A stretch of 46,808 nucleotides of DNA from contig CAYUYN010000002.1 of the NCBI GenBank assembly GCA_964449185.1, positions 1 to 46,808 on the forward strand, read 5' to 3'. The stretch is from an uncultured Anaerolineales bacterium (lineage in GTDB: Bacteria > Chloroflexota > Anaerolineae > Anaerolineales > UBA6663). Shown one piece after another: positions 1 through 46,808 of this stretch. How positions within the stretch are numbered: the stretch's first letter is position 1; each line of letters starts with the position of its first letter. The notes beneath the pieces are model-generated. The model did no database searches and was not told where the DNA came from. It saw only the letters and a list, made by a program, of their open reading frames with translations. Position numbers and translations under genes: made by a program.

Positions 1-677
1 CCGGATGAGCCGTTGGGAAAGCCCAGTGTGATGATGGCGCTATCGGGCGTGTCGGGCGTGCCCTCGCCGACCAGATTGGCCCCCTCTGCGTAGACTCGCG
101 CCGGCGCCTGGCCCACCAGGCCGCAGATCATGTCGAGCGCGTGTCCGGCCTCGCCAATGACGCGACCCCCGCTCAAGGCGCCGTCCAAGAGCCAGCCCTG
201 TCGGTAGGGGAACCAATCGGCGATGCGGTGGACGACCATCATGGGCGCGTGCAGTGTATCAAGCACTTGGCGCGCTTGCCGTGTGAAGGGGGCCTGGCCG
301 CGGTTGTAACCAGCGGTGTACTGCACGCCGGCCTGCCGCACGGCGGCGACCACCGCCTGGCATTCGGCGTCACTCAGCCCCATGGGCTTCTCGCAAAAAA
401 TATGCTTGCCGGCTTGGGCGGCGCGAATGGAGAGCCCGGCGTGCAGGTGATGCGGGGTGGTGATGAAGACGGCCTCGACCTCTGGGTCGGCGAAGACCCG
501 CTCCGCGTCTGCCGTGGCATAGGCGGCCCCTGTGGCCGCCGCCAGCTCCTGAACGGCCGCGACGTTGGGGTCAACCAGTGCTCGGACGGTATAACAGCCG
601 CTGGCGCGCAGATTGGGCAGGTGCACACCGCGCGCAAAACTGCCGCAGCCGATGATGGCAACGCTGAGGGGGTTCAT
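1..677 (-). CDS. Gfo/Idh/MocA family NAD(P)-dependent oxidoreductase (3' end runs off the window)
   Basis: Not in the ORF track because it is open at the window edge. My translation of the minus strand from ATG at 677 gives MNPLSVAIIGCGSFARGVHLPNL...AGKHIFCEKPMGLS, with an N-terminal Rossmann GxGxxA and the family-typical EKP motif. The ATG overlaps the TGA of the upstream gene (ATGA at 674-677). Confidence 0.8.
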   Translation of the reverse strand, partial: MNPLSVAIIGCGSFARGVHLPNLRASGCYTVRALVDPNVAAVQELAAATGAAYATADAERVFADPEVEAVFITTPHHLHAGLSIRAAQAGKHIFCEKPMGLSDAECQAVVAAVRQAGVQYTAGYNRGQAPFTRQARQVLDTLHAPMMVVHRIADWFPYRQGWLLDGALSGGRVIGEAGHALDMICGLVGQAPARVYAEGANLVGEGTPDTPDSAIITLGFPNGSS

Positions 678-1597
678 TGGGCGGTTTCCGGACCGACGGC
701 CGCCCTGGAGGCCAGCGGCACAGGGCGAGCCGCAGGGCGGACGATAGGCGCATATATGTCCGGCCGGCGGTCGGTGAGCATTTCGCTCCGCCAGATTTGA
801 TCGCCTTCGCGCGTAAAACTGTGGGCCAGGCGCGGCCGATCGAGGTCCACGCGCGCAAGCGCGAGGCCGGGATAGCGGCCGGCATCGGCCAGGCTGATGC
901 CATCGGGCGCGATGACGCTGCTATGGCCGATGAGCATGCCCGGCCGCCAGGCCTGGTCGAGGCCGCAGCCATAACAGATGGGCACGTGGATGACACCGTT
1001 ATAAATGGCCGGACTGCGCAGCATAACATTCATCAGCTCGTCACCCCAACCGCTCATCACATGCGGCCAGAAGATGATCTCGGCGCCATTCAAGGCCAGA
1101 CAACGGGCGCTTTCGGAGAAGGAGTTGTCATGGCAGATCTGGACGCCGATCGTGCCAAAACCCAGGCTAAATACCGGCCAACTGTCGCCCGGTACGATCC
1201 CCAGGGCGCATTCGGCCTGGGTGGGATGGACTTTGCGATAGGCGCCGACCAGGACTCCGGCGCGGTCCAGCACCAGCGCGGCATTGCTGGGGATGCCATT
1301 CAGGAGGCCCCAGACCGGGGCGATGACGGCCATACAGCGACGGCGCGCAACGGCGCCCAACTGATCCACGGTCTCTTCGACCGCGCCGTGGAGCTCGGCC
1401 CAAAGATTGTCGCGGGTGATGTCGATGCCCATGGTATTAAAGTGCTCGCCCAGGCAGGCCACATCGGCGCCGCGCTGGCCGGCTTGTTCCAACCAGTGCA
1501 CGGCCTCGCGGAAGTTGGCCGCGCGCTTGTCCGCATTAGAGGCGCCGCTCGGGTCGCTGGGAAGCTGTACCGCTGCAATTGTGATTTCTCGAGCCAT
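674..1597 (-). CDS. Carbon-nitrogen hydrolase (nitrilase superfamily) amidase-like protein
   Basis: 307-aa ORF. Glu-Lys-Cys triad context is visible (CLGEHF, YRKVHP, VQICHDNSF). A GGAGGT Shine-Dalgarno lies upstream of ATG 1597. Confidence 0.85.
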   Translation of the reverse strand: MAREITIAAVQLPSDPSGASNADKRAANFREAVHWLEQAGQRGADVACLGEHFNTMGIDITRDNLWAELHGAVEETVDQLGAVARRRCMAVIAPVWGLLNGIPSNAALVLDRAGVLVGAYRKVHPTQAECALGIVPGDSWPVFSLGFGTIGVQICHDNSFSESARCLALNGAEIIFWPHVMSGWGDELMNVMLRSPAIYNGVIHVPICYGCGLDQAWRPGMLIGHSSVIAPDGISLADAGRYPGLALARVDLDRPRLAHSFTREGDQIWRSEMLTDRRPDIYAPIVRPAARPVPLASRAAVGPETAQ

Positions 1598-1655
1598 GCG
1601 CTACCTCCGGCAAATGATCAGCTGTTCAGGGCAGACCGCCCAGCTTTGACTGACA

Positions 1656-2633
1656 TCACTGAACCAAAAGGGTCCGCTCGACCCTGAGGTCCACATCGAT
1701 CAGTTGCCGGCCGCCGCGCTGGTAAAGCATGGCCGCACGCCCGTCAACTTCGGCGTGGCGCGCGGCGGCTGGCAAAGACAGCGTCACCACACGGCGGTGC
1801 ACCATCTCCGGCAGGCCGGGCGTTGAGAGCTGAAAGCGGCCGGCGGCGAGCGGTTCGATGTTGAGGTGGCGGCGCGTATAGCGATAGTCCATTGGGTCTT
1901 CGACCCGCGCCAGCCACACATCGTCGCCGCCTTCGGCCACAATGACTTCCATCCGTTCGCGGAGCTGCGCGGCGGAACAATCTTTGCGCGGATGAATGGG
2001 CTTTTCCATCGGGCAGTGCAGGTAGTCGATGATCCAGCCGGCGTCGCGCCGGGCCTGCGAGATTTTTCGGAAAGGGTCAAACTCACAATCAAACGCATCG
2101 GGTCCCTGGTCATGCAGGAACACGCGGTTGAGCCAGAGCAGGTCGGCGTCATCCGGCCGGTTCAGCGCCTCGTACAATGCCATCGCGCCCAGGTAACCGT
2201 AGGCACGGCACTTCTCCAGTATCTCGTCGGTCATATTGAAGTTGCCGCCGGGCGAGCAGTAAACAGTCACCGGTTCGCCGATGGCCGCCTCCAGGACCTG
2301 CTTGGCCTCACCCAGCTCGCGATCGACATTGGCCAAGTTGAGGTAGGTGTGGGACCAGGAATGGGCTCCCACGCCCCAGCCGCGGGCCAAGAGATCGCGC
2401 AGCTCCTCCGCTCCCATGTGCTTCAGGCCGTTGTACGATGACTGCATCAGGCGCCGGATCTCGCCCATTTGGCCGACCACCACCTCCACGTGCCCGGGGA
2501 CACCGAACTCGCCCAAGATGGGGACGGTGTAGCGGTGCAGGTCGCTGAGGGCCTCGTCAAACGTAATGGAGTAAACCCAGCGCTTGTTACCTAACCAGTG
2601 GCAAACTGCAATCTCGTTGGTGGTGGTGTCCAT
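1656..2633 (-). CDS. Polysaccharide deacetylase-like (CE4/NodB-fold) protein
   Basis: The track ORF 1656-2744 begins at TTG with a Pro/Arg-rich extension. I trimmed it to ATG 2633 (MDTTTNEIAV), which has an AGGAG Shine-Dalgarno 5 nt upstream. NodB-like motifs are ITFDE (a TFDD variant) and HSWSH (HxxxH). Confidence 0.75.
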   Translation of the reverse strand: MDTTTNEIAVCHWLGNKRWVYSITFDEALSDLHRYTVPILGEFGVPGHVEVVVGQMGEIRRLMQSSYNGLKHMGAEELRDLLARGWGVGAHSWSHTYLNLANVDRELGEAKQVLEAAIGEPVTVYCSPGGNFNMTDEILEKCRAYGYLGAMALYEALNRPDDADLLWLNRVFLHDQGPDAFDCEFDPFRKISQARRDAGWIIDYLHCPMEKPIHPRKDCSAAQLRERMEVIVAEGGDDVWLARVEDPMDYRYTRRHLNIEPLAAGRFQLSTPGLPEMVHRRVVTLSLPAAARHAEVDGRAAMLYQRGGRQLIDVDLRVERTLLVQ

Positions 2634-2712
2634 GCGACTCCTAAGTCGTTGGCGACGCGGCCGCGTGCACCGGGGGCTAGGCCTGGTAGGTGCATGCGGC
2701 GGTGGATGCGTC

Positions 2713-3399
2713 TTAGCGGGTAATCTGCCGGCACGCCTGGGCAAAGTCGGCCGACAGGGCGGTATAGCCGATCAGGTGTTCAAAGTTGCGCAGCGTAATG
2801 CGGTTGATCCAGCCATAATCCGGGGCACCCTCGATCTTTGTATCGGGCATCTCGGGCGCATTCGAACAGTCGCGCAGCAAGATGACGCGGTAGTTGCGGC
2901 CCACCGCTTCGGCGCAGGTGTAGTGCAGGCAGGCACGCTGGCTGTAACCCACCACCAACAGCGTTTTGATGTCGTGGCTGCGCAGGTGCTGGTCGAGGAA
3001 GGTGTCGTGGAAGCCGCTCCAGATCCATTTAGGAATATTGCGCTCATGCGGACGCGGCGCCACGCAGTCGAGGTATTCGGGCTTGAAATCCGGTAGCGCG
3101 GCCCAGCCCTCCAGCCCTTCCATTTTCTTGGTACGGCCCCAGACTTCGGCGACGATGTTGCCGGTGTCGGCCACCAAGTACAGGTCATTGTGGACATAGG
3201 CGACCAGCATGCCGCACTCGCGCGCGGCAGCCAGCGCCGGGGCGATGAAGTTCTCGGTGGTAGGGTTGGGAGCCCGCCCATCAACATCCACCAATAAGAA
3301 GGCGCACTGCTCGAAAGTAAGCGGAAAATCTTCATAGGCGTAGTCATGGCCGCCCTCGTAATCCTTGTAGTAACGAATCGGAATGGTGATTTTCGACAT
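2713..3399 (-). CDS. Isochorismatase-family cysteine hydrolase
   Basis: 228 aa. Asp/Lys/Cys triad contexts are FLLVDVDG, PKWIWSGF and GYSQRACL. AAGGAGG lies upstream of ATG 3399. It is a paralog of 37628-38377 (shared NYRVI(L/T)LRDC and GYTA motifs). Confidence 0.8.
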   Translation of the reverse strand: MSKITIPIRYYKDYEGGHDYAYEDFPLTFEQCAFLLVDVDGRAPNPTTENFIAPALAAARECGMLVAYVHNDLYLVADTGNIVAEVWGRTKKMEGLEGWAALPDFKPEYLDCVAPRPHERNIPKWIWSGFHDTFLDQHLRSHDIKTLLVVGYSQRACLHYTCAEAVGRNYRVILLRDCSNAPEMPDTKIEGAPDYGWINRITLRNFEHLIGYTALSADFAQACRQITR

Positions 3400-3449
3400 G
3401 CTGGCCTCCTTTGCGCGCTGGCTTGGCGTTGGTGTTGCGCGGCGCGCTG

Positions 3450-4709
3450 CTAGCGCCGGTGGCGGTCTGCGACGGTGCGAACGATGTCGACAATCAATTG
3501 GCAGTGCGTGGGGGTGTAACGGTCACTGACAATCCAGCGGATAAAGACGTCGAGCACCGCATTCGCGTTTGGATAATCCTCCGCGCGATAGGTGTAAGCG
3601 CGGGAGGCCGGCGGCAGCGAGAAGGGGTAGGTCTGGCTGGCAGCCTGCTGCTGCAGGAACACTGCCGAAGCCGGCATGAGGTAGTAACGGGCCTGTCCCG
3701 CGCCGAGAATCCCCAGGTCGTGCATCTCGCGCGCGAACGTTTCGGCATCGCAGCGAAAGGCCTCCGGCTCAAGGTTGAAGCCCGCCATCCAGCAGGAGAA
3801 CACTTCCTGGTAAGCTGGGATCCGAGGCGGCGTTATGCCCGGGATGGTGGCCAGCTCCTGGTAAATCCAGCGCATCATCTGGTCGCGCTGGACCACCTGG
3901 TCGCGGATGATTTCCAACTGCGCCAGGCAGATGGCGGCGGTGGACTGCGCCATGCGATAAGCATAGCCGCACTCGGTATGCACGCGGCCGAACTGCGGGA
4001 CCATTTCGCCGCCGCGACTCTGCCCGATAAACCGCATGCGCTCGGCCAGGTGATCGTCGTTGGTCACGATGGCGCCGCCCACATCCGAGCCCATCGTTTT
4101 TTCGGCGTCAAAAGAAAAGGTGGTGGCCAGCGACAGCGTGCCCACCAGCCGGCCCTTATAGGTGCCAAAGATGGCCTGGCAGGCGTCTTCGTAGACCATC
4201 AGGCCGTGCTTTTCCGCCAGGGCGCAGATCGGGTCCATGTCGCACACGATGCCGGTCTTGTGGACGACCAGGATGGCGCGCGTTCGGTCGGTAATGCAAG
4301 GCTCGATGGTGGCAGCGCTCAGGTTAAGCGTGCCGGGCTCGGTATCGGGAAAGACGGGGATATAGTCCTCACGGCACAGCCCCTGGATTGTGCCGTAATC
4401 AGTGACCGGGCTGACAATAATCTCGTCGCCGGGCGCGAAGGGCAGGGCGGCGGCGATGACGGCCAGCGCCGGGGTGCAGCCGGGCGTAGCGATGCAGTGC
4501 TTGACCCCCACGGCTTCCGCAAAGGCCGTTTCAAAGCGTCCGACCATATCGGCCGTCAGCCCGCTGTCAATCACCTCCTGCAAGTACTTGAGGCAGTTTG
4601 GCCCCATGGTGCGCGGAAAAGCATAGGGTATCGGGCCTTCCTGGTAGGGCAGGGCCTTGGGGCCATAGGCTGCGGGGACGGCGGACGGGAGCGTAGGCGG
4701 CCTGGTCAT
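3450..4709 (-). CDS. DegT/DnrJ/EryC1/StrS-family PLP-dependent (sugar) aminotransferase
   Basis: Track ORF 3450-5054 trimmed to ATG 4709 (MTRPPTLPS). This start forms an ATGA overlap with the stop of the upstream gene. The PLP-lysine motif FSFDAEKTMGS is present, with fold-type I context (ATPGCTPAL, VYEDACQA). Confidence 0.8.
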   Translation of the reverse strand: MTRPPTLPSAVPAAYGPKALPYQEGPIPYAFPRTMGPNCLKYLQEVIDSGLTADMVGRFETAFAEAVGVKHCIATPGCTPALAVIAAALPFAPGDEIIVSPVTDYGTIQGLCREDYIPVFPDTEPGTLNLSAATIEPCITDRTRAILVVHKTGIVCDMDPICALAEKHGLMVYEDACQAIFGTYKGRLVGTLSLATTFSFDAEKTMGSDVGGAIVTNDDHLAERMRFIGQSRGGEMVPQFGRVHTECGYAYRMAQSTAAICLAQLEIIRDQVVQRDQMMRWIYQELATIPGITPPRIPAYQEVFSCWMAGFNLEPEAFRCDAETFAREMHDLGILGAGQARYYLMPASAVFLQQQAASQTYPFSLPPASRAYTYRAEDYPNANAVLDVFIRWIVSDRYTPTHCQLIVDIVRTVADRHRR

Positions 4710-5668
4710 GGCTGGCCCGCCGGGCTGGGCTCGGGGTGGAGCATGTGGGCGGCATCGCGCACAGTGCAGACCCAGGCGCGCTCGGGCTTGGCGGCCGCGT
4801 GCTGCAGCAGGGCCTCGAGCATGCGGCAGTCGGGGTCGTGCAGGTAGTGGGTATAGGGGTGCCAGAGCGGCACCCACAACTTGCGGGTGGCGTGGGCGTA
4901 GTCGAGCGTGGCCAAATTGAGGCGCAGCCAATCGTCTAGGGCGTGCGGAAGGGACCAGGGCGCCTGCCAGCCGTCGGGCACCGGCTGGTGACCGTGCTCG
5001 AAGCGCCATCGGTTGATGACGGTTTTGTCCACCTCGGGGCGGGTATCGAACCACATCCGGTCGGTCCAGGCATGGAAGGGGATCTCGATGAGCCCGTTGG
5101 GATATTGGTACGGCAGGGCGCGGTCCATCACGCGGACCCAGTCATCGAAGCCCTGCGCGTATACTGCGTCGTCATATTCGCCACTGACCCAGTGGAAGCC
5201 ATTATTGAGGATGGCGTGCTGATTTTCGATCGGCAGGTTGCGCCAACCCGCTTTGTAGCCAAACGGCCCACGCAGTAGGGTGGAGGAAACGCCGAGCTTG
5301 TCATACAGCAGCCGGTTGGCCACGGACAGCTCGAGGTCGAGCTTCGCCCCCGAGATGGTGGCCAGGGGTTGGTGGGAATACGTGTGAGAGTCGATAACGT
5401 GTCCCCGGCGCAGGATCTCCTGCAGGAAGGCGGGAGTCTCACCCTCCAGCCCATTGCACACATAAAAGAAGTGCAGGGTCACGCCGTACTGCTCGGCAAC
5501 CGTGCACAGGCGCAGGGTGTAGTCCTGCACCGCGGGCATAATGCGCCCATGATTAATGCCGTCGGGCGCATACCCGGCGCACATCTCCAGGTCATAAGAA
5601 AGTGCCACCGCGCACCTTACGCCCTCGGGCAACTGCACATGCATAGGGCGAACTGGAGGTTCCATCAT
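4706..5668 (-). CDS. Polysaccharide deacetylase-like (CE4/NodB-fold) protein, divergent
   Basis: 320 aa. The His motif is VIDSHTYSH. The first motif is degenerate (LSYDLE in place of TFDD). No signal peptide. Confidence 0.7.
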   Translation of the reverse strand: MMEPPVRPMHVQLPEGVRCAVALSYDLEMCAGYAPDGINHGRIMPAVQDYTLRLCTVAEQYGVTLHFFYVCNGLEGETPAFLQEILRRGHVIDSHTYSHQPLATISGAKLDLELSVANRLLYDKLGVSSTLLRGPFGYKAGWRNLPIENQHAILNNGFHWVSGEYDDAVYAQGFDDWVRVMDRALPYQYPNGLIEIPFHAWTDRMWFDTRPEVDKTVINRWRFEHGHQPVPDGWQAPWSLPHALDDWLRLNLATLDYAHATRKLWVPLWHPYTHYLHDPDCRMLEALLQHAAAKPERAWVCTVRDAAHMLHPEPSPAGQP

Positions 5669-5688
5669 TATTCACCGCCTTCGTGACA

Positions 5689-8600
5689 TCACGTCAAAGC
5701 GTACAGGTTACCGTCGGCACAGCCGATCAGAAGGTGGGGCCGGCCTGCTCCGGTCGGATCACAAAGGACGGGCGTGCTCAACGCTGCAGGGAGCTGGACA
5801 CTGAAGACGACCCGCCGCTGTTCATCGGGCCCGCCGCGCAGGGCCAGCAAGCGGCCGTCCCCGGTACCGAATATGAATTCCGGCCGACCGTCGCCGTCCA
5901 CATCAGCGCTGATGACGCCGGACATGGCCGCACCGGGATCGTAGGTCCAGCGGACCTCGCCGCTCGCCAAATCGAGGCAGGCCAGGACCCTGCCCAGGCC
6001 CTCCACCGGGGCCATGGGTGGGGGCCAAGTGAATACCTTACCCCAGGTCGGCGCGCCGATTTCTAAGCGACCGTCGCCGTCCACATCGGCCACAGCCCCC
6101 GGTCGCCAACCGCCCATGAAGGGCTTCCACCAGCGTTGGGTGCCGTCGCGCTGATCCACAGTCAGGGAGTAGCCACCGGCCGTCCAGGCCACGCCGATAT
6201 CCTCCGGCGCGTCGGCTCCAGTGACAAGGGTGGGCGTGTGATACCCCGCCCACTGTGTGATTGGAAAGACGTCCTGGCCGGTGGCGCCGTCCAGCGTCCG
6301 GCGCCAAAACAGGTCGCGCGTCAGAATGTCGTCGCGGCCGTCGCCATCGAAATCGGCGATGGCGGTGCTGTAGGCGCCATTGCCCGCTTGCCACACCGGC
6401 TCGGGCTGGCCCGGTGTGTACACGCCGCAACCGCCGCCATAAGCGCTGCTCGCATAGGCGGTGAAAACGTCAAACTGGCGGCCCCCGGTGAAATTGCCAT
6501 AGTTCCAAAAGGTTGGCTCCTCAGGCAGAATGGTCATCCACAGCCGCTGCCCCTCGGCGTTAAAGATCGAGAGCCGGCTCTCGGGTTGGCCAAGTAGGAT
6601 CTCTTTCCGGCCATCCTGGTTCCAATCGAAGGCGACCGGCACGGCCTGCCCCTGCCGTGAATACAATGAGTGACCGCGCCAAACGGATGGAACCTGCCAC
6701 TGCAGCTTGGGGCGCTGCCGGTGGTCAGAGGCATCCAGGCACAGCATTGACCCTGAGGCTGCGCAGACCAGCAGACGCGGCGGCGCGTCCGCCGCCAGGC
6801 TGGCGACCACCGGGCTCGCTGGAAGGCTGCCGCCGGGAAAAGTCGTTAAGGTCTGACCATGCTGGTCCAATAGGTAGAGGGTCGTATCCGCCCCGGCGTA
6901 CAGCAGGGCAAAGGCCCCGCCAGCTGGTTGTCGCGGGTGCGCGCAGAAGGTCATGACGTGGCCGTCGGGCAGAGTGTCGGGTAAGGCACAGCTCTGGCCG
7001 GCCTGGAGCGCCCCGCCGGCGTCCAGGTGGTAGTGGCGGATAATGCGGTGCGTCCCACTGTCACTGGCCGGTTGGATGATGTGCACGCCGCGCTCAGCGG
7101 CCAGGCGCAGGGGCCGGCGCAACTGCATGAAGATGGCCCACTCGTTCAGGGGAAAGCCCCGCGACGAATACTCCAGCAAGAGTTCGCCGGATGGCACGGT
7201 AGCTCGGTGGTAGGCGGTGTCGCCGGAAAACTGAAAGACATGGACGGCGCCGTCCAGCGCCATTTCCATGGAGCTCATATCCCCGTGCAGCTTCAACTGC
7301 CGGCGGCCGCGCCCTCGCGTCTCAGCCAGAAAGACGACGGGTTCACCCCTGGGCAGCCAATCCAGGGTCACCGGATAGTAATTGTCGAGGGTGAGCTTCA
7401 CCTCGCCGGTTACGGCGTTAATCAGCAGTGTCTGCCAGAGATCGCCGTCTGTCTCATCGTACAGCCCGTAGAGGATCTCCACCTGGCCGTCACCATCCCA
7501 GTCCTGCACCGAGCCCGGCAGGGTGCGCAGCTCACGTAAGTCGCGCGGGTAGTTTTGCTCGTAGAATTTGTCGTAGAGCAGGCGCAATGAACGCCCGCCC
7601 TCATTGTGGACGACGGTGATGTGCTCGCGCAGCTGCTCGGCCAGCATGATGATATCCGGGTAACCGTCGCCATCAATGTCCTGCACGATGAGCAGGCCAT
7701 AGTTCCGGCCTAGGGGCGCTTCAAGCGACATCTTGACCGCGCCCGTCCGCCCATCGTAAACGAAGAAGGAGTTGTAGGTCGCCAGGACGACTTCTAACAG
7801 TCCGTCCAGGTCCATGTCAACCAACACCACCTCCGGCGTGAAGTTGAAGTGGACGTAGTTGTAGGTCCAGAGCACGTAGCCATTCTCCAGCCCCTGGTCG
7901 AAGCTCAGGCAGTAGCCGATCTCGCTCTGCGTCCAGACGAACATCTGCAGACCGCGCCGGGCGGGATCGAGCTTGCCCAGGCGGAGCCCGCGCACGGGGT
8001 ATTCCGGATCGAGCGCGCAGCTATAGCGGGTCTGCCCGCTGGCGGCATCCAAAACAAGCACGTGGGTGGGGCTTTCGGCCCCCAGGATCACCTCCTGGCG
8101 ACTGTCCTCGTCCAGGTCGCAGATCTCGTACAGGCGGGGGCTGTCGATGTTGCGCTGCCACAGGCGCGTGCCGTCTACTCGGAAGAGACTGACGTTGCCA
8201 TCGTAGAGGATCAACACCTCCTGCGCTCCGTCGCCGTCCACATCGCGGCTGAGGATGTCGCCGTTCCAGCCGCCTAGCGGATAAGACCAGGCGACCTGGG
8301 GCGGTGTGGTGCCCCAGGCGCCGATGAGGGGCGAATGGGCGGAGTTGCGCCGATCGCGCCGGTACATGGGCCACTCGTCCGGCTGTACGGCATCGACCAG
8401 AGTTGGTGCCGCTGGTGCGTCTGCGGGCCGGGCAGGGAGGGGTTCGATTCGAACGGCCCCGATCTGCACCCGGGCGGGGAGCGCGGGCGCACCGTACACA
8501 TGCACCCGCAGGCCGGCCGACCGCGGGCCATGCAGCTTGTGCAGACTGTAATATGTGCCATTGCGAAGCATCGCCAACTGTTGGCCGCTGATCTCAAAGC

Positions 8601-9006
8601 GCCAGCGATACCACTCTTCCGGCTCCGAGCGGAAGATCAGGTACTGGAGATCCGAGCGATCCACATCCAGCTTGTAGCGGTCGCCCGCCAACTGCACCTG
8701 AAACCCCGACTGGTCGGGGCCGCCGCCAAACTCCAGGATGAGCTTGGTATCGTTCTCGGTATCGTTATCAGCAAGGCCGATTGCGTCGAAGCGCAGGTCG
8801 ATTTCCAAGGCAAAGGCTTCGGCGGGCGTAAACGGCTGCGTGGAGCACACCTCTAGGCCACCGCTCGCCCCGCCCTGGTTGACGTGAAGGTGCAACTGGC
8901 CCGCCTCGACCGCCCAGGTGCCGTCCGCGCCGCGCACCTCCCAGCCCGCCTGGAGGGCCACCCCCCAATCAGTGACCGAAAGGATAGGATCGCCAGTGCC
9001 GGTCAT
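5689..9006 (-). CDS. Large FG-GAP/VCBS-repeat beta-propeller protein with an N-terminal ConA-like (possibly DUF1080-like) domain
   Basis: 1105 aa. At least nine Ca-binding-type DxDxDG motifs are present (DVDGDG x3, DIDGDG, DWDGDG, DFDGDG, DMDLDG, DLDEDS, DWNQDG), each followed by (E/D)(I/V)(L/I). The N-terminal ~190 aa has a W..G.W.V..G.L pattern. No signal peptide. ATGA overlap with the upstream CN-hydrolase. Confidence 0.75.
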   Translation of the reverse strand: MTGTGDPILSVTDWGVALQAGWEVRGADGTWAVEAGQLHLHVNQGGASGGLEVCSTQPFTPAEAFALEIDLRFDAIGLADNDTENDTKLILEFGGGPDQSGFQVQLAGDRYKLDVDRSDLQYLIFRSEPEEWYRWRFEISGQQLAMLRNGTYYSLHKLHGPRSAGLRVHVYGAPALPARVQIGAVRIEPLPARPADAPAAPTLVDAVQPDEWPMYRRDRRNSAHSPLIGAWGTTPPQVAWSYPLGGWNGDILSRDVDGDGAQEVLILYDGNVSLFRVDGTRLWQRNIDSPRLYEICDLDEDSRQEVILGAESPTHVLVLDAASGQTRYSCALDPEYPVRGLRLGKLDPARRGLQMFVWTQSEIGYCLSFDQGLENGYVLWTYNYVHFNFTPEVVLVDMDLDGLLEVVLATYNSFFVYDGRTGAVKMSLEAPLGRNYGLLIVQDIDGDGYPDIIMLAEQLREHITVVHNEGGRSLRLLYDKFYEQNYPRDLRELRTLPGSVQDWDGDGQVEILYGLYDETDGDLWQTLLINAVTGEVKLTLDNYYPVTLDWLPRGEPVVFLAETRGRGRRQLKLHGDMSSMEMALDGAVHVFQFSGDTAYHRATVPSGELLLEYSSRGFPLNEWAIFMQLRRPLRLAAERGVHIIQPASDSGTHRIIRHYHLDAGGALQAGQSCALPDTLPDGHVMTFCAHPRQPAGGAFALLYAGADTTLYLLDQHGQTLTTFPGGSLPASPVVASLAADAPPRLLVCAASGSMLCLDASDHRQRPKLQWQVPSVWRGHSLYSRQGQAVPVAFDWNQDGRKEILLGQPESRLSIFNAEGQRLWMTILPEEPTFWNYGNFTGGRQFDVFTAYASSAYGGGCGVYTPGQPEPVWQAGNGAYSTAIADFDGDGRDDILTRDLFWRRTLDGATGQDVFPITQWAGYHTPTLVTGADAPEDIGVAWTAGGYSLTVDQRDGTQRWWKPFMGGWRPGAVADVDGDGRLEIGAPTWGKVFTWPPPMAPVEGLGRVLACLDLASGEVRWTYDPGAAMSGVISADVDGDGRPEFIFGTGDGRLLALRGGPDEQRRVVFSVQLPAALSTPVLCDPTGAGRPHLLIGCADGNLYALT

Positions 9007-9965
9007 GGTGTGGGCTGCTCGAAGATGAGGTAGTTGGGGGCTGGCTCGCCGGCCGCCTCTTTCCCGGATTCAACGATGATCGGGTTGGCGATCTGCCACT
9101 GCTGCCGGGGGATATCGGTGCGCACCAAGTCGCCGTAGGTCTCCGGGCGCCGCGTACCGACCATGGCTTCCTTGAGCGTCGGCAATTTGTCTTTCAAAGC
9201 ACCGGTCACCCAATACTCATAGCCCTCGTCAAGGTCGACCGTGGCCGTGGCAATGCCTGGGCGGTGGCCGGTATCGGCTCGAGCTTCACCATCGGGGCCA
9301 ACGATTTGGGCGCGGCCGCGCAGCTTGCCAGGCAGATGCGGCAACCCAGCAAAGTTGGAGTGGACGCAGTAGATCTGATTGTCCATGGCGCGCGCGGCGA
9401 GCGAGACGGTGAGGAAGCGGTCGGTGGGTCCCCAGGACATGGTCGCCCAGAACAGGATATCGACGCCGCGCAGCGCGTAGATACGGGCGATCTCGGGGTA
9501 GTGAACGTCCATGCAGATCATGACGCCGATGCGGGCACAGTCGGTCTCAAATACTGGGTAGTCATCGCCCGGCTGGGTCCCGCCTTCGCCGGGCGCCAGG
9601 TGGGTCTTGCGGTAGTGCCCGATGACCTGGCCCTGGCGACCGAGCACAGTGGCGGTGTTGTAAATCAAGCCGTCTTTTTCGCGCTTGGGCCCGACCGGAA
9701 TGATGTGGCAGTTGCCTTCCCGCGCGAGCGCCCGGAAGGGCGCCGTGATTTCATCCCAACGGTCAGCGGCTTCGGCGACGGTGGCCGAGTACGTGTCGGG
9801 GTCAGTGCCCAGGACGGCAAAGTACTCCGGCAAGAGGATGAAGTCGGGTTTCTCCGCGAGGGCCGTGCGTGTCGCGGCCTGCGCGCGGGCGAGATTGTCT
9901 TCAACAGTGACGATGCGGGACGGCAAGTATAGCGAGATGGTGCTGATGCGGACTGGGCGGCTCAT
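9003..9965 (-). CDS. Carbon-nitrogen hydrolase (nitrilase superfamily) amidase-like protein
   Basis: 320 aa. Triad contexts are ILLPEYF, YRKTHL and VMICMDVHYPE. Second CN-hydrolase in the operon. Confidence 0.85.
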   Translation of the reverse strand: MSRPVRISTISLYLPSRIVTVEDNLARAQAATRTALAEKPDFILLPEYFAVLGTDPDTYSATVAEAADRWDEITAPFRALAREGNCHIIPVGPKREKDGLIYNTATVLGRQGQVIGHYRKTHLAPGEGGTQPGDDYPVFETDCARIGVMICMDVHYPEIARIYALRGVDILFWATMSWGPTDRFLTVSLAARAMDNQIYCVHSNFAGLPHLPGKLRGRAQIVGPDGEARADTGHRPGIATATVDLDEGYEYWVTGALKDKLPTLKEAMVGTRRPETYGDLVRTDIPRQQWQIANPIIVESGKEAAGEPAPNYLIFEQPTP

Positions 9966-9968
9966 GTT

Positions 9969-11744
9969 TCAGTCTCCTTGGTGAGGCGAGCGGGGCTGCT
10001 GGAACAGTTCCCACAGGGTGTCGGCGACAAAGCGTCCCAAATAAACATTGCCTTCCACCGATGGGTGACAGGTATCGCTGAACAGTACGTCCCGGCGGTC
10101 ATCGAACTGGCGGCGAAAGAAGCCTTCTCCGTCAATCAGGTCGGCTTGCGCCTCGGCGGCGACGCGCTGCACAGCGCCGTTGTAACAGTCATAGAGCCGG
10201 CGCATGGCTGGCATATCCCCCGCTGTGACAAAGGGCGGGGAGTGCATTTTGCGCCGGTGGGTTTCGCCGGCCAGGCTGAGGTCGGCGGGGAACAGGCAGG
10301 GCAGGGTCATCAGGGCCGGGCGCGCGCCCGCCTGGCGGCACTGCTGGACGATGGTGTGCAGGTGATAGGCGTAGCTGTAGGGATAGAAAGTTTCTAGAGT
10401 CATGGGCCGCCGCTCGCCGCCGACGACCTTGGCGATGTCCCGTTCGCGAGGGTACTCGCCCATCACTTCCCAGGCGGTGGCATAGGCGCGCCCAGTGGTG
10501 TCGAGGTAATCGGCCGGGTTCTCGATAAACAGGTCGTTGCCCGCCACGCCAACGACCACCCAATCGGGCTCAAAGGTCAGCAAGCGTTTGAGCCGCATGA
10601 GGCTGTGGACGCTGGATTGGCCCTCGATTCCCGCGTTGATCACTCGCACGCGCTGAGCGCCGGCCAACTCGTCGAAGCGGCGCTGGGCCTGGGCCGGCCA
10701 GGGCCCCTCGCGGCCGGCGACTCCGAACACACACGAATCGCCCACGACCATGACGCGCATTTCGCCGTCCGGTTTGGCATGCGGGAACATTGGTCCGCGG
10801 AAGCCGTGCCGATTTATTTCATAGCCGCGTTCGGGCTCGGGCTCGGATAAGACTTCCCAGCCGGACGGTCCGCTGCGGTAATAGCCTGGCTTAAGCCGCC
10901 AGCCGCCCCGGTAGTCATAAACCTTGTAAGCCTGCTGCTTTGCGCCAATCACATTGTCCCAGTAGGCGCGGAACTGTAGGTGCTGTTCGACGGACACACG
11001 GTCACGGGCCGCCGGCTCGGCCTGGTGCCGAGCCAAGGTGACGTCGGCAATCTCGTTAAGCGTGATCAACGGCAAACGGCAAGCCGCGGCGGCCTCGAAC
11101 AAGGCTGACAGCAGGTTATGCTCCGGGTCCAGCCCCATCAGGTGCCGTAGCGAACAGGCGAGCGCGAGGATGCGATCCGATTGGGCGGCGGCTTCCAGCT
11201 GACGGAGCAGATGCTGGCGCGCCTCGGCCAATAGGGCGCCGGCGGCAGTGCCGTGCGGGTCTAAGTCGGGCAGCAACGGCAGCGCCACTATCTCGACCAG
11301 GTCGTCAGCGACCATGTGCGGCTGCGGCGCTTCGCCACTGACATAGGTCTGGCAGGCCCACCGGGTCCCGTGGTTCATGAGTAATTGTGTCCAAGCGGGC
11401 TGCTCCGGCAGGGGCAGGGTGCCAGGGCCGCTGAAGGCGAGGCCCCACCAACTCACACGCGCCTGGGTATAGACCGCTTCGAGGGCATTCAAACCTTGAT
11501 CGAGGGCCGGCAAGTCTGCCGCCGCCGGAAGATCCAGGACCGGATCGACGCCGTGTCCGGCCTGGGCCGAATGCCGCAGTGAATCGGCGCAGGCCACCGT
11601 GGCGTCGGCGCCGACACAGAATTGCAGCCGCTGGCCCGGTTTGGCCGCACCGACGATGCGCACGATGGCGGCGGCTTCGGCAGCGGACGACTCTGGAGCG
11701 AGGTCGGCATCAATTCTCAGGCAGAGCGCGGCATGGGAGCCCAT
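9969..11744 (-). CDS. Fusion protein: unknown ~330-aa N-terminal domain plus C-terminal SGNH/GDSL hydrolase
   Basis: 591 aa. All SGNH blocks are visible in the C-terminal half: VVGDSCVFG (block I), AGIEGQSS (II), GVAGNDL (III), FSDTCHPSVEG (V, DxxH). I did not recognise the N-terminal half. Confidence 0.7.
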   Translation of the reverse strand: MGSHAALCLRIDADLAPESSAAEAAAIVRIVGAAKPGQRLQFCVGADATVACADSLRHSAQAGHGVDPVLDLPAAADLPALDQGLNALEAVYTQARVSWWGLAFSGPGTLPLPEQPAWTQLLMNHGTRWACQTYVSGEAPQPHMVADDLVEIVALPLLPDLDPHGTAAGALLAEARQHLLRQLEAAAQSDRILALACSLRHLMGLDPEHNLLSALFEAAAACRLPLITLNEIADVTLARHQAEPAARDRVSVEQHLQFRAYWDNVIGAKQQAYKVYDYRGGWRLKPGYYRSGPSGWEVLSEPEPERGYEINRHGFRGPMFPHAKPDGEMRVMVVGDSCVFGVAGREGPWPAQAQRRFDELAGAQRVRVINAGIEGQSSVHSLMRLKRLLTFEPDWVVVGVAGNDLFIENPADYLDTTGRAYATAWEVMGEYPRERDIAKVVGGERRPMTLETFYPYSYAYHLHTIVQQCRQAGARPALMTLPCLFPADLSLAGETHRRKMHSPPFVTAGDMPAMRRLYDCYNGAVQRVAAEAQADLIDGEGFFRRQFDDRRDVLFSDTCHPSVEGNVYLGRFVADTLWELFQQPRSPHQGD

Positions 11745-11751
11745 CAGCAGT

Positions 11752-12828
11752 TTATTGGCGTCCCGGTGGAACCCACTGTTCCAACCAGGGATAGGCGCGC
11801 TCGCCGCTGAAGCGGTGATAGGGCGCGGGGTACTGAAACAACTCGCTGCGTTCCGCGACGCCGAGGCTTTGGTACACTTGCCGCACCGGCTCGTAATAGG
11901 GGTTGGGCGCGGTGCCTTCCAGGCTCACCAGGACGGGCCGAGGCGCCAGGGCGGCGACCACATCGGGAATGTCCAGCCAGGTGTACAGGTCGGGAATGTA
12001 ATTGCAGAGACAGTCAGCGCAGACGCCGAGCGAAACGCGACGCAGAAAACTGTCGAAATAGCCGGCGATTACGGCCGCACGAATGCGCGGGTCGAGGAGC
12101 GCCAGGTACATGGTCAGCAGACCGCCCAGGCTGAAGCCAATGCAGCCCACCCGGCCGGCGTCGACATCCGGCCGCTGCACCAGGTAGTCCAAGACCCGCT
12201 GCGCGTCCCACACGCCGCAGCCGGCGTAGCTGCGGCCGAAAGCATTTTGCCAGGCGATCTCGGCGATGTGCCAGCTATATTCGTTGGCGGTATAGGGCTC
12301 GCGCTTTTGCGCCTGGTTGAAGTCCCGATTGTCGAGCGAGATCGTCAAGTAACCGCGGCGGGCCAGGTCGGCGCCGTAGGTGTCGTTGTAATGCTCACGC
12401 TCTTCAAGCAAGGCCTGCTGGTCAATATCGAGGGTCGTGGCGAGCAAACCGCAGACCCCATCTTTGCCGTTGGTGACGTGCCCGTGCAGACACAGCAGGG
12501 CGGCATAGGGGCCGTCGCCTTCGGGCAGGGTGACGATGACGGGCGCCCAATAGCCGGGCTCGGTCTGCAAAAAGAAACGTTCTCGCCGCAGCCCATCTTC
12601 CACACTCCGGCGGAACCCGGCCATTTCGGGTTGGGCGGGCAGCATCTGCGCCAGACCGAGCAAGTCGAAGACCTTTTCGCGGACCTGACTGGTCCAGGCG
12701 CGATAGGCGTCGGCGTGCGCATTGGCCGGGACAGCCAGGTGCGGCCGCTGCGTGCGGGCCAACTGCTGGAGCAAGAGGATCGGGTTGGTGTTGAAAGGCG
12801 GGACCGGATCTTCCGAGGTAGAGGACAT
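11752..12828 (-). CDS. Alpha/beta-hydrolase fold esterase (dienelactone hydrolase / acetyl-esterase-like)
   Basis: Trimmed to ATG 12828 (MSSTSEDP), which has GGGAGG 6 nt upstream and sits 1 nt after the upstream stop. Nucleophile elbow GFSLGG and an LCLHGH oxyanion-type motif are present. Confidence 0.7.
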   Translation of the reverse strand: MSSTSEDPVPPFNTNPILLLQQLARTQRPHLAVPANAHADAYRAWTSQVREKVFDLLGLAQMLPAQPEMAGFRRSVEDGLRRERFFLQTEPGYWAPVIVTLPEGDGPYAALLCLHGHVTNGKDGVCGLLATTLDIDQQALLEEREHYNDTYGADLARRGYLTISLDNRDFNQAQKREPYTANEYSWHIAEIAWQNAFGRSYAGCGVWDAQRVLDYLVQRPDVDAGRVGCIGFSLGGLLTMYLALLDPRIRAAVIAGYFDSFLRRVSLGVCADCLCNYIPDLYTWLDIPDVVAALAPRPVLVSLEGTAPNPYYEPVRQVYQSLGVAERSELFQYPAPYHRFSGERAYPWLEQWVPPGRQ

Positions 12829-12829
12829 C

Positions 12830-14512
12830 TCAGACCTCCCCAGCATTGCAGTAGCCGTTGTAGGTGTCGGTGTCCAGCTTGGCGGTGCTCTTCAGCAGGT
12901 CGAACAGGACGCGAATGGTATCGGCATAGGGCCGGGCACCATACCGATCCACGAAAAGGTCGACGGCCTCGCTGCCATAGGCCGCATAGAAATGATCCAC
13001 CGCGGCCAGGAACCGCTGCTTTTTCTTTATCGTTCCGCCGCTATGGAAAAACAATGCTTCGAAGGCGGCCAAGATGTCCAGCATGGCCAGGCGCTGCTCG
13101 CCAAAAAGAAGCAAGTGCTCAAACTTCGCCTGGAGCGCGTGGTAGTGGCGGATTTGATCGGCGCTGCCCCCGGCCAAGGTGTCCGTGCCATACTGTAAAT
13201 CGGCCAGCACACGCCGGCAACGGGCCAGCGCCAGCTCTTTAGGTGTGCGGTAGCCGCCGGCCTCGCGCAGCGCGCCAAAGATGCCGATTTGGTCATCGAA
13301 CAGAGTCTCGGGCAGCAGCCAGCCACCACGCCAGTGGCGGCTGGCATCCTCGCCGGGGTAAACAAAAATGAGATCGTGGAAGATCCATACGCCCTGCTCG
13401 AGCGCCTTGAGCGCAAACGCAGAGGCCGGCCCAAAGTAAGCCTCCGCCCACGGCCAGGCCACGCGCGCCAGGTCAGCCTGCGGGTCTTGCAGCAGGGCGT
13501 CAAAGGCCAGAATATTGAGCTGCGCCTCGTGGTCCCAGGCACGATTGTGAAACGACAGCTGCTCGGTGCCGTAGGCGGCCCGATCAATGCGGGCGACGAG
13601 GCCGCGCACGCCGTGGGCGCGGCAAAGCCCGACCCGCTGCTGCAGGACCTCGGGATAGACGACAGGGAAGCGGCCAAGCCCGAAGTACTCTTGTCCCAGT
13701 TCCTCCTCGGCAATTTCGAACCGGCCGGCGAAAGCGCCCAGACGCGGATTGGTTTTCTGCAGTGGATTATGCCAGTCGCCGTGGTCGCATGCTTTTTGGT
13801 GGATGCGGACCAGCGGGTTCACCTGCTGGAGCATGTCCAACACGTTTTCCAGTTGACCGGCACCGCTGATGCCAAACATGCGCACGGAGATCTGGCGCTG
13901 ATACTGCTTGCAAACGTCGGCCAGGGTGTTCAGAAGATGGACGCAGGCGGCATAGCGCTGTAAGTGGCGATCAGCGGCGGCCGGCAGCGCGGAAATATCC
14001 AGCGCAATGCTCTCGCCGGTCGTCACGACGATGCCGCCCAAATGGGGGATGGTCTCGAACAGCTCTTCGTATTTACCGCGCAGGAAGCGCTGGAAGGCCG
14101 GTGAGGTATAAGCCACTCGGCCCTCGCCATCGCCCAGCGCGGGATAGAAGTCGACCATATCGCACGGGAACCACAGCTCGTGGCACCACACGGCCGTTTC
14201 CAAGCCCAAGGCGTGGGCCCGGTCGCACAGGCGGTTGAACTTGGCGTTCTCGGCGTGGACCGTTTCCAGGCGGCGCGGCATCGAGCGCGATTCATTGACG
14301 CGCGGAAATTCGCGGTAGGTCACCAGGCTATCAATGGGGCAGCGGTCGGGCTGGTTGTAGTACGGGCCGATGAACTCGATATAGTTGATGTCTTGCCGCG
14401 CCGCCTCGTCCAGCATGCGCATGACGTAGGCCTCGTCAAAGGCTACATCCTGCTGGATATTGCAGAGGCCCCAGCCGCGCAGCTCAAAGGCGTTTGCCCC
14501 AGAAGGCGTCAT
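12830..14512 (-). CDS. Hypothetical protein, possibly TIM-barrel glycosidase-like (family not recognised)
   Basis: 560-aa ORF with GC3-rich codon usage. It is embedded in the operon by an ATGA overlap at 14509-14512 and a 1-nt gap at 12829. No motif I can name with confidence. Confidence 0.6.
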   Translation of the reverse strand: MTPSGANAFELRGWGLCNIQQDVAFDEAYVMRMLDEAARQDINYIEFIGPYYNQPDRCPIDSLVTYREFPRVNESRSMPRRLETVHAENAKFNRLCDRAHALGLETAVWCHELWFPCDMVDFYPALGDGEGRVAYTSPAFQRFLRGKYEELFETIPHLGGIVVTTGESIALDISALPAAADRHLQRYAACVHLLNTLADVCKQYQRQISVRMFGISGAGQLENVLDMLQQVNPLVRIHQKACDHGDWHNPLQKTNPRLGAFAGRFEIAEEELGQEYFGLGRFPVVYPEVLQQRVGLCRAHGVRGLVARIDRAAYGTEQLSFHNRAWDHEAQLNILAFDALLQDPQADLARVAWPWAEAYFGPASAFALKALEQGVWIFHDLIFVYPGEDASRHWRGGWLLPETLFDDQIGIFGALREAGGYRTPKELALARCRRVLADLQYGTDTLAGGSADQIRHYHALQAKFEHLLLFGEQRLAMLDILAAFEALFFHSGGTIKKKQRFLAAVDHFYAAYGSEAVDLFVDRYGARPYADTIRVLFDLLKSTAKLDTDTYNGYCNAGEV

Positions 14513-16836
14513 CCGAGCACTTTCTCAAATTGGACCGACCAAGGCACCATCTGGCCGTCAAATTGGAGCGGAATACTCAGGAGATCCTGCGCGTCGCGTG
14601 TCAGCGGAACGGACACCGCATTCACCTGCCCGCTGAGGGGCTGATAAGGCGGGGGGCAGTGGATGATCAGCCGGCCCTGGCCAGCGGGCCGCATGGCCGT
14701 GCCCACCAGACGCTGGTGGCCGGGCTCCCAAGCCACGTGCAGCACTTCCACTCCGCCTTGGGAAACATGCAGGTCGGTGGACAGCAGCCACGGATGCGGG
14801 CGCAGCGGGCGGAGACAGAAGAGGCGGCCGCTGCGGGGAGGTACCGTCACTTCCAGTTCGGGGCCAGCGGCTCCCAAGAAGCGCGCCTCCCAATATTCAT
14901 AAGCGAGGGTCTTGCCGGTAATGCCCAGCCGGGCCAGCGAAAGAGTAAAAGCCCGCTGCTCATCGTCCCAATTAATAAGGGAGACGATGTGCCAGCGATC
15001 CCAACTGGTCTCGACCGTCAAATCATAGAGGCCCGCCACGTCGCTTTCAAGCAAATCGAGCGGGCGCGCGGCCTGACCGTAAGGCGGCAGAATTTGTTTG
15101 AGCAGGGCGAGGCGTGCGGGCGGGATACGTTCAGGCGCCTCGCCGACGGTGACAAAACCGCCGCTATTCGCCACGATCATCAGCCGGACGCGAGCCTCTT
15201 CCAGGGTTTCTGGGCGATCAACCAGCCCGACCATGGCCGGGTCAGCGTCGTTGACCCAAAAACGGTTATGGCAGAAATAGCCCGCGGCCACGTTGCGCGC
15301 CACAGTCTTTACGTGCCTCCAGCGGCGGGCCGCGTCTGGGGTGATCATCGTGTTGCCGGCGCCGGCCTCAGCCGCGGTGGTCGTTGTCGAGCCCGGCGCA
15401 TCGACCGCGCCCACGTCGAGTGCGATGCGGGCGCGGTCGATGAGGCCAATGAGGTTAAAGGTCGGCGACGTGTAGACGCCGATGACAGCCGCGCGGCCCA
15501 GGGTCTCGCGGATGAGGCGCGTCATCAGCCGGTCTGTTTCAAAGGGAAAAGCTAGCCTGCGGTCGTGAAACCGCACCTGGGCGGGACGCTCAATATCGAG
15601 GTCGATGCCGAGGCCAGTACCGTAGAAATCGAGCCAATAGAAGCCGGTGGAGGCTTGTTGGATCTGGCGCCACTGCGCGCGAAACCAGTCTTGGACCTCG
15701 GGCAATGTGATGTCGAGGAGGTAGTAGGGCACCCGGCACGCGCCCCACGACTCGGCGGCGACCTGGGCGGGTTGGCCCTGCGCATCCTGCGCCATCCACT
15801 CCGGATGCTCGCGGAAGACACCGGCGCACGCGCTGGCTTTGCCCCAGAACCCGCCATGCATAAAGTGCAGCCCCATCTCTGCCACCTGCCGACTGACGGC
15901 CGCTATCCCTTCCGGGAAGTTGCCCGGCCACGGCGTGTCTTCGCTAAAGGCGGCCTGGTTCTGCCAGACACCGCTGCCCAACGCCGAGATGCTAAAGGCC
16001 AGGAGCCCGGAAGCCTGCAGTTGGCGCGCGCCGCTGAGGATGAGGTCAGCAGTGCCATGGTCGGAGGTGGGGGTCCAGTTGGCGTACCATTGGTTGTATA
16101 AGCCCTGCAGTGTGGTGTGAAATTGGGGCTTGACGATCGCGACTACGCTGTCGGCGTAGGTTTCCAGCGCCGCCAGGGGGTCGCGGTGGGGCAACAGCAA
16201 TAGGGATTCGAGTTCCAGCACATGGCCAGCCGGCATACGCAGGCCGCCATAGGCCAGGTTCGCACCGAGCGTCAATCGGCTGTCCGGCGTCCAACTACGT
16301 TCAAAGAGAATATTGGTCCGGCCAAAGCTCAGGTTGCCCAGTGCCAGGACGGTCGTGCCCTGCTGCAGCACCGTCACATCCTGGCTAAAGGGCAGGTCTT
16401 CCAACGCCTCGGCGAGCCCGACGGAGCCGCTAAAACCCTGGTGGCCCGAATTACCCAGCCAGCGCCAAGCGGCGGTCTCGGTGGCCGCGCAGGTCCAGGC
16501 CAGCAGTGGCAGGCGGTCCAGCTCGATGGCCTGGGGGAGAGGCCCGGCCTGCCCGGAAATGACCAGGCCGGGCCGGCCCGGGTACAGGTTAACCTCAACC
16601 GTTCCGGCAAGCCTGCCGGGCCAATTCGCCGGCAGGCGAAGCCGCGTGCCGGGTCCCCACATCTCCGCATAGCGGGGCGCTTGATCGACCACGATCTCAC
16701 CCCGCACATCGAAGCCCCAGCCGAAGAACTGCTGCTGGCCGTTCCAGTGGCAGGTGAGGCCGGCGGCACTGACGGTGAAGGCCTGCCCGTTGGCGTGAAA
16801 GGATAAGGACTGTACCGGGCGCGCGATATCCGACAT
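14509..16836 (-). CDS. Clan GH-D (GH27/GH36-like) alpha-galactosidase-like glycoside hydrolase
   Basis: Trimmed to ATG 16836 (MSDIARPV), 4 nt after the upstream TAA. FYWLDFYG resembles the nucleophile motif Y(L/I)K(Y/W)D. RIALDVG resembles the acid/base region. RFWVNDADPAMVG resembles the conserved WNDPDML(x)G motif. Confidence 0.7.
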   Translation of the reverse strand: MSDIARPVQSLSFHANGQAFTVSAAGLTCHWNGQQQFFGWGFDVRGEIVVDQAPRYAEMWGPGTRLRLPANWPGRLAGTVEVNLYPGRPGLVISGQAGPLPQAIELDRLPLLAWTCAATETAAWRWLGNSGHQGFSGSVGLAEALEDLPFSQDVTVLQQGTTVLALGNLSFGRTNILFERSWTPDSRLTLGANLAYGGLRMPAGHVLELESLLLLPHRDPLAALETYADSVVAIVKPQFHTTLQGLYNQWYANWTPTSDHGTADLILSGARQLQASGLLAFSISALGSGVWQNQAAFSEDTPWPGNFPEGIAAVSRQVAEMGLHFMHGGFWGKASACAGVFREHPEWMAQDAQGQPAQVAAESWGACRVPYYLLDITLPEVQDWFRAQWRQIQQASTGFYWLDFYGTGLGIDLDIERPAQVRFHDRRLAFPFETDRLMTRLIRETLGRAAVIGVYTSPTFNLIGLIDRARIALDVGAVDAPGSTTTTAAEAGAGNTMITPDAARRWRHVKTVARNVAAGYFCHNRFWVNDADPAMVGLVDRPETLEEARVRLMIVANSGGFVTVGEAPERIPPARLALLKQILPPYGQAARPLDLLESDVAGLYDLTVETSWDRWHIVSLINWDDEQRAFTLSLARLGITGKTLAYEYWEARFLGAAGPELEVTVPPRSGRLFCLRPLRPHPWLLSTDLHVSQGGVEVLHVAWEPGHQRLVGTAMRPAGQGRLIIHCPPPYQPLSGQVNAVSVPLTRDAQDLLSIPLQFDGQMVPWSVQFEKVLG

Positions 16837-16840
16837 ACGC

Positions 16841-19054
16841 TTACCCCACGCGGGCGAACGGAATGACGAACGGCGTGCGCTGGGCGGTGGTCTGCACCTC
16901 ATAGGCCCAACCGCCGCTGCCATTACCGCGCCCGTGCGCGTCCGCGTGCGGCGCGACGCGCCAGCCGGGCGGCAGCGTGCCGATTAGCGACAACGCCAGG
17001 CCCGGTCGCGTCACCAGTTCGCCGTGCAATTGCTGCTGCTCGGCGTCAAAGCGCAGGTTTTCAACGATCCAGCCGCCCGTAAAGTGATGCGAGGCCGAGA
17101 TGAGCCAGGGATGCGGCCGGCAGGCCTGGGCATGCACCACGGCCACGTCGGCGGGTGGGATGATGACCTCGAAGGCGCCCTGGAACTCGCCCAACCAGCG
17201 CTGCTGCCACCACTCCACGGCACCAAACGCCTGGCCAGGAAGCAGCCCCAGCCACTCCGGCTGAACCTGCACGCGCAGGACGTCGGAGGTCAAGTTGAAT
17301 AGCGCCAGGGCAGGGCCGGCCCCCCAGTCGCTGTCCACGGGCAATTGCCAGATGTGCGGGCCGGAGTCGGGGGCGAGGTGCTCAAACAGATCCAGCGGGC
17401 GGGCCGCCTGACCATAGGCCGGCAGCAGGCGCCGGATGATCTCGAGCCGGTCGGGGGAGAGCCCGCTCAGGTCTTCGCTGACCATCAGGTGTCCCCCGCC
17501 AAAGGCCACGGCGGTGGCCCGCGTGCGGGCCTCGTTCAGCCCGCTGCCGGAGCCCACCTGGATCGAGTCGAAGTCATTGATCCAAAAGCGGCGATGCTTG
17601 TACCACAACGCCCCGCCGGTGCTCAGGCCGCGAGCATATGATTTGATTTCGGCCGGCCAGGCGCCGGCATGGCCGATGTCGGCCGCGATGCGCACTGAAT
17701 CGGCATAACCAAGCTGGATGTTGGTGTGGCATGAACACGGTGCCAGGTGGCTCGCCTGGCCGGTGGCCTCGCGGAAAGTGGCATAGCTCTGAGCATACAG
17801 TTCGGCGGCCGGGTAGGCCGACTGGCGGGCCGCGCTCGCAATGAGCTCGAAGAAATCGAGCTTCCAATAGACGCAGTGCCAGTCCGCTTGCATGCGGTGC
17901 ATTTCGCGCGCCCACTTGGCCTGGACCGCGGGCAGGCTGCCATCGAACAACCGTACTGGCCAGGGTTTTGAAGAATGCCCCGGCAACTGTCCCCAGACAG
18001 CCGCGTGGGTGAGGTACGGCTGCCCGTCGGCATCCTGGGCAAGCAGGGGCTGCACGTTCTCGACGCCCGGGCAGTTATCGGTAACACAGAACGGGCTGTA
18101 CCAAAGCCCCAGTTCCAATCCCCGCCGGCGGATCTCAGCAGCCAGCCAGGGCATCCCTTCTGGAAACCGTTCGGGGTCGGATTCGTCCCAATAGCCCCAA
18201 TTGGCGTCCGGCTCCCAGCCATGATCCAGCAACATCAGCCGGCGCATGGGCTGGGGATAGCTGGCGAACAGCTCGGCGACGGTTTCAGAGTTGCTCAGAA
18301 CAAAATCGCGGTGGATGGCCGTTCGGTAGCTGTACCAAGTCATCATGCCCACGATAGGCGGGTCGTCGAAGCGCCGGCCGTGGTGGGCCTGCACATCGGC
18401 GGCATAGCGCTCGAGCAGCGCCAGCGGGTCTGCGGCGCTCATCCAGACCAGCACATCCAGCGGCGCCTCGGCGCCGGGCTCGACCTGCACGTCGAGCATT
18501 TGCCAGGCCGTCACCCGGTCTAGCCGGTGGCCGGCTGTTGCCTGCGGTGCGGCGTCGATTCCATTGTGGCCGTGACGCTGGCGCAAGAAACCCCACAGCC
18601 ATGCCTGCCGCTGCCCGGCCTCATAGAGCACGGTCTGGAGGCTGCTGCGCTGGAAGGTGCCGTCCCGGTCTTGCGGTTCGCGGAGGTGCCCGCCGAAGAT
18701 GAGGACGGAGGCGGGCGCCGGACTCAAGTCTGACAGGCGCTTGACCCCGCACCAGCCGCACTCACCGGCATCCAAAAAGACGCGCCAATCCGGCTGTGCG
18801 GGCTGCGGCAAGTCCGTAAAATGTATGCGCACATGCTGGAGCTGACATGGCGCGGTGCCGGTGTTGCGCACGCGGGCTTCCAAGCGGAAACCTGCGGCCA
18901 GACGTGACCAGGTGCCAGTCCAGACGAGGGGAGTGCCGGGCACGGGGATAGAAAAGGTGCCGCCCTCCGCAGCGAACTGCTGGGTAATCTCAGCCGCGGA
19001 CGCTGCACCGACCTCGAGGCTGATGTGCAGCTGCGGCTTATCAAATGGGTTCAT
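16841..19054 (-). CDS. Clan GH-D (GH27/GH36-like) alpha-galactosidase-like glycoside hydrolase
   Basis: 737 aa. Motifs VYWKLDFF, RIAADIG and RFWINDFDSIQVG parallel those in 14509-16836. No signal peptide. Confidence 0.7.
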   Translation of the reverse strand: MNPFDKPQLHISLEVGAASAAEITQQFAAEGGTFSIPVPGTPLVWTGTWSRLAAGFRLEARVRNTGTAPCQLQHVRIHFTDLPQPAQPDWRVFLDAGECGWCGVKRLSDLSPAPASVLIFGGHLREPQDRDGTFQRSSLQTVLYEAGQRQAWLWGFLRQRHGHNGIDAAPQATAGHRLDRVTAWQMLDVQVEPGAEAPLDVLVWMSAADPLALLERYAADVQAHHGRRFDDPPIVGMMTWYSYRTAIHRDFVLSNSETVAELFASYPQPMRRLMLLDHGWEPDANWGYWDESDPERFPEGMPWLAAEIRRRGLELGLWYSPFCVTDNCPGVENVQPLLAQDADGQPYLTHAAVWGQLPGHSSKPWPVRLFDGSLPAVQAKWAREMHRMQADWHCVYWKLDFFELIASAARQSAYPAAELYAQSYATFREATGQASHLAPCSCHTNIQLGYADSVRIAADIGHAGAWPAEIKSYARGLSTGGALWYKHRRFWINDFDSIQVGSGSGLNEARTRATAVAFGGGHLMVSEDLSGLSPDRLEIIRRLLPAYGQAARPLDLFEHLAPDSGPHIWQLPVDSDWGAGPALALFNLTSDVLRVQVQPEWLGLLPGQAFGAVEWWQQRWLGEFQGAFEVIIPPADVAVVHAQACRPHPWLISASHHFTGGWIVENLRFDAEQQQLHGELVTRPGLALSLIGTLPPGWRVAPHADAHGRGNGSGGWAYEVQTTAQRTPFVIPFARVG

Positions 19055-19917
19055 GAAGGTAGTGTCTCCAGAACGCGCGCCAGCATAGTATCGAAGGACA
19101 CCTGCGGCTCGCCAAACCAGTCGCGCATGCGGCTCACGTCCGCGTACACCGAGTTTTCTAGGCCGCCGCTGGGCCGATCAAAAATCACCCGGCCCCGGCA
19201 TAAGCCCTGCTGAATGGCCTCGGCCAGCTCACGCCGCGTCCAGACGTGTGGATGGCAGCAATTCACTAGCGCGGGGGGAGAGGCCACGCGGTCTGCGGCC
19301 TCACGCGTGACCCGTACGAAATCATCAAGCGCGATGACTTGAATGCTGCTGTCGGGGTTGGGGCCGAGCGACCGCGCGGCCAGGATGGACTCGGCCAATG
19401 AGCGGATGACACCCAGCGTGGCGCTGTTGGCGTGCGCATAGCGGACGTGGATGCCCTGACGGCCGCCCCGGTTGCAAAAGAAGTCAATGAGGCGTTCCTG
19501 GGCGTAGCGGCAGCGGCCGTAATCACTGGTCGGGCGGCAAGGGGCGTCTTCGGCCGGTGCGCCGGGTTGGTCGCCGTAGACGTTAATCGTGGAGCCGTTG
19601 ACGATATTCGCAATGCCGGCATAGCGCTCCACCACCCGGCCCACGCCATAGAAATTCAGCTCCCACAGGCGATCGGGCCGGCTGGGCTCCCAAATCTCCA
19701 GGAACAATGTGTCAACGTCCGGCAGGGCGCGCGGGTCGTCCTGGAGTACGTCAAAGCGGATGGGATGGCAGCCGGCCGGGATGCGGCGATCGGGCGCGGC
19801 TTGATCTTCGAAGCGCGCGGCGCCGTAGACCGTCCAGCCGTTGGCCACTAAGGCGGCCGCCAGAGCGTGGCCGACCATGCCGGTGACGCCTAACACTAAG
19901 GCGGTGCGAGTAGTCAT
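19051..19917 (-). CDS. NAD-dependent epimerase/dehydratase-like extended SDR, atypical (YxxxR)
   Basis: ATG 19917 (MTTRTALVLGVTGMVG) chosen over TTG 19929. GxxGxxG is present. The active-site segment reads YGRCRYAQE, where the two paralogs in this window read YGLTKCLQE and YGLSKHLQE. ATGA overlap with the next gene. Confidence 0.7.
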   Translation of the reverse strand: MTTRTALVLGVTGMVGHALAAALVANGWTVYGAARFEDQAAPDRRIPAGCHPIRFDVLQDDPRALPDVDTLFLEIWEPSRPDRLWELNFYGVGRVVERYAGIANIVNGSTINVYGDQPGAPAEDAPCRPTSDYGRCRYAQERLIDFFCNRGGRQGIHVRYAHANSATLGVIRSLAESILAARSLGPNPDSSIQVIALDDFVRVTREAADRVASPPALVNCCHPHVWTRRELAEAIQQGLCRGRVIFDRPSGGLENSVYADVSRMRDWFGEPQVSFDTMLARVLETLPS

Positions 19918-20072
19918 ATTGGCTGCCAACCAGCGCGGCTTAGACAGCGTTCAATCACGAGGGCAGCCCTGCTGAACTGAAAATGAGTGGCTCGCGCGTG
20001 CGCTGAATGAGGGGCGACGGGGCAACGCCTGGGCGCCGGCTCATAGCCCGCCGGCCCTCTCGGTTGGGCACG

Positions 20073-20984
20073 CTAGCCCTTGACCCCGGTGATGACCACG
20101 CCCTGAATAAACTGCCGTTGAAACAGGAAGAACAGCAGCGCCATCGGCAGTGAGCTCAGCACACTGGCGGCCATTAAGAGATCGTAGCGCGGCAACTGGC
20201 CCACGCCGGCGGCGGCGCCGAAATTGGCCACGATCTGTGCGACGGTCAGCAGGCTTGTTTTTTGAATGTAGAGCAGGGGGCCAAAGAAGTCGTTCCAGGT
20301 GGCATTGAAGGTGAAAACGGCTAATACGGCCAGCACCGGCGCGCTCAACGGCACGATGACCCACAAGAAGAGCTGGAACGTGCTGCAACCGTCAATGCGG
20401 GCGGCATCGTCAATCTCGCGCGGGATGGTCAGCATGTACTGCCGCAGCAGAAAGATGGCCCAGGCCGAGCCAAAGAAGCTCGGCACGATGAGGGGCAGGT
20501 AGGTGTCGCCCCACTTCAGCACCATGGTGAACAAGGCAAAGAGCGGGATCATGGTTACCTGCGCCGGCAGCATCATGGTGGCCAGGACCGCAATGAACAT
20601 GATGTTCCGATACTTCCACTTCAAGCGGCTGAAGCTAAAAGCAATGACCGTATTGGAGAGCAGCGTGCCGATCTCCACAAAGAACACGATGAATAACGAA
20701 TTGAGGATATAGCGCCACAGGGGCCGATTGGCAGTGAACAGCACCTCCACGTAGTTGCTCCACACCCAATCGGTGGGCAGGATCGTCAAGGGTAGGCGCA
20801 GAATATCGGCCGGCGTTTTGAGCGAGGTCAGCAGCATCCACGTCCAAGGGATTGAGATGACGAAGGCGCCGACACCGAGGACGAGGTACGCCAGTGCTTT
20901 GCTGCCGAGGCTGCGCACACCGTACCAGTCCCACGGGCGGCTGGGCTTAGCTAAGAGGGGCTTGGAGGGGGTGATGGTTGACAT
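20073..20984 (-). CDS. Carbohydrate ABC transporter permease (CUT1, MalG-like)
   Basis: Multi-span hydrophobic protein with an EAA-loop region (IDDAARIDGCSTFQLF). ATG 20984 has AGGTGG 5 nt upstream. An alternative GTG lies at 20993. Confidence 0.85.
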   Translation of the reverse strand: MSTITPSKPLLAKPSRPWDWYGVRSLGSKALAYLVLGVGAFVISIPWTWMLLTSLKTPADILRLPLTILPTDWVWSNYVEVLFTANRPLWRYILNSLFIVFFVEIGTLLSNTVIAFSFSRLKWKYRNIMFIAVLATMMLPAQVTMIPLFALFTMVLKWGDTYLPLIVPSFFGSAWAIFLLRQYMLTIPREIDDAARIDGCSTFQLFLWVIVPLSAPVLAVLAVFTFNATWNDFFGPLLYIQKTSLLTVAQIVANFGAAAGVGQLPRYDLLMAASVLSSLPMALLFFLFQRQFIQGVVITGVKG

Positions 20985-20993
20985 GGCCGCCAC

Positions 20994-21968
20994 CTAGTCC
21001 GGCGTGTCAGACGAATCCTGCGTGTAGTGCACCCAGGATGACGAGCTTTTGAAGACGATCAGGGTGAGCCCTAAGATAAACACGAACAGCACCCAGGCCA
21101 GGGCCGAGCTAAAGCCCATCCGGAACAGGTAGAATGCGTTCTTGTACAGGTAAGTCATGTACACCATCCCGATCTCGCTGGGGACACCCCAGTTACCGGG
21201 ATCGCTGGTCAGGATGAAGAAGGAGGTGAAGGCCTGGCTGGCGCCGATGATGCCGATAACAAGATTGTAAAAGATGACGGGCGTCATCATCGGGAGGGTC
21301 ACGTAGCGCAGTAGGTCCAGGCTGGTGGCGCCGTCGACCTTGGCCGCGTCGTACAGGTCCGTGGGGATGCTCTGCAGCCCGGCCAGGTTGATGATCATCG
21401 AGCCGCCCACCGTCCAAATGCTCATGACGATAAAGGCCGGAATGATCCAGGTAGGGCCGAACCAGTTGGGGCTCGGGATGCCAGCCGAATCGAGGAGGGT
21501 GTTGACCAGCCCAAAATCACGGCTCAGCAGGAAGCGCCAGAGCTGAGCATATGCGACGGCGGCGGTAATGGCCGGCAAGTAATAGATCGTCCGCCAAAAG
21601 GAGACGCCGCGCAAGTTTTGGTTGACCAAGAGTGCCAGCAGCAACCCCAGGACTAGCCCCAGGGGCACGCTCAGGCCGGCAAAATAGAGGGTGTTCCGAA
21701 CGGCTTTCAAGAAGAGGGGGTCTTTGAAAATTTCGGCATAGTTGCCGAGGCCGTGCCAGCGGGGGGGATTGACGATGTCGTATAAGGTGAACGACCAATA
21801 GAACGAAACGATCATGGGGCCGATGGTGAAAAGCAGCATCCCCACCAGCCAGGGGGAGATCCACAACCAGCCTTCGAGGTTGCGCCGCGCATTCCGGCGC
21901 TGCCAGAATGGCTGGCGTGCCGCCGCAGGCAGTGGGACATTGGATGAGAGGGTGCTCACATCGGCCAT
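20994..21968 (-). CDS. Carbohydrate ABC transporter permease (CUT1, MalF-like)
   Basis: 324 aa. N-terminal WLWISPWLVGMLLFTIGP is typical of sugar permeases, and the EAA-type loop is DAAKVDGATSLDLLRYVTLP. GAGGAGA lies upstream of ATG 21968. Confidence 0.85.
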   Translation of the reverse strand: MADVSTLSSNVPLPAAARQPFWQRRNARRNLEGWLWISPWLVGMLLFTIGPMIVSFYWSFTLYDIVNPPRWHGLGNYAEIFKDPLFLKAVRNTLYFAGLSVPLGLVLGLLLALLVNQNLRGVSFWRTIYYLPAITAAVAYAQLWRFLLSRDFGLVNTLLDSAGIPSPNWFGPTWIIPAFIVMSIWTVGGSMIINLAGLQSIPTDLYDAAKVDGATSLDLLRYVTLPMMTPVIFYNLVIGIIGASQAFTSFFILTSDPGNWGVPSEIGMVYMTYLYKNAFYLFRMGFSSALAWVLFVFILGLTLIVFKSSSSWVHYTQDSSDTPD

Positions 21969-22027
21969 CCTGGTCTCCTCGTGATAGCGCTCTCAGACAA
22001 AGAACATTCCGCGGAAGGGAAACTAAG

Positions 22028-22069
22028 CGCCCGCCCCTCTCGGCGATGGCGGTCGAGAGGGGGCGGGCG
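22028..22069 (-). terminator. Strong GC-rich intercistronic stem-loop between the binding-protein and permease genes (attenuator, mRNA stabiliser or partial terminator)
   Basis: Arms are CGCCCGCCCCTCTCG (22028-22042) and CGAGAGGGGGCGGGCG (22054-22069). They pair for ~15 bp with one bulged G around an 11-nt loop. On the minus-strand RNA the stem is followed by a moderately U-rich stretch (CUUAGUUUCCCUUCC). Confidence 0.5.
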
Positions 22070-22078
22070 GTGGAAGGA

Positions 22079-23476
22079 TTAGCCCGAGGCTCCCTTGGCG
22101 AGATCGGTGTTGATCTTGTCATTCACTTCGGTCAGGACATCCATGAGCGGGCGGGTCTCCTCGCCGTCCTGCACCAGGGTCAGTGCGGTGTTGGCATGGC
22201 CGATGGCGATCGAAGCGCTCATGAGCGGCGTGTGTGGGTATACCGTGGCGACTTCGAACGCGCGCTTCATCGCGTCAGGGTTGGGCACCAGGTTCAGGTC
22301 CCAGAATGGCTGCTGGGCGTCGGTGCGCGGCGAGAGGATGGGCGAGTTGGTCCAGTGCTCGGTGATGGGCAGTTGGCCCTCGATGCTGGCCAGGAACTTG
22401 GTCAAGGCCAGGGCTTCCGGCAGGTTCTTGGAGCCGGCCCAGGCATAGTAGGCGGTGCTGTGCCCGATCCCCGCCGCCTCGTTGCCGCTGGCGCTGACGG
22501 GCGAGGTGAAGAAGTTGAGCTTGAACTTCGCTTCGGGCAGTTGGTTGTTCAGTACCCATCCAAAGGCCCAGTCACCGCTGACCATCAGGGCGGTCTTTTG
22601 ATTAATGAAGGCGGAATAGATGTTGAGCTGGTTGGTGCTGAGGGCGCCGCCCGAGGGGGAGACCTTGTCCTTCAGGACCATGTCCACGCAGCGCTGGGCC
22701 GCATCGACGAAGGCGGGTTCGGTCACGCGCGCGGTGACGCCGTCAGCCGACAGTAGGTCGCCGCCGTTGGCCACGACCAAGTCGCCCAGGCCGCTCTGCC
22801 ACTCGGCGCTCATGGCCGAGCCCCACTTTTTGTCGGGGCCTTCACCCGAGGTCATAGCCGCGGCACTCTCGACGAACGCATCCCAGGTCCATTCAGCCTC
22901 GCCGTACTCGTGCGGCAGTTTGACACCGGCGGCGGTGAGCAGGTCTTCGTTGTAGATGGTGCCGGTCGTTTCGACCGAGAAGGGCACGGCCCACAGCGCT
23001 TCCTTGTAGGTATAAGCGCCCGTGGTACTGCGGACGAAGTGGGTCATGTACTCCTGCCACTCCGCGTCGGCGCTCATGGCCTCGGTCAGGTTGACCAATT
23101 GACCGCGGTACATCAGCGGCCAGGCGGCCGGCACGTTCGTGACGGACACATCGGCGGCGTTGCCGGCGGCCATGGCAATGGCTTGCTTGGTGTAATCGAC
23201 CGTGATGGGTTCAAAATCGAGCGTGGGGTACTTGGCCTTCAGGTTAGCTTGCAGTGTTTTCAGCAGGGGGCCCTGCACCGTATCGTTGAAGCCTTCCGTT
23301 CCGTAAAAGCCAAAGGTCAGCTTTACGTTGCGCAGGGCCGGCGCCCCGGCCGTGACCCCTTCGGCGGGAGTCGGGGGCGCGAGAGTCGCCTCCGGCGCGC
23401 AGGCGGCCAGGGCTGCCCCGCTGAGGGTGATGCTGGCCATTCTTAGAAAATCGCGGCGGCTTATGTTCTTATCCAT
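22079..23476 (-). CDS. Extracellular solute-binding protein (family 1, sugar ABC importer), Tat signal plus lipobox
   Basis: Trimmed to ATG 23476 (MDKNISRRDFLRMASITLSGAALAAC), with GGAGAGAGGA 8 nt upstream. It carries a twin-arginine motif SRRDFLR and a lipobox LAAC. Confidence 0.85.
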   Translation of the reverse strand: MDKNISRRDFLRMASITLSGAALAACAPEATLAPPTPAEGVTAGAPALRNVKLTFGFYGTEGFNDTVQGPLLKTLQANLKAKYPTLDFEPITVDYTKQAIAMAAGNAADVSVTNVPAAWPLMYRGQLVNLTEAMSADAEWQEYMTHFVRSTTGAYTYKEALWAVPFSVETTGTIYNEDLLTAAGVKLPHEYGEAEWTWDAFVESAAAMTSGEGPDKKWGSAMSAEWQSGLGDLVVANGGDLLSADGVTARVTEPAFVDAAQRCVDMVLKDKVSPSGGALSTNQLNIYSAFINQKTALMVSGDWAFGWVLNNQLPEAKFKLNFFTSPVSASGNEAAGIGHSTAYYAWAGSKNLPEALALTKFLASIEGQLPITEHWTNSPILSPRTDAQQPFWDLNLVPNPDAMKRAFEVATVYPHTPLMSASIAIGHANTALTLVQDGEETRPLMDVLTEVNDKINTDLAKGASG

Positions 23477-23721
23477 CGTTGCAATCCTCTCTCCTTGTGT
23501 TCCCATCCGGATGCGGCCAGCAGTGGTTGGAGCAAAAGATACATTAGGCTGTCGCTCGTTGGACTCCCCTCAACTGTGCGGGTCTGACGTTCGGTTTCCT
23601 GCCAATCTCAATTAGGTGGTGTGCAGCACGCGCGCTGCCGCTCGACTAAGTCGATACCGCAGGAGGCAAACCATGCAGGAAGTTTTGAATAGCACCATAC
23701 GTAAGTTGGGATTACGTGGTT

Positions 23722-23750
23722 AGTATTGCATAGTTATTTTTAGAAGTCAA
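23722..23750 (-). promoter_or_regulatory. Candidate sigma-70-type promoter for the minus-strand transporter/hydrolase operon
   Basis: On the minus strand: TTGACT (23750-23745), a 17-nt spacer, then AATACT (23727-23722). It lies in the AT-rich 23507-23903 intergenic region. Prediction by eye only. Confidence 0.25.
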
Positions 23751-23753
23751 TGC

Positions 23754-23782
23754 TTGACAGCCAACTTTTACTATAATAAGCT
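23754..23782 (+). promoter_or_regulatory. Candidate sigma-70-type promoter for the plus-strand lactonase/dehydratase operon
   Basis: TTGACA (23754-23759), a 17-nt spacer, then TAAGCT (23777-23782). The perfect TATAAT at 23772-23777 is only 12 nt from the -35 and so is probably not the partner hexamer. Confidence 0.35.
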
Positions 23783-23805
23783 AACTCAGAAACATTTCTC
23801 GACAT

Positions 23806-23821
23806 AAGTTTTCGAAAACTT
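23806..23821. promoter_or_regulatory. Perfect 16-bp palindrome AAGTTTTCGAAAACTT, candidate operator
   Basis: The sequence is its own reverse complement. It extends to 22 bp (23803-23824) with one mismatched pair. It sits between the candidate plus-strand promoter and ATG 23904, in the divergent control region. Confidence 0.5.
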
Positions 23822-23903
23822 TTGATAGGTGTTATTCAGAACTTCTGCGAACGGCCTGCATGCCCAGCCGTGGTGAAGCAATAACGCCCGACACCTCTGT
23901 TAT

Positions 23904-24722
23904 ATGTTTGATGCACATGTTCACCTCTGGCGCGCGGGCGATGAAGGCTTCAGCCCAGAGTTTGGGCCGCCGCCCGACCTGGAGGCCTCTGCGGAGCATC
24001 TCCTGATGCTGATGGACCAGAACGGGGTCGAGCGAGCGGCGCTCATCCAGCCCGGCTGCTATGGTTTTGATGCGAGCCTGCTGGCCGACCAAGTACGGCA
24101 GACGCCCGACCGCTTTGTGGGCCTGGGGATGGTGGATCCGCGCCAGCCCGACGTGGCCGACCGGCTGTCGTACTGGGTGGAGAGCCGCCACCTAGTGGGC
24201 ATGCGGGTGCTAGGCCGCTGGATCGACGCGGCCCATTTGCAGGACTTGTGGCGGCGGGCGGCTGAGCTGCAGGCCGCGCTGGCGTTTTTGACCGGCCCGA
24301 TCGACCTTGAGCCGCTGGAACAACTGATTAGCCGCCTGCCGGCGACACCGGTCATCATCGATCACCTGGCGCATCGCCGCCTGGACGACCGGGCGCACTG
24401 CCAACAACTCCTCAACCTGGCCCGGTATCCGCAGGTTTACGTCAAAGTGTCCGGCCTCTATGTGCTTTCGCGCCAACCGCACCCCCACGCCGATGCCGGC
24501 TGGCTCATCCAAGAGGTTATTCAGGCCTTTGGCGCGCAGCGGCTGATGTGGGCCACCGACTACCCGTATATCGTGGATACGGACGGCTACGGGAACTGCC
24601 TGGAGTGGTTTCACCACGTCCTGCCGCATACCACCCAGGCCGAGCGCGATTGGATCTGCGGCCAAACCGCGAACCGCCTCTGGCCGACGCCGGGCGGGGA
24701 CACGCCTCACCCCAACCCTTAG
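23904..24722 (+). CDS. Amidohydrolase_2-family metal-dependent hydrolase (sugar-lactonase-like)
   Basis: 272 aa. Motifs are FDAHVHLW (HxH), IIDHLA and LMWATDYPY. It sits directly upstream of an enolase-superfamily dehydratase, as in non-phosphorylative sugar-acid routes. Confidence 0.8.
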   Translation: MFDAHVHLWRAGDEGFSPEFGPPPDLEASAEHLLMLMDQNGVERAALIQPGCYGFDASLLADQVRQTPDRFVGLGMVDPRQPDVADRLSYWVESRHLVGMRVLGRWIDAAHLQDLWRRAAELQAALAFLTGPIDLEPLEQLISRLPATPVIIDHLAHRRLDDRAHCQQLLNLARYPQVYVKVSGLYVLSRQPHPHADAGWLIQEVIQAFGAQRLMWATDYPYIVDTDGYGNCLEWFHHVLPHTTQAERDWICGQTANRLWPTPGGDTPHPNP

Positions 24723-24735
24723 GAGCATACCCCCT

Positions 24736-25878
24736 GTGAAAATCGACAAGGTTGAAACCTTCTTAGTCGAAGCCGGCGCTCGCAACTGGCTCTTTACCAA
24801 GATTTATACCGACAAAGGCCTCACCGGGATTTCAGAGACCACCATCAAGCGCAAAGAGCGAACGCTGAAAGCCTCGGTGGAGGAGTTGACGCGCTACCTG
24901 ATTGGCAAAGACCCGACCTGTATCGAGGACCACCTCGAGAAAATGTATCGCGATGCCTTTTGGGTGGGCGGCACGATGCTCTCCTCGGCCATCAGCGCCG
25001 TTGAAGCCGCGCTGTGGGACATCCTCGGCAAGAGCGTGGGCCTGCCCGTCTACAAGCTGCTGGGCGGTCCCACGCGCGACAAGCTCCGCGTTTACTGCTG
25101 GATTGGCGCCGGCCGCGACGCCTCGCTGGCGGCCTGGCAAGAGGCCGGCCTGGCCGCCAAGGAAAAGGGCTTTACGGCGGTCAAGATCGGCATCTTGGGC
25201 GGCACCGCTTACGGCGGCGAGAAAGAGACGGAAGGCCTGTCGCCGGCCATTATCAAGACGGCGGTCAGCCGCCTAAGCGCCGTGCGCGAAGCCGTGGGTT
25301 GGGACTTTGATATTGCGATTGACCTGGGCGGACGGCTGAACGCCGCCAACGCGATCCGCTTGATCTCGGCGGTTGAAGATCTGGACCTGCTGTTCGTGGA
25401 AGAGCCGTTGCCGCCCGAGAATATCGACGCGCTGGCAACCGTCGCCCGGGCCGTGCGCACGCCCCTCGCCTCCGGCGAGCGGCTCAACACCAAATACGGC
25501 TATCGCCAGCTATTAGAGAAGCAGGCCGTCGCGGTGCTGCAGCCGGACATCTGCAATTGCGGCGGGATCATGGAAGGCAAAAAGATCGCGGCCATGGCCG
25601 AAGCCTGGTATGTGCCCGTTGCGCCCCACAACCCGAATGGCCCAGTGGCCACCGCCATGACGGCCCAGGTGGCGGCGTCGATCCCGAACTTCTTGATCAT
25701 GGAAACCGTGGGGGCCTTCAGCCCGGAGAAGGAGCGCCATGAGGAAATGGTGCTTGAAACCCTGAAGATCAAAAATGGCTACCTGGAGCTGCCTACCCGG
25801 CCGGGCCTCGGCGTCGAGCTGAACGACGAGGCCCTCGCTCGCCATCCGTTTGTAATGAGCGACGCGCGGCGCCAATGA
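24736..25878 (+). CDS. Enolase-superfamily (mandelate racemase/muconate lactonizing enzyme family) sugar-acid dehydratase-like
   Basis: 380 aa from a GTG start, with AGGAG 9 nt upstream. Metal-ligand contexts are IAIDLGGR, LFVEEPLPPEN and ASGERL, plus PHNPNGPVA. Paralog of 40294-41499. Confidence 0.85.
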   Translation: MKIDKVETFLVEAGARNWLFTKIYTDKGLTGISETTIKRKERTLKASVEELTRYLIGKDPTCIEDHLEKMYRDAFWVGGTMLSSAISAVEAALWDILGKSVGLPVYKLLGGPTRDKLRVYCWIGAGRDASLAAWQEAGLAAKEKGFTAVKIGILGGTAYGGEKETEGLSPAIIKTAVSRLSAVREAVGWDFDIAIDLGGRLNAANAIRLISAVEDLDLLFVEEPLPPENIDALATVARAVRTPLASGERLNTKYGYRQLLEKQAVAVLQPDICNCGGIMEGKKIAAMAEAWYVPVAPHNPNGPVATAMTAQVAASIPNFLIMETVGAFSPEKERHEEMVLETLKIKNGYLELPTRPGLGVELNDEALARHPFVMSDARRQ

Positions 25879-27272
25879 GCGCGCGCGGCGCGGCAGGTCC
25901 GGCGGCCACGCCCCGCCGGCGCATCGGTTGGCTCGCCGATTTGGAGACGCTGGCACATAACCCGGAGCGTCTGGCTCGGCTGCAAGACCAACTTGGCATT
26001 ACGACCGTCTGGCTCGAAAGCGGACGGTACCATACGGCGGGCTATCGCCTGTCGGAGGCGGCCTGGGCGTCGAGCCCGTTTCAGGACTGGCGTACCCAGC
26101 CAGGCCTGGCGCGGCACCGCCAGATCCGCCGCTTGCCGGAGACGTCCTTCCCGGTGCTGCCGGGCATCCTGGCCGGTGCCGATGAGGCTGACTTGCTGGC
26201 CGTCATAGACAATGCCGGCCGGCTCGGCATCGAGCTGTGGGGGCACCTGGGCTTTTGGAGTTACGGCGGTATGGTCTACCCCGACTTGGCGGTCCGTGAC
26301 CTGGCGCAGTGTGAAATCCCCAGTACCGAGGATCGTTGGGGCGCCTGTTTCTGCCCCAGCAAGGACGCCCTCAACGACTGGCTGGTGACGTGCGTCCGGG
26401 ACTGCGCGGCGCGTTACCCGCTCCAGGGGATGGAAGTGGATCATGCCCGCTATATCCCTCCACACAGCCTGCCCAACCTGCTGACGTGTGCCTGCCCCGA
26501 CTGCGCCCGCCAGGCGGCCGTCTGGGGCATTGACGCCGCCGGCCTGGCCCAGCACTTCCGGGCGGCGTTGGCACGGATGCAGGCTGCGCCGGCGGGCGAC
26601 ATCGCCGCGGCGCTGCAAACGGACGGTACGCTGATCGACGCCATGGATACCCTGGTGCACGAACAGGCGGCCAGCCGCTGGTTTACACTGCGCGCGCGCT
26701 ACCTCACGACGACACTCGAAAAAGCGGCGGTGGCCGCGCAACAGAGCGCCCCTCGTCCCTTTGATTTCGGCATTGACGTTCTGCCGCCCTCGGTGGCGCT
26801 GCTGACCGGGCATCACTATGCGGAGCTGGGCTGCCTGGATTACTTCACGGGCGGCTTCGGTTACATCGGCTGGGAGCGGGCCGGGGTGAGCACCGCGGTG
26901 GTATGGGCAAAATTTCTTCTGGCGGGCTGGCCCGAACTCGACGAGGCCTTCGTTATGGCACAACTCCTGCGGCTGGCGGGCTTGGCGGGCTTGCCGCTGG
27001 CCGAGCCGATGAGCGTGCTGGAAAAGCCGCCGGCGCTGCTGTTGGCCCAACTGGAAGCCCGTGAGATTGAACGCGCGGCGGCCATGCGCCCGGCCGGTAT
27101 GCCGGTCTATCCGCCGGTGAGCTTGCCGGCCATCGGCGCCGATGGCCTGGCGATCGTGAGCCGCGCGGTGGCCGAGCACGGCCTGGATGGGGTGATTGTG
27201 GCCGGCCTGGAAAACCTGACGCCAGACCAAGACCAGCGGGTGGCCGAGGCGCTGCGGCCCCTGGCCCAATGA
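25875..27272 (+). CDS. Hypothetical protein (465 aa), Cys-motif-containing, possibly glycosidase-like TIM barrel
   Basis: ATGA overlap with the upstream gene and GC3-rich codons. Contains CFCP and CACPDC motifs. Family not recognised. Confidence 0.6.
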   Translation: MSARGAAGPAATPRRRIGWLADLETLAHNPERLARLQDQLGITTVWLESGRYHTAGYRLSEAAWASSPFQDWRTQPGLARHRQIRRLPETSFPVLPGILAGADEADLLAVIDNAGRLGIELWGHLGFWSYGGMVYPDLAVRDLAQCEIPSTEDRWGACFCPSKDALNDWLVTCVRDCAARYPLQGMEVDHARYIPPHSLPNLLTCACPDCARQAAVWGIDAAGLAQHFRAALARMQAAPAGDIAAALQTDGTLIDAMDTLVHEQAASRWFTLRARYLTTTLEKAAVAAQQSAPRPFDFGIDVLPPSVALLTGHHYAELGCLDYFTGGFGYIGWERAGVSTAVVWAKFLLAGWPELDEAFVMAQLLRLAGLAGLPLAEPMSVLEKPPALLLAQLEAREIERAAAMRPAGMPVYPPVSLPAIGADGLAIVSRAVAEHGLDGVIVAGLENLTPDQDQRVAEALRPLAQ

Positions 27273-27290
27273 GATCGCGGAGACTTCATT

Positions 27291-28136
27291 ATGAAAGTTA
27301 TGGTGACGGGCAACCTGGGCTTTGTGGGTGTAGGCATGGTGAGCACCTTGCTGGAACATGGCTATACCGTGGTTGGTTTTGATCGGCAGCCGGCGCCCGA
27401 CCAGCCGGCGGCGCCCAATTTTCGACAGATCACGGGCGATATCACCAACCTCGAAGCCTTGCAAGCCGCCCTGGATGGCTGCACGGCGGTGGTCCACTCG
27501 GCCATCGGCACGCGGGTGCGGGATGTGGACGTGCTGGAGTATGGTTTGGCGCGGGAAAAGATTGACAATACCAATCTGCTGCCGTTCCGGATCAATGTGG
27601 ACGGGACGTACAACCTCTTTGAGGTGGCCCGGCAGATTGGTATCCGCCAGGTGGTAAACATCAGCAGCGCGGCGGTGGTCTACGATCACATTATTGATCG
27701 CAGCGGCCAGATCCAGGACTACCGCGTGACCGCCGACTCGCCGCCCAATTTCCGCAGCCACTACGGCCTGACGAAGTGTCTGCAAGAACAAATCGGCGAC
27801 TTCTATGCGCGTGAGCATGACTTCTCGGTGATTACTCTGCGGCCGTGGTGGGTGGTGGACGGCCCGGCGCACAAGAACCGGCTGGGCGTCGATTTGACGC
27901 TCGATGTGCACCCGCTGAGCCCGGCTGGCCTGTGCTGCCGCTCGGATGTGGGCGAAATGGTGCACCTGGCCTTGCTGCGTCCTGACATCCGGACGGATGT
28001 TTTCTATCCGGTCACCGGACCCAACAGCGAGCGTTATTTCGACATGGCCCATGCCGAGCAAGTCTTGGGTTGGCGCCCGCGCTATCGCTTTGAGGAACTG
28101 GCCCACACCTGGCAGGGGGCGCGCGCGGTCACATGA
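27291..28136 (+). CDS. NAD-dependent epimerase/dehydratase-family extended SDR
   Basis: MKVMVTGNLGFVG (GxxGxxG) and YGLTKCLQE (YxxxK). Shares RPWWVVDG with the next gene. Confidence 0.8.
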   Translation: MKVMVTGNLGFVGVGMVSTLLEHGYTVVGFDRQPAPDQPAAPNFRQITGDITNLEALQAALDGCTAVVHSAIGTRVRDVDVLEYGLAREKIDNTNLLPFRINVDGTYNLFEVARQIGIRQVVNISSAAVVYDHIIDRSGQIQDYRVTADSPPNFRSHYGLTKCLQEQIGDFYAREHDFSVITLRPWWVVDGPAHKNRLGVDLTLDVHPLSPAGLCCRSDVGEMVHLALLRPDIRTDVFYPVTGPNSERYFDMAHAEQVLGWRPRYRFEELAHTWQGARAVT

Positions 28137-28996
28137 AAGTCCTGGTGGCCGGCAGCCGGGGCTACTGCGGTCGGGGCGTGGTGCAGGCGCTGCGCCGGCA
28201 TGGCTGGCCGGTGGTTGGCTTTGATGTCCTGCCGCTCGAAACCCTGCCGGCCGACCCGGAGCATGTGGAGTTCAGCGGAGATATCGGCGATGTGGACTTC
28301 CTGGCGCGGGCTGTGGCCGGCTGTCAGGGTGTGATCAACGCCACCGTTTACCGCCCGAGTGACCCGCGTTTGCGGGCTGCTCTGGCACCAGGCAGCCCGC
28401 TGGAGACGGCCGATATTCTGCAGCAGCGGATCAGTGTGACTGGCACCTTTAACTTGCTGGAGGTGGCCTGGCAGAGCGGCGTGCGCCAGGCGGTGCTGCT
28501 CAGCAGCGGTCGGGTGGTCTGGGACCACTTTGTGCGGCGTGATCAGTCGGCGGTCGCGCCAGGCTGGCAGGCCACCGCTGAGACACCGTTGAACTACAGT
28601 GATGCGTATGGCCTGAGCAAGCACTTGCAGGAACTGGTGGGCCGGCACTTCGCCGCCGTGCACGGGATGGCGGTCACCATTTTCCGCCCGTGGTGGGTGG
28701 TCGATGGCGGCCTCGATCGCAACCGGATGGACGAGCCGCTGGCGGCGGACACGGTGCCGCTCTCGCCGGCGGGCATGGTGGACTACCGCGATCTGGGTGA
28801 GGCCTGCTACCTGGCGCTCTTACACCAACGCCCCGGCGCCGAAATTTACTATCCGGTCGCCGGCCCGGGCTGCGACGACCATTTTGATGCGGCCCGTCTG
28901 CGGCGCGACCTCGGCTGGCGGCCGGTCTATACGTTTGACCACCTGGCTCCACCTAATCTACCCCGGCCGATGTGCTCTGATGGAGGCCTGGTGTGA
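28133..28996 (+). CDS. NAD-dependent epimerase/dehydratase-family extended SDR (tandem paralog)
   Basis: MKVLVAGSRGYCG (GxxGxxG), YGLSKHLQE and RPWWVVDG. ATGA overlap with the previous gene. Confidence 0.8.
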   Translation: MKVLVAGSRGYCGRGVVQALRRHGWPVVGFDVLPLETLPADPEHVEFSGDIGDVDFLARAVAGCQGVINATVYRPSDPRLRAALAPGSPLETADILQQRISVTGTFNLLEVAWQSGVRQAVLLSSGRVVWDHFVRRDQSAVAPGWQATAETPLNYSDAYGLSKHLQELVGRHFAAVHGMAVTIFRPWWVVDGGLDRNRMDEPLAADTVPLSPAGMVDYRDLGEACYLALLHQRPGAEIYYPVAGPGCDDHFDAARLRRDLGWRPVYTFDHLAPPNLPRPMCSDGGLV

Positions 28997-31782
28997 TCAA
29001 GTACGACTACGAATATGATCTGATCAATCAGCCCTACCTCGCGGAGATCATCGACTTCACCAGCGGGTGGACGCACCAATCTTTCCGGGTGCCTACCTCA
29101 GCCCATCAACTCCAGGGCCTACGCATTAAGCTGAGCCGCCTGGGCCACCCGGGCCCGGTGGAAGTGCGGTTGGGACGATCACCGGGCAGCCAGGATCTCG
29201 CCCAGGGAACGATCGACCCGGAGGCCGTGCTGCCCGTGTTCGAACTGTGGACCGGGTTTGATTTTCCCCCAGTGCCCGTTCAGGCTGGCGAGATCTGTTT
29301 CCTCAGCCTGCGCGTCGCCAGCGGCCGGCAGCCGTTGGAGGCCTACCGATTGTACGGGCCGAATATTTACGACCATGTGGGTGGGCCCGAGAGCGTGCAG
29401 CTCCCGTACTTTTGGAATGAAAGTGTTTCGCAGGCCGACGATTTGCCCATCCCGCTGCCGGCCGACTACCGGGGCGCGGCTTACCCGAACTATCCCGACG
29501 GCGAGCGTCGCCGGGCGGATGGCAGCCTGACCTGGAGCCTCTCATTTCAAATCCTTACCGACGGCGATGCGCCGGAGGCCACGTCCGGGGCGCAGCCCTT
29601 TGAGTTTGCCCGGCAACTACTGGCCCCGCCGTTTACCGAGTGGGTGCTCCTGCGCGACGTCGAGGCGCAGCCTGGGCCGCAGACGGTAGTGATTGACGAC
29701 CGCTGGGCCTTGGTCACCGATGCCGCCGAGCCCTCGCCCGTGATGGAACAAGCGCTCATCGAGCTGAGGACCTTCTTCCAACGCGTGCTCGACGTGCCGC
29801 TAGCCGAGGCGGGCGGCACAGCGACTATCCAGCTCGAGATTCGTCCCAAGGCTGACCTTCCGCCGGGCGAGGAAAGTTTTCTGGCCCGCATCCAACCGGA
29901 CGGCATCCGTCTGAGCGCCCGGCATGAACGTGGCCTCTTGCGCGCCGTTTACTGGCTAGAGGATAGCCTGTTGCTGCAGCGGGCGCCCTTCCTCGAACCG
30001 GGTGAGTATCGGGTGCAGGCGCGCTACAGCCCGCGGATGGTGCCCGGCATCTACCCCGCGCCCGCCTATGCTCAACTGTTCGATGGCGAGCTGTGGACGG
30101 CCGGCTACATGTGGCGCCTGTCCCGCGCCGGCTACAACGCCATCTACCTGCAGGCTAACATGGAGGATTTTGTCGAGGCCTCCGCCATCTTCCCGGAGAT
30201 GAATGACCCGCGGGCCGCGGCGGCGATTGAGCGCCTGCGCCGCATCACCGAGCTCGGCGCGGCTTATGGCGTGGACGTGTACGTCGATCTGAAAACCGGC
30301 TACCGCCGGAAGTTTTCGGAGGCGGTCTACGAGCGCCGACCGGAGGTGCGGTCGTATGCGCGCTTTGGCAATTACCCCTGCAGCGGGCAGGAGAGCGTGC
30401 TGGAATTCTATACCGAGACCGTCACGCACGTCTTTCAACGAGCGGAGAAGCTCAAGGGCCTGATCGTGATTTACGACACGGAAGGCTTCTTCTCCTGCTT
30501 TATTCACAACCAGCAGCGCCAGTGCCCGACCTGCAAAGATCAGCCGGTGGTTACGCTGGCCACCCGGCTGTTTGAGGCGCTACTGAAGGGCATCCGCGCG
30601 GGCAATACGGCCGGGGAGCTGATCCTGTGGTCGTATTTCTGCGACGAGCCCTGGAACTATGACGTCATCCGCGCCATGCCCGCGGAGGCCAGCCTGATGG
30701 CTTGCTTTAGCCAGTTTGGCGAGCTCGACCGCTTTGGGGTTCGGGTGCGCACGGACGACTATTCGATCTGCTCGGAAAAACCCAGCGCCTATTTCCTTAA
30801 GCTGCAAGCGCTGGCCAAGGAAAAACAACTGCGCTTTCTGTGCAAAACCGAAGACACGTTTGGCCAGGAATTCGTCTCGACGCCGTACACGCCCTGCCTC
30901 ACCCAGCACCAGCGGCGGTGGGACGAAGTGAGGGCTTCCGGCGTGGACGGCTTCTTATCCCAGTATGTACACTTAGGCTTTATGCCGGGACCGTGCGCGG
31001 ACCTGATGCGGCAAAACGCGCTACTGGTCGAGAATGAGACTCAGCCGCAAACGCTGTCGGCCGAGACCAAGCTGCGCCGCGTGGCGACACTCCACGCCGG
31101 CGCGGCGGCGGCAGAGCTGGTCATGCTGGCCTGGGAGGCGTTTAGCCGCGCGCTGCGTGATTACTTCCCGTACACCTGGGGTGTCTGCCGCTATCCGGGC
31201 CCACTGCAGGCGGCCCCGGCCCAACCGTTCTACCTGGACCCGGCGCGGCGCGTGCCCAGGTCCCGCGCGCGCGGCTATGTCAAGGACTTGAACTGGACGG
31301 GCATTGACCCGCGCTTTCTGGTTGACCCCGACCAGACGTGGGACGCAGCCCTGGTATCCAGGTGTCTGCAGGGTTTCGTCAGCGACTACGCGGAAGGGCT
31401 GCGATGGCTGGAGGCGGCGCGGCGCATCTGCGCGCCGCCCTATCAGGCGGTGGTGGACCAGGCCCTGCGGATTGCCCGCACCCAAAGGCTGCAAGCGCAG
31501 TCCTTGATGCATCTGATCGAATTCTTCCAACTGCGGGAGGCCGACGCAATAGCCGGCTCGGACGCACGCACCGGCGCGCTGATCGCCGTGTGTGAGGCCG
31601 AACGCGAGACTGCCGCTGCCGCCCTGGCCATTTGCCGCCAGGATTCGGTCATCGGTTTTACGTGCGAGGGCGCGGGCAACGTGCGCGGTGGCGCCTTCAC
31701 CCCGGTCGCCATCGAGCAAAAGCTCACGGGGCTGGCCGGGACCCTCGCCGCGCTGTGCCAGCGGCGCCCTGGAAGCCGCTAA
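28993..31782 (+). CDS. Large hypothetical protein (929 aa), family not recognised
   Basis: GTG start overlapping the upstream TGA (GTGA). Long ORF with consistent GC3-rich codon usage. Its central region (GYNAIYLQANMEDF...VDVYVDLKTGY) suggests a beta/alpha barrel. A CPTC motif is present. No signal peptide. Confidence 0.6.
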   Translation: MIKYDYEYDLINQPYLAEIIDFTSGWTHQSFRVPTSAHQLQGLRIKLSRLGHPGPVEVRLGRSPGSQDLAQGTIDPEAVLPVFELWTGFDFPPVPVQAGEICFLSLRVASGRQPLEAYRLYGPNIYDHVGGPESVQLPYFWNESVSQADDLPIPLPADYRGAAYPNYPDGERRRADGSLTWSLSFQILTDGDAPEATSGAQPFEFARQLLAPPFTEWVLLRDVEAQPGPQTVVIDDRWALVTDAAEPSPVMEQALIELRTFFQRVLDVPLAEAGGTATIQLEIRPKADLPPGEESFLARIQPDGIRLSARHERGLLRAVYWLEDSLLLQRAPFLEPGEYRVQARYSPRMVPGIYPAPAYAQLFDGELWTAGYMWRLSRAGYNAIYLQANMEDFVEASAIFPEMNDPRAAAAIERLRRITELGAAYGVDVYVDLKTGYRRKFSEAVYERRPEVRSYARFGNYPCSGQESVLEFYTETVTHVFQRAEKLKGLIVIYDTEGFFSCFIHNQQRQCPTCKDQPVVTLATRLFEALLKGIRAGNTAGELILWSYFCDEPWNYDVIRAMPAEASLMACFSQFGELDRFGVRVRTDDYSICSEKPSAYFLKLQALAKEKQLRFLCKTEDTFGQEFVSTPYTPCLTQHQRRWDEVRASGVDGFLSQYVHLGFMPGPCADLMRQNALLVENETQPQTLSAETKLRRVATLHAGAAAAELVMLAWEAFSRALRDYFPYTWGVCRYPGPLQAAPAQPFYLDPARRVPRSRARGYVKDLNWTGIDPRFLVDPDQTWDAALVSRCLQGFVSDYAEGLRWLEAARRICAPPYQAVVDQALRIARTQRLQAQSLMHLIEFFQLREADAIAGSDARTGALIAVCEAERETAAAALAICRQDSVIGFTCEGAGNVRGGAFTPVAIEQKLTGLAGTLAALCQRRPGSR

Positions 31783-31784
31783 GC

Positions 31785-32690
31785 ATGGCCACCGACCTGA
31801 AGATTGGGCTCGTCGGCCTGGATACCTCGCACTGTGTGGCATTCACCCAAATCCTACAGGGTGAGAATGCCCCTTACCACGTGGCGGGTGGGCGCGTGAC
31901 CGGCCTCTTTGTGGGCGGCTCCCCGGCGCTGGCCGTGTCGCGCGAGCGCGTACAGGGCTTCAGCCAGGAATTACAGACGGGTTATGGTCTCCCGGTCTAC
32001 GACAGCCTGGCCGAGCTGGCGCAGGCCGTGGATGCGCTGATGCTGCTCAGCGGCGATGGCCGTCAGCACCTGGAACAATTCCAGTCCATGGCCGTGGGCA
32101 AGCCGGTGTTTATCGATAAGCCGCTGGCCACTACGACGACCGAGGCCCGCGCCATCCTGCAAGTGGCGGCGCAAACTGGTACTCCGGTGATGTCGTGTTC
32201 CTCGCTGCGCTTCGCGGATGGCCTGGCCGACCCCCTGCCGCCGGGCGAGCAGTTGTTGGCCTGCGAGACCTTTGGGCCGGCAACCGTTCTGCCCGACTTT
32301 CCGGGATTGTTCTGGTACGGTGTCCATGGGATTGACAGCTTGTTTGCCTGGATGGGGGCCGGCTGCCAGCGGGTGCGGTGCCTGACGCACGCGTCCATGG
32401 AGGTCGTGGTGGGTGAGTGGCCAGAGCGCCGCCTGGGCGTGTTCCGGGGCACTCGATTGGCGACGAGCGCCTTTGGCGGCGTGCTGCACACCACCGAGCG
32501 GGTGCATGGCCGCCAGGCGCGCAATGACCCACCATTTTACTTTCGGCTGATGCAGCACGTGCAGGCGTTCTTCCTTAGCCGCCGCTCGCCGGTATCGGCC
32601 GAGGAAATGTTTGCAGTGATTGCCTTTATTGAGGCCGCGCACGAGAGCGCCCAACGGGGTGGGGCGGCGGTTGAGCTGGCTCTGCTATAA
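31785..32690 (+). CDS. Gfo/Idh/MocA-like oxidoreductase (divergent)
   Basis: Trimmed to ATG 31785 (MATDLKIGLVGLDTSHCVAF), 2 nt after the upstream TAA. It has a Rossmann-like N-terminus and FIDKPLA in place of the canonical EKP. Confidence 0.7.
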   Translation: MATDLKIGLVGLDTSHCVAFTQILQGENAPYHVAGGRVTGLFVGGSPALAVSRERVQGFSQELQTGYGLPVYDSLAELAQAVDALMLLSGDGRQHLEQFQSMAVGKPVFIDKPLATTTTEARAILQVAAQTGTPVMSCSSLRFADGLADPLPPGEQLLACETFGPATVLPDFPGLFWYGVHGIDSLFAWMGAGCQRVRCLTHASMEVVVGEWPERRLGVFRGTRLATSAFGGVLHTTERVHGRQARNDPPFYFRLMQHVQAFFLSRRSPVSAEEMFAVIAFIEAAHESAQRGGAAVELALL

Positions 32691-32757
32691 TCGCCACTTC
32701 CCCGTTGTCACAAGACCTTTGGTTCGACGAATTGAAGCATTGGAGAGCAATTCACAG

Positions 32758-34404
32758 ATGAAACGGGCACCCCGTCCGAGGGTGGTGGTGCAGCCGCAAG
32801 TTTACCAGGGCCTGCAACGCGGCATCGACCAGATGGTCGGGGCCGTTCGTCCCACGCTCGGTCCTTTGCCGCGCCTGGTGGCGATCGAAGCGAATCCGCG
32901 CAGCAGAATGCCGGAACTGGTTGACAATGCCGGGCTGATCATGCGCCGGATCGTGGCGCTGCCGGAGCGCGACGCGGACATGGGCGCGATGTTTGTGCGC
33001 CAGATGGTGTGGCAGGTGCACGAGAAGGTCGGCGACGGCGGCGCGACCGCAGCCGTTTTGTTTCATTCCATTTTTCGCCAGGGCATCAAGCATGTCGCTG
33101 CCGGGGGGAATGCGATGCGGCTGCGGACCTTCCTAGAACAGGGGCGGCAGCTCATCCTCGATGCGCTGGAGGTACAGACGCAGCCGGTACGGGGCAAGCA
33201 CCAGCTCGGGCAGGTGGCGGAGACCTTGTGCCAGGACACGGCTTTGGCCCAAATGCTGGGCGAGATCTTCGACATTATTGGCGAATATGGCCGGCTCGAG
33301 GTTCGCCCCGGACGCGGCCGTGCGCTGGAACGTGAATACCTGGAGGGCGCCTACTGGCGCAGCAGCCTGTGCTCGCGTGAGCTGCTTAGCGACCGCACGC
33401 GGATGCGCAGCGAACTGTCGCTGGCCGCGATCTTGATTAGTGACTTGACGCTGGAAGAGCCTCGCGATCTGATCCCGGTACTGGAAGCGGCGCAGCAGGG
33501 CGGGGCGCAGTCCTTGCTGGTGCTGGCCCAAAAAATCTCCCCTAGTGTTATTGCACTGCTGCTGTCGGCGAACCGCGAACCCGACAAATTCCTCGCCGTC
33601 GCGCATCTCACTCCCGGGGGCACGCAAGCGCAGCAGACGGCCTATATGGCTGACCTGGCGGTGCTGACGGGCGGACGCACACTCTGCCGGGCGACCGGAG
33701 AAACCCTGCACAGCTTCCGGCCGGCCGACCTGGGGCACGCTCGCCGCGCTTGGGCCGAGCCGGAGCACTTTGGCATCGTCGGCGGTCGGGCCGATCCCCG
33801 CCACCTGCGGGCGCATGTCGCCCACCTGCGCGCGGCGGCCCAGGCGGACCAGGACGCGTCCGCCCTCAGCGAGCTGCGGCAGCGTATCGGGATGCTGATG
33901 GGCGGCACCGCCAGTCTGATGATCGGCGGGGCGAATGAAACCGAAATCAACACGCGCATCGGGCGCGCCGAACGGGCCGCCCAGGCGCTGCGGGCGATTG
34001 TCCGCGAGGGCGTTGTCCCGGGCGGCGGCGCAGCGCTGCTAGGGTGCCGGGCGCTTTTGAAGCGCCAACTCGCCATAAGTCGTGATCTGGATGAGCGCGC
34101 CGCCTCTCAGATTCTGGGGTCTGCCGTAGAAGTGCCCTTTCGGACGATTCTGGCCAATGCGGGTTATGAGCCTGGCCCGGCCCTGGCGGAGATAGACCGC
34201 GCCAGCGCCGGCCCCGAGGGGCAGTGCGGCTTTGGCTTTGATGTGCGCAGCGGCCGGGTGGTGGACATGTTCGCGGCCGGCATTACCGATGGCGCGGGCG
34301 TGGTCATGGCCGCCGTGCATGGCGCCGTCGCGAGCGCGGCACTGGCGCTTACCACCGACGTTCTGGTACAGCACCGTAAGCCTGAACAGCGGGTGAATCC
34401 ATAG
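32758..34404 (+). CDS. Divergent Cpn60/GroEL-family chaperonin-like protein (no GroES partner in the window, no GGM tail)
   Basis: Trimmed to ATG 32758 (MKRAPRPRVVVQ), with GGAGAG 10 nt upstream. It aligns collinearly with GroEL: TLGP, VGDGGATAAVL (GroEL AGDGTTTATVL), GGTASLMIGGANETE, REGVVPGGGAALL (GroEL [13 protein letters not shown]) and GITDGAGV (GroEL GILDPTKV). Confidence 0.8.
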   Translation: MKRAPRPRVVVQPQVYQGLQRGIDQMVGAVRPTLGPLPRLVAIEANPRSRMPELVDNAGLIMRRIVALPERDADMGAMFVRQMVWQVHEKVGDGGATAAVLFHSIFRQGIKHVAAGGNAMRLRTFLEQGRQLILDALEVQTQPVRGKHQLGQVAETLCQDTALAQMLGEIFDIIGEYGRLEVRPGRGRALEREYLEGAYWRSSLCSRELLSDRTRMRSELSLAAILISDLTLEEPRDLIPVLEAAQQGGAQSLLVLAQKISPSVIALLLSANREPDKFLAVAHLTPGGTQAQQTAYMADLAVLTGGRTLCRATGETLHSFRPADLGHARRAWAEPEHFGIVGGRADPRHLRAHVAHLRAAAQADQDASALSELRQRIGMLMGGTASLMIGGANETEINTRIGRAERAAQALRAIVREGVVPGGGAALLGCRALLKRQLAISRDLDERAASQILGSAVEVPFRTILANAGYEPGPALAEIDRASAGPEGQCGFGFDVRSGRVVDMFAAGITDGAGVVMAAVHGAVASAALALTTDVLVQHRKPEQRVNP

Positions 34405-34410
34405 GCGCGC

Positions 34411-35346
34411 ATGACGACCCAAGCACCGGTGCAGGATGTTCCGTTCGCCATCGCCGCCTCGCCGCACTTCCGGCAAGATGGTGTGGCCTTCTGCGCCCGC
34501 GCCTCCGGACTGTACCGGACAGTCGATGGCGGCCGCACCTGGGTCCCGGCGCTGACCTCGCTGAACTTACGCGAGCCGGTGCCCACGCTGGCCCTGGCTT
34601 TCGCGCCGAGCTTTTCCGCCACGGGCACGGTGTTTGCCGGCACGCCGGGCGCCGTGCTGCGCTCGACGGACGGGGGAGAGACATGGAAGGTGCTGCTGCT
34701 GCCTTTTCGGCCGGCCATGGTGTCGGCGTTGGTTGTTTCGCCGAACTTCGAGGAAGATGGGGTGGTGCTGGCGGGCACGGTCGAGGACGGCGTCTTTCGC
34801 TCGGGTAACCGGGGGGAACATTGGGCGGCCTGGAACTTCGGCTTGCTGGACCTGAGTATACTGTGCCTGGCCCGGTCGCCCCACTATGCGCAGGACGAAA
34901 CCCTGTTGGCCGGCGTGGACAGCGGCATTTTTCGCAGCACTAATGGCGGCCGCGCGTGGCGGGAGGTGCCCTTCCCACTGGAATGGGCACCGGTGATTAG
35001 CCTGGCGCTGGCGCCGAATTATGTGCAGACGGGCATCATTCTGGCCGGCACCGAGGCCAACGGTGTGTTTATCAGCCGCGATGATGGCGAGACTTGGGCG
35101 CCGCTGGGCGCGGGCCAACTGTCAGGGCCCATCAACACGCTTGTGCTCGCGCCGGACTTTCCAAAGCGGCCCCACATTCTGGCCCTGGCCGGGACCAGCC
35201 TACGGATCTCGCGCGACGGGGGCCTAGCGTGGATTGCCTGGAGGAAGCGCGCCGAAGGCCCGTACCTGTGCGTCGCGGCCGGTGAGGGTATTCATGTGGG
35301 CGCCCCACTATTGGTGAGCCTGGACACGGGGATGGCGCGGATCTAA
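34411..35346 (+). CDS. BNR/Asp-box repeat beta-propeller protein (sialidase/Ycf48-like fold), no signal peptide
   Basis: 311 aa with six spaced Asp-box-like motifs: TVDGGRTW, STDGGETW, SGNRGEHW, STNGGRAW, SRDDGETW, SRDGGLAW. It starts 6 nt after the chaperonin-like stop. Confidence 0.75.
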   Translation: MTTQAPVQDVPFAIAASPHFRQDGVAFCARASGLYRTVDGGRTWVPALTSLNLREPVPTLALAFAPSFSATGTVFAGTPGAVLRSTDGGETWKVLLLPFRPAMVSALVVSPNFEEDGVVLAGTVEDGVFRSGNRGEHWAAWNFGLLDLSILCLARSPHYAQDETLLAGVDSGIFRSTNGGRAWREVPFPLEWAPVISLALAPNYVQTGIILAGTEANGVFISRDDGETWAPLGAGQLSGPINTLVLAPDFPKRPHILALAGTSLRISRDGGLAWIAWRKRAEGPYLCVAAGEGIHVGAPLLVSLDTGMARI

Positions 35347-35491
35347 CGGCGCAGGCTATCAAGGATGAGGCAGGGCAACGGGTCACAGACGACTACTTTT
35401 GACAACTAATGTCGCAAGATCACCAATGCAGCTGTGGAGGTACGGTCCAATGCGAATCCCGGCCGCCATAATCGATGATGTTACTGATTAC

Positions 35492-35519
35492 TTGACGACC
35501 GTCAGATCGGGTGTATGAT
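35492..35519 (+). promoter_or_regulatory. Candidate sigma-70-type promoter of the ROK regulator gene
   Basis: TTGACG (35492-35497), a 16-nt spacer, then TATGAT (35514-35519). It lies ~43 nt upstream of ATG 35562 in a locally AT-richer intergenic region. Confidence 0.4.
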
Positions 35520-35561
35520 TTTTTGACCCTACTTATGATTGAACATGGCATAAGTCCATAA

Positions 35562-36869
35562 ATGAAACGCCAAACTGATCGAAGCATCTCCTTTATACGC
35601 GATATCAGCCGGTCCGAAGTGTTGGATGTGGTGCGCCGTGAGCGGCTCATCTCCCGCAGCGAATTGTGCGAGGCAGTCTCGGTCAGTCGCGCCACGGTAT
35701 CGGGCATTGTCGCCGACCTGCTGGCGATCGGTCTGCTCGAAGAAGTCGGCGTGGGTCCCTCCACCGGTGGGCGCCGACCCATCAAGCTTTCGTACCGCCC
35801 GGCCAGCCGCAAGGCCGTGGGCATTGTCATGTTCAACAACCGCATTCAGGCGGCGCTGACGGATATGGAGGGGGAGGCTCTCAATTACTTGGAGATGCCC
35901 CTGGAAGGGCTCTCGGCCGAGGCGATGTTGTCCACCATGAAATCGGCCGCCCAGCAGATTCTGCGCGGGGTTGCGCCGGAGGAGTTGCTGGGCATTGGAG
36001 TGGGGGCGCCGGGCATTGTGGATTTTGAGAGCGGCATCATCGAAATCAGCATCGGCACCCCCTGGCTCGAAGGCGGCATCCCAGTCAAAACGTATCTCGC
36101 CGAGGCGCTCGGGCTGCCGGTCTACGTCGCCAACCGCAGCCGGGTGGCCGCGTTGGGCGAGAATCTCGCTGGCGTGGGGCGCAACGTCTCCAACCTGATC
36201 TACTTCGTCCTTGACCAGGGCATCGTCGCGGGCATCGTGATTAACGGCGATCTGTACCTCGGCTCGGGCTCAGCGGCCGGCGAGATCGGGCACGTCTCCA
36301 TTGAGCCCGACGGGCCTTTGTGCCGCTGCGGCAATCGCGGCTGTTTGCAGATGTATGCTTCTGAAGAGGCCATCCTGGCGCGGGCCCGCGCCGTGGCGCG
36401 CGAGGAAGTGACCAGCCTGCTCTGGCAGAACACCGATGGGCGCGTGGAACGGTTGACGACCGACTTGGTGATTGATGCGGCGCGGCAGGGCGATCCTTCG
36501 GCCCTGGCCGTGATGAACGAGGTCGGCGCGAAGGTGGGGTTCGCCATTTCGACGCTGATCAACTTGTTCGATCCGGAGATGGTGGTGTTGGGCGGGGCGA
36601 TTGGGACGAAGGCGGGCGACTTGCTGCTGAAGCCGGCCACGCGCGAAGCGCAGGTGCGCGCCCTGCCGCGGGCCTTCCAAAAAACTCGCATTGTGACGGG
36701 CACCCTGGGTACGAATGCGATTGCGATTGGGGCCGCCGTGCTGGCGATCAAGAACACGCCGATCAGTATGATTTTCGAAGGACGCCCGGCAACCCTAGAC
36801 GGGCCCCCGGCCGGGAATGGCAGCCTGGCCGCCGAAGCGGCGCCAGTGGCCCCCGTGGCGGTGAGTTAA
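35562..36869 (+). CDS. ROK-family transcriptional regulator (N-terminal winged HTH plus sugar-kinase-like domain)
   Basis: The HTH region is ISRSELCEAVSVSRATVSGIVADLLAIGLLEE. The ROK signature with Zn motif is GEIGHVSIEPDGPLCRCGNRGCLQMYAS. Confidence 0.85.
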   Translation: MKRQTDRSISFIRDISRSEVLDVVRRERLISRSELCEAVSVSRATVSGIVADLLAIGLLEEVGVGPSTGGRRPIKLSYRPASRKAVGIVMFNNRIQAALTDMEGEALNYLEMPLEGLSAEAMLSTMKSAAQQILRGVAPEELLGIGVGAPGIVDFESGIIEISIGTPWLEGGIPVKTYLAEALGLPVYVANRSRVAALGENLAGVGRNVSNLIYFVLDQGIVAGIVINGDLYLGSGSAAGEIGHVSIEPDGPLCRCGNRGCLQMYASEEAILARARAVAREEVTSLLWQNTDGRVERLTTDLVIDAARQGDPSALAVMNEVGAKVGFAISTLINLFDPEMVVLGGAIGTKAGDLLLKPATREAQVRALPRAFQKTRIVTGTLGTNAIAIGAAVLAIKNTPISMIFEGRPATLDGPPAGNGSLAAEAAPVAPVAVS

Positions 36870-36895
36870 GGCCGGCGGGCAGCGGCAGCGGCCGC

Positions 36896-37513
36896 CTAGG
36901 GCGGCGGGGTGCGCCCCATGAGGTTGGCCAAGCCATTGGCCGCCACTCGGTTCGCCAGCAAGGCGCACAGGCTGCCTGTAAACAGCACCCAGGGCAGCGC
37001 CAGCACGGTGCTCAGCAGGCTGAGCGCGGCCAGCATTACCGCCAGCGCGAAGCAGCATCCAGGCAGCCGCAGGTAGATGAACGCACTGAGGCGGAGGGCC
37101 TCACGCACACGCGGCCGCTCCATCTCGAGCATGAGCGGCAGCACAAACACCTGCAGGAGCAGCCAGGTGACTAAGAGCATTGGCAGGCAGGCTTGGAGAA
37201 AATCCGCCCACGACTGCTGCATCCGGCCGTAAAAGATATAACTGCCAGCCAGGGTTAAGAGCACGAAGACATTCAAGACGGCCCATCGGCTGGCTGGCCA
37301 CCAGTATTGACGAAAGCCCTCAAAGAAGGTTCGCCAGGAAACGCGTTCGCCATAGACCATTTGATGGGTCACGTAGGTGAGGCCCGCCGCCGCCGCCGGG
37401 GCGGTTACGATCGGGAGCGTGAAAACGACCCACAGCACGTTGACCATGATCAACTCAAGCGCTGAGTCGTAAGCGGCAAGCAGAGTTTTCCACAGAAGAT
37501 TTCCACAGGCCAT
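36896..37513 (-). CDS. YesL-like (DUF624) integral membrane protein
   Basis: Track ORF 36896-38101 trimmed to ATG 37513 (MACGNLLWKTLLAAYDSALELIMVNVLWVVFTLPIVTAPAA). It has about five hydrophobic spans. The upstream 196 codons overlap the plus-strand isochorismatase gene and look non-coding. Confidence 0.65.
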   Translation of the reverse strand: MACGNLLWKTLLAAYDSALELIMVNVLWVVFTLPIVTAPAAAAGLTYVTHQMVYGERVSWRTFFEGFRQYWWPASRWAVLNVFVLLTLAGSYIFYGRMQQSWADFLQACLPMLLVTWLLLQVFVLPLMLEMERPRVREALRLSAFIYLRLPGCCFALAVMLAALSLLSTVLALPWVLFTGSLCALLANRVAANGLANLMGRTPPP

Positions 37514-37578
37514 ACGTCTGAGCGTAGCGCACCCGCCCCACTTGGTCAAGCCGACGCGCGCAATGTTGGCCAGCCGTA

Positions 37579-37599
37579 AGCTCAAGCTGCCGTTGAGCT
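37579..37599. promoter_or_regulatory. Inverted repeat AGCTCAA-N7-TTGAGCT in a divergent intergenic region (candidate operator or 5' UTR hairpin)
   Basis: Perfect 7-bp arms at 37579-37585 and 37593-37599. It lies just upstream of the AGGAGG (37617-37622) and ATG (37628) of the isochorismatase-like gene. Confidence 0.3.
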
Positions 37600-37627
37600 C
37601 ATTTCCACACGCATGCAGGAGGCTGTC

Positions 37628-38377
37628 ATGACCGTACACCACGCACTCAAGCTGCCGGGCCGCTTTTACCGTGCCTATCCTCCCGAGCAGCCGCTGGGTT
37701 ACGCCACCGACGCCGTCGAGCTTGGGCTGCACGAAACCATGTTCCTGCTGGTGGATGTCTACGGTAAGGGCTTTGATGCCGACCAGGCACTGGGCCAGGC
37801 CGATGCGTTTTACACGCGCGCCGTGGAGGCGGCCCGCGACACGGTGATTACCCGCATTCTGCCGGCCAAGCAAGCAGCCAAAGCAGCGGGCTTGCCCGTC
37901 ATTTATCTCACCAACTATCTCTCGCCCGGGTTGAACCACCAGCACGAATGGCGCAACCTCTCCCTGCGCACGCTGAATATCGATGTCCTGGAAGCGTGGA
38001 CCGAGCCCAATGACGCCTTGGCCTTTTCTGAGATCATTGCGCCCACGGCCGGCGAGTATCTGATCAAAAAGCAGTTTTACAGCGGCTTCTTCGAGACCCA
38101 CCTGGACTCGCTTCTGCGTAGCCTGGGTGCGCGCAACCTGGTGACGGTGGGCTATGACAGCCGCATCTGTCTGGCCGCCACGATAACCGACGCCATGTAC
38201 CGGAATTACCGCGTCATCACGCTACGCGATTGCATCGGCACGAACGAAGAGGCCGAGACGAAAGAGGGCGGCTGGGCGAACTTTCTGGCCGTGCGCTATA
38301 TCGAGACGAATGTGGGCTATACGGCCACCGCCGCGGAGTGGATTGAGGCGTGCCAGGCTCTGGCAGGCGGGGACTGA
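37628..38377 (+). CDS. Isochorismatase-family cysteine hydrolase (paralog of 2713-3399)
   Basis: ATG 37628 (MTVHHALKL) is preferred because AGGAGG lies 5 nt upstream. An alternative ATG is at 37613. Triad contexts are FLLVDVYG, KKQFYSGF and GYDSRICL. Confidence 0.8.
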   Translation: MTVHHALKLPGRFYRAYPPEQPLGYATDAVELGLHETMFLLVDVYGKGFDADQALGQADAFYTRAVEAARDTVITRILPAKQAAKAAGLPVIYLTNYLSPGLNHQHEWRNLSLRTLNIDVLEAWTEPNDALAFSEIIAPTAGEYLIKKQFYSGFFETHLDSLLRSLGARNLVTVGYDSRICLAATITDAMYRNYRVITLRDCIGTNEEAETKEGGWANFLAVRYIETNVGYTATAAEWIEACQALAGGD

Positions 38378-38384
38378 GGCGCCG

Positions 38385-39374
38385 GTGGCCGCCACGCTCA
38401 ACCTGGGGATTGTTGGCTACGGCCAGTCGGCCGTGCTGATGCATGCCGGCTTTGTGGCCCAGCCGGGCGTCGCCGTGCGGTGGGTGATTGGCCGCTTGCC
38501 CGAGCCCACGGCGCAGTTTGCGGCGGAGCGCGGCATCGCGCATCACGGCGTCGATCTCGAAGCGGCCCTGGCCGATGAGACGTTGGATGCGATTGTTATT
38601 TGCACGCCGCATGCGCTGCACTATACGCAGGCGCTGCGGGCGCTCCAGGCCGGCAAGCACGCCATTGTCGAGGTACCCCTGACGCTCAGCTACGCGGAGG
38701 CCTGTCACCTGGTGGAGGTGGCGGCTGCCGGCGGGCGGCAGTTGTCGATTCCGCACATCTCGCGCTACCTGCCGATGTACGTCGAGGCCCAGCAGCGCCT
38801 CCAGGCGGGTGAGTTGGGCCGCGTGTTCCAGTTTATCTACCGCCGGCTGTGGCTACAACGCGGCATCGGCAACATGCTCAAGCGGCAGCGTAGCTGGCTG
38901 GACACGGTCTCGTGGCATCACGCGGCCCATCCCGTCGATCTCGCCATGTGGCTGCTGGGGGAGCCGATGCAGTGTGTGAGCGCCGTGATCGGGCGTGATC
39001 GCCAGTCGAACAAAGAGGTCGATCTCAGCACGCACTTCGTCATGCCGTCCGGCACCATCATCACCCTGACGCTGTCTTACAACGCGCGCCAGGACTTTCT
39101 GGATACCGTCATCATCGGTGAGCACAGCCTGCTGGAGTTCCAGGGTTTCTCAGCCCTGCGCCGGTCGGGCGAGGTGTTGCTGCAGCCGACCAGCGCTATC
39201 GAGGTGCAAAGCCTGGCCTACGAACGGTACATTGCGGCCGCGGTGGCAGGCCTGCGCGGCGCAGCCCCCATGCCTGTCACCGGTGCCGAGATCCTGCCTG
39301 TCATGGAACAACTACAGCGTATGCACGACTTAGCCGCCGGCGCGCCCGCTCCCGTGCTGACCGCCGCCCATTGA
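38385..39374 (+). CDS. Gfo/Idh/MocA family oxidoreductase
   Basis: The start is inferred as GTG 38385 (VAATLNLGIVGYGQSA), 7 nt after the upstream TGA. The track ORF start at 38310 overlaps the previous gene. It has a Rossmann N-terminus and GKHAIVEVPL at the EKP position. Confidence 0.7.
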   Translation: MAATLNLGIVGYGQSAVLMHAGFVAQPGVAVRWVIGRLPEPTAQFAAERGIAHHGVDLEAALADETLDAIVICTPHALHYTQALRALQAGKHAIVEVPLTLSYAEACHLVEVAAAGGRQLSIPHISRYLPMYVEAQQRLQAGELGRVFQFIYRRLWLQRGIGNMLKRQRSWLDTVSWHHAAHPVDLAMWLLGEPMQCVSAVIGRDRQSNKEVDLSTHFVMPSGTIITLTLSYNARQDFLDTVIIGEHSLLEFQGFSALRRSGEVLLQPTSAIEVQSLAYERYIAAAVAGLRGAAPMPVTGAEILPVMEQLQRMHDLAAGAPAPVLTAAH

Positions 39375-39385
39375 AAGGACCCGTC

Positions 39386-40297
39386 ATGCTTCAGCCTCCC
39401 GCGATTAGCGGCATCTTTCCGGCCGTCTTGACCATGTTCTCGAAAGAGGGGGAGCTCGATCTTGCCAGCACCGCGCAGCACGTCGAGTATCTGATCGGCA
39501 GCGGTGTGCATGGCCTCATTGCGACCGGCACCTCGGGCGAGTTTATCGCCATGACCGAGGCCGAGCGCATGCAGGTGATCCAACTGGTGATTGAAACCGC
39601 GGCGGGGCGGGTGCCGGTGTATGCCGGCACGGGCCACTACAGCACGCGCGCGACCATTGACTTGACGTGCGCGGCTGAGCAGTTGGGCGCCAGCGGCGCC
39701 ATCGTCATCCTGCCCTATTACCAGAAGCCACCCAAGCCGGCCATTCTGGAGCACTTTCGCACGCTGCGGCGCGCGACCAGTCTGCCCATCATGCTCTACG
39801 ACAATCCGTTTTACGCGGGCACGGTGGAGCTTTCGCCGCAGGATGTGGCCGACCTGGCCACTTCCGGCGTGGTGCAGAGCGTCAAGTCCACGTTTGAGAG
39901 CGTCGCGCGCTTGCAGGACTTGCGCTCGCTGAGCGGCGACCACCTGCGCGTCTTCTACGGCACGTTCCAGTCTCCGCTTGAAGCGTTGTTGGGCGGCGCG
40001 CATGGCTGGGTCAGCGGGTTCCTCAACTTCCTAACCAAGGACTGTGTGGCGCTGTACGATGCGTGTGCCGCCGGCAACGTGCCAGAGGCGCGAGCGATCT
40101 GGCAGCGGCTGCTGCCCTATAAGCAGCTCTTCACGCTCAACCGCCTTGGGCCGGTCAACGACTTGGCGATTTACCGGGCCGGCCTGATGCTGCTGGGTCA
40201 GCACGGCGGCTATTCCCGCGCGCCGTTCTATCCGCTGACCGACGCGCAAACGGCCCAGCTCAAAGAGTTGATGCAGTCGCAGGGCCGCCTGCCATGA
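39386..40297 (+). CDS. Dihydrodipicolinate synthase/N-acetylneuraminate lyase-family class I aldolase or 2-keto-3-deoxy-sugar-acid dehydratase
   Basis: ATG 39386 has GAAAGGA 6 nt upstream. Motifs are GTSGEF, LPYYQKP and YDNP, with a candidate Schiff-base Lys in VQSVKST. Confidence 0.85.
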   Translation: MLQPPAISGIFPAVLTMFSKEGELDLASTAQHVEYLIGSGVHGLIATGTSGEFIAMTEAERMQVIQLVIETAAGRVPVYAGTGHYSTRATIDLTCAAEQLGASGAIVILPYYQKPPKPAILEHFRTLRRATSLPIMLYDNPFYAGTVELSPQDVADLATSGVVQSVKSTFESVARLQDLRSLSGDHLRVFYGTFQSPLEALLGGAHGWVSGFLNFLTKDCVALYDACAAGNVPEARAIWQRLLPYKQLFTLNRLGPVNDLAIYRAGLMLLGQHGGYSRAPFYPLTDAQTAQLKELMQSQGRLP

Positions 40298-41499
40298 AGA
40301 TTACGGCGCTGCGCACGCGGCTGGTGGCCTTGGGCGCGAAGAACTGCATCTTTGTGCTGATTGAGACTGATGCCGGTATTACTGGGCTGGGCGAAACGGT
40401 CCTTAAGCGCAAGTCGAAAATGATCGAAGCCGGTATTCATGAACTGTCGCGCTATCTGATCGGGCAGGACCCCACACACATTGAGGCGCATTGGGAAAAG
40501 ATGTACCGCGACTCGTTCTGGGTGGGCGGACCCATGGCCACCACACCCCTCAGTGCGGTCGAAATGGCCCTGTGGGATATTCTGGGCCAAAGCCTCAACG
40601 TGCCGATCCACAAACTGCTCGGCGGTCCTACCCGTGACCGGGTGCCGGTCTACTGTCACTGCTCGGCCGGGGCCACCCCGGAGGCATTTGCGGCCAACGC
40701 CCGCGCGTGCGTAGCGCAGGGGTATCGCGCCATGAAGGCCACGCTGCCCCTCTTCTATGGGGCGCAGAGCAGCGTTAAGGTGGGCGGGCAGGCGGCACGG
40801 CCTAACTTTGGCTACTCAGGCACCGTCGGTGAGATCGACCGCAGCCTGAAGGAAACTGAGCTGCTGCCGGCCGATGTTTTCCGGCGCATCCGCGACTTCT
40901 TTATCGCCGCGCGCGAAGCGGTTGGCCCGGGCGTGCACCTGATGGTGGACTGCCATGGCCGATTTAGCCCGGCCAACGCCCGGCGGCTGTGCGAAGCCTT
41001 GAGTGACCTGGACCTGCTCTTCGTGGAGGAGCCGGTGCCGCCGGAGAACGTCGAAGCGCTGTGCCAGGTGACGGCGGCCAGCCCGCTGCCGATCGCTGCC
41101 GGAGAACGTTGGTCGACCATCTATGACGCCCGGCGTTTCTTGGGCCGGCAGGCCGTGGCGGTGGCCCAGCCCGACGTGGCCAATTGCGGCGGGCTGATGC
41201 AGGCGAAGAAGATTGCGGCCCTGGCCGAGGCCGAATACATCAGCATTGCCCCGCACAATCCCAACGGCCCAGTAGCGACGGCCGCCGCGGTGCAGCTGGC
41301 GGCCAGCATTCCCAACTTCCTCATCTTGGAAACGATTGGCTCGGCCGCCGACCGCGCCCTGCAGGCGGAGGTCGTTAGCCCGGCGCTGCGTTTCGAGGAA
41401 GGTTGCCTGCTGCTGCCCGAAGGGCCAGGCCTGGGGCTGAAGCTGGATGAAGACGCCTGCCAGCGCTATCCCTACCAGGCCTTTGATGGCTGGCGTTAG
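40294..41499 (+). CDS. Enolase-superfamily (MR/MLE family) sugar-acid dehydratase-like
   Basis: 401 aa with an ATGA overlap. Motifs are LMVDCHGR (DxH), LFVEEPVPPEN, AAGERW and PHNPNGPVA. Paralog of 24736-25878. Confidence 0.85.
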   Translation: MKITALRTRLVALGAKNCIFVLIETDAGITGLGETVLKRKSKMIEAGIHELSRYLIGQDPTHIEAHWEKMYRDSFWVGGPMATTPLSAVEMALWDILGQSLNVPIHKLLGGPTRDRVPVYCHCSAGATPEAFAANARACVAQGYRAMKATLPLFYGAQSSVKVGGQAARPNFGYSGTVGEIDRSLKETELLPADVFRRIRDFFIAAREAVGPGVHLMVDCHGRFSPANARRLCEALSDLDLLFVEEPVPPENVEALCQVTAASPLPIAAGERWSTIYDARRFLGRQAVAVAQPDVANCGGLMQAKKIAALAEAEYISIAPHNPNGPVATAAAVQLAASIPNFLILETIGSAADRALQAEVVSPALRFEEGCLLLPEGPGLGLKLDEDACQRYPYQAFDGWR

Positions 41500-41526
41500 A
41501 TTGAGTGGGTTGACGAGGAGACGGAA

Positions 41527-42459
41527 ATGAGCCTAGCCGTTGGCTTTATTGGCCTGGGCGTAATGGGTCAGCCGATGGCGCTGAATATTCTGAGGGCCGG
41601 CCTCCCCCTGACGGTCTACAACCGGACTGCAGCCCGCTGCGAACCTCTCCTGGCGGCCGGGGCACAGCATGCTGGCTCGCCGGCCGATGTAGCGCGTGCC
41701 TCCACGGTCACGATCACCATGCTCTCGGACTCGCCGGATGTCGAGCAGGTGGTGCTGGGGCCGGAGGGCGTGGCCGAGGGAGCCCGGCCCGGCGCGGTGG
41801 TGGTTGACATGAGCACGATTTCGCCGCGCGTAACCCGCGCGATCGCGGCGCGGCTGGAGACGCAGCAGGTCTCTCTGGTGGATGCGCCCGTCAGCGGAGG
41901 CGAGGCTGGCGCACAGGCCGGCACTTTGTCGATTCTGATAGGGGGCAACCCGGCGGCCGTCGAAAGCGCTCGTCCCATATTGGCGGTGCTGGGGAAGCGC
42001 CTCACCCATCTTGGACCGAGCGGCGCCGGGCAGACGGCCAAGCTGTGTAATCAGATTGTGGGCATGCTCAACTTGCTTGCGGCAAGCGAGGGGCTGCTGT
42101 TTGCCGCCCGCAACGGCCTGAACCTGGAACAAGTGCTGGAGGCGGTGGGGGCCGGGGCCGCCGGGTCCTGGCAGTGGTCGAACAGCGGGGCCAGCATGAT
42201 CCGGCGCAACTTTGCCCCTGGCTTCCGCGTGACGCTCGCCCAAAAGGACCTGCGGCTGGCGTTGGAAAACGCCGCCGAGTTAAACCTGCCGCTGGTGGCG
42301 ACGAACCAGCTCGCGGCGCTGTTCCGATCGCTGGAGGGGCATGGTCAAGGTGAGCTGGGGGTCCAGGCGCTAGTTTTGGCTTTGGAAAATCTGGCTGGCT
42401 TCAGCCTGACCGGCGAGCAGCTCGACCCGCCAGCGCCGCGCGGCGCTGCCAACAAATGA
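41527..42459 (+). CDS. Beta-hydroxyacid dehydrogenase family (3-hydroxyisobutyrate / 2-hydroxy-3-oxopropionate reductase-like)
   Basis: Motifs are VGFIGLGVMGQPMA, DAPVSGG and GAGQTAKLCNQ. Confidence 0.85.
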   Translation: MSLAVGFIGLGVMGQPMALNILRAGLPLTVYNRTAARCEPLLAAGAQHAGSPADVARASTVTITMLSDSPDVEQVVLGPEGVAEGARPGAVVVDMSTISPRVTRAIAARLETQQVSLVDAPVSGGEAGAQAGTLSILIGGNPAAVESARPILAVLGKRLTHLGPSGAGQTAKLCNQIVGMLNLLAASEGLLFAARNGLNLEQVLEAVGAGAAGSWQWSNSGASMIRRNFAPGFRVTLAQKDLRLALENAAELNLPLVATNQLAALFRSLEGHGQGELGVQALVLALENLAGFSLTGEQLDPPAPRGAANK

Positions 42460-43845
42460 CTCGGGTTGCACGGAAGCTCGCGGGCATGCAGCCGATTGAT
42501 TGGGCCGCCGTTACGGCCGAGGCCGTGCGGCACTTGCGAGCGCTGATTCGCCTGGACACAACGAATCCGCCCGGCAATGAGCTGGCCGCGGCTAACTACC
42601 TGGCGCAGGTGCTGCGCGCCGAGGGCCTGGAGCCGCTGGTGCTCGAAGCGGCTCCAGGGCGTGGGAATATGATTGTGCGCTTGAGAGGCACCGGCGAAGC
42701 CGCGCCCCTGCTGCTCTATAGCCACACCGACGTCGTGCCGGTCGAGCCGGCCCACTGGTCACACCCGCCTTTTGCGGGCGAGCTGGCGGATGGGTATGTT
42801 TGGGGGCGCGGAGCCGTTGACATGAAGGGCACGGTGGCCGAGCAGTTGGTGGTGGTGCTGCTGCTGCTCAAGCGACAGGGTGTGGCCCTGAAGCGGGATG
42901 TTATCTTTGCGGCCACGGCAGATGAGGAGGTGGCCGGAAAGAACGGCTACGGCGTGGCCTGGTTGGGTGAAACATCATCCAGAGCTGCTGCGGGCTGAGT
43001 TTGGCCTGAGTGAGGTAGGTGGCTATAACCTGAACCTGGGCGGGCAATCCATCTACCTGATCCAGGTGGCTGAGAAGGGCGCATGCTGGCTCAAGGTGCG
43101 CGCCAAGGGCCGGCCCGGACACGGTTCCTTACCGCATGACGACAATGCGGTGGCCCACCTGGTGCAGTCCCTCAACCGTTTGCTTTCCCAGGGCCTGCCG
43201 TACCATCTCCCAGACGCGACGGCTACCTTTTTGGATGCGGCGGCGCGGGCGGCCGCGGCGACGCCGATGGGTGATGTGCTCCAGCGGCTCAAGTCGCCAG
43301 AAACGGCCGCGCGCGTTTTTGCCCACGATCTGCGCGGTCACGAGCTGCACCCATTCTTGTATGCCATGCTGCATAACACGGCCACCCCTACTGGCCTGTC
43401 CGCCGGCTACAAGACCAATGTGATACCCAGTGGGGCCGAGGCGACCATTGATGGGCGTACGCTGCCCGGCTACGACACGGAGAGCTTCCTGGCTGAGCTC
43501 CGGCCCGTCCTGGGGGAACACCTTGAGTACGAGGTGTTGCTCGAGACACCACCGCTGCAGGTATCGCACGAGACATCTTTATATGATTTGATGGCGGACA
43601 GCATCCGTGCGCATGACCCTAAGGCCATGGTCGTCCCCTACATCCTATCGGCAGCCATCGATGCTAAGTATCTGGCACCGATCGGCGTGCCGACCTATGG
43701 CTTTGCGCCCATGCGGTTGCCACCGGATATGCGGCTGATGGAGATGTTCCACGCCCACGACGAGCGGGCGCCAATTGCAGGGCTGGGGTGGGGCGTGCAA
43801 GTGCTCTATGACGTGGTGCGGCGCTACTGTGTTGGCGATGCGTAG
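42456..43845 (+). pseudogene. M20-family metallopeptidase/deacylase, split by a +1 frameshift at the G-run 42965-42967
   Basis: Frame A (42456-42998) carries HTDVV, GRGAVDMKG and ADEEVAG, then ends ...GVAWLGETSSRAAAG*. Frame B (to 43845) continues with WVKHHPELLRAEFGLSEVGG...HAHDERAP. Removing one G from TTGGGTG restores a continuous GVAWLVKHHPELL. It may be a true pseudogene or a homopolymer sequencing error. Confidence 0.7.
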
Positions 43846-43889
43846 CTGAGCCTCGGTTCTCAGCCGAGTAGGAAGTCGCCAAGAAGCTG

Positions 43890-44768
43890 TTGACAGTCAT
43901 CCCGCTAGCCGTCCAAGAGACGCGTCAGGTCTCCGTGTCAAAGTTCGCTGGGGAGATCCTGGTCAATACGCACGCCATGAGCTATTACGACCTGCAGCTC
44001 TATGATTTCGGCGTGGGCGAGCACACGCCGGCGGCGCTGCGCGAGCGTTTCGCGCGTGACGACTCTTTCTACGAGCGCCTGGGCGTGCCGTGCGCGCGCA
44101 CCCTGCGCGACCATTGGGGCGAGATCGGGGTGGCCTCGCTGCCTTTCTTGAAGGAACGCGGCCGGCTCTACATCAATACCCCGATCTTCATCGGCGAGCA
44201 CAAGGCCGACCAGTTTCTGCCTCCCTATGGAATGGGATACTGGCCCTACAACTCGACGCTTTGTTTCTACGACGTTCTGCCGGACGACAACGACTTCCGC
44301 ATCCTGGGCGCCTTCTACGAGCGCCAGTTGGCCGACTTCCTGAGCGGCACGACCATGCTGCTGCAGGAGTCGCCCTTCAACGACGTGTCCAAGGCGGCCG
44401 CGAAGGCGGCGTTCCAGATCCGCCATGGCCTGAGCAACGCTTTCTACGCCGACCTGGTCACCCACGAGCACAAGTTTTCGGTGTTGAAGCTGGAGGAGTG
44501 GGACCAGATCCTCGGCCGCGCAGCGCAGTTGACGAGCCGCTTCGAGAAGATCTACGCTCTCTACGACGACATTTCACGCTACGTGACCGATAAAGACCAG
44601 ACCTGGCTGGTGAGCGCCGGCCGATCAGGCGCGGGCCTGCGCTGCGAGGTGCGCGGCCGGGCGGCGGCGCCGCTGCGCCTCTCGGTGTTCACCGACCTCG
44701 ACGACGGATTTGAGAGGCGCTACGTGGATGTGCCGGCCTTCGAGGGCCAGATCATGGTCGAGGCCTGA
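43890..44768 (+). CDS. Hypothetical protein (292 aa), family not recognised
   Basis: ORF with GC3-rich codon usage. The start is uncertain: TTG 43890 or ATG 43977. Its stop overlaps the ATG at 44768 by 1 nt. Confidence 0.5.
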   Translation: MTVIPLAVQETRQVSVSKFAGEILVNTHAMSYYDLQLYDFGVGEHTPAALRERFARDDSFYERLGVPCARTLRDHWGEIGVASLPFLKERGRLYINTPIFIGEHKADQFLPPYGMGYWPYNSTLCFYDVLPDDNDFRILGAFYERQLADFLSGTTMLLQESPFNDVSKAAAKAAFQIRHGLSNAFYADLVTHEHKFSVLKLEEWDQILGRAAQLTSRFEKIYALYDDISRYVTDKDQTWLVSAGRSGAGLRCEVRGRAAAPLRLSVFTDLDDGFERRYVDVPAFEGQIMVEA

Positions 44769-44803
44769 TGGGCCGCCGTTTAATGGACAGGGAGGACAGA
44801 CGG

Positions 44804-45601
44804 ATGGACCTCAAGCTCGCCAACAAGGTCGCCTTGATCACCGGTGGAAGCCGGGGCATTGGGCTGCGCACCGCCCGGCTGTTTGCCGAGGAGGGCGTTC
44901 ACCTGGGGATTTGCGGCCGCCGCGCCTCCGATGTGGAGGCCGCGGCCGCCGAGCTGCGCGCCAGGGGGGTCAAGGTAACGGCCGTGCCGGCCGACGTGAC
45001 CGTCCCGGCCGAGGCGGCGGCGTTCGTCGAGCGGTGTGCGGCCGAGCTGGGCCAAATCGATATCCTGATCAACAACGTGGGCGGTTCGGCCGGCGGCCTG
45101 AATTTGATGGAAGTGACCGACGAGGATTGGCAGCGCAGCTTTGAGCTCAATCCCTTCCAGATGGTGCGCATGGCGCGGCTGGTGGTGCCGCACCTGCGCC
45201 GGCAGGGCGGCGGCGCCATCGTCAACCTAGCGTCCATCTCGGGTTGGCACCCGCAGCTTTCTGGAACGCCACAGTACGGCACGGCCAAGGCGGCGGTGAT
45301 TTTTATGACCGAGCGGCTGGCGCTGGAATTGGCGCGCGACAATATCCGCGTCAACACCGTCTCCCCCGGCTCCATCGTCTGGGACGGCGGCGACTGGGAC
45401 GACTACCGGAAAACCCAGCCCGAATCGTACGCGACCTATGTGCGCGAGGGATTTCCGATGGGGCGCCTGGGCGTGCCGGAAGAGGTGGCGGATGTGATCG
45501 TCTTCATGGCCTCGCCGCGCGCGAACTGGATCAACGGGCGGCATATCCCGGTGGACGGGCTCGAGCAGCCCTTGCCGGCGCCCGGCTATCGGCCGTGGTA
45601 G
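44804..45601 (+). CDS. Classical short-chain dehydrogenase/reductase (FabG-like)
   Basis: ATG 44804 (MDLKLANKVALITGGSRGIG) has GGGAGGA 7 nt upstream. Motifs are TGxxxGIG, NNVG and YGTAKAA. Confidence 0.85.
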   Translation: MDLKLANKVALITGGSRGIGLRTARLFAEEGVHLGICGRRASDVEAAAAELRARGVKVTAVPADVTVPAEAAAFVERCAAELGQIDILINNVGGSAGGLNLMEVTDEDWQRSFELNPFQMVRMARLVVPHLRRQGGGAIVNLASISGWHPQLSGTPQYGTAKAAVIFMTERLALELARDNIRVNTVSPGSIVWDGGDWDDYRKTQPESYATYVREGFPMGRLGVPEEVADVIVFMASPRANWINGRHIPVDGLEQPLPAPGYRPW

Positions 45602-45638
45602 ACTTGCTGGGTGCTCGGAGACAGATCGGAGGCAAAGG

Positions 45639-46808
45639 ATGAGCAAGCTCTACTATTCCGAAATGGGCCACGTCCTGCCCACGCTGAGCGAAGAGCTGAC
45701 CAACTGCCAGCGAGCGCGCAAGGTCCTGGACCTGCCTGGCACCCGGGCGCCGGCGACGCTCTACGTGCTGGCGCAGCCCTACGCCGGCAGCGATGTGCCG
45801 TTGCGCGCTTCCGTCAACGGCGTCGAGATCGATCCCATCCCGCCCACCGCGGTCAAGGCGCAGACCTGGTACCAGGTCACGCTGCCGCCCACCTTGCTCC
45901 GGGCCGGCCCTAACACATTTGAATTCTGAAACGACGCCGCGGCCATGGATGCCTGGTCGCTCGCCATCGAGGGCTGAGGGCGCGATCCCGCCATCTACCT
46001 GAACGACGACGGCGGCCTGAACTGGCGCAACGAAAAGATGGGCTACCTCAACATCCTATCGGGCGAGTACGTCGTCCGCGTGCGGCTGGAAGAGGGCGAA
46101 GACCCGCCCCCGCCCGCCTTCGTCTGGGAGAACCCGCGCAGCACGCGCCTGGCGCAGTTGCGCCAACGTCTGCCGGCGGCCGCGCTGAGCGCCGGCTCAC
46201 AGATGGAACGCGTGCGCGCGCTTACGCACTGGCTGAGCACAAGCTGGCAGCACACTGATGCCCTCAAAGCGCAGCAGTATGCGCCCTGGGACGCCGAGAC
46301 GATCCTATCCTGGGGGCGCGTGCGCACCGGCCAGGATGGCCGGCTGCCGATCGTCATGTGCGTGCACTACGGGGCGGCCTTCGTCAGTTGCGCCCAGGCG
46401 GCCGGCCTGGCGGCGCGCAGCGTGATCACCGCCGATACCATCAACGGCTACAATGGGCACTTTGTCACCGAGGCCTGGTTTGATGATTACGGCAAGTGGG
46501 TGCTGGTCGATCCCAACCTGGACGCCATCTTCCGCAAGGGCGGCGTCCCGCTCTCGGCGCGCGAGGTCCAGGCAGCCGGCTCCGGCTTGAGCGAATTGGT
46601 GGAGTGGGGGCGGGGAACTGAATTCCAGCGCCGCTACCCGCACATAGAAGCCTTTGTGCAGGCAACCTACCTGACCGGGCTGTGGATCCGCAGCCGCAGC
46701 AATTGGGCGCGGGCGGATTTCCTCTCCCGGCCAGACCTGACGCCGCCCGGGCACGGCATGACCGCCTACTGCGAAACCAGCCTGGTGTGGGACGCGGACC
46801 TGCGCTCG
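45639..46808 (+). pseudogene. Transglutaminase-like cysteine-protease-fold protein, one continuous frame interrupted by in-frame TGA at 45927-45929 and 45975-45977 (3' end off window)
   Basis: The track lists only 45639-45929 (96 aa). The same frame, by my translation, continues ...NTFEF*NDAAAMDAWSLAIEG*GRDPAIYLNDDGGLNW... and stays open to 46808. It contains the transglutaminase core Cys/His/Asp contexts IVMCVHYGAAFVSCAQAAGLAARSV, NGHFVTEAWF and KWVLVDPN. Alternative reading: a 96-aa gene plus a separate gene starting at ATG 46038. Confidence 0.55.

Follow-up and report, generated by a model that had tools for sequence, protein, structure and literature searches.

The DegT family of PLP-dependent aminotransferases is known almost entirely from biosynthesis, its characterised members (perosamine synthetase, WecE, ArnB, PseC and the Gln:scyllo-inosose aminotransferases among them) nearly all being biosynthetic enzymes that act on nucleotide-sugars or inososes. 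An oxidoreductase is paired with a DegT enzyme in WbpB/WbpE and in NtdC/NtdA. The Gfo/Idh/MocA oxidoreductase family takes its name from three proteins, of which MocA is an enzyme of rhizopine catabolism. We know of no characterised precedent for catabolism of an amino sugar, whether free or glycosidic, by a DegT-family enzyme. Here we describe a block of genes in which a DegT gene lies with a sugar importer, glycosidase-like proteins, esterases and amidase-like enzymes. A preliminary description of this DNA could match the combination to no described pathway, and our search of the literature likewise found no pathway with this set of enzymes.

Organisation of the gene block

The window (the whole 46,808-nt stretch analysed, from an uncultured Anaerolineales bacterium) begins with 17 consecutive, tightly packed genes on the minus strand, running from position 23476 down to 1. 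Both the open reading frame listing and an independent check give this layout, as the preliminary description had it. The genes, and the divergent cluster beside them, are as follows.

22079–23476, minus: g17, solute-binding protein (SBP)
20994–21968, minus: g16, permease
20073–20993, minus: g15, permease
19051–19917/19929, minus: g14, SDR
16841–19054, minus: g13, GH36-like protein (GH36a), 737 aa
14509–16836, minus: g12, GH36-like protein (GH36b), 775 aa
12830–14512, minus: g11, GH67-like protein, 560 aa
11752–12828/12846, minus: g10, Abhydrolase_7 protein
9969–11744, minus: g09, SGNH esterase fusion, 591 aa
9003–9965, minus: g08, CN-hydrolase
5689–9006, minus: g07, FG-GAP protein, 1105 aa
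4706–5668, minus: g06, CE4-fold protein
3450–4709, minus: g05, DegT-type aminotransferase
2713–3399, minus: g04, isochorismatase-fold cysteine hydrolase
1656–2633, minus: g03, CE4-fold protein
674–1597, minus: g02, CN-hydrolase
1–677, minus: g01, Gfo/Idh/MocA oxidoreductase, running off the window edge
23904–31782, plus: divergent neighbouring genes

Five 4-nt ATGA start/stop overlaps occur (at 677, 4709, 9006, 14512 and 19054), three of them bridging what we describe below as module boundaries (SDR/GH36a at 19054, GH36b/g11 at 14512 and CN-hydrolase/FG-GAP at 9006). The remaining gaps are 0–79 nt, except for one of 110 nt (21969–22078) and one of 155 nt (19918–20072), the latter figure assuming that g14 starts at the ATG at 19917, as it does in an independent gene prediction for this contig. 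A scan of 17000–24200 found no terminator-like site in any intergenic gap. By our own estimate, a succession of 16 same-strand neighbours has p ∼0.005 at a neighbour co-orientation of 72%; since the adjacent plus-strand cluster is likewise co-directional, we regard this as ordinary operon architecture rather than an anomaly. On these sequence features the block is operon-like. It is cut by the contig end, leaving only 225 aa of g01 visible, and may therefore comprise more than 17 genes.

Families were assigned with Pfam, NCBIfam, sequence matches in the PDB, AF2 models searched with Foldseek, and profile searches. Pfam recognises SBP_bac_1, two BPD_transp_1, Epimerase/SDR, Abhydrolase_7, Lipase_GDSL_2, two CN_hydrolase, FG-GAP, two Polysacc_deac_1, DegT, Isochorismatase and GFO_IDH_MocA proteins, and thus recovers every family named in the preliminary description save the pair of clan GH-D-like glycosidases. 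A crude check of hydrophobicity and twin arginines also agreed with that description in finding an export signal in the SBP only, so that the enzymes of the block are expected to be cytoplasmic.

The importer, glycosidase-like proteins and esterases

The SBP (g17; Pfam SBP_bac_1, 4e-19) is of the CUT1 type and carries a signal of the TAT-lipoprotein type, RRDFLRMASITLSGAALAAC. Its PDB relatives, 5f7v (1.5e-14) and GacH, belong to the generic oligosaccharide binders, and orthologues 58–60% identical occur in the syntenic Anaerolineae-type loci L004 and L107. The two permeases, each with a BPD_transp_1 domain, are of the MalF/MalG–UgpA/UgpE type, with sub-threshold NCBIfam matches to both UgpA/UgpE and MalF/MalG, and are 69–78% identical to those of L006 and L107. 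The window contains no ABC ATPase gene. The 110-nt minus-strand gap that follows the SBP gene folds into a strong GC-rich hairpin with a long and perfect stem, CGCCCGCCCCCUCUCG...CGAGAGGGGCGGGCG. The hairpin was not picked up by the scan for consensus terminators, and the RNA-fold z-score of the entire gap is only −1.4; probably the hairpin serves as a partial terminator or stabilises the transcript.

Both glycosidase-like proteins g13 and g12 fall below the Pfam Melibiase cut-off, and both match solved GH36 alpha-galactosidases (6lcj at 2e-19; 1zy9 at 5e-9 and 1e-7), which bears out their placement in clan GH-D. For g13, with PDB matches at 2e-19 (6lcj) and 4.8e-9 (1zy9), D400 and D459 align with the nucleophile D327 and the acid/base D387 of TmGalA, and it is predicted to be a GH36-like retaining alpha-glycosidase. 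Some 70 homologue clusters were found, and in L006, L013 and L107 it lies with genes for the importer and the FG-GAP protein. Its paralogue g12 (28% identity, 3e-38) keeps both catalytic aspartates (D403 and D474) and turned up beyond the window only as a fragment in L012. The sugar-binding DD(G)W motif reads LDHGW in g13 and is absent from g12. The GH36 assignment is made at ∼20–30% identity, a level that says nothing firm about sugar specificity.

As a single sequence, g11 has no match in Pfam, NCBIfam or the PDB. Its AF2 model, which is moderately confident (pLDDT 65.6), has as its best Foldseek match the GH67 structure 1k9e (7e-10), and its family profile matches AguA at 6.9e-19. D246, E269 and E275 align with D364, E386 and E392 of AguA, and E167 lies 79 residues ahead of D246, the same spacing as between E285 and D364 of AguA. 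By profile and model, then, g11 is a predicted distant GH67-like (alpha-glucuronidase-type) TIM barrel with a C-terminal helical bundle. This resemblance points to an extra uronic-acid component of the substrate, which the preliminary description, having listed g11 as a 560-aa unknown, did not foresee.

The neighbouring g10 is an Abhydrolase_7 carbohydrate esterase (Pfam 1.8e-24; PDB matches 3nuz, 6e-19, and 6goc) with its serine in GFSLGG. The g11–g10 adjacency is kept twice in L002 and once in L003, and in one protein, P0169, a g11-like domain, an Abhydrolase_7 domain and a glucuronoyl-esterase-like domain are naturally fused; the conserved adjacency and the fusion together indicate a functional partnership. 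Elsewhere the pair forms a small module of its own alongside other transporters. The second esterase, g09, has a C-terminal SGNH domain (Lipase_GDSL_2, 8e-19, residues 333–566, with GDS at 335–337), and its N-terminal ∼320 aa match nothing in Pfam even at E≤5. The protein of 618 aa that occupies the corresponding place in L006 is unrelated to g09. The SDR g14 (Pfam Epimerase, 2.6e-15) is of an atypical extended type, in which the NAD motif GVTGMVG is intact and the catalytic YxxxK has become YxxxR.

The core genes

The gene for the CN-hydrolase g08 (E47/K120/C151; Pfam 1.2e-38) immediately precedes the FG-GAP gene g07. Its homologues share 72–74% identity with it among Anaerolineae-type loci and 50% in Marinimicrobia, and adjoin an FG-GAP gene each time. 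By Pfam, g07 belongs to FG-GAP_3/FG-GAP, and its AF2 model (pLDDT 85.4, pTM 0.85) comprises an N-terminal beta-sandwich (about residues 1–190) followed by two beta-propellers. Foldseek and profile searches yielded only generic propeller or repeat matches and no enzyme homologue, and the protein may be non-enzymatic. About 22 near-full-length homologues (35–55% identity, 99–100% coverage) were found, and a genome scan places relatives in four phyla; three of these (P0084, P0092 and P0088) bear TAT or Sec signals, which the copy in the window does not.

Downstream of g07 lie the CE4-fold deacetylase/amidohydrolase g06 (HTYSH motif; Polysacc_deac_1, 2.9e-12), with orthologues 64–67% identical in L006 and L013, and the DegT-type aminotransferase g05 (Pfam 3.6e-66), which has the catalytic Schiff-base lysine (K204) and a C-terminal extension. 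The top PDB match of g05 is perosamine synthetase (3bn1, 2.7e-50). Its orthologues align at 57–67% identity across phyla, and among metagenome matches the top 16 are at least 53% identical to it, the remainder being at or below 41%. In metagenome contigs the commonest flanking genes of DegT are CE4 and Gfo/Idh/MocA genes. The cysteine hydrolase g04 (D38/K124/C157; Pfam 1.9e-16), with sub-threshold NCBIfam matches to RutB and biuret hydrolase, is a recurrent DegT neighbour: homologues with 18–29% identity and an invariant cysteine lie beside or near DegT in L006, L008, L010, L015, L030 and L036. The second CE4-fold deacetylase, g03 (TFDE and HSWSH motifs; Polysacc_deac_1, 3.6e-12), has orthologues at 44–54% identity beside FG-GAP and DegT genes in loci of Anaerolineae, Chthonomonadaceae and Marinimicrobia; for those beside DegT in metagenome contigs the identity is 38–43%. 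The block ends with a second CN-hydrolase, g02 (E51/K122/C155; Pfam 3.4e-32), and the NAD(P) oxidoreductase g01 (Pfam 4.5e-26), whose best NCBIfam model over the 225 aa seen is inositol 2-dehydrogenase (121 bits, where the cut-off is 355). Related loci repeatedly include Gfo/Idh/MocA genes, yet these are not clear orthologues of g01.

Conservation across loci

We compared the block with 13 loci anchored on the propeller gene. The core comprises the ∼1100-aa FG-GAP double propeller, of which g07 is the signature gene, together with DegT, CE4, CN-hydrolase and cysteine hydrolase genes. It recurs in Anaerolineae, Chthonomonadaceae, Marinimicrobia and probably Planctomycetota, the last represented by L008, an unassigned metagenome contig with planctomycete-type neighbours; in the last three, FG-GAP occurs with DegT, CE4, CN-hydrolase or cysteine hydrolase. 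In Anaerolineae-type contigs the importer is co-conserved with GH36a, FG-GAP, CN-hydrolase, CE4 and DegT. L004/L006 show the arrangement complete (SBP, permease, permease, GH36a ... CN-hydrolase, FG-GAP, CE4 ... cysteine hydrolase ... DegT), and pieces of it are present in L007, L012, L013 and L107.

Seven of the 17 genes (g14, g12, g11, g10, g09, g02 and g01) are absent from all 13 loci, the single match to g14 being one of 24% identity in L016. What recurs jointly is a set of about 7–8 genes: the permeases (plus the SBP on contigs long enough to include it), GH36a, g08, FG-GAP, CE4, DegT and the cysteine hydrolase. The gene content fits the importer-coupled cytoplasmic dismantling first proposed for this block, but the 17 genes do not form a single conserved unit. 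The block is a composite, built from at least three modules, and a single substrate common to all of it is an assumption, because those seven genes are not co-conserved with the core. Around the core are found LacI regulators, MalK, SBPs, an SSF transporter and APH-type kinases, and in the loci examined no glycosyltransferase, nucleotidyltransferase or N-acetyltransferase was seen adjoining it. These contexts look catabolic.

The divergent cluster encodes an Amidohydro_2 lactonase-like protein, a galactonate dehydratase (PRK14017, 346.8 bits against a cut-off of 311), a 465-aa and a 929-aa protein of no recognised family, and two Epimerase-family SDRs. It is probably a downstream monosaccharide pathway for a galactonate-type aldonate. 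The 397-nt region between it and the SBP gene (23507–23903) contains two weak promoter-like sites.

Possible substrates and direction of the pathway

We give an even chance to the reading that the block imports an O-/N-acylated oligosaccharide with an amino sugar and degrades it in the cytoplasm, with deamination by transamination; a uronic acid is probably also present in the oligosaccharide. The intact catalytic motifs (the E-K-C triads, the D-K-C triad, GDS, GxSxG and the CE4 H-x-x-x-H) support this, and the biosynthetic record of the DegT family counts against it. CN-hydrolases, isochorismatase-like proteins and CE4-fold amidases are also typical of ureide and N-heterocycle catabolism.

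The preliminary description speculated, from the enzymes resembling alpha-galactosidase and alpha-GalNAc-ase and from the deacetylases, that the substrate contains alpha-linked (N-acetyl)galactosamine. The paired catalytic aspartates of g13 and g12 and the divergent galactonate dehydratase are in keeping with this, but in its simple form the idea is weakened by the state of the DD(G)W motif and by g11, which suggests a uronic acid in addition. There is perhaps some chance, though a small one, that two independent units are juxtaposed, an alpha-galactoside/uronide operon (SBP to g09) and a unit for amides or N-compounds (g08 to g01) that acts on something other than the imported glycan. The seven genes missing from the propeller-anchored loci would fit such a division, as would the occurrence of the g10–g11 pair alone with an SSF transporter, a DegT orthologue clade that extends beyond the FG-GAP family and frequently has no glycosidase nearby, and the fact that CN-hydrolase, isochorismatase-like, CE4-fold, M20 and PALP proteins typify ureide and N-heterocycle pathways. 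However, the importer and GH36a are co-located with CN-hydrolase and FG-GAP in L004/L006 and L107, as is GH36a without the importer in L007 and L013; CE4 and DegT complete the order where contigs are long enough (L006 and L013); an ABC sugar importer is directly linked with FG-GAP, CN-hydrolase, CE4 and DegT in Marinimicrobia L016; and the proposed boundary is tight, with 3 nt between g09 and g08 and then the g08/g07 overlap.

It is less likely still that the DegT/CN-hydrolase/oxidoreductase core works in the aminating direction, for salvage or biosynthesis. An imported sugar would be oxidised to a keto sugar and aminated from glutamine, and the CN-hydrolase would be an omega-amidase, as in glutamine-transaminase/omega-amidase pairs, where removal of 2-oxoglutaramate drives the reaction. 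The known roles of DegT relatives, the oxidoreductase–DegT pairing and the place of the CN-hydrolase in the conserved core speak for this; the deacetylases, the LacI, ABC-importer and kinase contexts, the export of the FG-GAP partner in some phyla and the lack near the core of flippases as well as of the three transferase types speak against it, and the CN-hydrolases fit Nit/omega-amidase-type models no better than models of carbamoylases or nitrilases. We consider equally improbable a scavenged cell-wall glycopeptide (peptidoglycan-like, or a secondary cell-wall polymer) from which amidases and peptidases strip peptide or amino-acid substituents. Related loci do contain an M55 D-aminopeptidase, M20 peptidases, enolase-superfamily genes (possibly a dipeptide epimerase), APH-family kinases (a family that includes anomeric sugar kinases) and PgdA/PdaB-type CE4 enzymes, and there is an M20 gene in the window (42456–43845). 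Yet no gene for a lysozyme or GH73, GH3/NagZ, MurNAc etherase or amidase_2/3 is present, known muropeptide recycling has no role for DegT, and the GH36-like and GH67-like enzymes indicate alpha-linked neutral or uronic sugars. Least probable of all, and very unlikely, is an aminocyclitol pseudo-oligosaccharide or glycoside (aminoglycoside- or rhizopine-like), with DegT and Gfo proteins interconverting inosamine, inosose and inositol. The inositol 2-dehydrogenase match of g01, the scyllo-inosose aminotransferases among DegT relatives, the rhizopine role of MocA and the recurrent APH-family kinases would agree with it, but the score of g01 falls far short of the equivalog threshold, g01 is not among the genes co-conserved with the core, the window has no iolBCDE-type genes, and the closest solved DegT relative is a 4-aminotransferase of GDP-sugars rather than an inosose enzyme.

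If an acylated, amino-sugar-containing oligosaccharide is indeed the substrate, it would be imported by the lipid-anchored SBP and the two CUT1 permeases, with an ATPase encoded elsewhere. The cytoplasmic esterases g09 and g10 would strip O-acyl or carboxyl-ester groups, and alpha-linked residues would be cut off by the retaining g13 and g12 and by g11, an alpha-uronidase-type and probably inverting enzyme. N-acyl groups (acetyl, formyl or carbamoyl, for example) could be removed by g06, g03, g08, g02 and g04, after which g05, by PLP-dependent transamination, would turn the exposed amine into a ketone, and g01 and/or g14 would reduce the keto sugar. The double propeller g07 might bind or cleave the amino-sugar-bearing backbone, and the hexose or hexuronate released would enter the divergent galactonate-type aldonate pathway. 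Read in this way, the block would be an importer-coupled catabolic operon, such as monoderm-type bacteria have in place of a polysaccharide utilisation locus.

Architecture of the block

Seventeen successive genes occupy the minus strand of the window between the start of the solute-binding protein gene at 23476 and position 1, as established by an ORF map and by a check of starts, stops and upstream sequence; g01, at the far end of the block, is cut by the contig edge at position 1. In transcription order they encode the binding protein (g17), two permeases (g16 and g15), an SDR (g14), two GH36-like proteins (GH36a, g13; GH36b, g12), a GH67-like protein (g11), an Abhydrolase_7 esterase (g10), an SGNH fusion (g09), a CN-hydrolase (g08), the 1105-aa FG-GAP protein (g07), a CE4 protein (g06), a DegT protein (g05), a cysteine hydrolase (g04), a second CE4 protein (g03), a second CN-hydrolase (g02) and a Gfo/Idh/MocA oxidoreductase (g01). 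Direct checking located five ATGA start/stop overlaps, at 677, 4709, 9006, 14512 and 19054, and the remaining junctions measure 0–79 nt, with two exceptions. One is a 155-nt gap between the second permease and the SDR, reckoned from the ATG at 19917, a start that was also chosen when genes were called independently on an overlapping assembly. The other is a 110-nt gap (21969–22078, minus strand) 3′ of the binding-protein gene, where a long, strong GC-rich hairpin without a classical T-tract follows the stop codon. A terminator scan of the interval 17000–24200 found no terminator-like sites in its intergenic gaps. The hairpin probably attenuates or stabilises the binding-protein transcript; such a hairpin is a common means of making this transcript more abundant than those of the other genes in an ABC operon.

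Tests of N-terminal hydrophobicity and of twin arginines detected an export signal in the binding protein only, and this is of the TAT-lipoprotein type. The preliminary description had reported a tightly packed, co-directional block of about 17 genes with the binding protein as its sole exported product. Both statements hold, as do all five overlaps, and every family name it had offered was confirmed by Pfam. Co-directionality over such a length is the normal look of an operon and is not in itself anomalous. None of the block proteins reaches an equivalog cut-off of NCBIfam, so that all of them must be regarded as divergent within their families.

The importer

The first three genes encode a CUT1 importer. 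The binding protein g17 matches Pfam SBP_bac_1 (4.2e-19) and carries the TAT-lipoprotein-type N-terminus, and g16 and g15 are both BPD_transp_1 proteins, giving the two permeases (MalF/MalG-type) of this class; their NCBIfam matches, to UgpA/UgpE and MalF/MalG, lie under the equivalog cut-offs. No ABC_tran gene for a MalK/MsiK-type ATPase was present among the scanned ORFs of the window. Importers of this kind commonly use a shared ATPase encoded at another locus, and a MalK-type gene is carried by a related Marinimicrobia locus (L016). Between the window and the Anaerolineae-type contigs the binding proteins are 58–60% identical and the permeases 69–78%. The relatives of the binding protein in the PDB were too distant for a ligand to be deduced from them.

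Aminotransferase, deacetylases and amidases

The DegT protein g05 scores 224 bits against the Pfam model (cut-off 19.8) and has a complete fold-type I domain. Its catalytic PLP lysine, K204 in the motif FSFDAEKT, is invariant in seven orthologues and is not the histidine of the dehydratase branch. The best NCBIfam equivalog gives 150 bits against a cut-off of 375. Metagenomes yielded at least 587 DegT-related stretches; by identity to g05 the matches fall into a top 16 with at least 53% and a remainder with at most 41%. Where orthologues have flanking sequence, their commonest neighbours are a g03-type CE4 gene and a Gfo/Idh/MocA gene; the g05 locus itself contains no nucleotidyltransferase. 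A homologue with 36% identity and 95% coverage, including the C-terminal extension, lies at 11977–13254 of a Rhizobium leguminosarum plasmid (NZ_CP071629.1, L026). It is flanked by shikimate-dehydrogenase-like, DHDPS-family, altronate-dehydratase and aldehyde-dehydrogenase genes, with sugar ABC, LacI and GntR genes near. By weak analogy, its place in this catabolic-looking sugar-acid cluster, in an organism that can be cultivated, hints that some DegT enzymes may be catabolic.

The CE4 proteins g03 and g06 score 46.8 and 47.1 bits (cut-off 23.1) and retain the His-x-x-x-His metal motif, as HSWSH and HTYSH respectively; their first motifs, TFDE in g03 and SYDLE in g06, both depart from the consensus TFDD. 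The CN-hydrolases g02 and g08 score 112 and 133 bits (cut-off 23.2), and motif inspection places the Glu-Lys-Cys residues at E51/K122/C155 and E47/K120/C151; neither reached a branch-level equivalog in NCBIfam. For g04 the isochorismatase-fold model gives 61 bits (cut-off 27), and Asp, Lys and Cys are all present. Its C157 is invariant across seven DegT-adjacent homologues; the triad Asp is found in g04 and is replaced in the other six. A triad with a nucleophilic cysteine points to the amidase branch for g04 rather than to a true isochorismatase. The SGNH domain of g09 has its GDS motif and g10 its GxSxG, and the SDR g14 is atypical in having YxxxR instead of YxxxK. A 618-aa protein that takes the position of g09 in locus L006 was considered as a g09 relative and found to be unrelated.

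The FG-GAP protein

In the structure model of g07 (pLDDT 85.4, pTM 0.85) the first ~190 residues form a beta-sandwich, and two beta-propellers follow. Neither fold search nor a 20-sequence profile run against the PDB returned a catalytic homologue: the whole-model Foldseek matches are generic multi-propeller scaffolds of the DDB1, SF3B3 and EMC1 type (TM at most 0.33), and the profile matches are to single FG-GAP blades or repeats only. There is some likeness to PL11 (the rhamnogalacturonan lyases YesW and YesX) and to GH150 (lambda-carrageenase), in sub-threshold or repeat-level matches to RGL11_C and Beta-prop_CGLA, in a YesW match at 1e-3 and in the glycan-locus setting. However, each of these matches is confined to one blade of about 60 residues, whereas g07 is a beta-sandwich with two propellers and is cytoplasmic here. 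Membership of either family was dropped, there being no CAZyme among the top whole-model fold matches. The N-terminal domain gave a nearly full-length match to DUF1080 (PF06439) at E 0.027 and 15 bits (cut-off 26.8), and assignment as a DUF1080 lyase/hydratase was likewise rejected, as only one of 14 family members matches at E≤1.

In a scan of the genome collection the closest relatives of g07 were from Anaerolineae MAGs (54–55% identity), followed by Chthonomonadaceae, Marinimicrobia and Planctomycetota; plasmid searches found no counterpart from a cultured organism. Export signals occur on several homologues, of the Sec type in P0088 (a Chthonomonadaceae MAG) and of the TAT type in P0084 and P0092 (metagenome contigs), and are absent from the copies in the window and in the Anaerolineae-type contigs. 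This difference indicates that the family switches compartment between lineages, acting in the cytoplasm here but outside it in some others. In loci L008 and L010 the double-propeller gene comes after an N_methyl/SBP_bac_10 (DUF1559-type) gene. Our guess, prompted by its tight linkage alone, is that g07 binds or cleaves the glycan backbone.

Three divergent families of probable glycosidases

The two GH36-like proteins are paralogues (28% identity, 3e-38). Matches to GH36 structures in the PDB were obtained at 2e-19 and 5e-9 for g13 and at 1e-7 for g12, and the two give 17.6 and 13.3 bits with Pfam Melibiase (cut-off 27). In an alignment with 1zy9, whose chain has a 12-residue tag, D400 and D459 of g13 fall on residues D339 and D399; these correspond to the nucleophile D327 and the acid/base D387 of TmGalA. 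The same pair is kept in g12 as D403 and D474, aligned with the catalytic aspartates of g13. The galactose-binding DD(G)W motif is altered to LDHGW in g13 and has no equivalent in g12, and for this reason alpha-galactosidase specificity is not assumed for either. From their sequences, g13 and g12 are probably retaining alpha-glycosidases of clan GH-D.

A word-indexed search of 5.8 billion proteins found only four clusters matching g11 (560 aa), and a profile search of 1.84 billion representatives gave 17 matches at E≤1e-30 and 233 at E≤1e-10. Judged by these searches, g11 forms a small family within a larger uncharacterised superfamily. As a single sequence it matched nothing in Pfam (even at E≤5), NCBIfam or the PDB, and the link to GH67 surfaced only through a family profile and a structure model. 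In the AlphaFold model, of moderate confidence (pLDDT 65.6), g11 folds as a (beta/alpha)8 barrel with a helical bundle behind it. Foldseek ranks the GH67 enzyme AguA first (1k9e and 1k9d; 7e-10, TM 0.46), ahead of enzymes of GH84 and GH20. A profile built from 35 members of the superfamily aligns with AguA residues 341–672 at 6.9e-19. Model and profile agree on a GH67-type TIM barrel with a C-terminal helical domain. The GH67 family models themselves (Glyco_hydro_67N/M/C) do not recognise g11, and some wider superfamily members have sub-threshold matches to the N, M or C model. AguA is represented by the structures 1k9d and 1mqp; its catalytic acid is E285, with D364 and E392 as base. In the profile alignment the invariant residues D246, E269 and E275 of g11 coincide with AguA D364, E386 and E392. 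The region of E285 lies beyond the alignment; the near-invariant E167 of g11 precedes D246 by 79 residues, exactly the spacing of E285 and D364, from which we infer that E167 is the counterpart of the acid.

Wherever a g11-type gene was found (twice in L002, once in L003), it adjoins an Abhydrolase_7 esterase gene, and in one protein (P0169) a g11-like barrel is naturally fused with an Abhydrolase_7/glucuronoyl-esterase-like domain. We conclude that g11 is a GH67-like glycosidase that works with the esterase g10; an alpha-linked uronic acid carrying an ester would be their simplest substrate. In two other proteins (P0138 and P0152) a g11-like barrel is fused to an FG-GAP propeller with dockerin, or to a GH127-like domain. 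Fusions in this superfamily thus join, in single polypeptides, families that the window has as separate genes. Plasmid searches gave only remote counterparts from cultured organisms for both g11 and g13.

Conservation of the block

The window proteins were compared with every ORF in 13 distinct loci that have the ~1100-aa propeller as anchor, several of these loci being on incomplete contigs. The recurrent companions are as follows.

Genes recurring with the ~1100-aa propeller gene (number of loci; protein identity)
DegT (g05): 6/13 loci; 58–67%
CE4 (g03 or g06 type): 7/13 loci; 44–67%
CN-hydrolase (g08): 7/13 loci; 50–74%
Second FG-GAP paralogue, ~900–950 aa, not in the window: 9/13 loci; 25–30%

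The Anaerolineae-type gene order runs binding protein, permease, permease, GH36a, FG-GAP (~945 aa), URO-D, Gfo, CN-hydrolase, FG-GAP (~1100 aa), 618-aa protein, CE4, Gfo, cysteine hydrolase, Lar_N and DegT. It is complete in L004/L006 only, with segments in L007, L012, L013 and L107. A divergent cysteine hydrolase that keeps the invariant Cys directly follows DegT in five further cases (L008, L010/L018, L015, L030 and L036) and lies nearby in L006; in L010/L018 and L036 the next gene is an APH-family kinase. Seven genes of the window (g14, g12, g11, g10, g09, g02 and g01) have no counterpart across the 13 loci. On these comparisons the block is a composite of an importer with GH36a, a deeply conserved amino-compound core from g08 to g03, and the accreted genes g12, g11 with g10, g09, g14, and g02 with g01.

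URO-D-family genes, which the window does not have, recur in the compared loci (L003, 35–4852; L006, 6863–7942; L005, 14246–14704; L107, 10386–11465), and a Meth_synt_2 protein is encoded at 17216–18382 of the Marinimicrobia locus L016; loci akin to the g11 module and loci akin to the FG-GAP core are both represented. URO-D and Meth_synt_2 proteins have zinc-dependent alkyl-transfer or decarboxylase folds, and those seen here are possibly sugar O-demethylases.

The divergent cluster

A plus-strand cluster diverges from the binding-protein gene over a 397-nt intergenic region and includes the following.

Plus strand: Amidohydro_2 lactonase-like protein
Plus strand: galactonate dehydratase, 346.8 bits, above the equivalog cut-off of 311
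Plus strand: two Epimerase-family dehydrogenases
25875–27272, plus strand: 465-aa protein without Pfam or NCBIfam assignment
28993–31782, plus strand: 929-aa protein without Pfam or NCBIfam assignment, with only a 13-bit hint to GH20 domain 2

Farther along are a ROK regulator, a Gfo/Idh/MocA gene, a DHDPS-family aldolase and a second enzyme of the galactonate-dehydratase family (309 bits against 311), then a tartronate-semialdehyde-reductase-like enzyme and an SDR. The cluster resembles the De Ley–Doudoroff type of non-phosphorylative aldonate pathway. An oxidative uronate route was also considered, with the right-hand SDR pair as uronate dehydrogenases. No NCBIfam equivalog was reached (the best match was an Azf-type dehydrogenase at 61 bits), and the cluster is therefore described only as a galactonate-type aldonate pathway. 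Such a pathway would suit galactose-type glycosidase products, which supports, without proving, the galactose idea of the preliminary description. It may be that the same regulon includes the 465-aa and 929-aa proteins as additional glycan-active enzymes, as yet uncharacterised.

A divergent GroEL-like chaperonin paralogue (32620–34404, plus strand) lies inside the sugar-acid cluster, scoring 318 bits against a subfamily cut-off of 352 and 289 against the GroEL equivalog cut-off of 582, with no GroES gene near. Since the GroEL match begins around residue 56–62, translation probably begins further downstream than the TTG at 32620. An ORF at 31632–32690 (plus strand) with a partial Gfo/Idh/MocA NAD-binding match (residues 111–187) overlaps both the end of the 929-aa gene and this nominal start, and gene boundaries around it are uncertain. 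An M20/M25/M40 peptidase is split between overlapping plus-strand ORFs at 42456–42998 (catalytic N-terminal part) and 42898–43845 (dimerisation and C-terminal parts); either a frameshift that has made the gene a pseudogene or a mistake in the assembly could account for the split. Intact M20 genes adjoin Gfo/Idh/MocA genes in L010/L018 (Chthonomonadaceae) and in L008 (metagenome).

Proposed function and alternatives

The locus is of an ordinary type, but combines a conserved, uncharacterised core for amino sugars with three divergent families of glycosidases. The analysis shows an importer with 14 signal-less enzymes in operon-like packing, the retention of catalytic residues, a core shared across phyla and the link between g10 and g11. 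In the route that we propose, g09 and g10 would de-esterify an imported oligosaccharide, and g13, g12 and the GH67-like g11 would take off alpha-linked residues. The CE4 enzymes and amidases of two other superfamilies would then strip N-acyl groups from amino sugars, a variety that would make sense if these groups were acetyl, formyl, carbamoyl or larger. DegT could exchange the freed amine for a ketone, and the Gfo/Idh/MocA enzyme or the SDR could reduce the keto sugar. A catabolic direction is favoured because the loci contain deacetylases and not acetyltransferases, have no glycosyl- or nucleotidyltransferases nearby, and recur in the company of LacI, ABC, SSF and kinase genes. A full-text literature search found no publication on this enzyme set or pathway, in agreement with the earlier remark that it matches no described pathway.

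That the genes form one block, as the preliminary description had it, is borne out by their packing and by the linkage of importer and core; conservation as a single unit is not, since seven genes lack counterparts in the propeller-anchored loci. The same seven genes would suit independent units merely juxtaposed, a reading that we nevertheless consider unlikely, because the supposed boundary consists of a 3-nt gap and a 4-nt overlap, and because importer and core are linked in both the Anaerolineae-type and the Marinimicrobia loci. Related loci carry M55 and M20 peptidases, enolase-superfamily genes and APH kinases, which would fit the scavenging of cell-wall glycopeptides, a reading to which we give little credence. 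It is just as improbable that the transaminase runs in the aminating direction, in a glutamine-transaminase/omega-amidase salvage, and the catabolism of aminocyclitol glycosides is the least likely of these four alternatives.

A bolder version of amino-sugar catabolism would make the core a transamination-first means of glycoside cleavage, in which N-deacylation is followed by DegT-catalysed formation of a keto-glycoside, elimination and hydration by the FG-GAP protein, on the model of the recently described 3-keto ‘non-Koshland’ pathway, and reduction of the product by the Gfo/Idh/MocA enzyme. An amino-glycoside cannot be oxidised at its amine-bearing carbon. In such a scheme the FG-GAP protein could act through its N-terminal beta-sandwich or through an active site on a propeller. 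We think this very improbable; if it is true, it would be a new way of depolymerising amino-sugar glycans that resist ordinary glycosidases, and would give the double-propeller family its first function.

DegT-type sugar aminotransferases are biosynthetic enzymes in textbooks, and the route of de-esterification, deglycosylation, N-deacylation and transamination proposed here would, if correct, give them a widespread catabolic branch. Heterotrophs of soil, sediment and sea would then have a route to the carbon and nitrogen in rare N-acylated amino sugars of microbial envelopes and exopolymers, an organic-nitrogen pool whose degradation routes are, to our knowledge, largely unknown. The ~1100-aa FG-GAP double propeller, which adjoins these enzymes in four phyla, exported or cytoplasmic, would gain its first functional context, and the GH67-like family with its Abhydrolase_7 partner and the two GH36-like families would become candidate new CAZy families or subfamilies. 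The locus supplies clonable targets: the binding protein for ligand fishing, and DegT, g11, g12, g13 and g07 for assays.

Comparison with known systems

Clusters for oxidation, elimination and hydration of glycosides (‘non-Koshland’ cleavage) in Bacteroides and Alistipes combine a Gfo/Idh/MocA 3-dehydrogenase, a sugar-phosphate-isomerase-like lyase and a DUF1080 lyase/hydratase (bioRxiv 10.1101/2024.03.25.586180). The present locus resembles them in having a Gfo/Idh/MocA gene in a glycan-catabolic cluster, and their keto-sugar intermediates would be plausible DegT substrates. In contrast to them, the window has no AP_endonuc_2/sugar-phosphate-isomerase-like lyase, and its DUF1080 match is far under threshold. 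With these defining domains missing, the parallel is a suggestive analogue, of resemblance only.

An oxidoreductase and a DegT protein of the same two families adjoin in WbpB/WbpE, in NtdC/NtdA and in inositol dehydrogenase with Gln:scyllo-inosose aminotransferase. Unlike biosynthetic pairs of the WbpB/WbpE type, the pair here is accompanied by deacetylases and amidases rather than acetyltransferases, and by importers, LacI regulators and kinases, without nucleotide-sugar enzymes. By analogy, it is apparently the pairing of amino-sugar biosynthesis run backwards.

In the glucuronoxylan cluster of Geobacillus stearothermophilus T-6, decorated oligosaccharides are imported by an ABC system and met by the intracellular GH67 enzyme AguA and by intracellular acetyl esterases, including an SGNH enzyme. 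Here too a lipoprotein binding protein and CUT1 permeases serve import, and signal-less esterases and glycosidases would strip oligosaccharides in the cytoplasm; the window likewise has an SGNH esterase and a second esterase, and g11 is a distant AguA homologue with residues aligned to the AguA carboxylates D364 and E392. Unlike AguA, g11 falls under every GH67 Pfam threshold and forms a separate family, and the window has no xylanase or xylosidase genes but adds GH36-like enzymes together with the FG-GAP protein, DegT, CE4 enzymes and amidases. Raffinose- and melibiose-type operons (msm/aga) likewise place a CUT1 importer before cytoplasmic clan GH-D enzymes with nucleophile and acid/base aspartates, although g13 and g12 are only ~20–30% identical to the solved GH36 enzymes (TmGalA, TtGalA) and ~200 aa longer. 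The logic of the locus is the same as in these Gram-positive-type systems, Geobacillus glucuronoxylan utilisation and raffinose-type CUT1/GH36 operons alike: decorated oligosaccharides are imported and stripped in the cytoplasm.

Follow-up and report, generated by a model that had tools for sequence, protein, structure and literature searches.

A divergent GroEL-like protein encoded beside a seven-bladed beta-propeller in sugar operons of Chloroflexota

The locus and its two proteins

The window (the whole stretch of 46,808 nucleotides that was analysed, from an uncultured Anaerolineales bacterium) carries a gene for a divergent GroEL-like protein directly followed by a gene for a beta-propeller; both are listed in Table 1 with their motifs and neighbours. 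The chaperonin-like gene ends with TAG at 34402-34404, the propeller gene begins with ATG at 34411, and the two are probably translationally coupled. The upstream run encodes Amidohydro_2, an enolase-superfamily dehydratase, an unknown protein of 465 aa, two NAD epimerases, an unknown protein of 929 aa, and a Gfo/Idh/MocA protein. An initial annotation, made by eye from this DNA, had placed the pair in sugar-catabolic surroundings, which holds for the window and, in the form of sugar operons, for its relatives. Terminators did not rise above background in the promoter/terminator scan.

Table 1. Features of the chaperonin-like/propeller locus, with positions in the window
Feature	Position	Strand	Basis or remark
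Upstream sugar and sugar-acid catabolic genes, co-directional, tightly spaced	23904..32690	+	Pfam, ORF layout
Divergent GroEL-like (group I chaperonin) protein, presumed paralogue, 548 aa	32758..34404	+	Pfam, NCBIfam, solved GroELs
PELVDNAG, equivalent to GroEL P47-V54 (TKDG region); K51 to D, D52 to N	32911..32934	+	MAFFT, hhalign
Phosphate loop GDGGAT (GroEL GDGTTT; family consensus GDGTAT)	33031..33048	+	Residues 92-97
SSLCSREL, equivalent to GroEL RGYLSPYF (Y199 to L, Y203 to E, F204 to L)	33361..33384	+	
E405-R406, equivalent to GroEL E397-D398; catalytic Asp to Arg	33970..33975 (Arg406 codon 33973-33975)	+	MAFFT, hhalign
C-terminus VLVQHRKPEQRVNP, family-specific motif instead of GGM tail	34360..34401	+	
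Spacer GCGCGC, 6 nt, chaperonin-like stop to propeller start	34405..34410	+	
Cytoplasmic seven-bladed BNR/Asp-box beta-propeller, 311 aa	34411..35346	+	Pfam, AF2, Foldseek
Most conserved propeller patch: WNFGLLD, DET, STNGGRAWRE, blades 3-4	34831..34965	+	Invariant in family alignment
Promoter-like site before ROK-family gene	35492-35519		
ROK-family regulator or kinase, N-terminal HTH	35562..36869	+	

The proposal that the first protein aligns with GroEL along its whole length is confirmed by Cpn60_TCP1 (Pfam PF00118), which covers residues 29-539 (E 1.5e-33, 116.7 bits vs a cutoff of 34.3), and by solved GroEL structures, which align with it end to end (E 1e-54 to 9e-69). All of its Foldseek and PDB matches are to group I chaperonins, and the NCBIfam thermosome and CCT models reach no more than ~40 bits and align with just the C-terminal ~150 residues. 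The NCBIfam GroEL models score 289-319 bits, every one under its cutoff; the canonical GroEL equivalog (TIGR02348) reaches 289 bits vs 582.1, and the best GroEL subfamily model 318.8 bits vs 352. Identity is 52-60% to family relatives and ~27% to E. coli GroEL (reference identical to PDB 4pkn_G). The AF2 model has a pLDDT of 69, with the N-terminal 94 residues below 50, and its global TM to GroEL by Foldseek is only 0.35-0.48; residue-level or conformational inference from it was dropped on account of these values.

By tblastn the window holds no second GroEL and, as had been claimed, no GroES (best E 0.28). GroES matches with E < 0.1 were likewise found neither in the window nor in 87 family loci, and a CIRCE-like site was seen upstream of none of the 87 family genes, which gives no sign of heat-shock regulation. 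Linkage to groES and control by CIRCE are typical of canonical GroEL, not strictly defining.

For the propeller, Pfam matches BNR, Sortilin-Vps10, and PSII_BNR, and the AF2 model (pLDDT 92.7, pTM 0.90) has seven four-strand blades, made up of six Asp-boxes and a C-terminal seventh blade. Foldseek matches the model to seven-bladed propellers, a fold common to many unrelated propellers. The initial annotation had described a signal-less propeller with six Asp-boxes starting after 6 nt; the spacing, the six Asp-boxes, and the lack of an N-terminal hydrophobic or basic signal in the 311 residues all stand, and AF2 and Foldseek put the number of blades at seven, not six. In addition to the Asp-boxes, there is an invariant acidic/polar patch (E125-D126, N142-D147, D162-E163-T164, and R181-E185). 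The match to the NCBIfam BNR "glycosylhydrolase" family is weak (88.5 bits, cutoff 175). A role in anti-phage defence was rejected, as PADLOC defence models matched neither protein.

Residue changes and their spread in the family

The register to E. coli GroEL was taken from MAFFT and hhalign, which agree, and each changed position was surveyed in 88 family relatives, mainly from Chloroflexota. The catalytic Asp398 had been read as Arg; both methods place Arg406 there, and across the 88 members this position is Arg in 78 and Asp in 0. Some distant members (P0198, P0203, P0218, and P0257) retain Asp398 or GYLSPYF. Both methods also uphold the reading of the phosphate loop DGTTT as DGGAT, and neither restores Thr-Thr-Thr. 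Position 90 is Ala in 86/88 members. Around the TKDG segment, GroEL T50-K51-D52-G53 corresponds to V55-D56-N57-A58 (the phmmer register is off by one residue here), and the supposed loss of Asp52 is borne out, with Asp at 52 in no method. Position 51 is Asp in 87 of the 88, and position 52 is mixed (Asn 37, Asp 36, and Ser 11). Those who wish to pair these changes should note that a compensating K51D/D398R charge swap was considered and dropped: among 50% representatives of the family, proteins with Arg398 can carry T, S, N, E, or Q at position 51, and the two positions are therefore not strictly coupled.

The GGM repeat tail is missing, as described, both from the window protein, which ends in VLVQHRKPEQRVNP, and from the 88 + 124 relatives examined. 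Where a bacterium has several chaperonins, one GGM paralogue is reportedly retained in every case (PMC11978752).

It is important to set these losses beside what is kept. The pocket residues TLGP, D87-G88, GGG, and D495 are invariant across 88 sequences, R452 is retained in 80 of 85, and the ring-contact residues, acidic at 461 and basic at 105, are retained as well. The ORFs are intact, 91 alignment columns are ≥93% conserved over 85 sequences, and the N- and C-terminal strands remain hydrophobic; several apical allosteric salt bridges are lost. The changes had been presented as features of the window copy, which is right for one of them (T89 to Gly, found here alone among 88 sequences) but not for the rest, which are common to the family. 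The substitutions mark a family, not one decaying gene.

The apical domain calls for a more measured statement than the one first given. The reading SSLCSREL is correct, but a loss of the hydrophobic residues was overstated: Y199 and F204 both become Leu, and the groove positions 199, 204, 234, 237, 259, and 263 (the last four in helix H/I) keep a hydrophobic residue. Judged by these residues, apical binding is altered, not abolished.

For the ATPase, the D398A mutant of E. coli GroEL keeps ~2% of wild-type activity (PMC3813556), and by analogy with such mutant data the chaperonin-like protein would be disabled in hydrolysis. The pocket may have been conserved for structural reasons, which would not imply that a nucleotide is bound.

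Pairing, context, and distribution

Whether the propeller follows the chaperonin-like gene in relatives had been set as a check, and the answer is positive from both sides. The propeller gene lies directly downstream of the chaperonin-like gene in 62/76 species genomes, and the chaperonin-like gene lies directly upstream of the propeller in 59/67 metagenomic propeller loci. About 16% of chaperonin-like genes have no adjoining propeller and ~12% of propellers no adjoining chaperonin-like gene, so the partnership is not absolute in gene order; at least 12 species genomes have the chaperonin-like gene in its same operon position behind the ABC permeases but lack a propeller gene within 6 kb of it. 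Pairwise distances of the two proteins correlate with r = 0.93 (partial 0.91), against 0.71-0.74 for chaperonin and permease and 0.99 for permease and permease, all values that shared phylogeny inflates.

Two further kinds of candidate were set aside. One genome (L001) seemed to hold a 51-residue remnant of the propeller; its ORF reads into a block of Ns in the record, and the apparent remnant is thus an artefact. A Rosetta-stone fusion of chaperonin and propeller was sought among long relatives, and the candidates P0263, P0213, and P0245 are not such fusions. P0263 has an unannotated N-terminal extension of 245 aa, and in the other two, canonical-type GroELs are fused in tandem; with GDGTTT, mostly Asp398, and 37-45% identity to E. 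coli GroEL, these lie outside the family.

An ABC permease gene is directly upstream of the chaperonin-like gene in 28/80 loci, LacI regulators flank the pair in ~15 loci, and a common order is SBP-permease-permease-CPN-PROP-ZnADH-TIM-FGGY-aldolase. The neighbours vary from locus to locus while the embedding in sugar operons recurs. Sugar genes are abundant in Chloroflexota, so part of this context signal may be background.

The family is found mainly in Chloroflexota, in hundreds of species-level genomes, and when cultured carriers were sought, all named family matches proved to be MAGs. Carriers with long or complete assemblies include CP070818.1, JABTUW010000004, and CAWJHP010000001. We found no earlier description of a chaperonin-like/propeller family in the literature, and this is apparently a large and so far undescribed Chloroflexota family of GroEL-like proteins.

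A proposed module, its alternatives, and its nearest relatives

The replaced catalytic residue, the absence of GroES, the propeller neighbour, and the sugar operons together point to a specialised two-protein module rather than a general folding machine. Our best explanation, to which we give a probability of about one half, is that the protein assembles into a ring without need of GroES, that this ring binds ATP with slow hydrolysis or none, and that it acts together with the propeller; ring assembly, ATP binding without hydrolysis, the physical interaction, and the physiological role are all things that we infer. The initial annotation had offered a scaffold or cage, an assembly factor for the propeller, or half of an uncharacterised two-gene system, and the last of these is the best supported.

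The clade consists of divergent group I chaperonins, presumably paralogues, that keep the three-domain architecture, the residues for ring and inter-ring contacts, and the nucleotide pocket. The chaperonin-like protein would form its ring independently of GroES, and this ring would bind ATP with very slow or no hydrolysis, which would make it a holdase or a platform for assembly rather than a foldase that cycles. Its apical groove may engage the propeller, the putative obligate partner, as adaptor or principal client. The pair, presumably expressed from operons for sugar uptake and catabolism, would then stabilise one of the sugar-utilisation components expressed alongside it, or assist in its assembly.

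Eukaryotic CCT/TRiC is needed for the folding of WD40 propellers, and genes for dedicated chaperones often lie beside those of their clients. With these precedents, the tight adjacency, the short spacing, and the co-varying distances could describe a GroEL-like foldase that folds only the adjacent propeller, with residual or alternative ATPase chemistry. We regard this as unlikely: the catalytic Asp is replaced family-wide, which argues against a cycling foldase, the post-permease genes noted above have no propeller to fold within 6 kb, and what the propeller itself does in sugar operons would be left unexplained. A further alternative is a stable hetero-oligomer that does no folding and is enzymatic, sugar-binding, or regulatory in carbohydrate uptake or catabolism, with the GroEL-like protein as pseudo-ATPase scaffold or nucleotide sensor. 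Consistent with it are the positions after permeases or beside LacI regulators, the invariant acidic/polar patch, the presence of GH74 propeller domains among the best Foldseek matches, and the weak "glycosylhydrolase" match. However, GH74 activity requires a cleft between two propellers and there is a single one here, no catalytic family membership is established for it, the ADH, isomerase, kinase, and aldolase encoded with the pair already form a complete pathway, and the apical groove and ring contacts are still those of a chaperonin; such a complex is quite improbable in our estimation.

A more specific arrangement would have one propeller cap or plug a heptameric ring by pseudo-sevenfold symmetry, in place of GroES. 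The seven blades, the retained ring-forming residues, the absence of GroES from all loci examined, and the pairing of a hydrophobic apical groove with the invariant hydrophobic loop WNFGLLD all fit. The idea is nevertheless purely geometric speculation, and the hydrophobic loop occurs at one blade junction only, so that the surface of the propeller lacks a sevenfold repeat at the level of sequence; we rate the idea a long shot. Equally far-fetched is the fuller version, a new chaperonin architecture in which a heptameric ring binds ATP without hydrolysing it, because Arg replaces the catalytic Asp, with the single-chain propeller as symmetry-matched lid or adaptor instead of GroES, and with the pair dedicated to assembly or regulation of sugar-uptake machinery in Chloroflexota. 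Finally, the gene might encode an ordinary GroEL that does the housekeeping in a divergent lineage, or be a paralogue in decay that has its neighbour by coincidence. Relatives are often annotated publicly as "chaperonin GroEL," and a groEL without neighbouring groES is common (770/4861 genomes; PMC5406781). We find this scarcely credible in view of the missed curated GroEL cutoffs, the catalytic and tail features missing throughout the family, the intact and well-conserved ORFs, and an adjacency of 82-88% kept across unrelated contexts. The original verdict that this is not a housekeeping chaperonin is supported by the sub-cutoff scores, the lack of a GGM tail and of CIRCE, and the sugar-operon location.

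Comparison with known systems helps to place the proposed module. E. coli GroEL/GroES shares the colinear, full-length three-domain Cpn60, the TLGP, GDG, GGG, and D495 elements, the R452/E461-type inter-ring residues, and the hydrophobic helix H/I groove. It differs in that the family has D398 to R, T90 to A, K51 to D, and a variable D52, lacks the GGM tail, groES, CIRCE, and several allosteric salt-bridge residues, and is encoded within sugar operons, together with its propeller partner. Chlamydial GroEL2 and GroEL3 are also degenerate in ATP-site residues, and we know of no propeller partner or sugar-operon context for them. They resemble the family as stand-alone divergent GroEL paralogues away from groES (PMC5904260), yet they belong to a different family and a different phylum, and the window protein scores only 87.2 and 99 bits against their models (NF038370 and NF038369), where the cutoffs are 600.

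Actinobacterial non-GGM paralogues retain GDGTTT and the catalytic Asp residues, their tails are rich in His or free of pattern, and to our knowledge they have no conserved propeller neighbour. Like the present family, these proteins (for example mycobacterial Cpn60.1/GroEL1) are second chaperonins whose C-terminal tail is atypical and whose role is specialised and not essential (PMC11978752; see also PMC10952152). CCT/TRiC with its WD40 clients also ties a chaperonin to a seven-bladed propeller. This is a functional analogy only, as CCT/TRiC is a group II chaperonin with an active ATPase, a built-in lid, and many clients.

On the propeller side, Ycf48/HCF136 is likewise a seven-bladed BNR propeller of ~310 aa that works by binding other proteins, and JGI names relatives of our propeller "PSII stability/assembly factor-like." Ycf48 structures match it by Foldseek with TM 0.64-0.68 at 17-18% identity; the Ycf48 model NF010237 gives 37.1 bits vs a cutoff of 326, and PSII_BNR (PF14870) is a partial match (33.1 bits, residues 21-140 only). 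Unlike Ycf48/HCF136, the present propeller has no signal sequence, and its location in sugar operons of Chloroflexota MAGs does not indicate a role in PSII. The best Foldseek E-values (6e-13) belong to GH74 xyloglucanases, whose domains are also seven-bladed with Asp-boxes. Those enzymes are ~700-750 aa long, mostly secreted, and build their catalytic cleft from two propellers, in contrast to a single cytoplasmic propeller of 311 aa at 17-18% identity; the TM on the GH74 target is only 0.31-0.36 because the propeller covers half of these chains.

Few molecular machines have been studied as thoroughly as GroEL, and the extra copies known are for the most part paralogues close to the canonical form, with altered tails. 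What sets this clade apart is the systematic change of Asp398 to Arg, with pocket, ring contacts, and groove retained, GroES dropped, a fixed propeller partner gained, and a place inside sugar operons. If the proposed mechanism is true, it would be a natural group I chaperonin repurposed as a non-cycling, partner-specific device, and a bacterial parallel to the eukaryotic CCT-propeller relationship. For those working with databases, the label "chaperonin GroEL" is misleading for these proteins and could distort both taxonomic profiling that relies on cpn60 and the reconstruction of Chloroflexota metabolism.

A Divergent Chaperonin Family

The gene that we call CPN encodes a GroEL-like chaperonin and, as the initial annotation proposed, its homology to GroEL extends over the full length: Cpn60_TCP1 (Pfam) covers residues 29-539 (E 1.5e-33), and solved GroEL structures align end to end (E 9e-69 to ~1e-54, ~27-31% identity). 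All NCBIfam GroEL models match, every one below its curated cutoff: 289 bits for the TIGR02348 equivalog (cutoff 582), 318.8 for the best subfamily model (cutoff 352), and 87-99 for the chlamydial GroEL2 and GroEL3 exception models (cutoff 600). Thermosome and CCT models match within the C-terminal ~150 residues only. By tblastn, the window holds no second GroEL and, as had been stated, no GroES.

Positions below follow the E. coli GroEL sequence, checked as identical to PDB 4pkn_G; residues were assigned with MAFFT alignments and an hhalign profile alignment, which agree. The phosphate loop GDGTTT reads GDGGAT (CPN residues 92-97), Arg406 lies at Asp398, V55-D56-N57-A58 corresponds to T50-K51-D52-G53 with a one-residue insertion after it, and SSLCSREL stands at RGYLSPYF. 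In phmmer the 51-53 region is displaced by one residue, and none of the three methods places Asp at position 52. CPN ends in VLVQHRKPEQRVNP, without Gly-Met repeats. The initial annotation had read the TKDG segment as DNAG, one residue along from VDNA; the phosphate loop, Asp398, apical segment, and tail are as it gave them, save that its loss of the apical hydrophobic residues was overstated: of the apical positions examined only Tyr203 has turned polar in the family, position 199 being Leu, Val, Ile, or Ala, position 204 Met or Leu, and the helix H/I groove positions 234, 237, 259, and 263 still hydrophobic.

The search for homologues of CPN gave many proteins of ~542 aa that share 52-60% identity with it (E about 1e-175 to 1e-194). 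Those named come from Anaerolineae, Herpetosiphonaceae, and other Chloroflexota metagenome-assembled genomes (MAGs); each carrier named to date is an uncultured MAG, and annotations vary among "chaperonin GroEL," "60 kDa chaperonin 1," "TCP-1/cpn60 chaperonin family protein," and "hypothetical protein." Species-representative genomes yielded 435 loci, and 78 among the best 80 of these carry a Chloroflexota label. Within the same 80, locus L020 has no phylum label, and L085 (DASRZI010000085.1), a typical operon of substrate-binding protein (SBP), two permeases, and CPN, is the sole non-Chloroflexota assignment; its label, Candidatus Zixiibacteriota, could be due to mis-binning or horizontal transfer.

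Residues of the CPN family at GroEL positions (88 sequences)
Position	Family state
T30-L31-G32-P33	invariant save one P33A
K51	Asp 87/88
D52	Asn 37, Asp 36, Ser 11
D87-G88	invariant save one G88A
T89	Thr 83/88; Gly in window copy alone
T90	Ala 86/88
D398	Arg 78/88, His 4, Gln 3, Glu/Lys/Tyr 1 each; Asp 0
G414-G416	invariant save two G415S
N479	Asp 88/88
D495	Asp 87/88

Judged from these alignments, the substitutions are family traits and not private damage. The window copy departs at 5 of 91 highly conserved columns (F11V, L84V, T95G, G345A, H538Q; family median 1), ranking 7th of 85; on this measure it is somewhat divergent, clearly not a pseudogene. Searched exhaustively, the 50% representatives gave >268 bits for each of the top 150, whereas solved canonical GroELs reach 236 bits at most; by score, the family is deep. 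The GGM tail occurs in 0 of 124 near-full-length representatives, and most of them terminate in a VLVHHRxPExxxxP-like sequence. How far members have moved from canonical GroEL looks to be a matter of degree, because a few of the most distant members retain Asp398 or the GYLSPYF motif.

Two proteins, P0213 (1078 aa) and P0245 (1081 aa), were rejected as family members: each carries two tandem canonical-type GroEL modules in one polypeptide (GDGTTT, mostly Asp398, 37-45% identity to E. coli GroEL, no GGM tail), and each is a covalently fused chaperonin dimer or else a gene-call read-through. A relative of CPN, P0263 (783 aa), has a ~245-aa N-terminal extension without Pfam match, followed by a full Cpn60 domain.

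Several structural determinants persist in the family: R452 (80/85 sequences), Asp/Glu at 461, a basic residue at 105, Ala/Ser at 109, R36 and V38, and hydrophobic N-terminal (VVF) and C-terminal (VLV) equatorial-sheet strands. By these residues, the ring-forming and inter-ring features of GroEL are maintained. Several apical allosteric salt-bridge residues (R197, K207, E255, and E257) are absent. From the pocket and ring residues kept and the catalytic and salt-bridge residues lost, we infer that ring assembly and nucleotide binding are retained and that GroEL-type hydrolysis and allostery are not. For comparison, the D398A mutant of E. coli GroEL has no more than about 2% of the ATPase activity of the wild type (PMC3813556). 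The structural model of CPN itself is only moderate.

The Propeller Gene and Its Linkage to the Chaperonin

Six nucleotides after the CPN stop (TAG, 34402-34404) comes the ATG of PROP, a BNR/Asp-box beta-propeller protein. The gap, the six Asp-boxes, and the N-terminus that is not signal-like are as initially annotated; the confident AF2 model (pLDDT 92.7, pTM 0.90) predicts seven four-stranded blades, the C-terminal seventh without an Asp-box. Foldseek matches are to seven-bladed propellers generally (TM 0.64-0.75, identity only 11-18%), including GH74 xyloglucanase domains, beta'-COP WD40, the BT4673 sensor, and Ycf48, and the Ycf48 NCBIfam model scores 37 (cutoff 326). Because the matches are broad and of low identity and the Ycf48 score falls below cutoff, PROP is a generic BNR-type seven-bladed propeller in no characterised family. 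Its relatives (~314 aa; JGI name "PSII stability/assembly factor-like") share, beyond the Asp-boxes, invariant WNFGLLD, DET, and STNGGRAWRE in blades 3-4.

The pairing is strongly conserved in both directions, as a two-gene system of the kind initially suggested would have it. In the first five independent contexts, PROP lay directly downstream in all five, with other neighbours all different. Among 80 species genomes, 76 had enough downstream sequence; PROP is immediately downstream on the same strand in 62 (82%; median tblastn gap 42 nt), nearby in 2 more, and absent within the flank in 12. Conversely, CPN is immediately upstream of PROP in 59 of 67 metagenomic loci (88%) with ≥300 nt upstream. 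No chaperonin-propeller fusion was found. In a rough NJ tree, members without PROP fall into several small clades, each lying among paired members; this suggests that the pair is ancestral and that PROP was lost secondarily. Where both ABC permeases are present as well (21 loci), the correlation of pairwise distances is r 0.93 for CPN-PROP (partial 0.91 controlling for a permease), 0.71-0.74 for CPN-permease, 0.54-0.57 for PROP-permease, and 0.99 for permease-permease; the first value fits co-inheritance as a unit, with shared phylogeny inflating all r values.

One apparent exception, locus L001 (locus positions 9798-9900; record CP070818.1, called a complete genome), was rejected: a run of Ns in the record interrupts the PROP ORF, so that no gene is called and a truncated remnant is mimicked. 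On two long contigs (L088, L089) PROP occurs without adjacent CPN and adjoins Gfo/Idh/MocA and Fucose_iso_C-domain genes, in L089 also genes for 2-oxoacid dehydrogenase E1/E2; Fucose_iso_C-family genes are also seen close to the CPN-PROP pair, in locus L013.

Operon Context and Possible Roles

Upstream of the pair in the window, sugar and sugar-acid genes follow one another closely on the pair's own strand: Amidohydro_2, an enolase-superfamily dehydratase, two epimerases, and a Gfo/Idh/MocA oxidoreductase. CPN and PROP are the last genes of this run; after them come a ROK regulator and then more catabolic genes, and a sugar ABC transporter lies on the opposite strand. Neighbour clustering of the 80 genome loci gave a recurrent operon of SBP, two ABC permeases, CPN, PROP, Zn-ADH, a xylose-isomerase-like TIM barrel, FGGY kinase, and class II aldolase, with a permease directly upstream of CPN in 28/80 loci and somewhere in the flank in 37. 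The pair was also found repeatedly in the order sulfatase-CPN-PROP-LacI-creatininase, and with a divergent LacI regulator as its immediate upstream neighbour. No CIRCE element was found upstream of any of 87 CPN-family genes, and defence-system models matched neither protein.

The evidence supports the view, already taken in the initial annotation, that CPN is not a housekeeping GroEL, given its sub-cutoff scores, family-wide residue changes, and missing GGM tail, and that CPN and PROP form a conserved two-gene module, expressed with sugar-utilisation genes. From the residues kept and lost and from gene context, we prefer a GroES-independent CPN ring that would bind ATP, hydrolyse it slowly or not at all, and act together with PROP as a holdase or assembly platform. 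That CPN exists only to fold PROP, as adjacency might imply, is unlikely: in PROP-less loci CPN still follows permeases in sugar operons, ahead of Zn-ADH, FGGY kinase, or GH4 genes, which argues against PROP folding as its sole job. It is improbable that the pair forms a non-folding enzymatic or regulatory complex, and highly improbable that a seven-bladed PROP serves as a symmetry-matched lid on a heptameric CPN ring.

In the literature searched we found no description of the clade or of the propeller pairing. Stand-alone groEL genes are common (770/4861 genomes; PMC5406781), and non-GGM-tail paralogues are known, one GGM copy reportedly always being retained (PMC11978752). Chloroflexi are not among the groups to which a review of atypical type I chaperonins assigns more than one chaperonin; it names Actinobacteria, Firmicutes, Cyanobacteria, Chlamydiae, and alpha-Proteobacteria (PMC5904260).

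In six PROP-less loci (L060, L063, L065, L070, L072, L076), the gene directly after CPN is a Zn-dependent alcohol dehydrogenase, whose N-terminal domain is, by curious coincidence, Pfam "GroES-like"; this is probably mere operon order following PROP loss.

Other Genes in the Window

Features of the window
Feature	Coordinates	Strand	Length (aa)
CPN	32758-34404	+	548
PROP	34411-35346	+	311
No Pfam match (E ≤ 0.01)	28993-31782	+	929
No Pfam match (E ≤ 1e-5)	25875-27272	+	465
No Pfam match (E ≤ 1e-5)	12830-14512	-	559
No Pfam match (E ≤ 1e-5)	14509-16923	-	803
No Pfam match (E ≤ 1e-5)	16841-19054	-	736
FG-GAP repeat protein	5689-9006	-	1104
Partly membrane-like in look	36896-38101	-	401
Isochorismatase family (Pfam E 1e-20)	37613-38377	+	

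The five large Pfam-less ORFs of the sugar-catabolic island may encode carbohydrate-active or transport-associated proteins not described before. The FG-GAP protein weakly matches propeller domains of lambda-carrageenase and rhamnogalacturonan lyase, and beside it lies a 590-aa GDSL-family protein; their proximity suggests a cluster for polysaccharide processing. The last two ORFs listed overlap on opposite strands, and the membrane-like one may be real in its non-overlapping part only.
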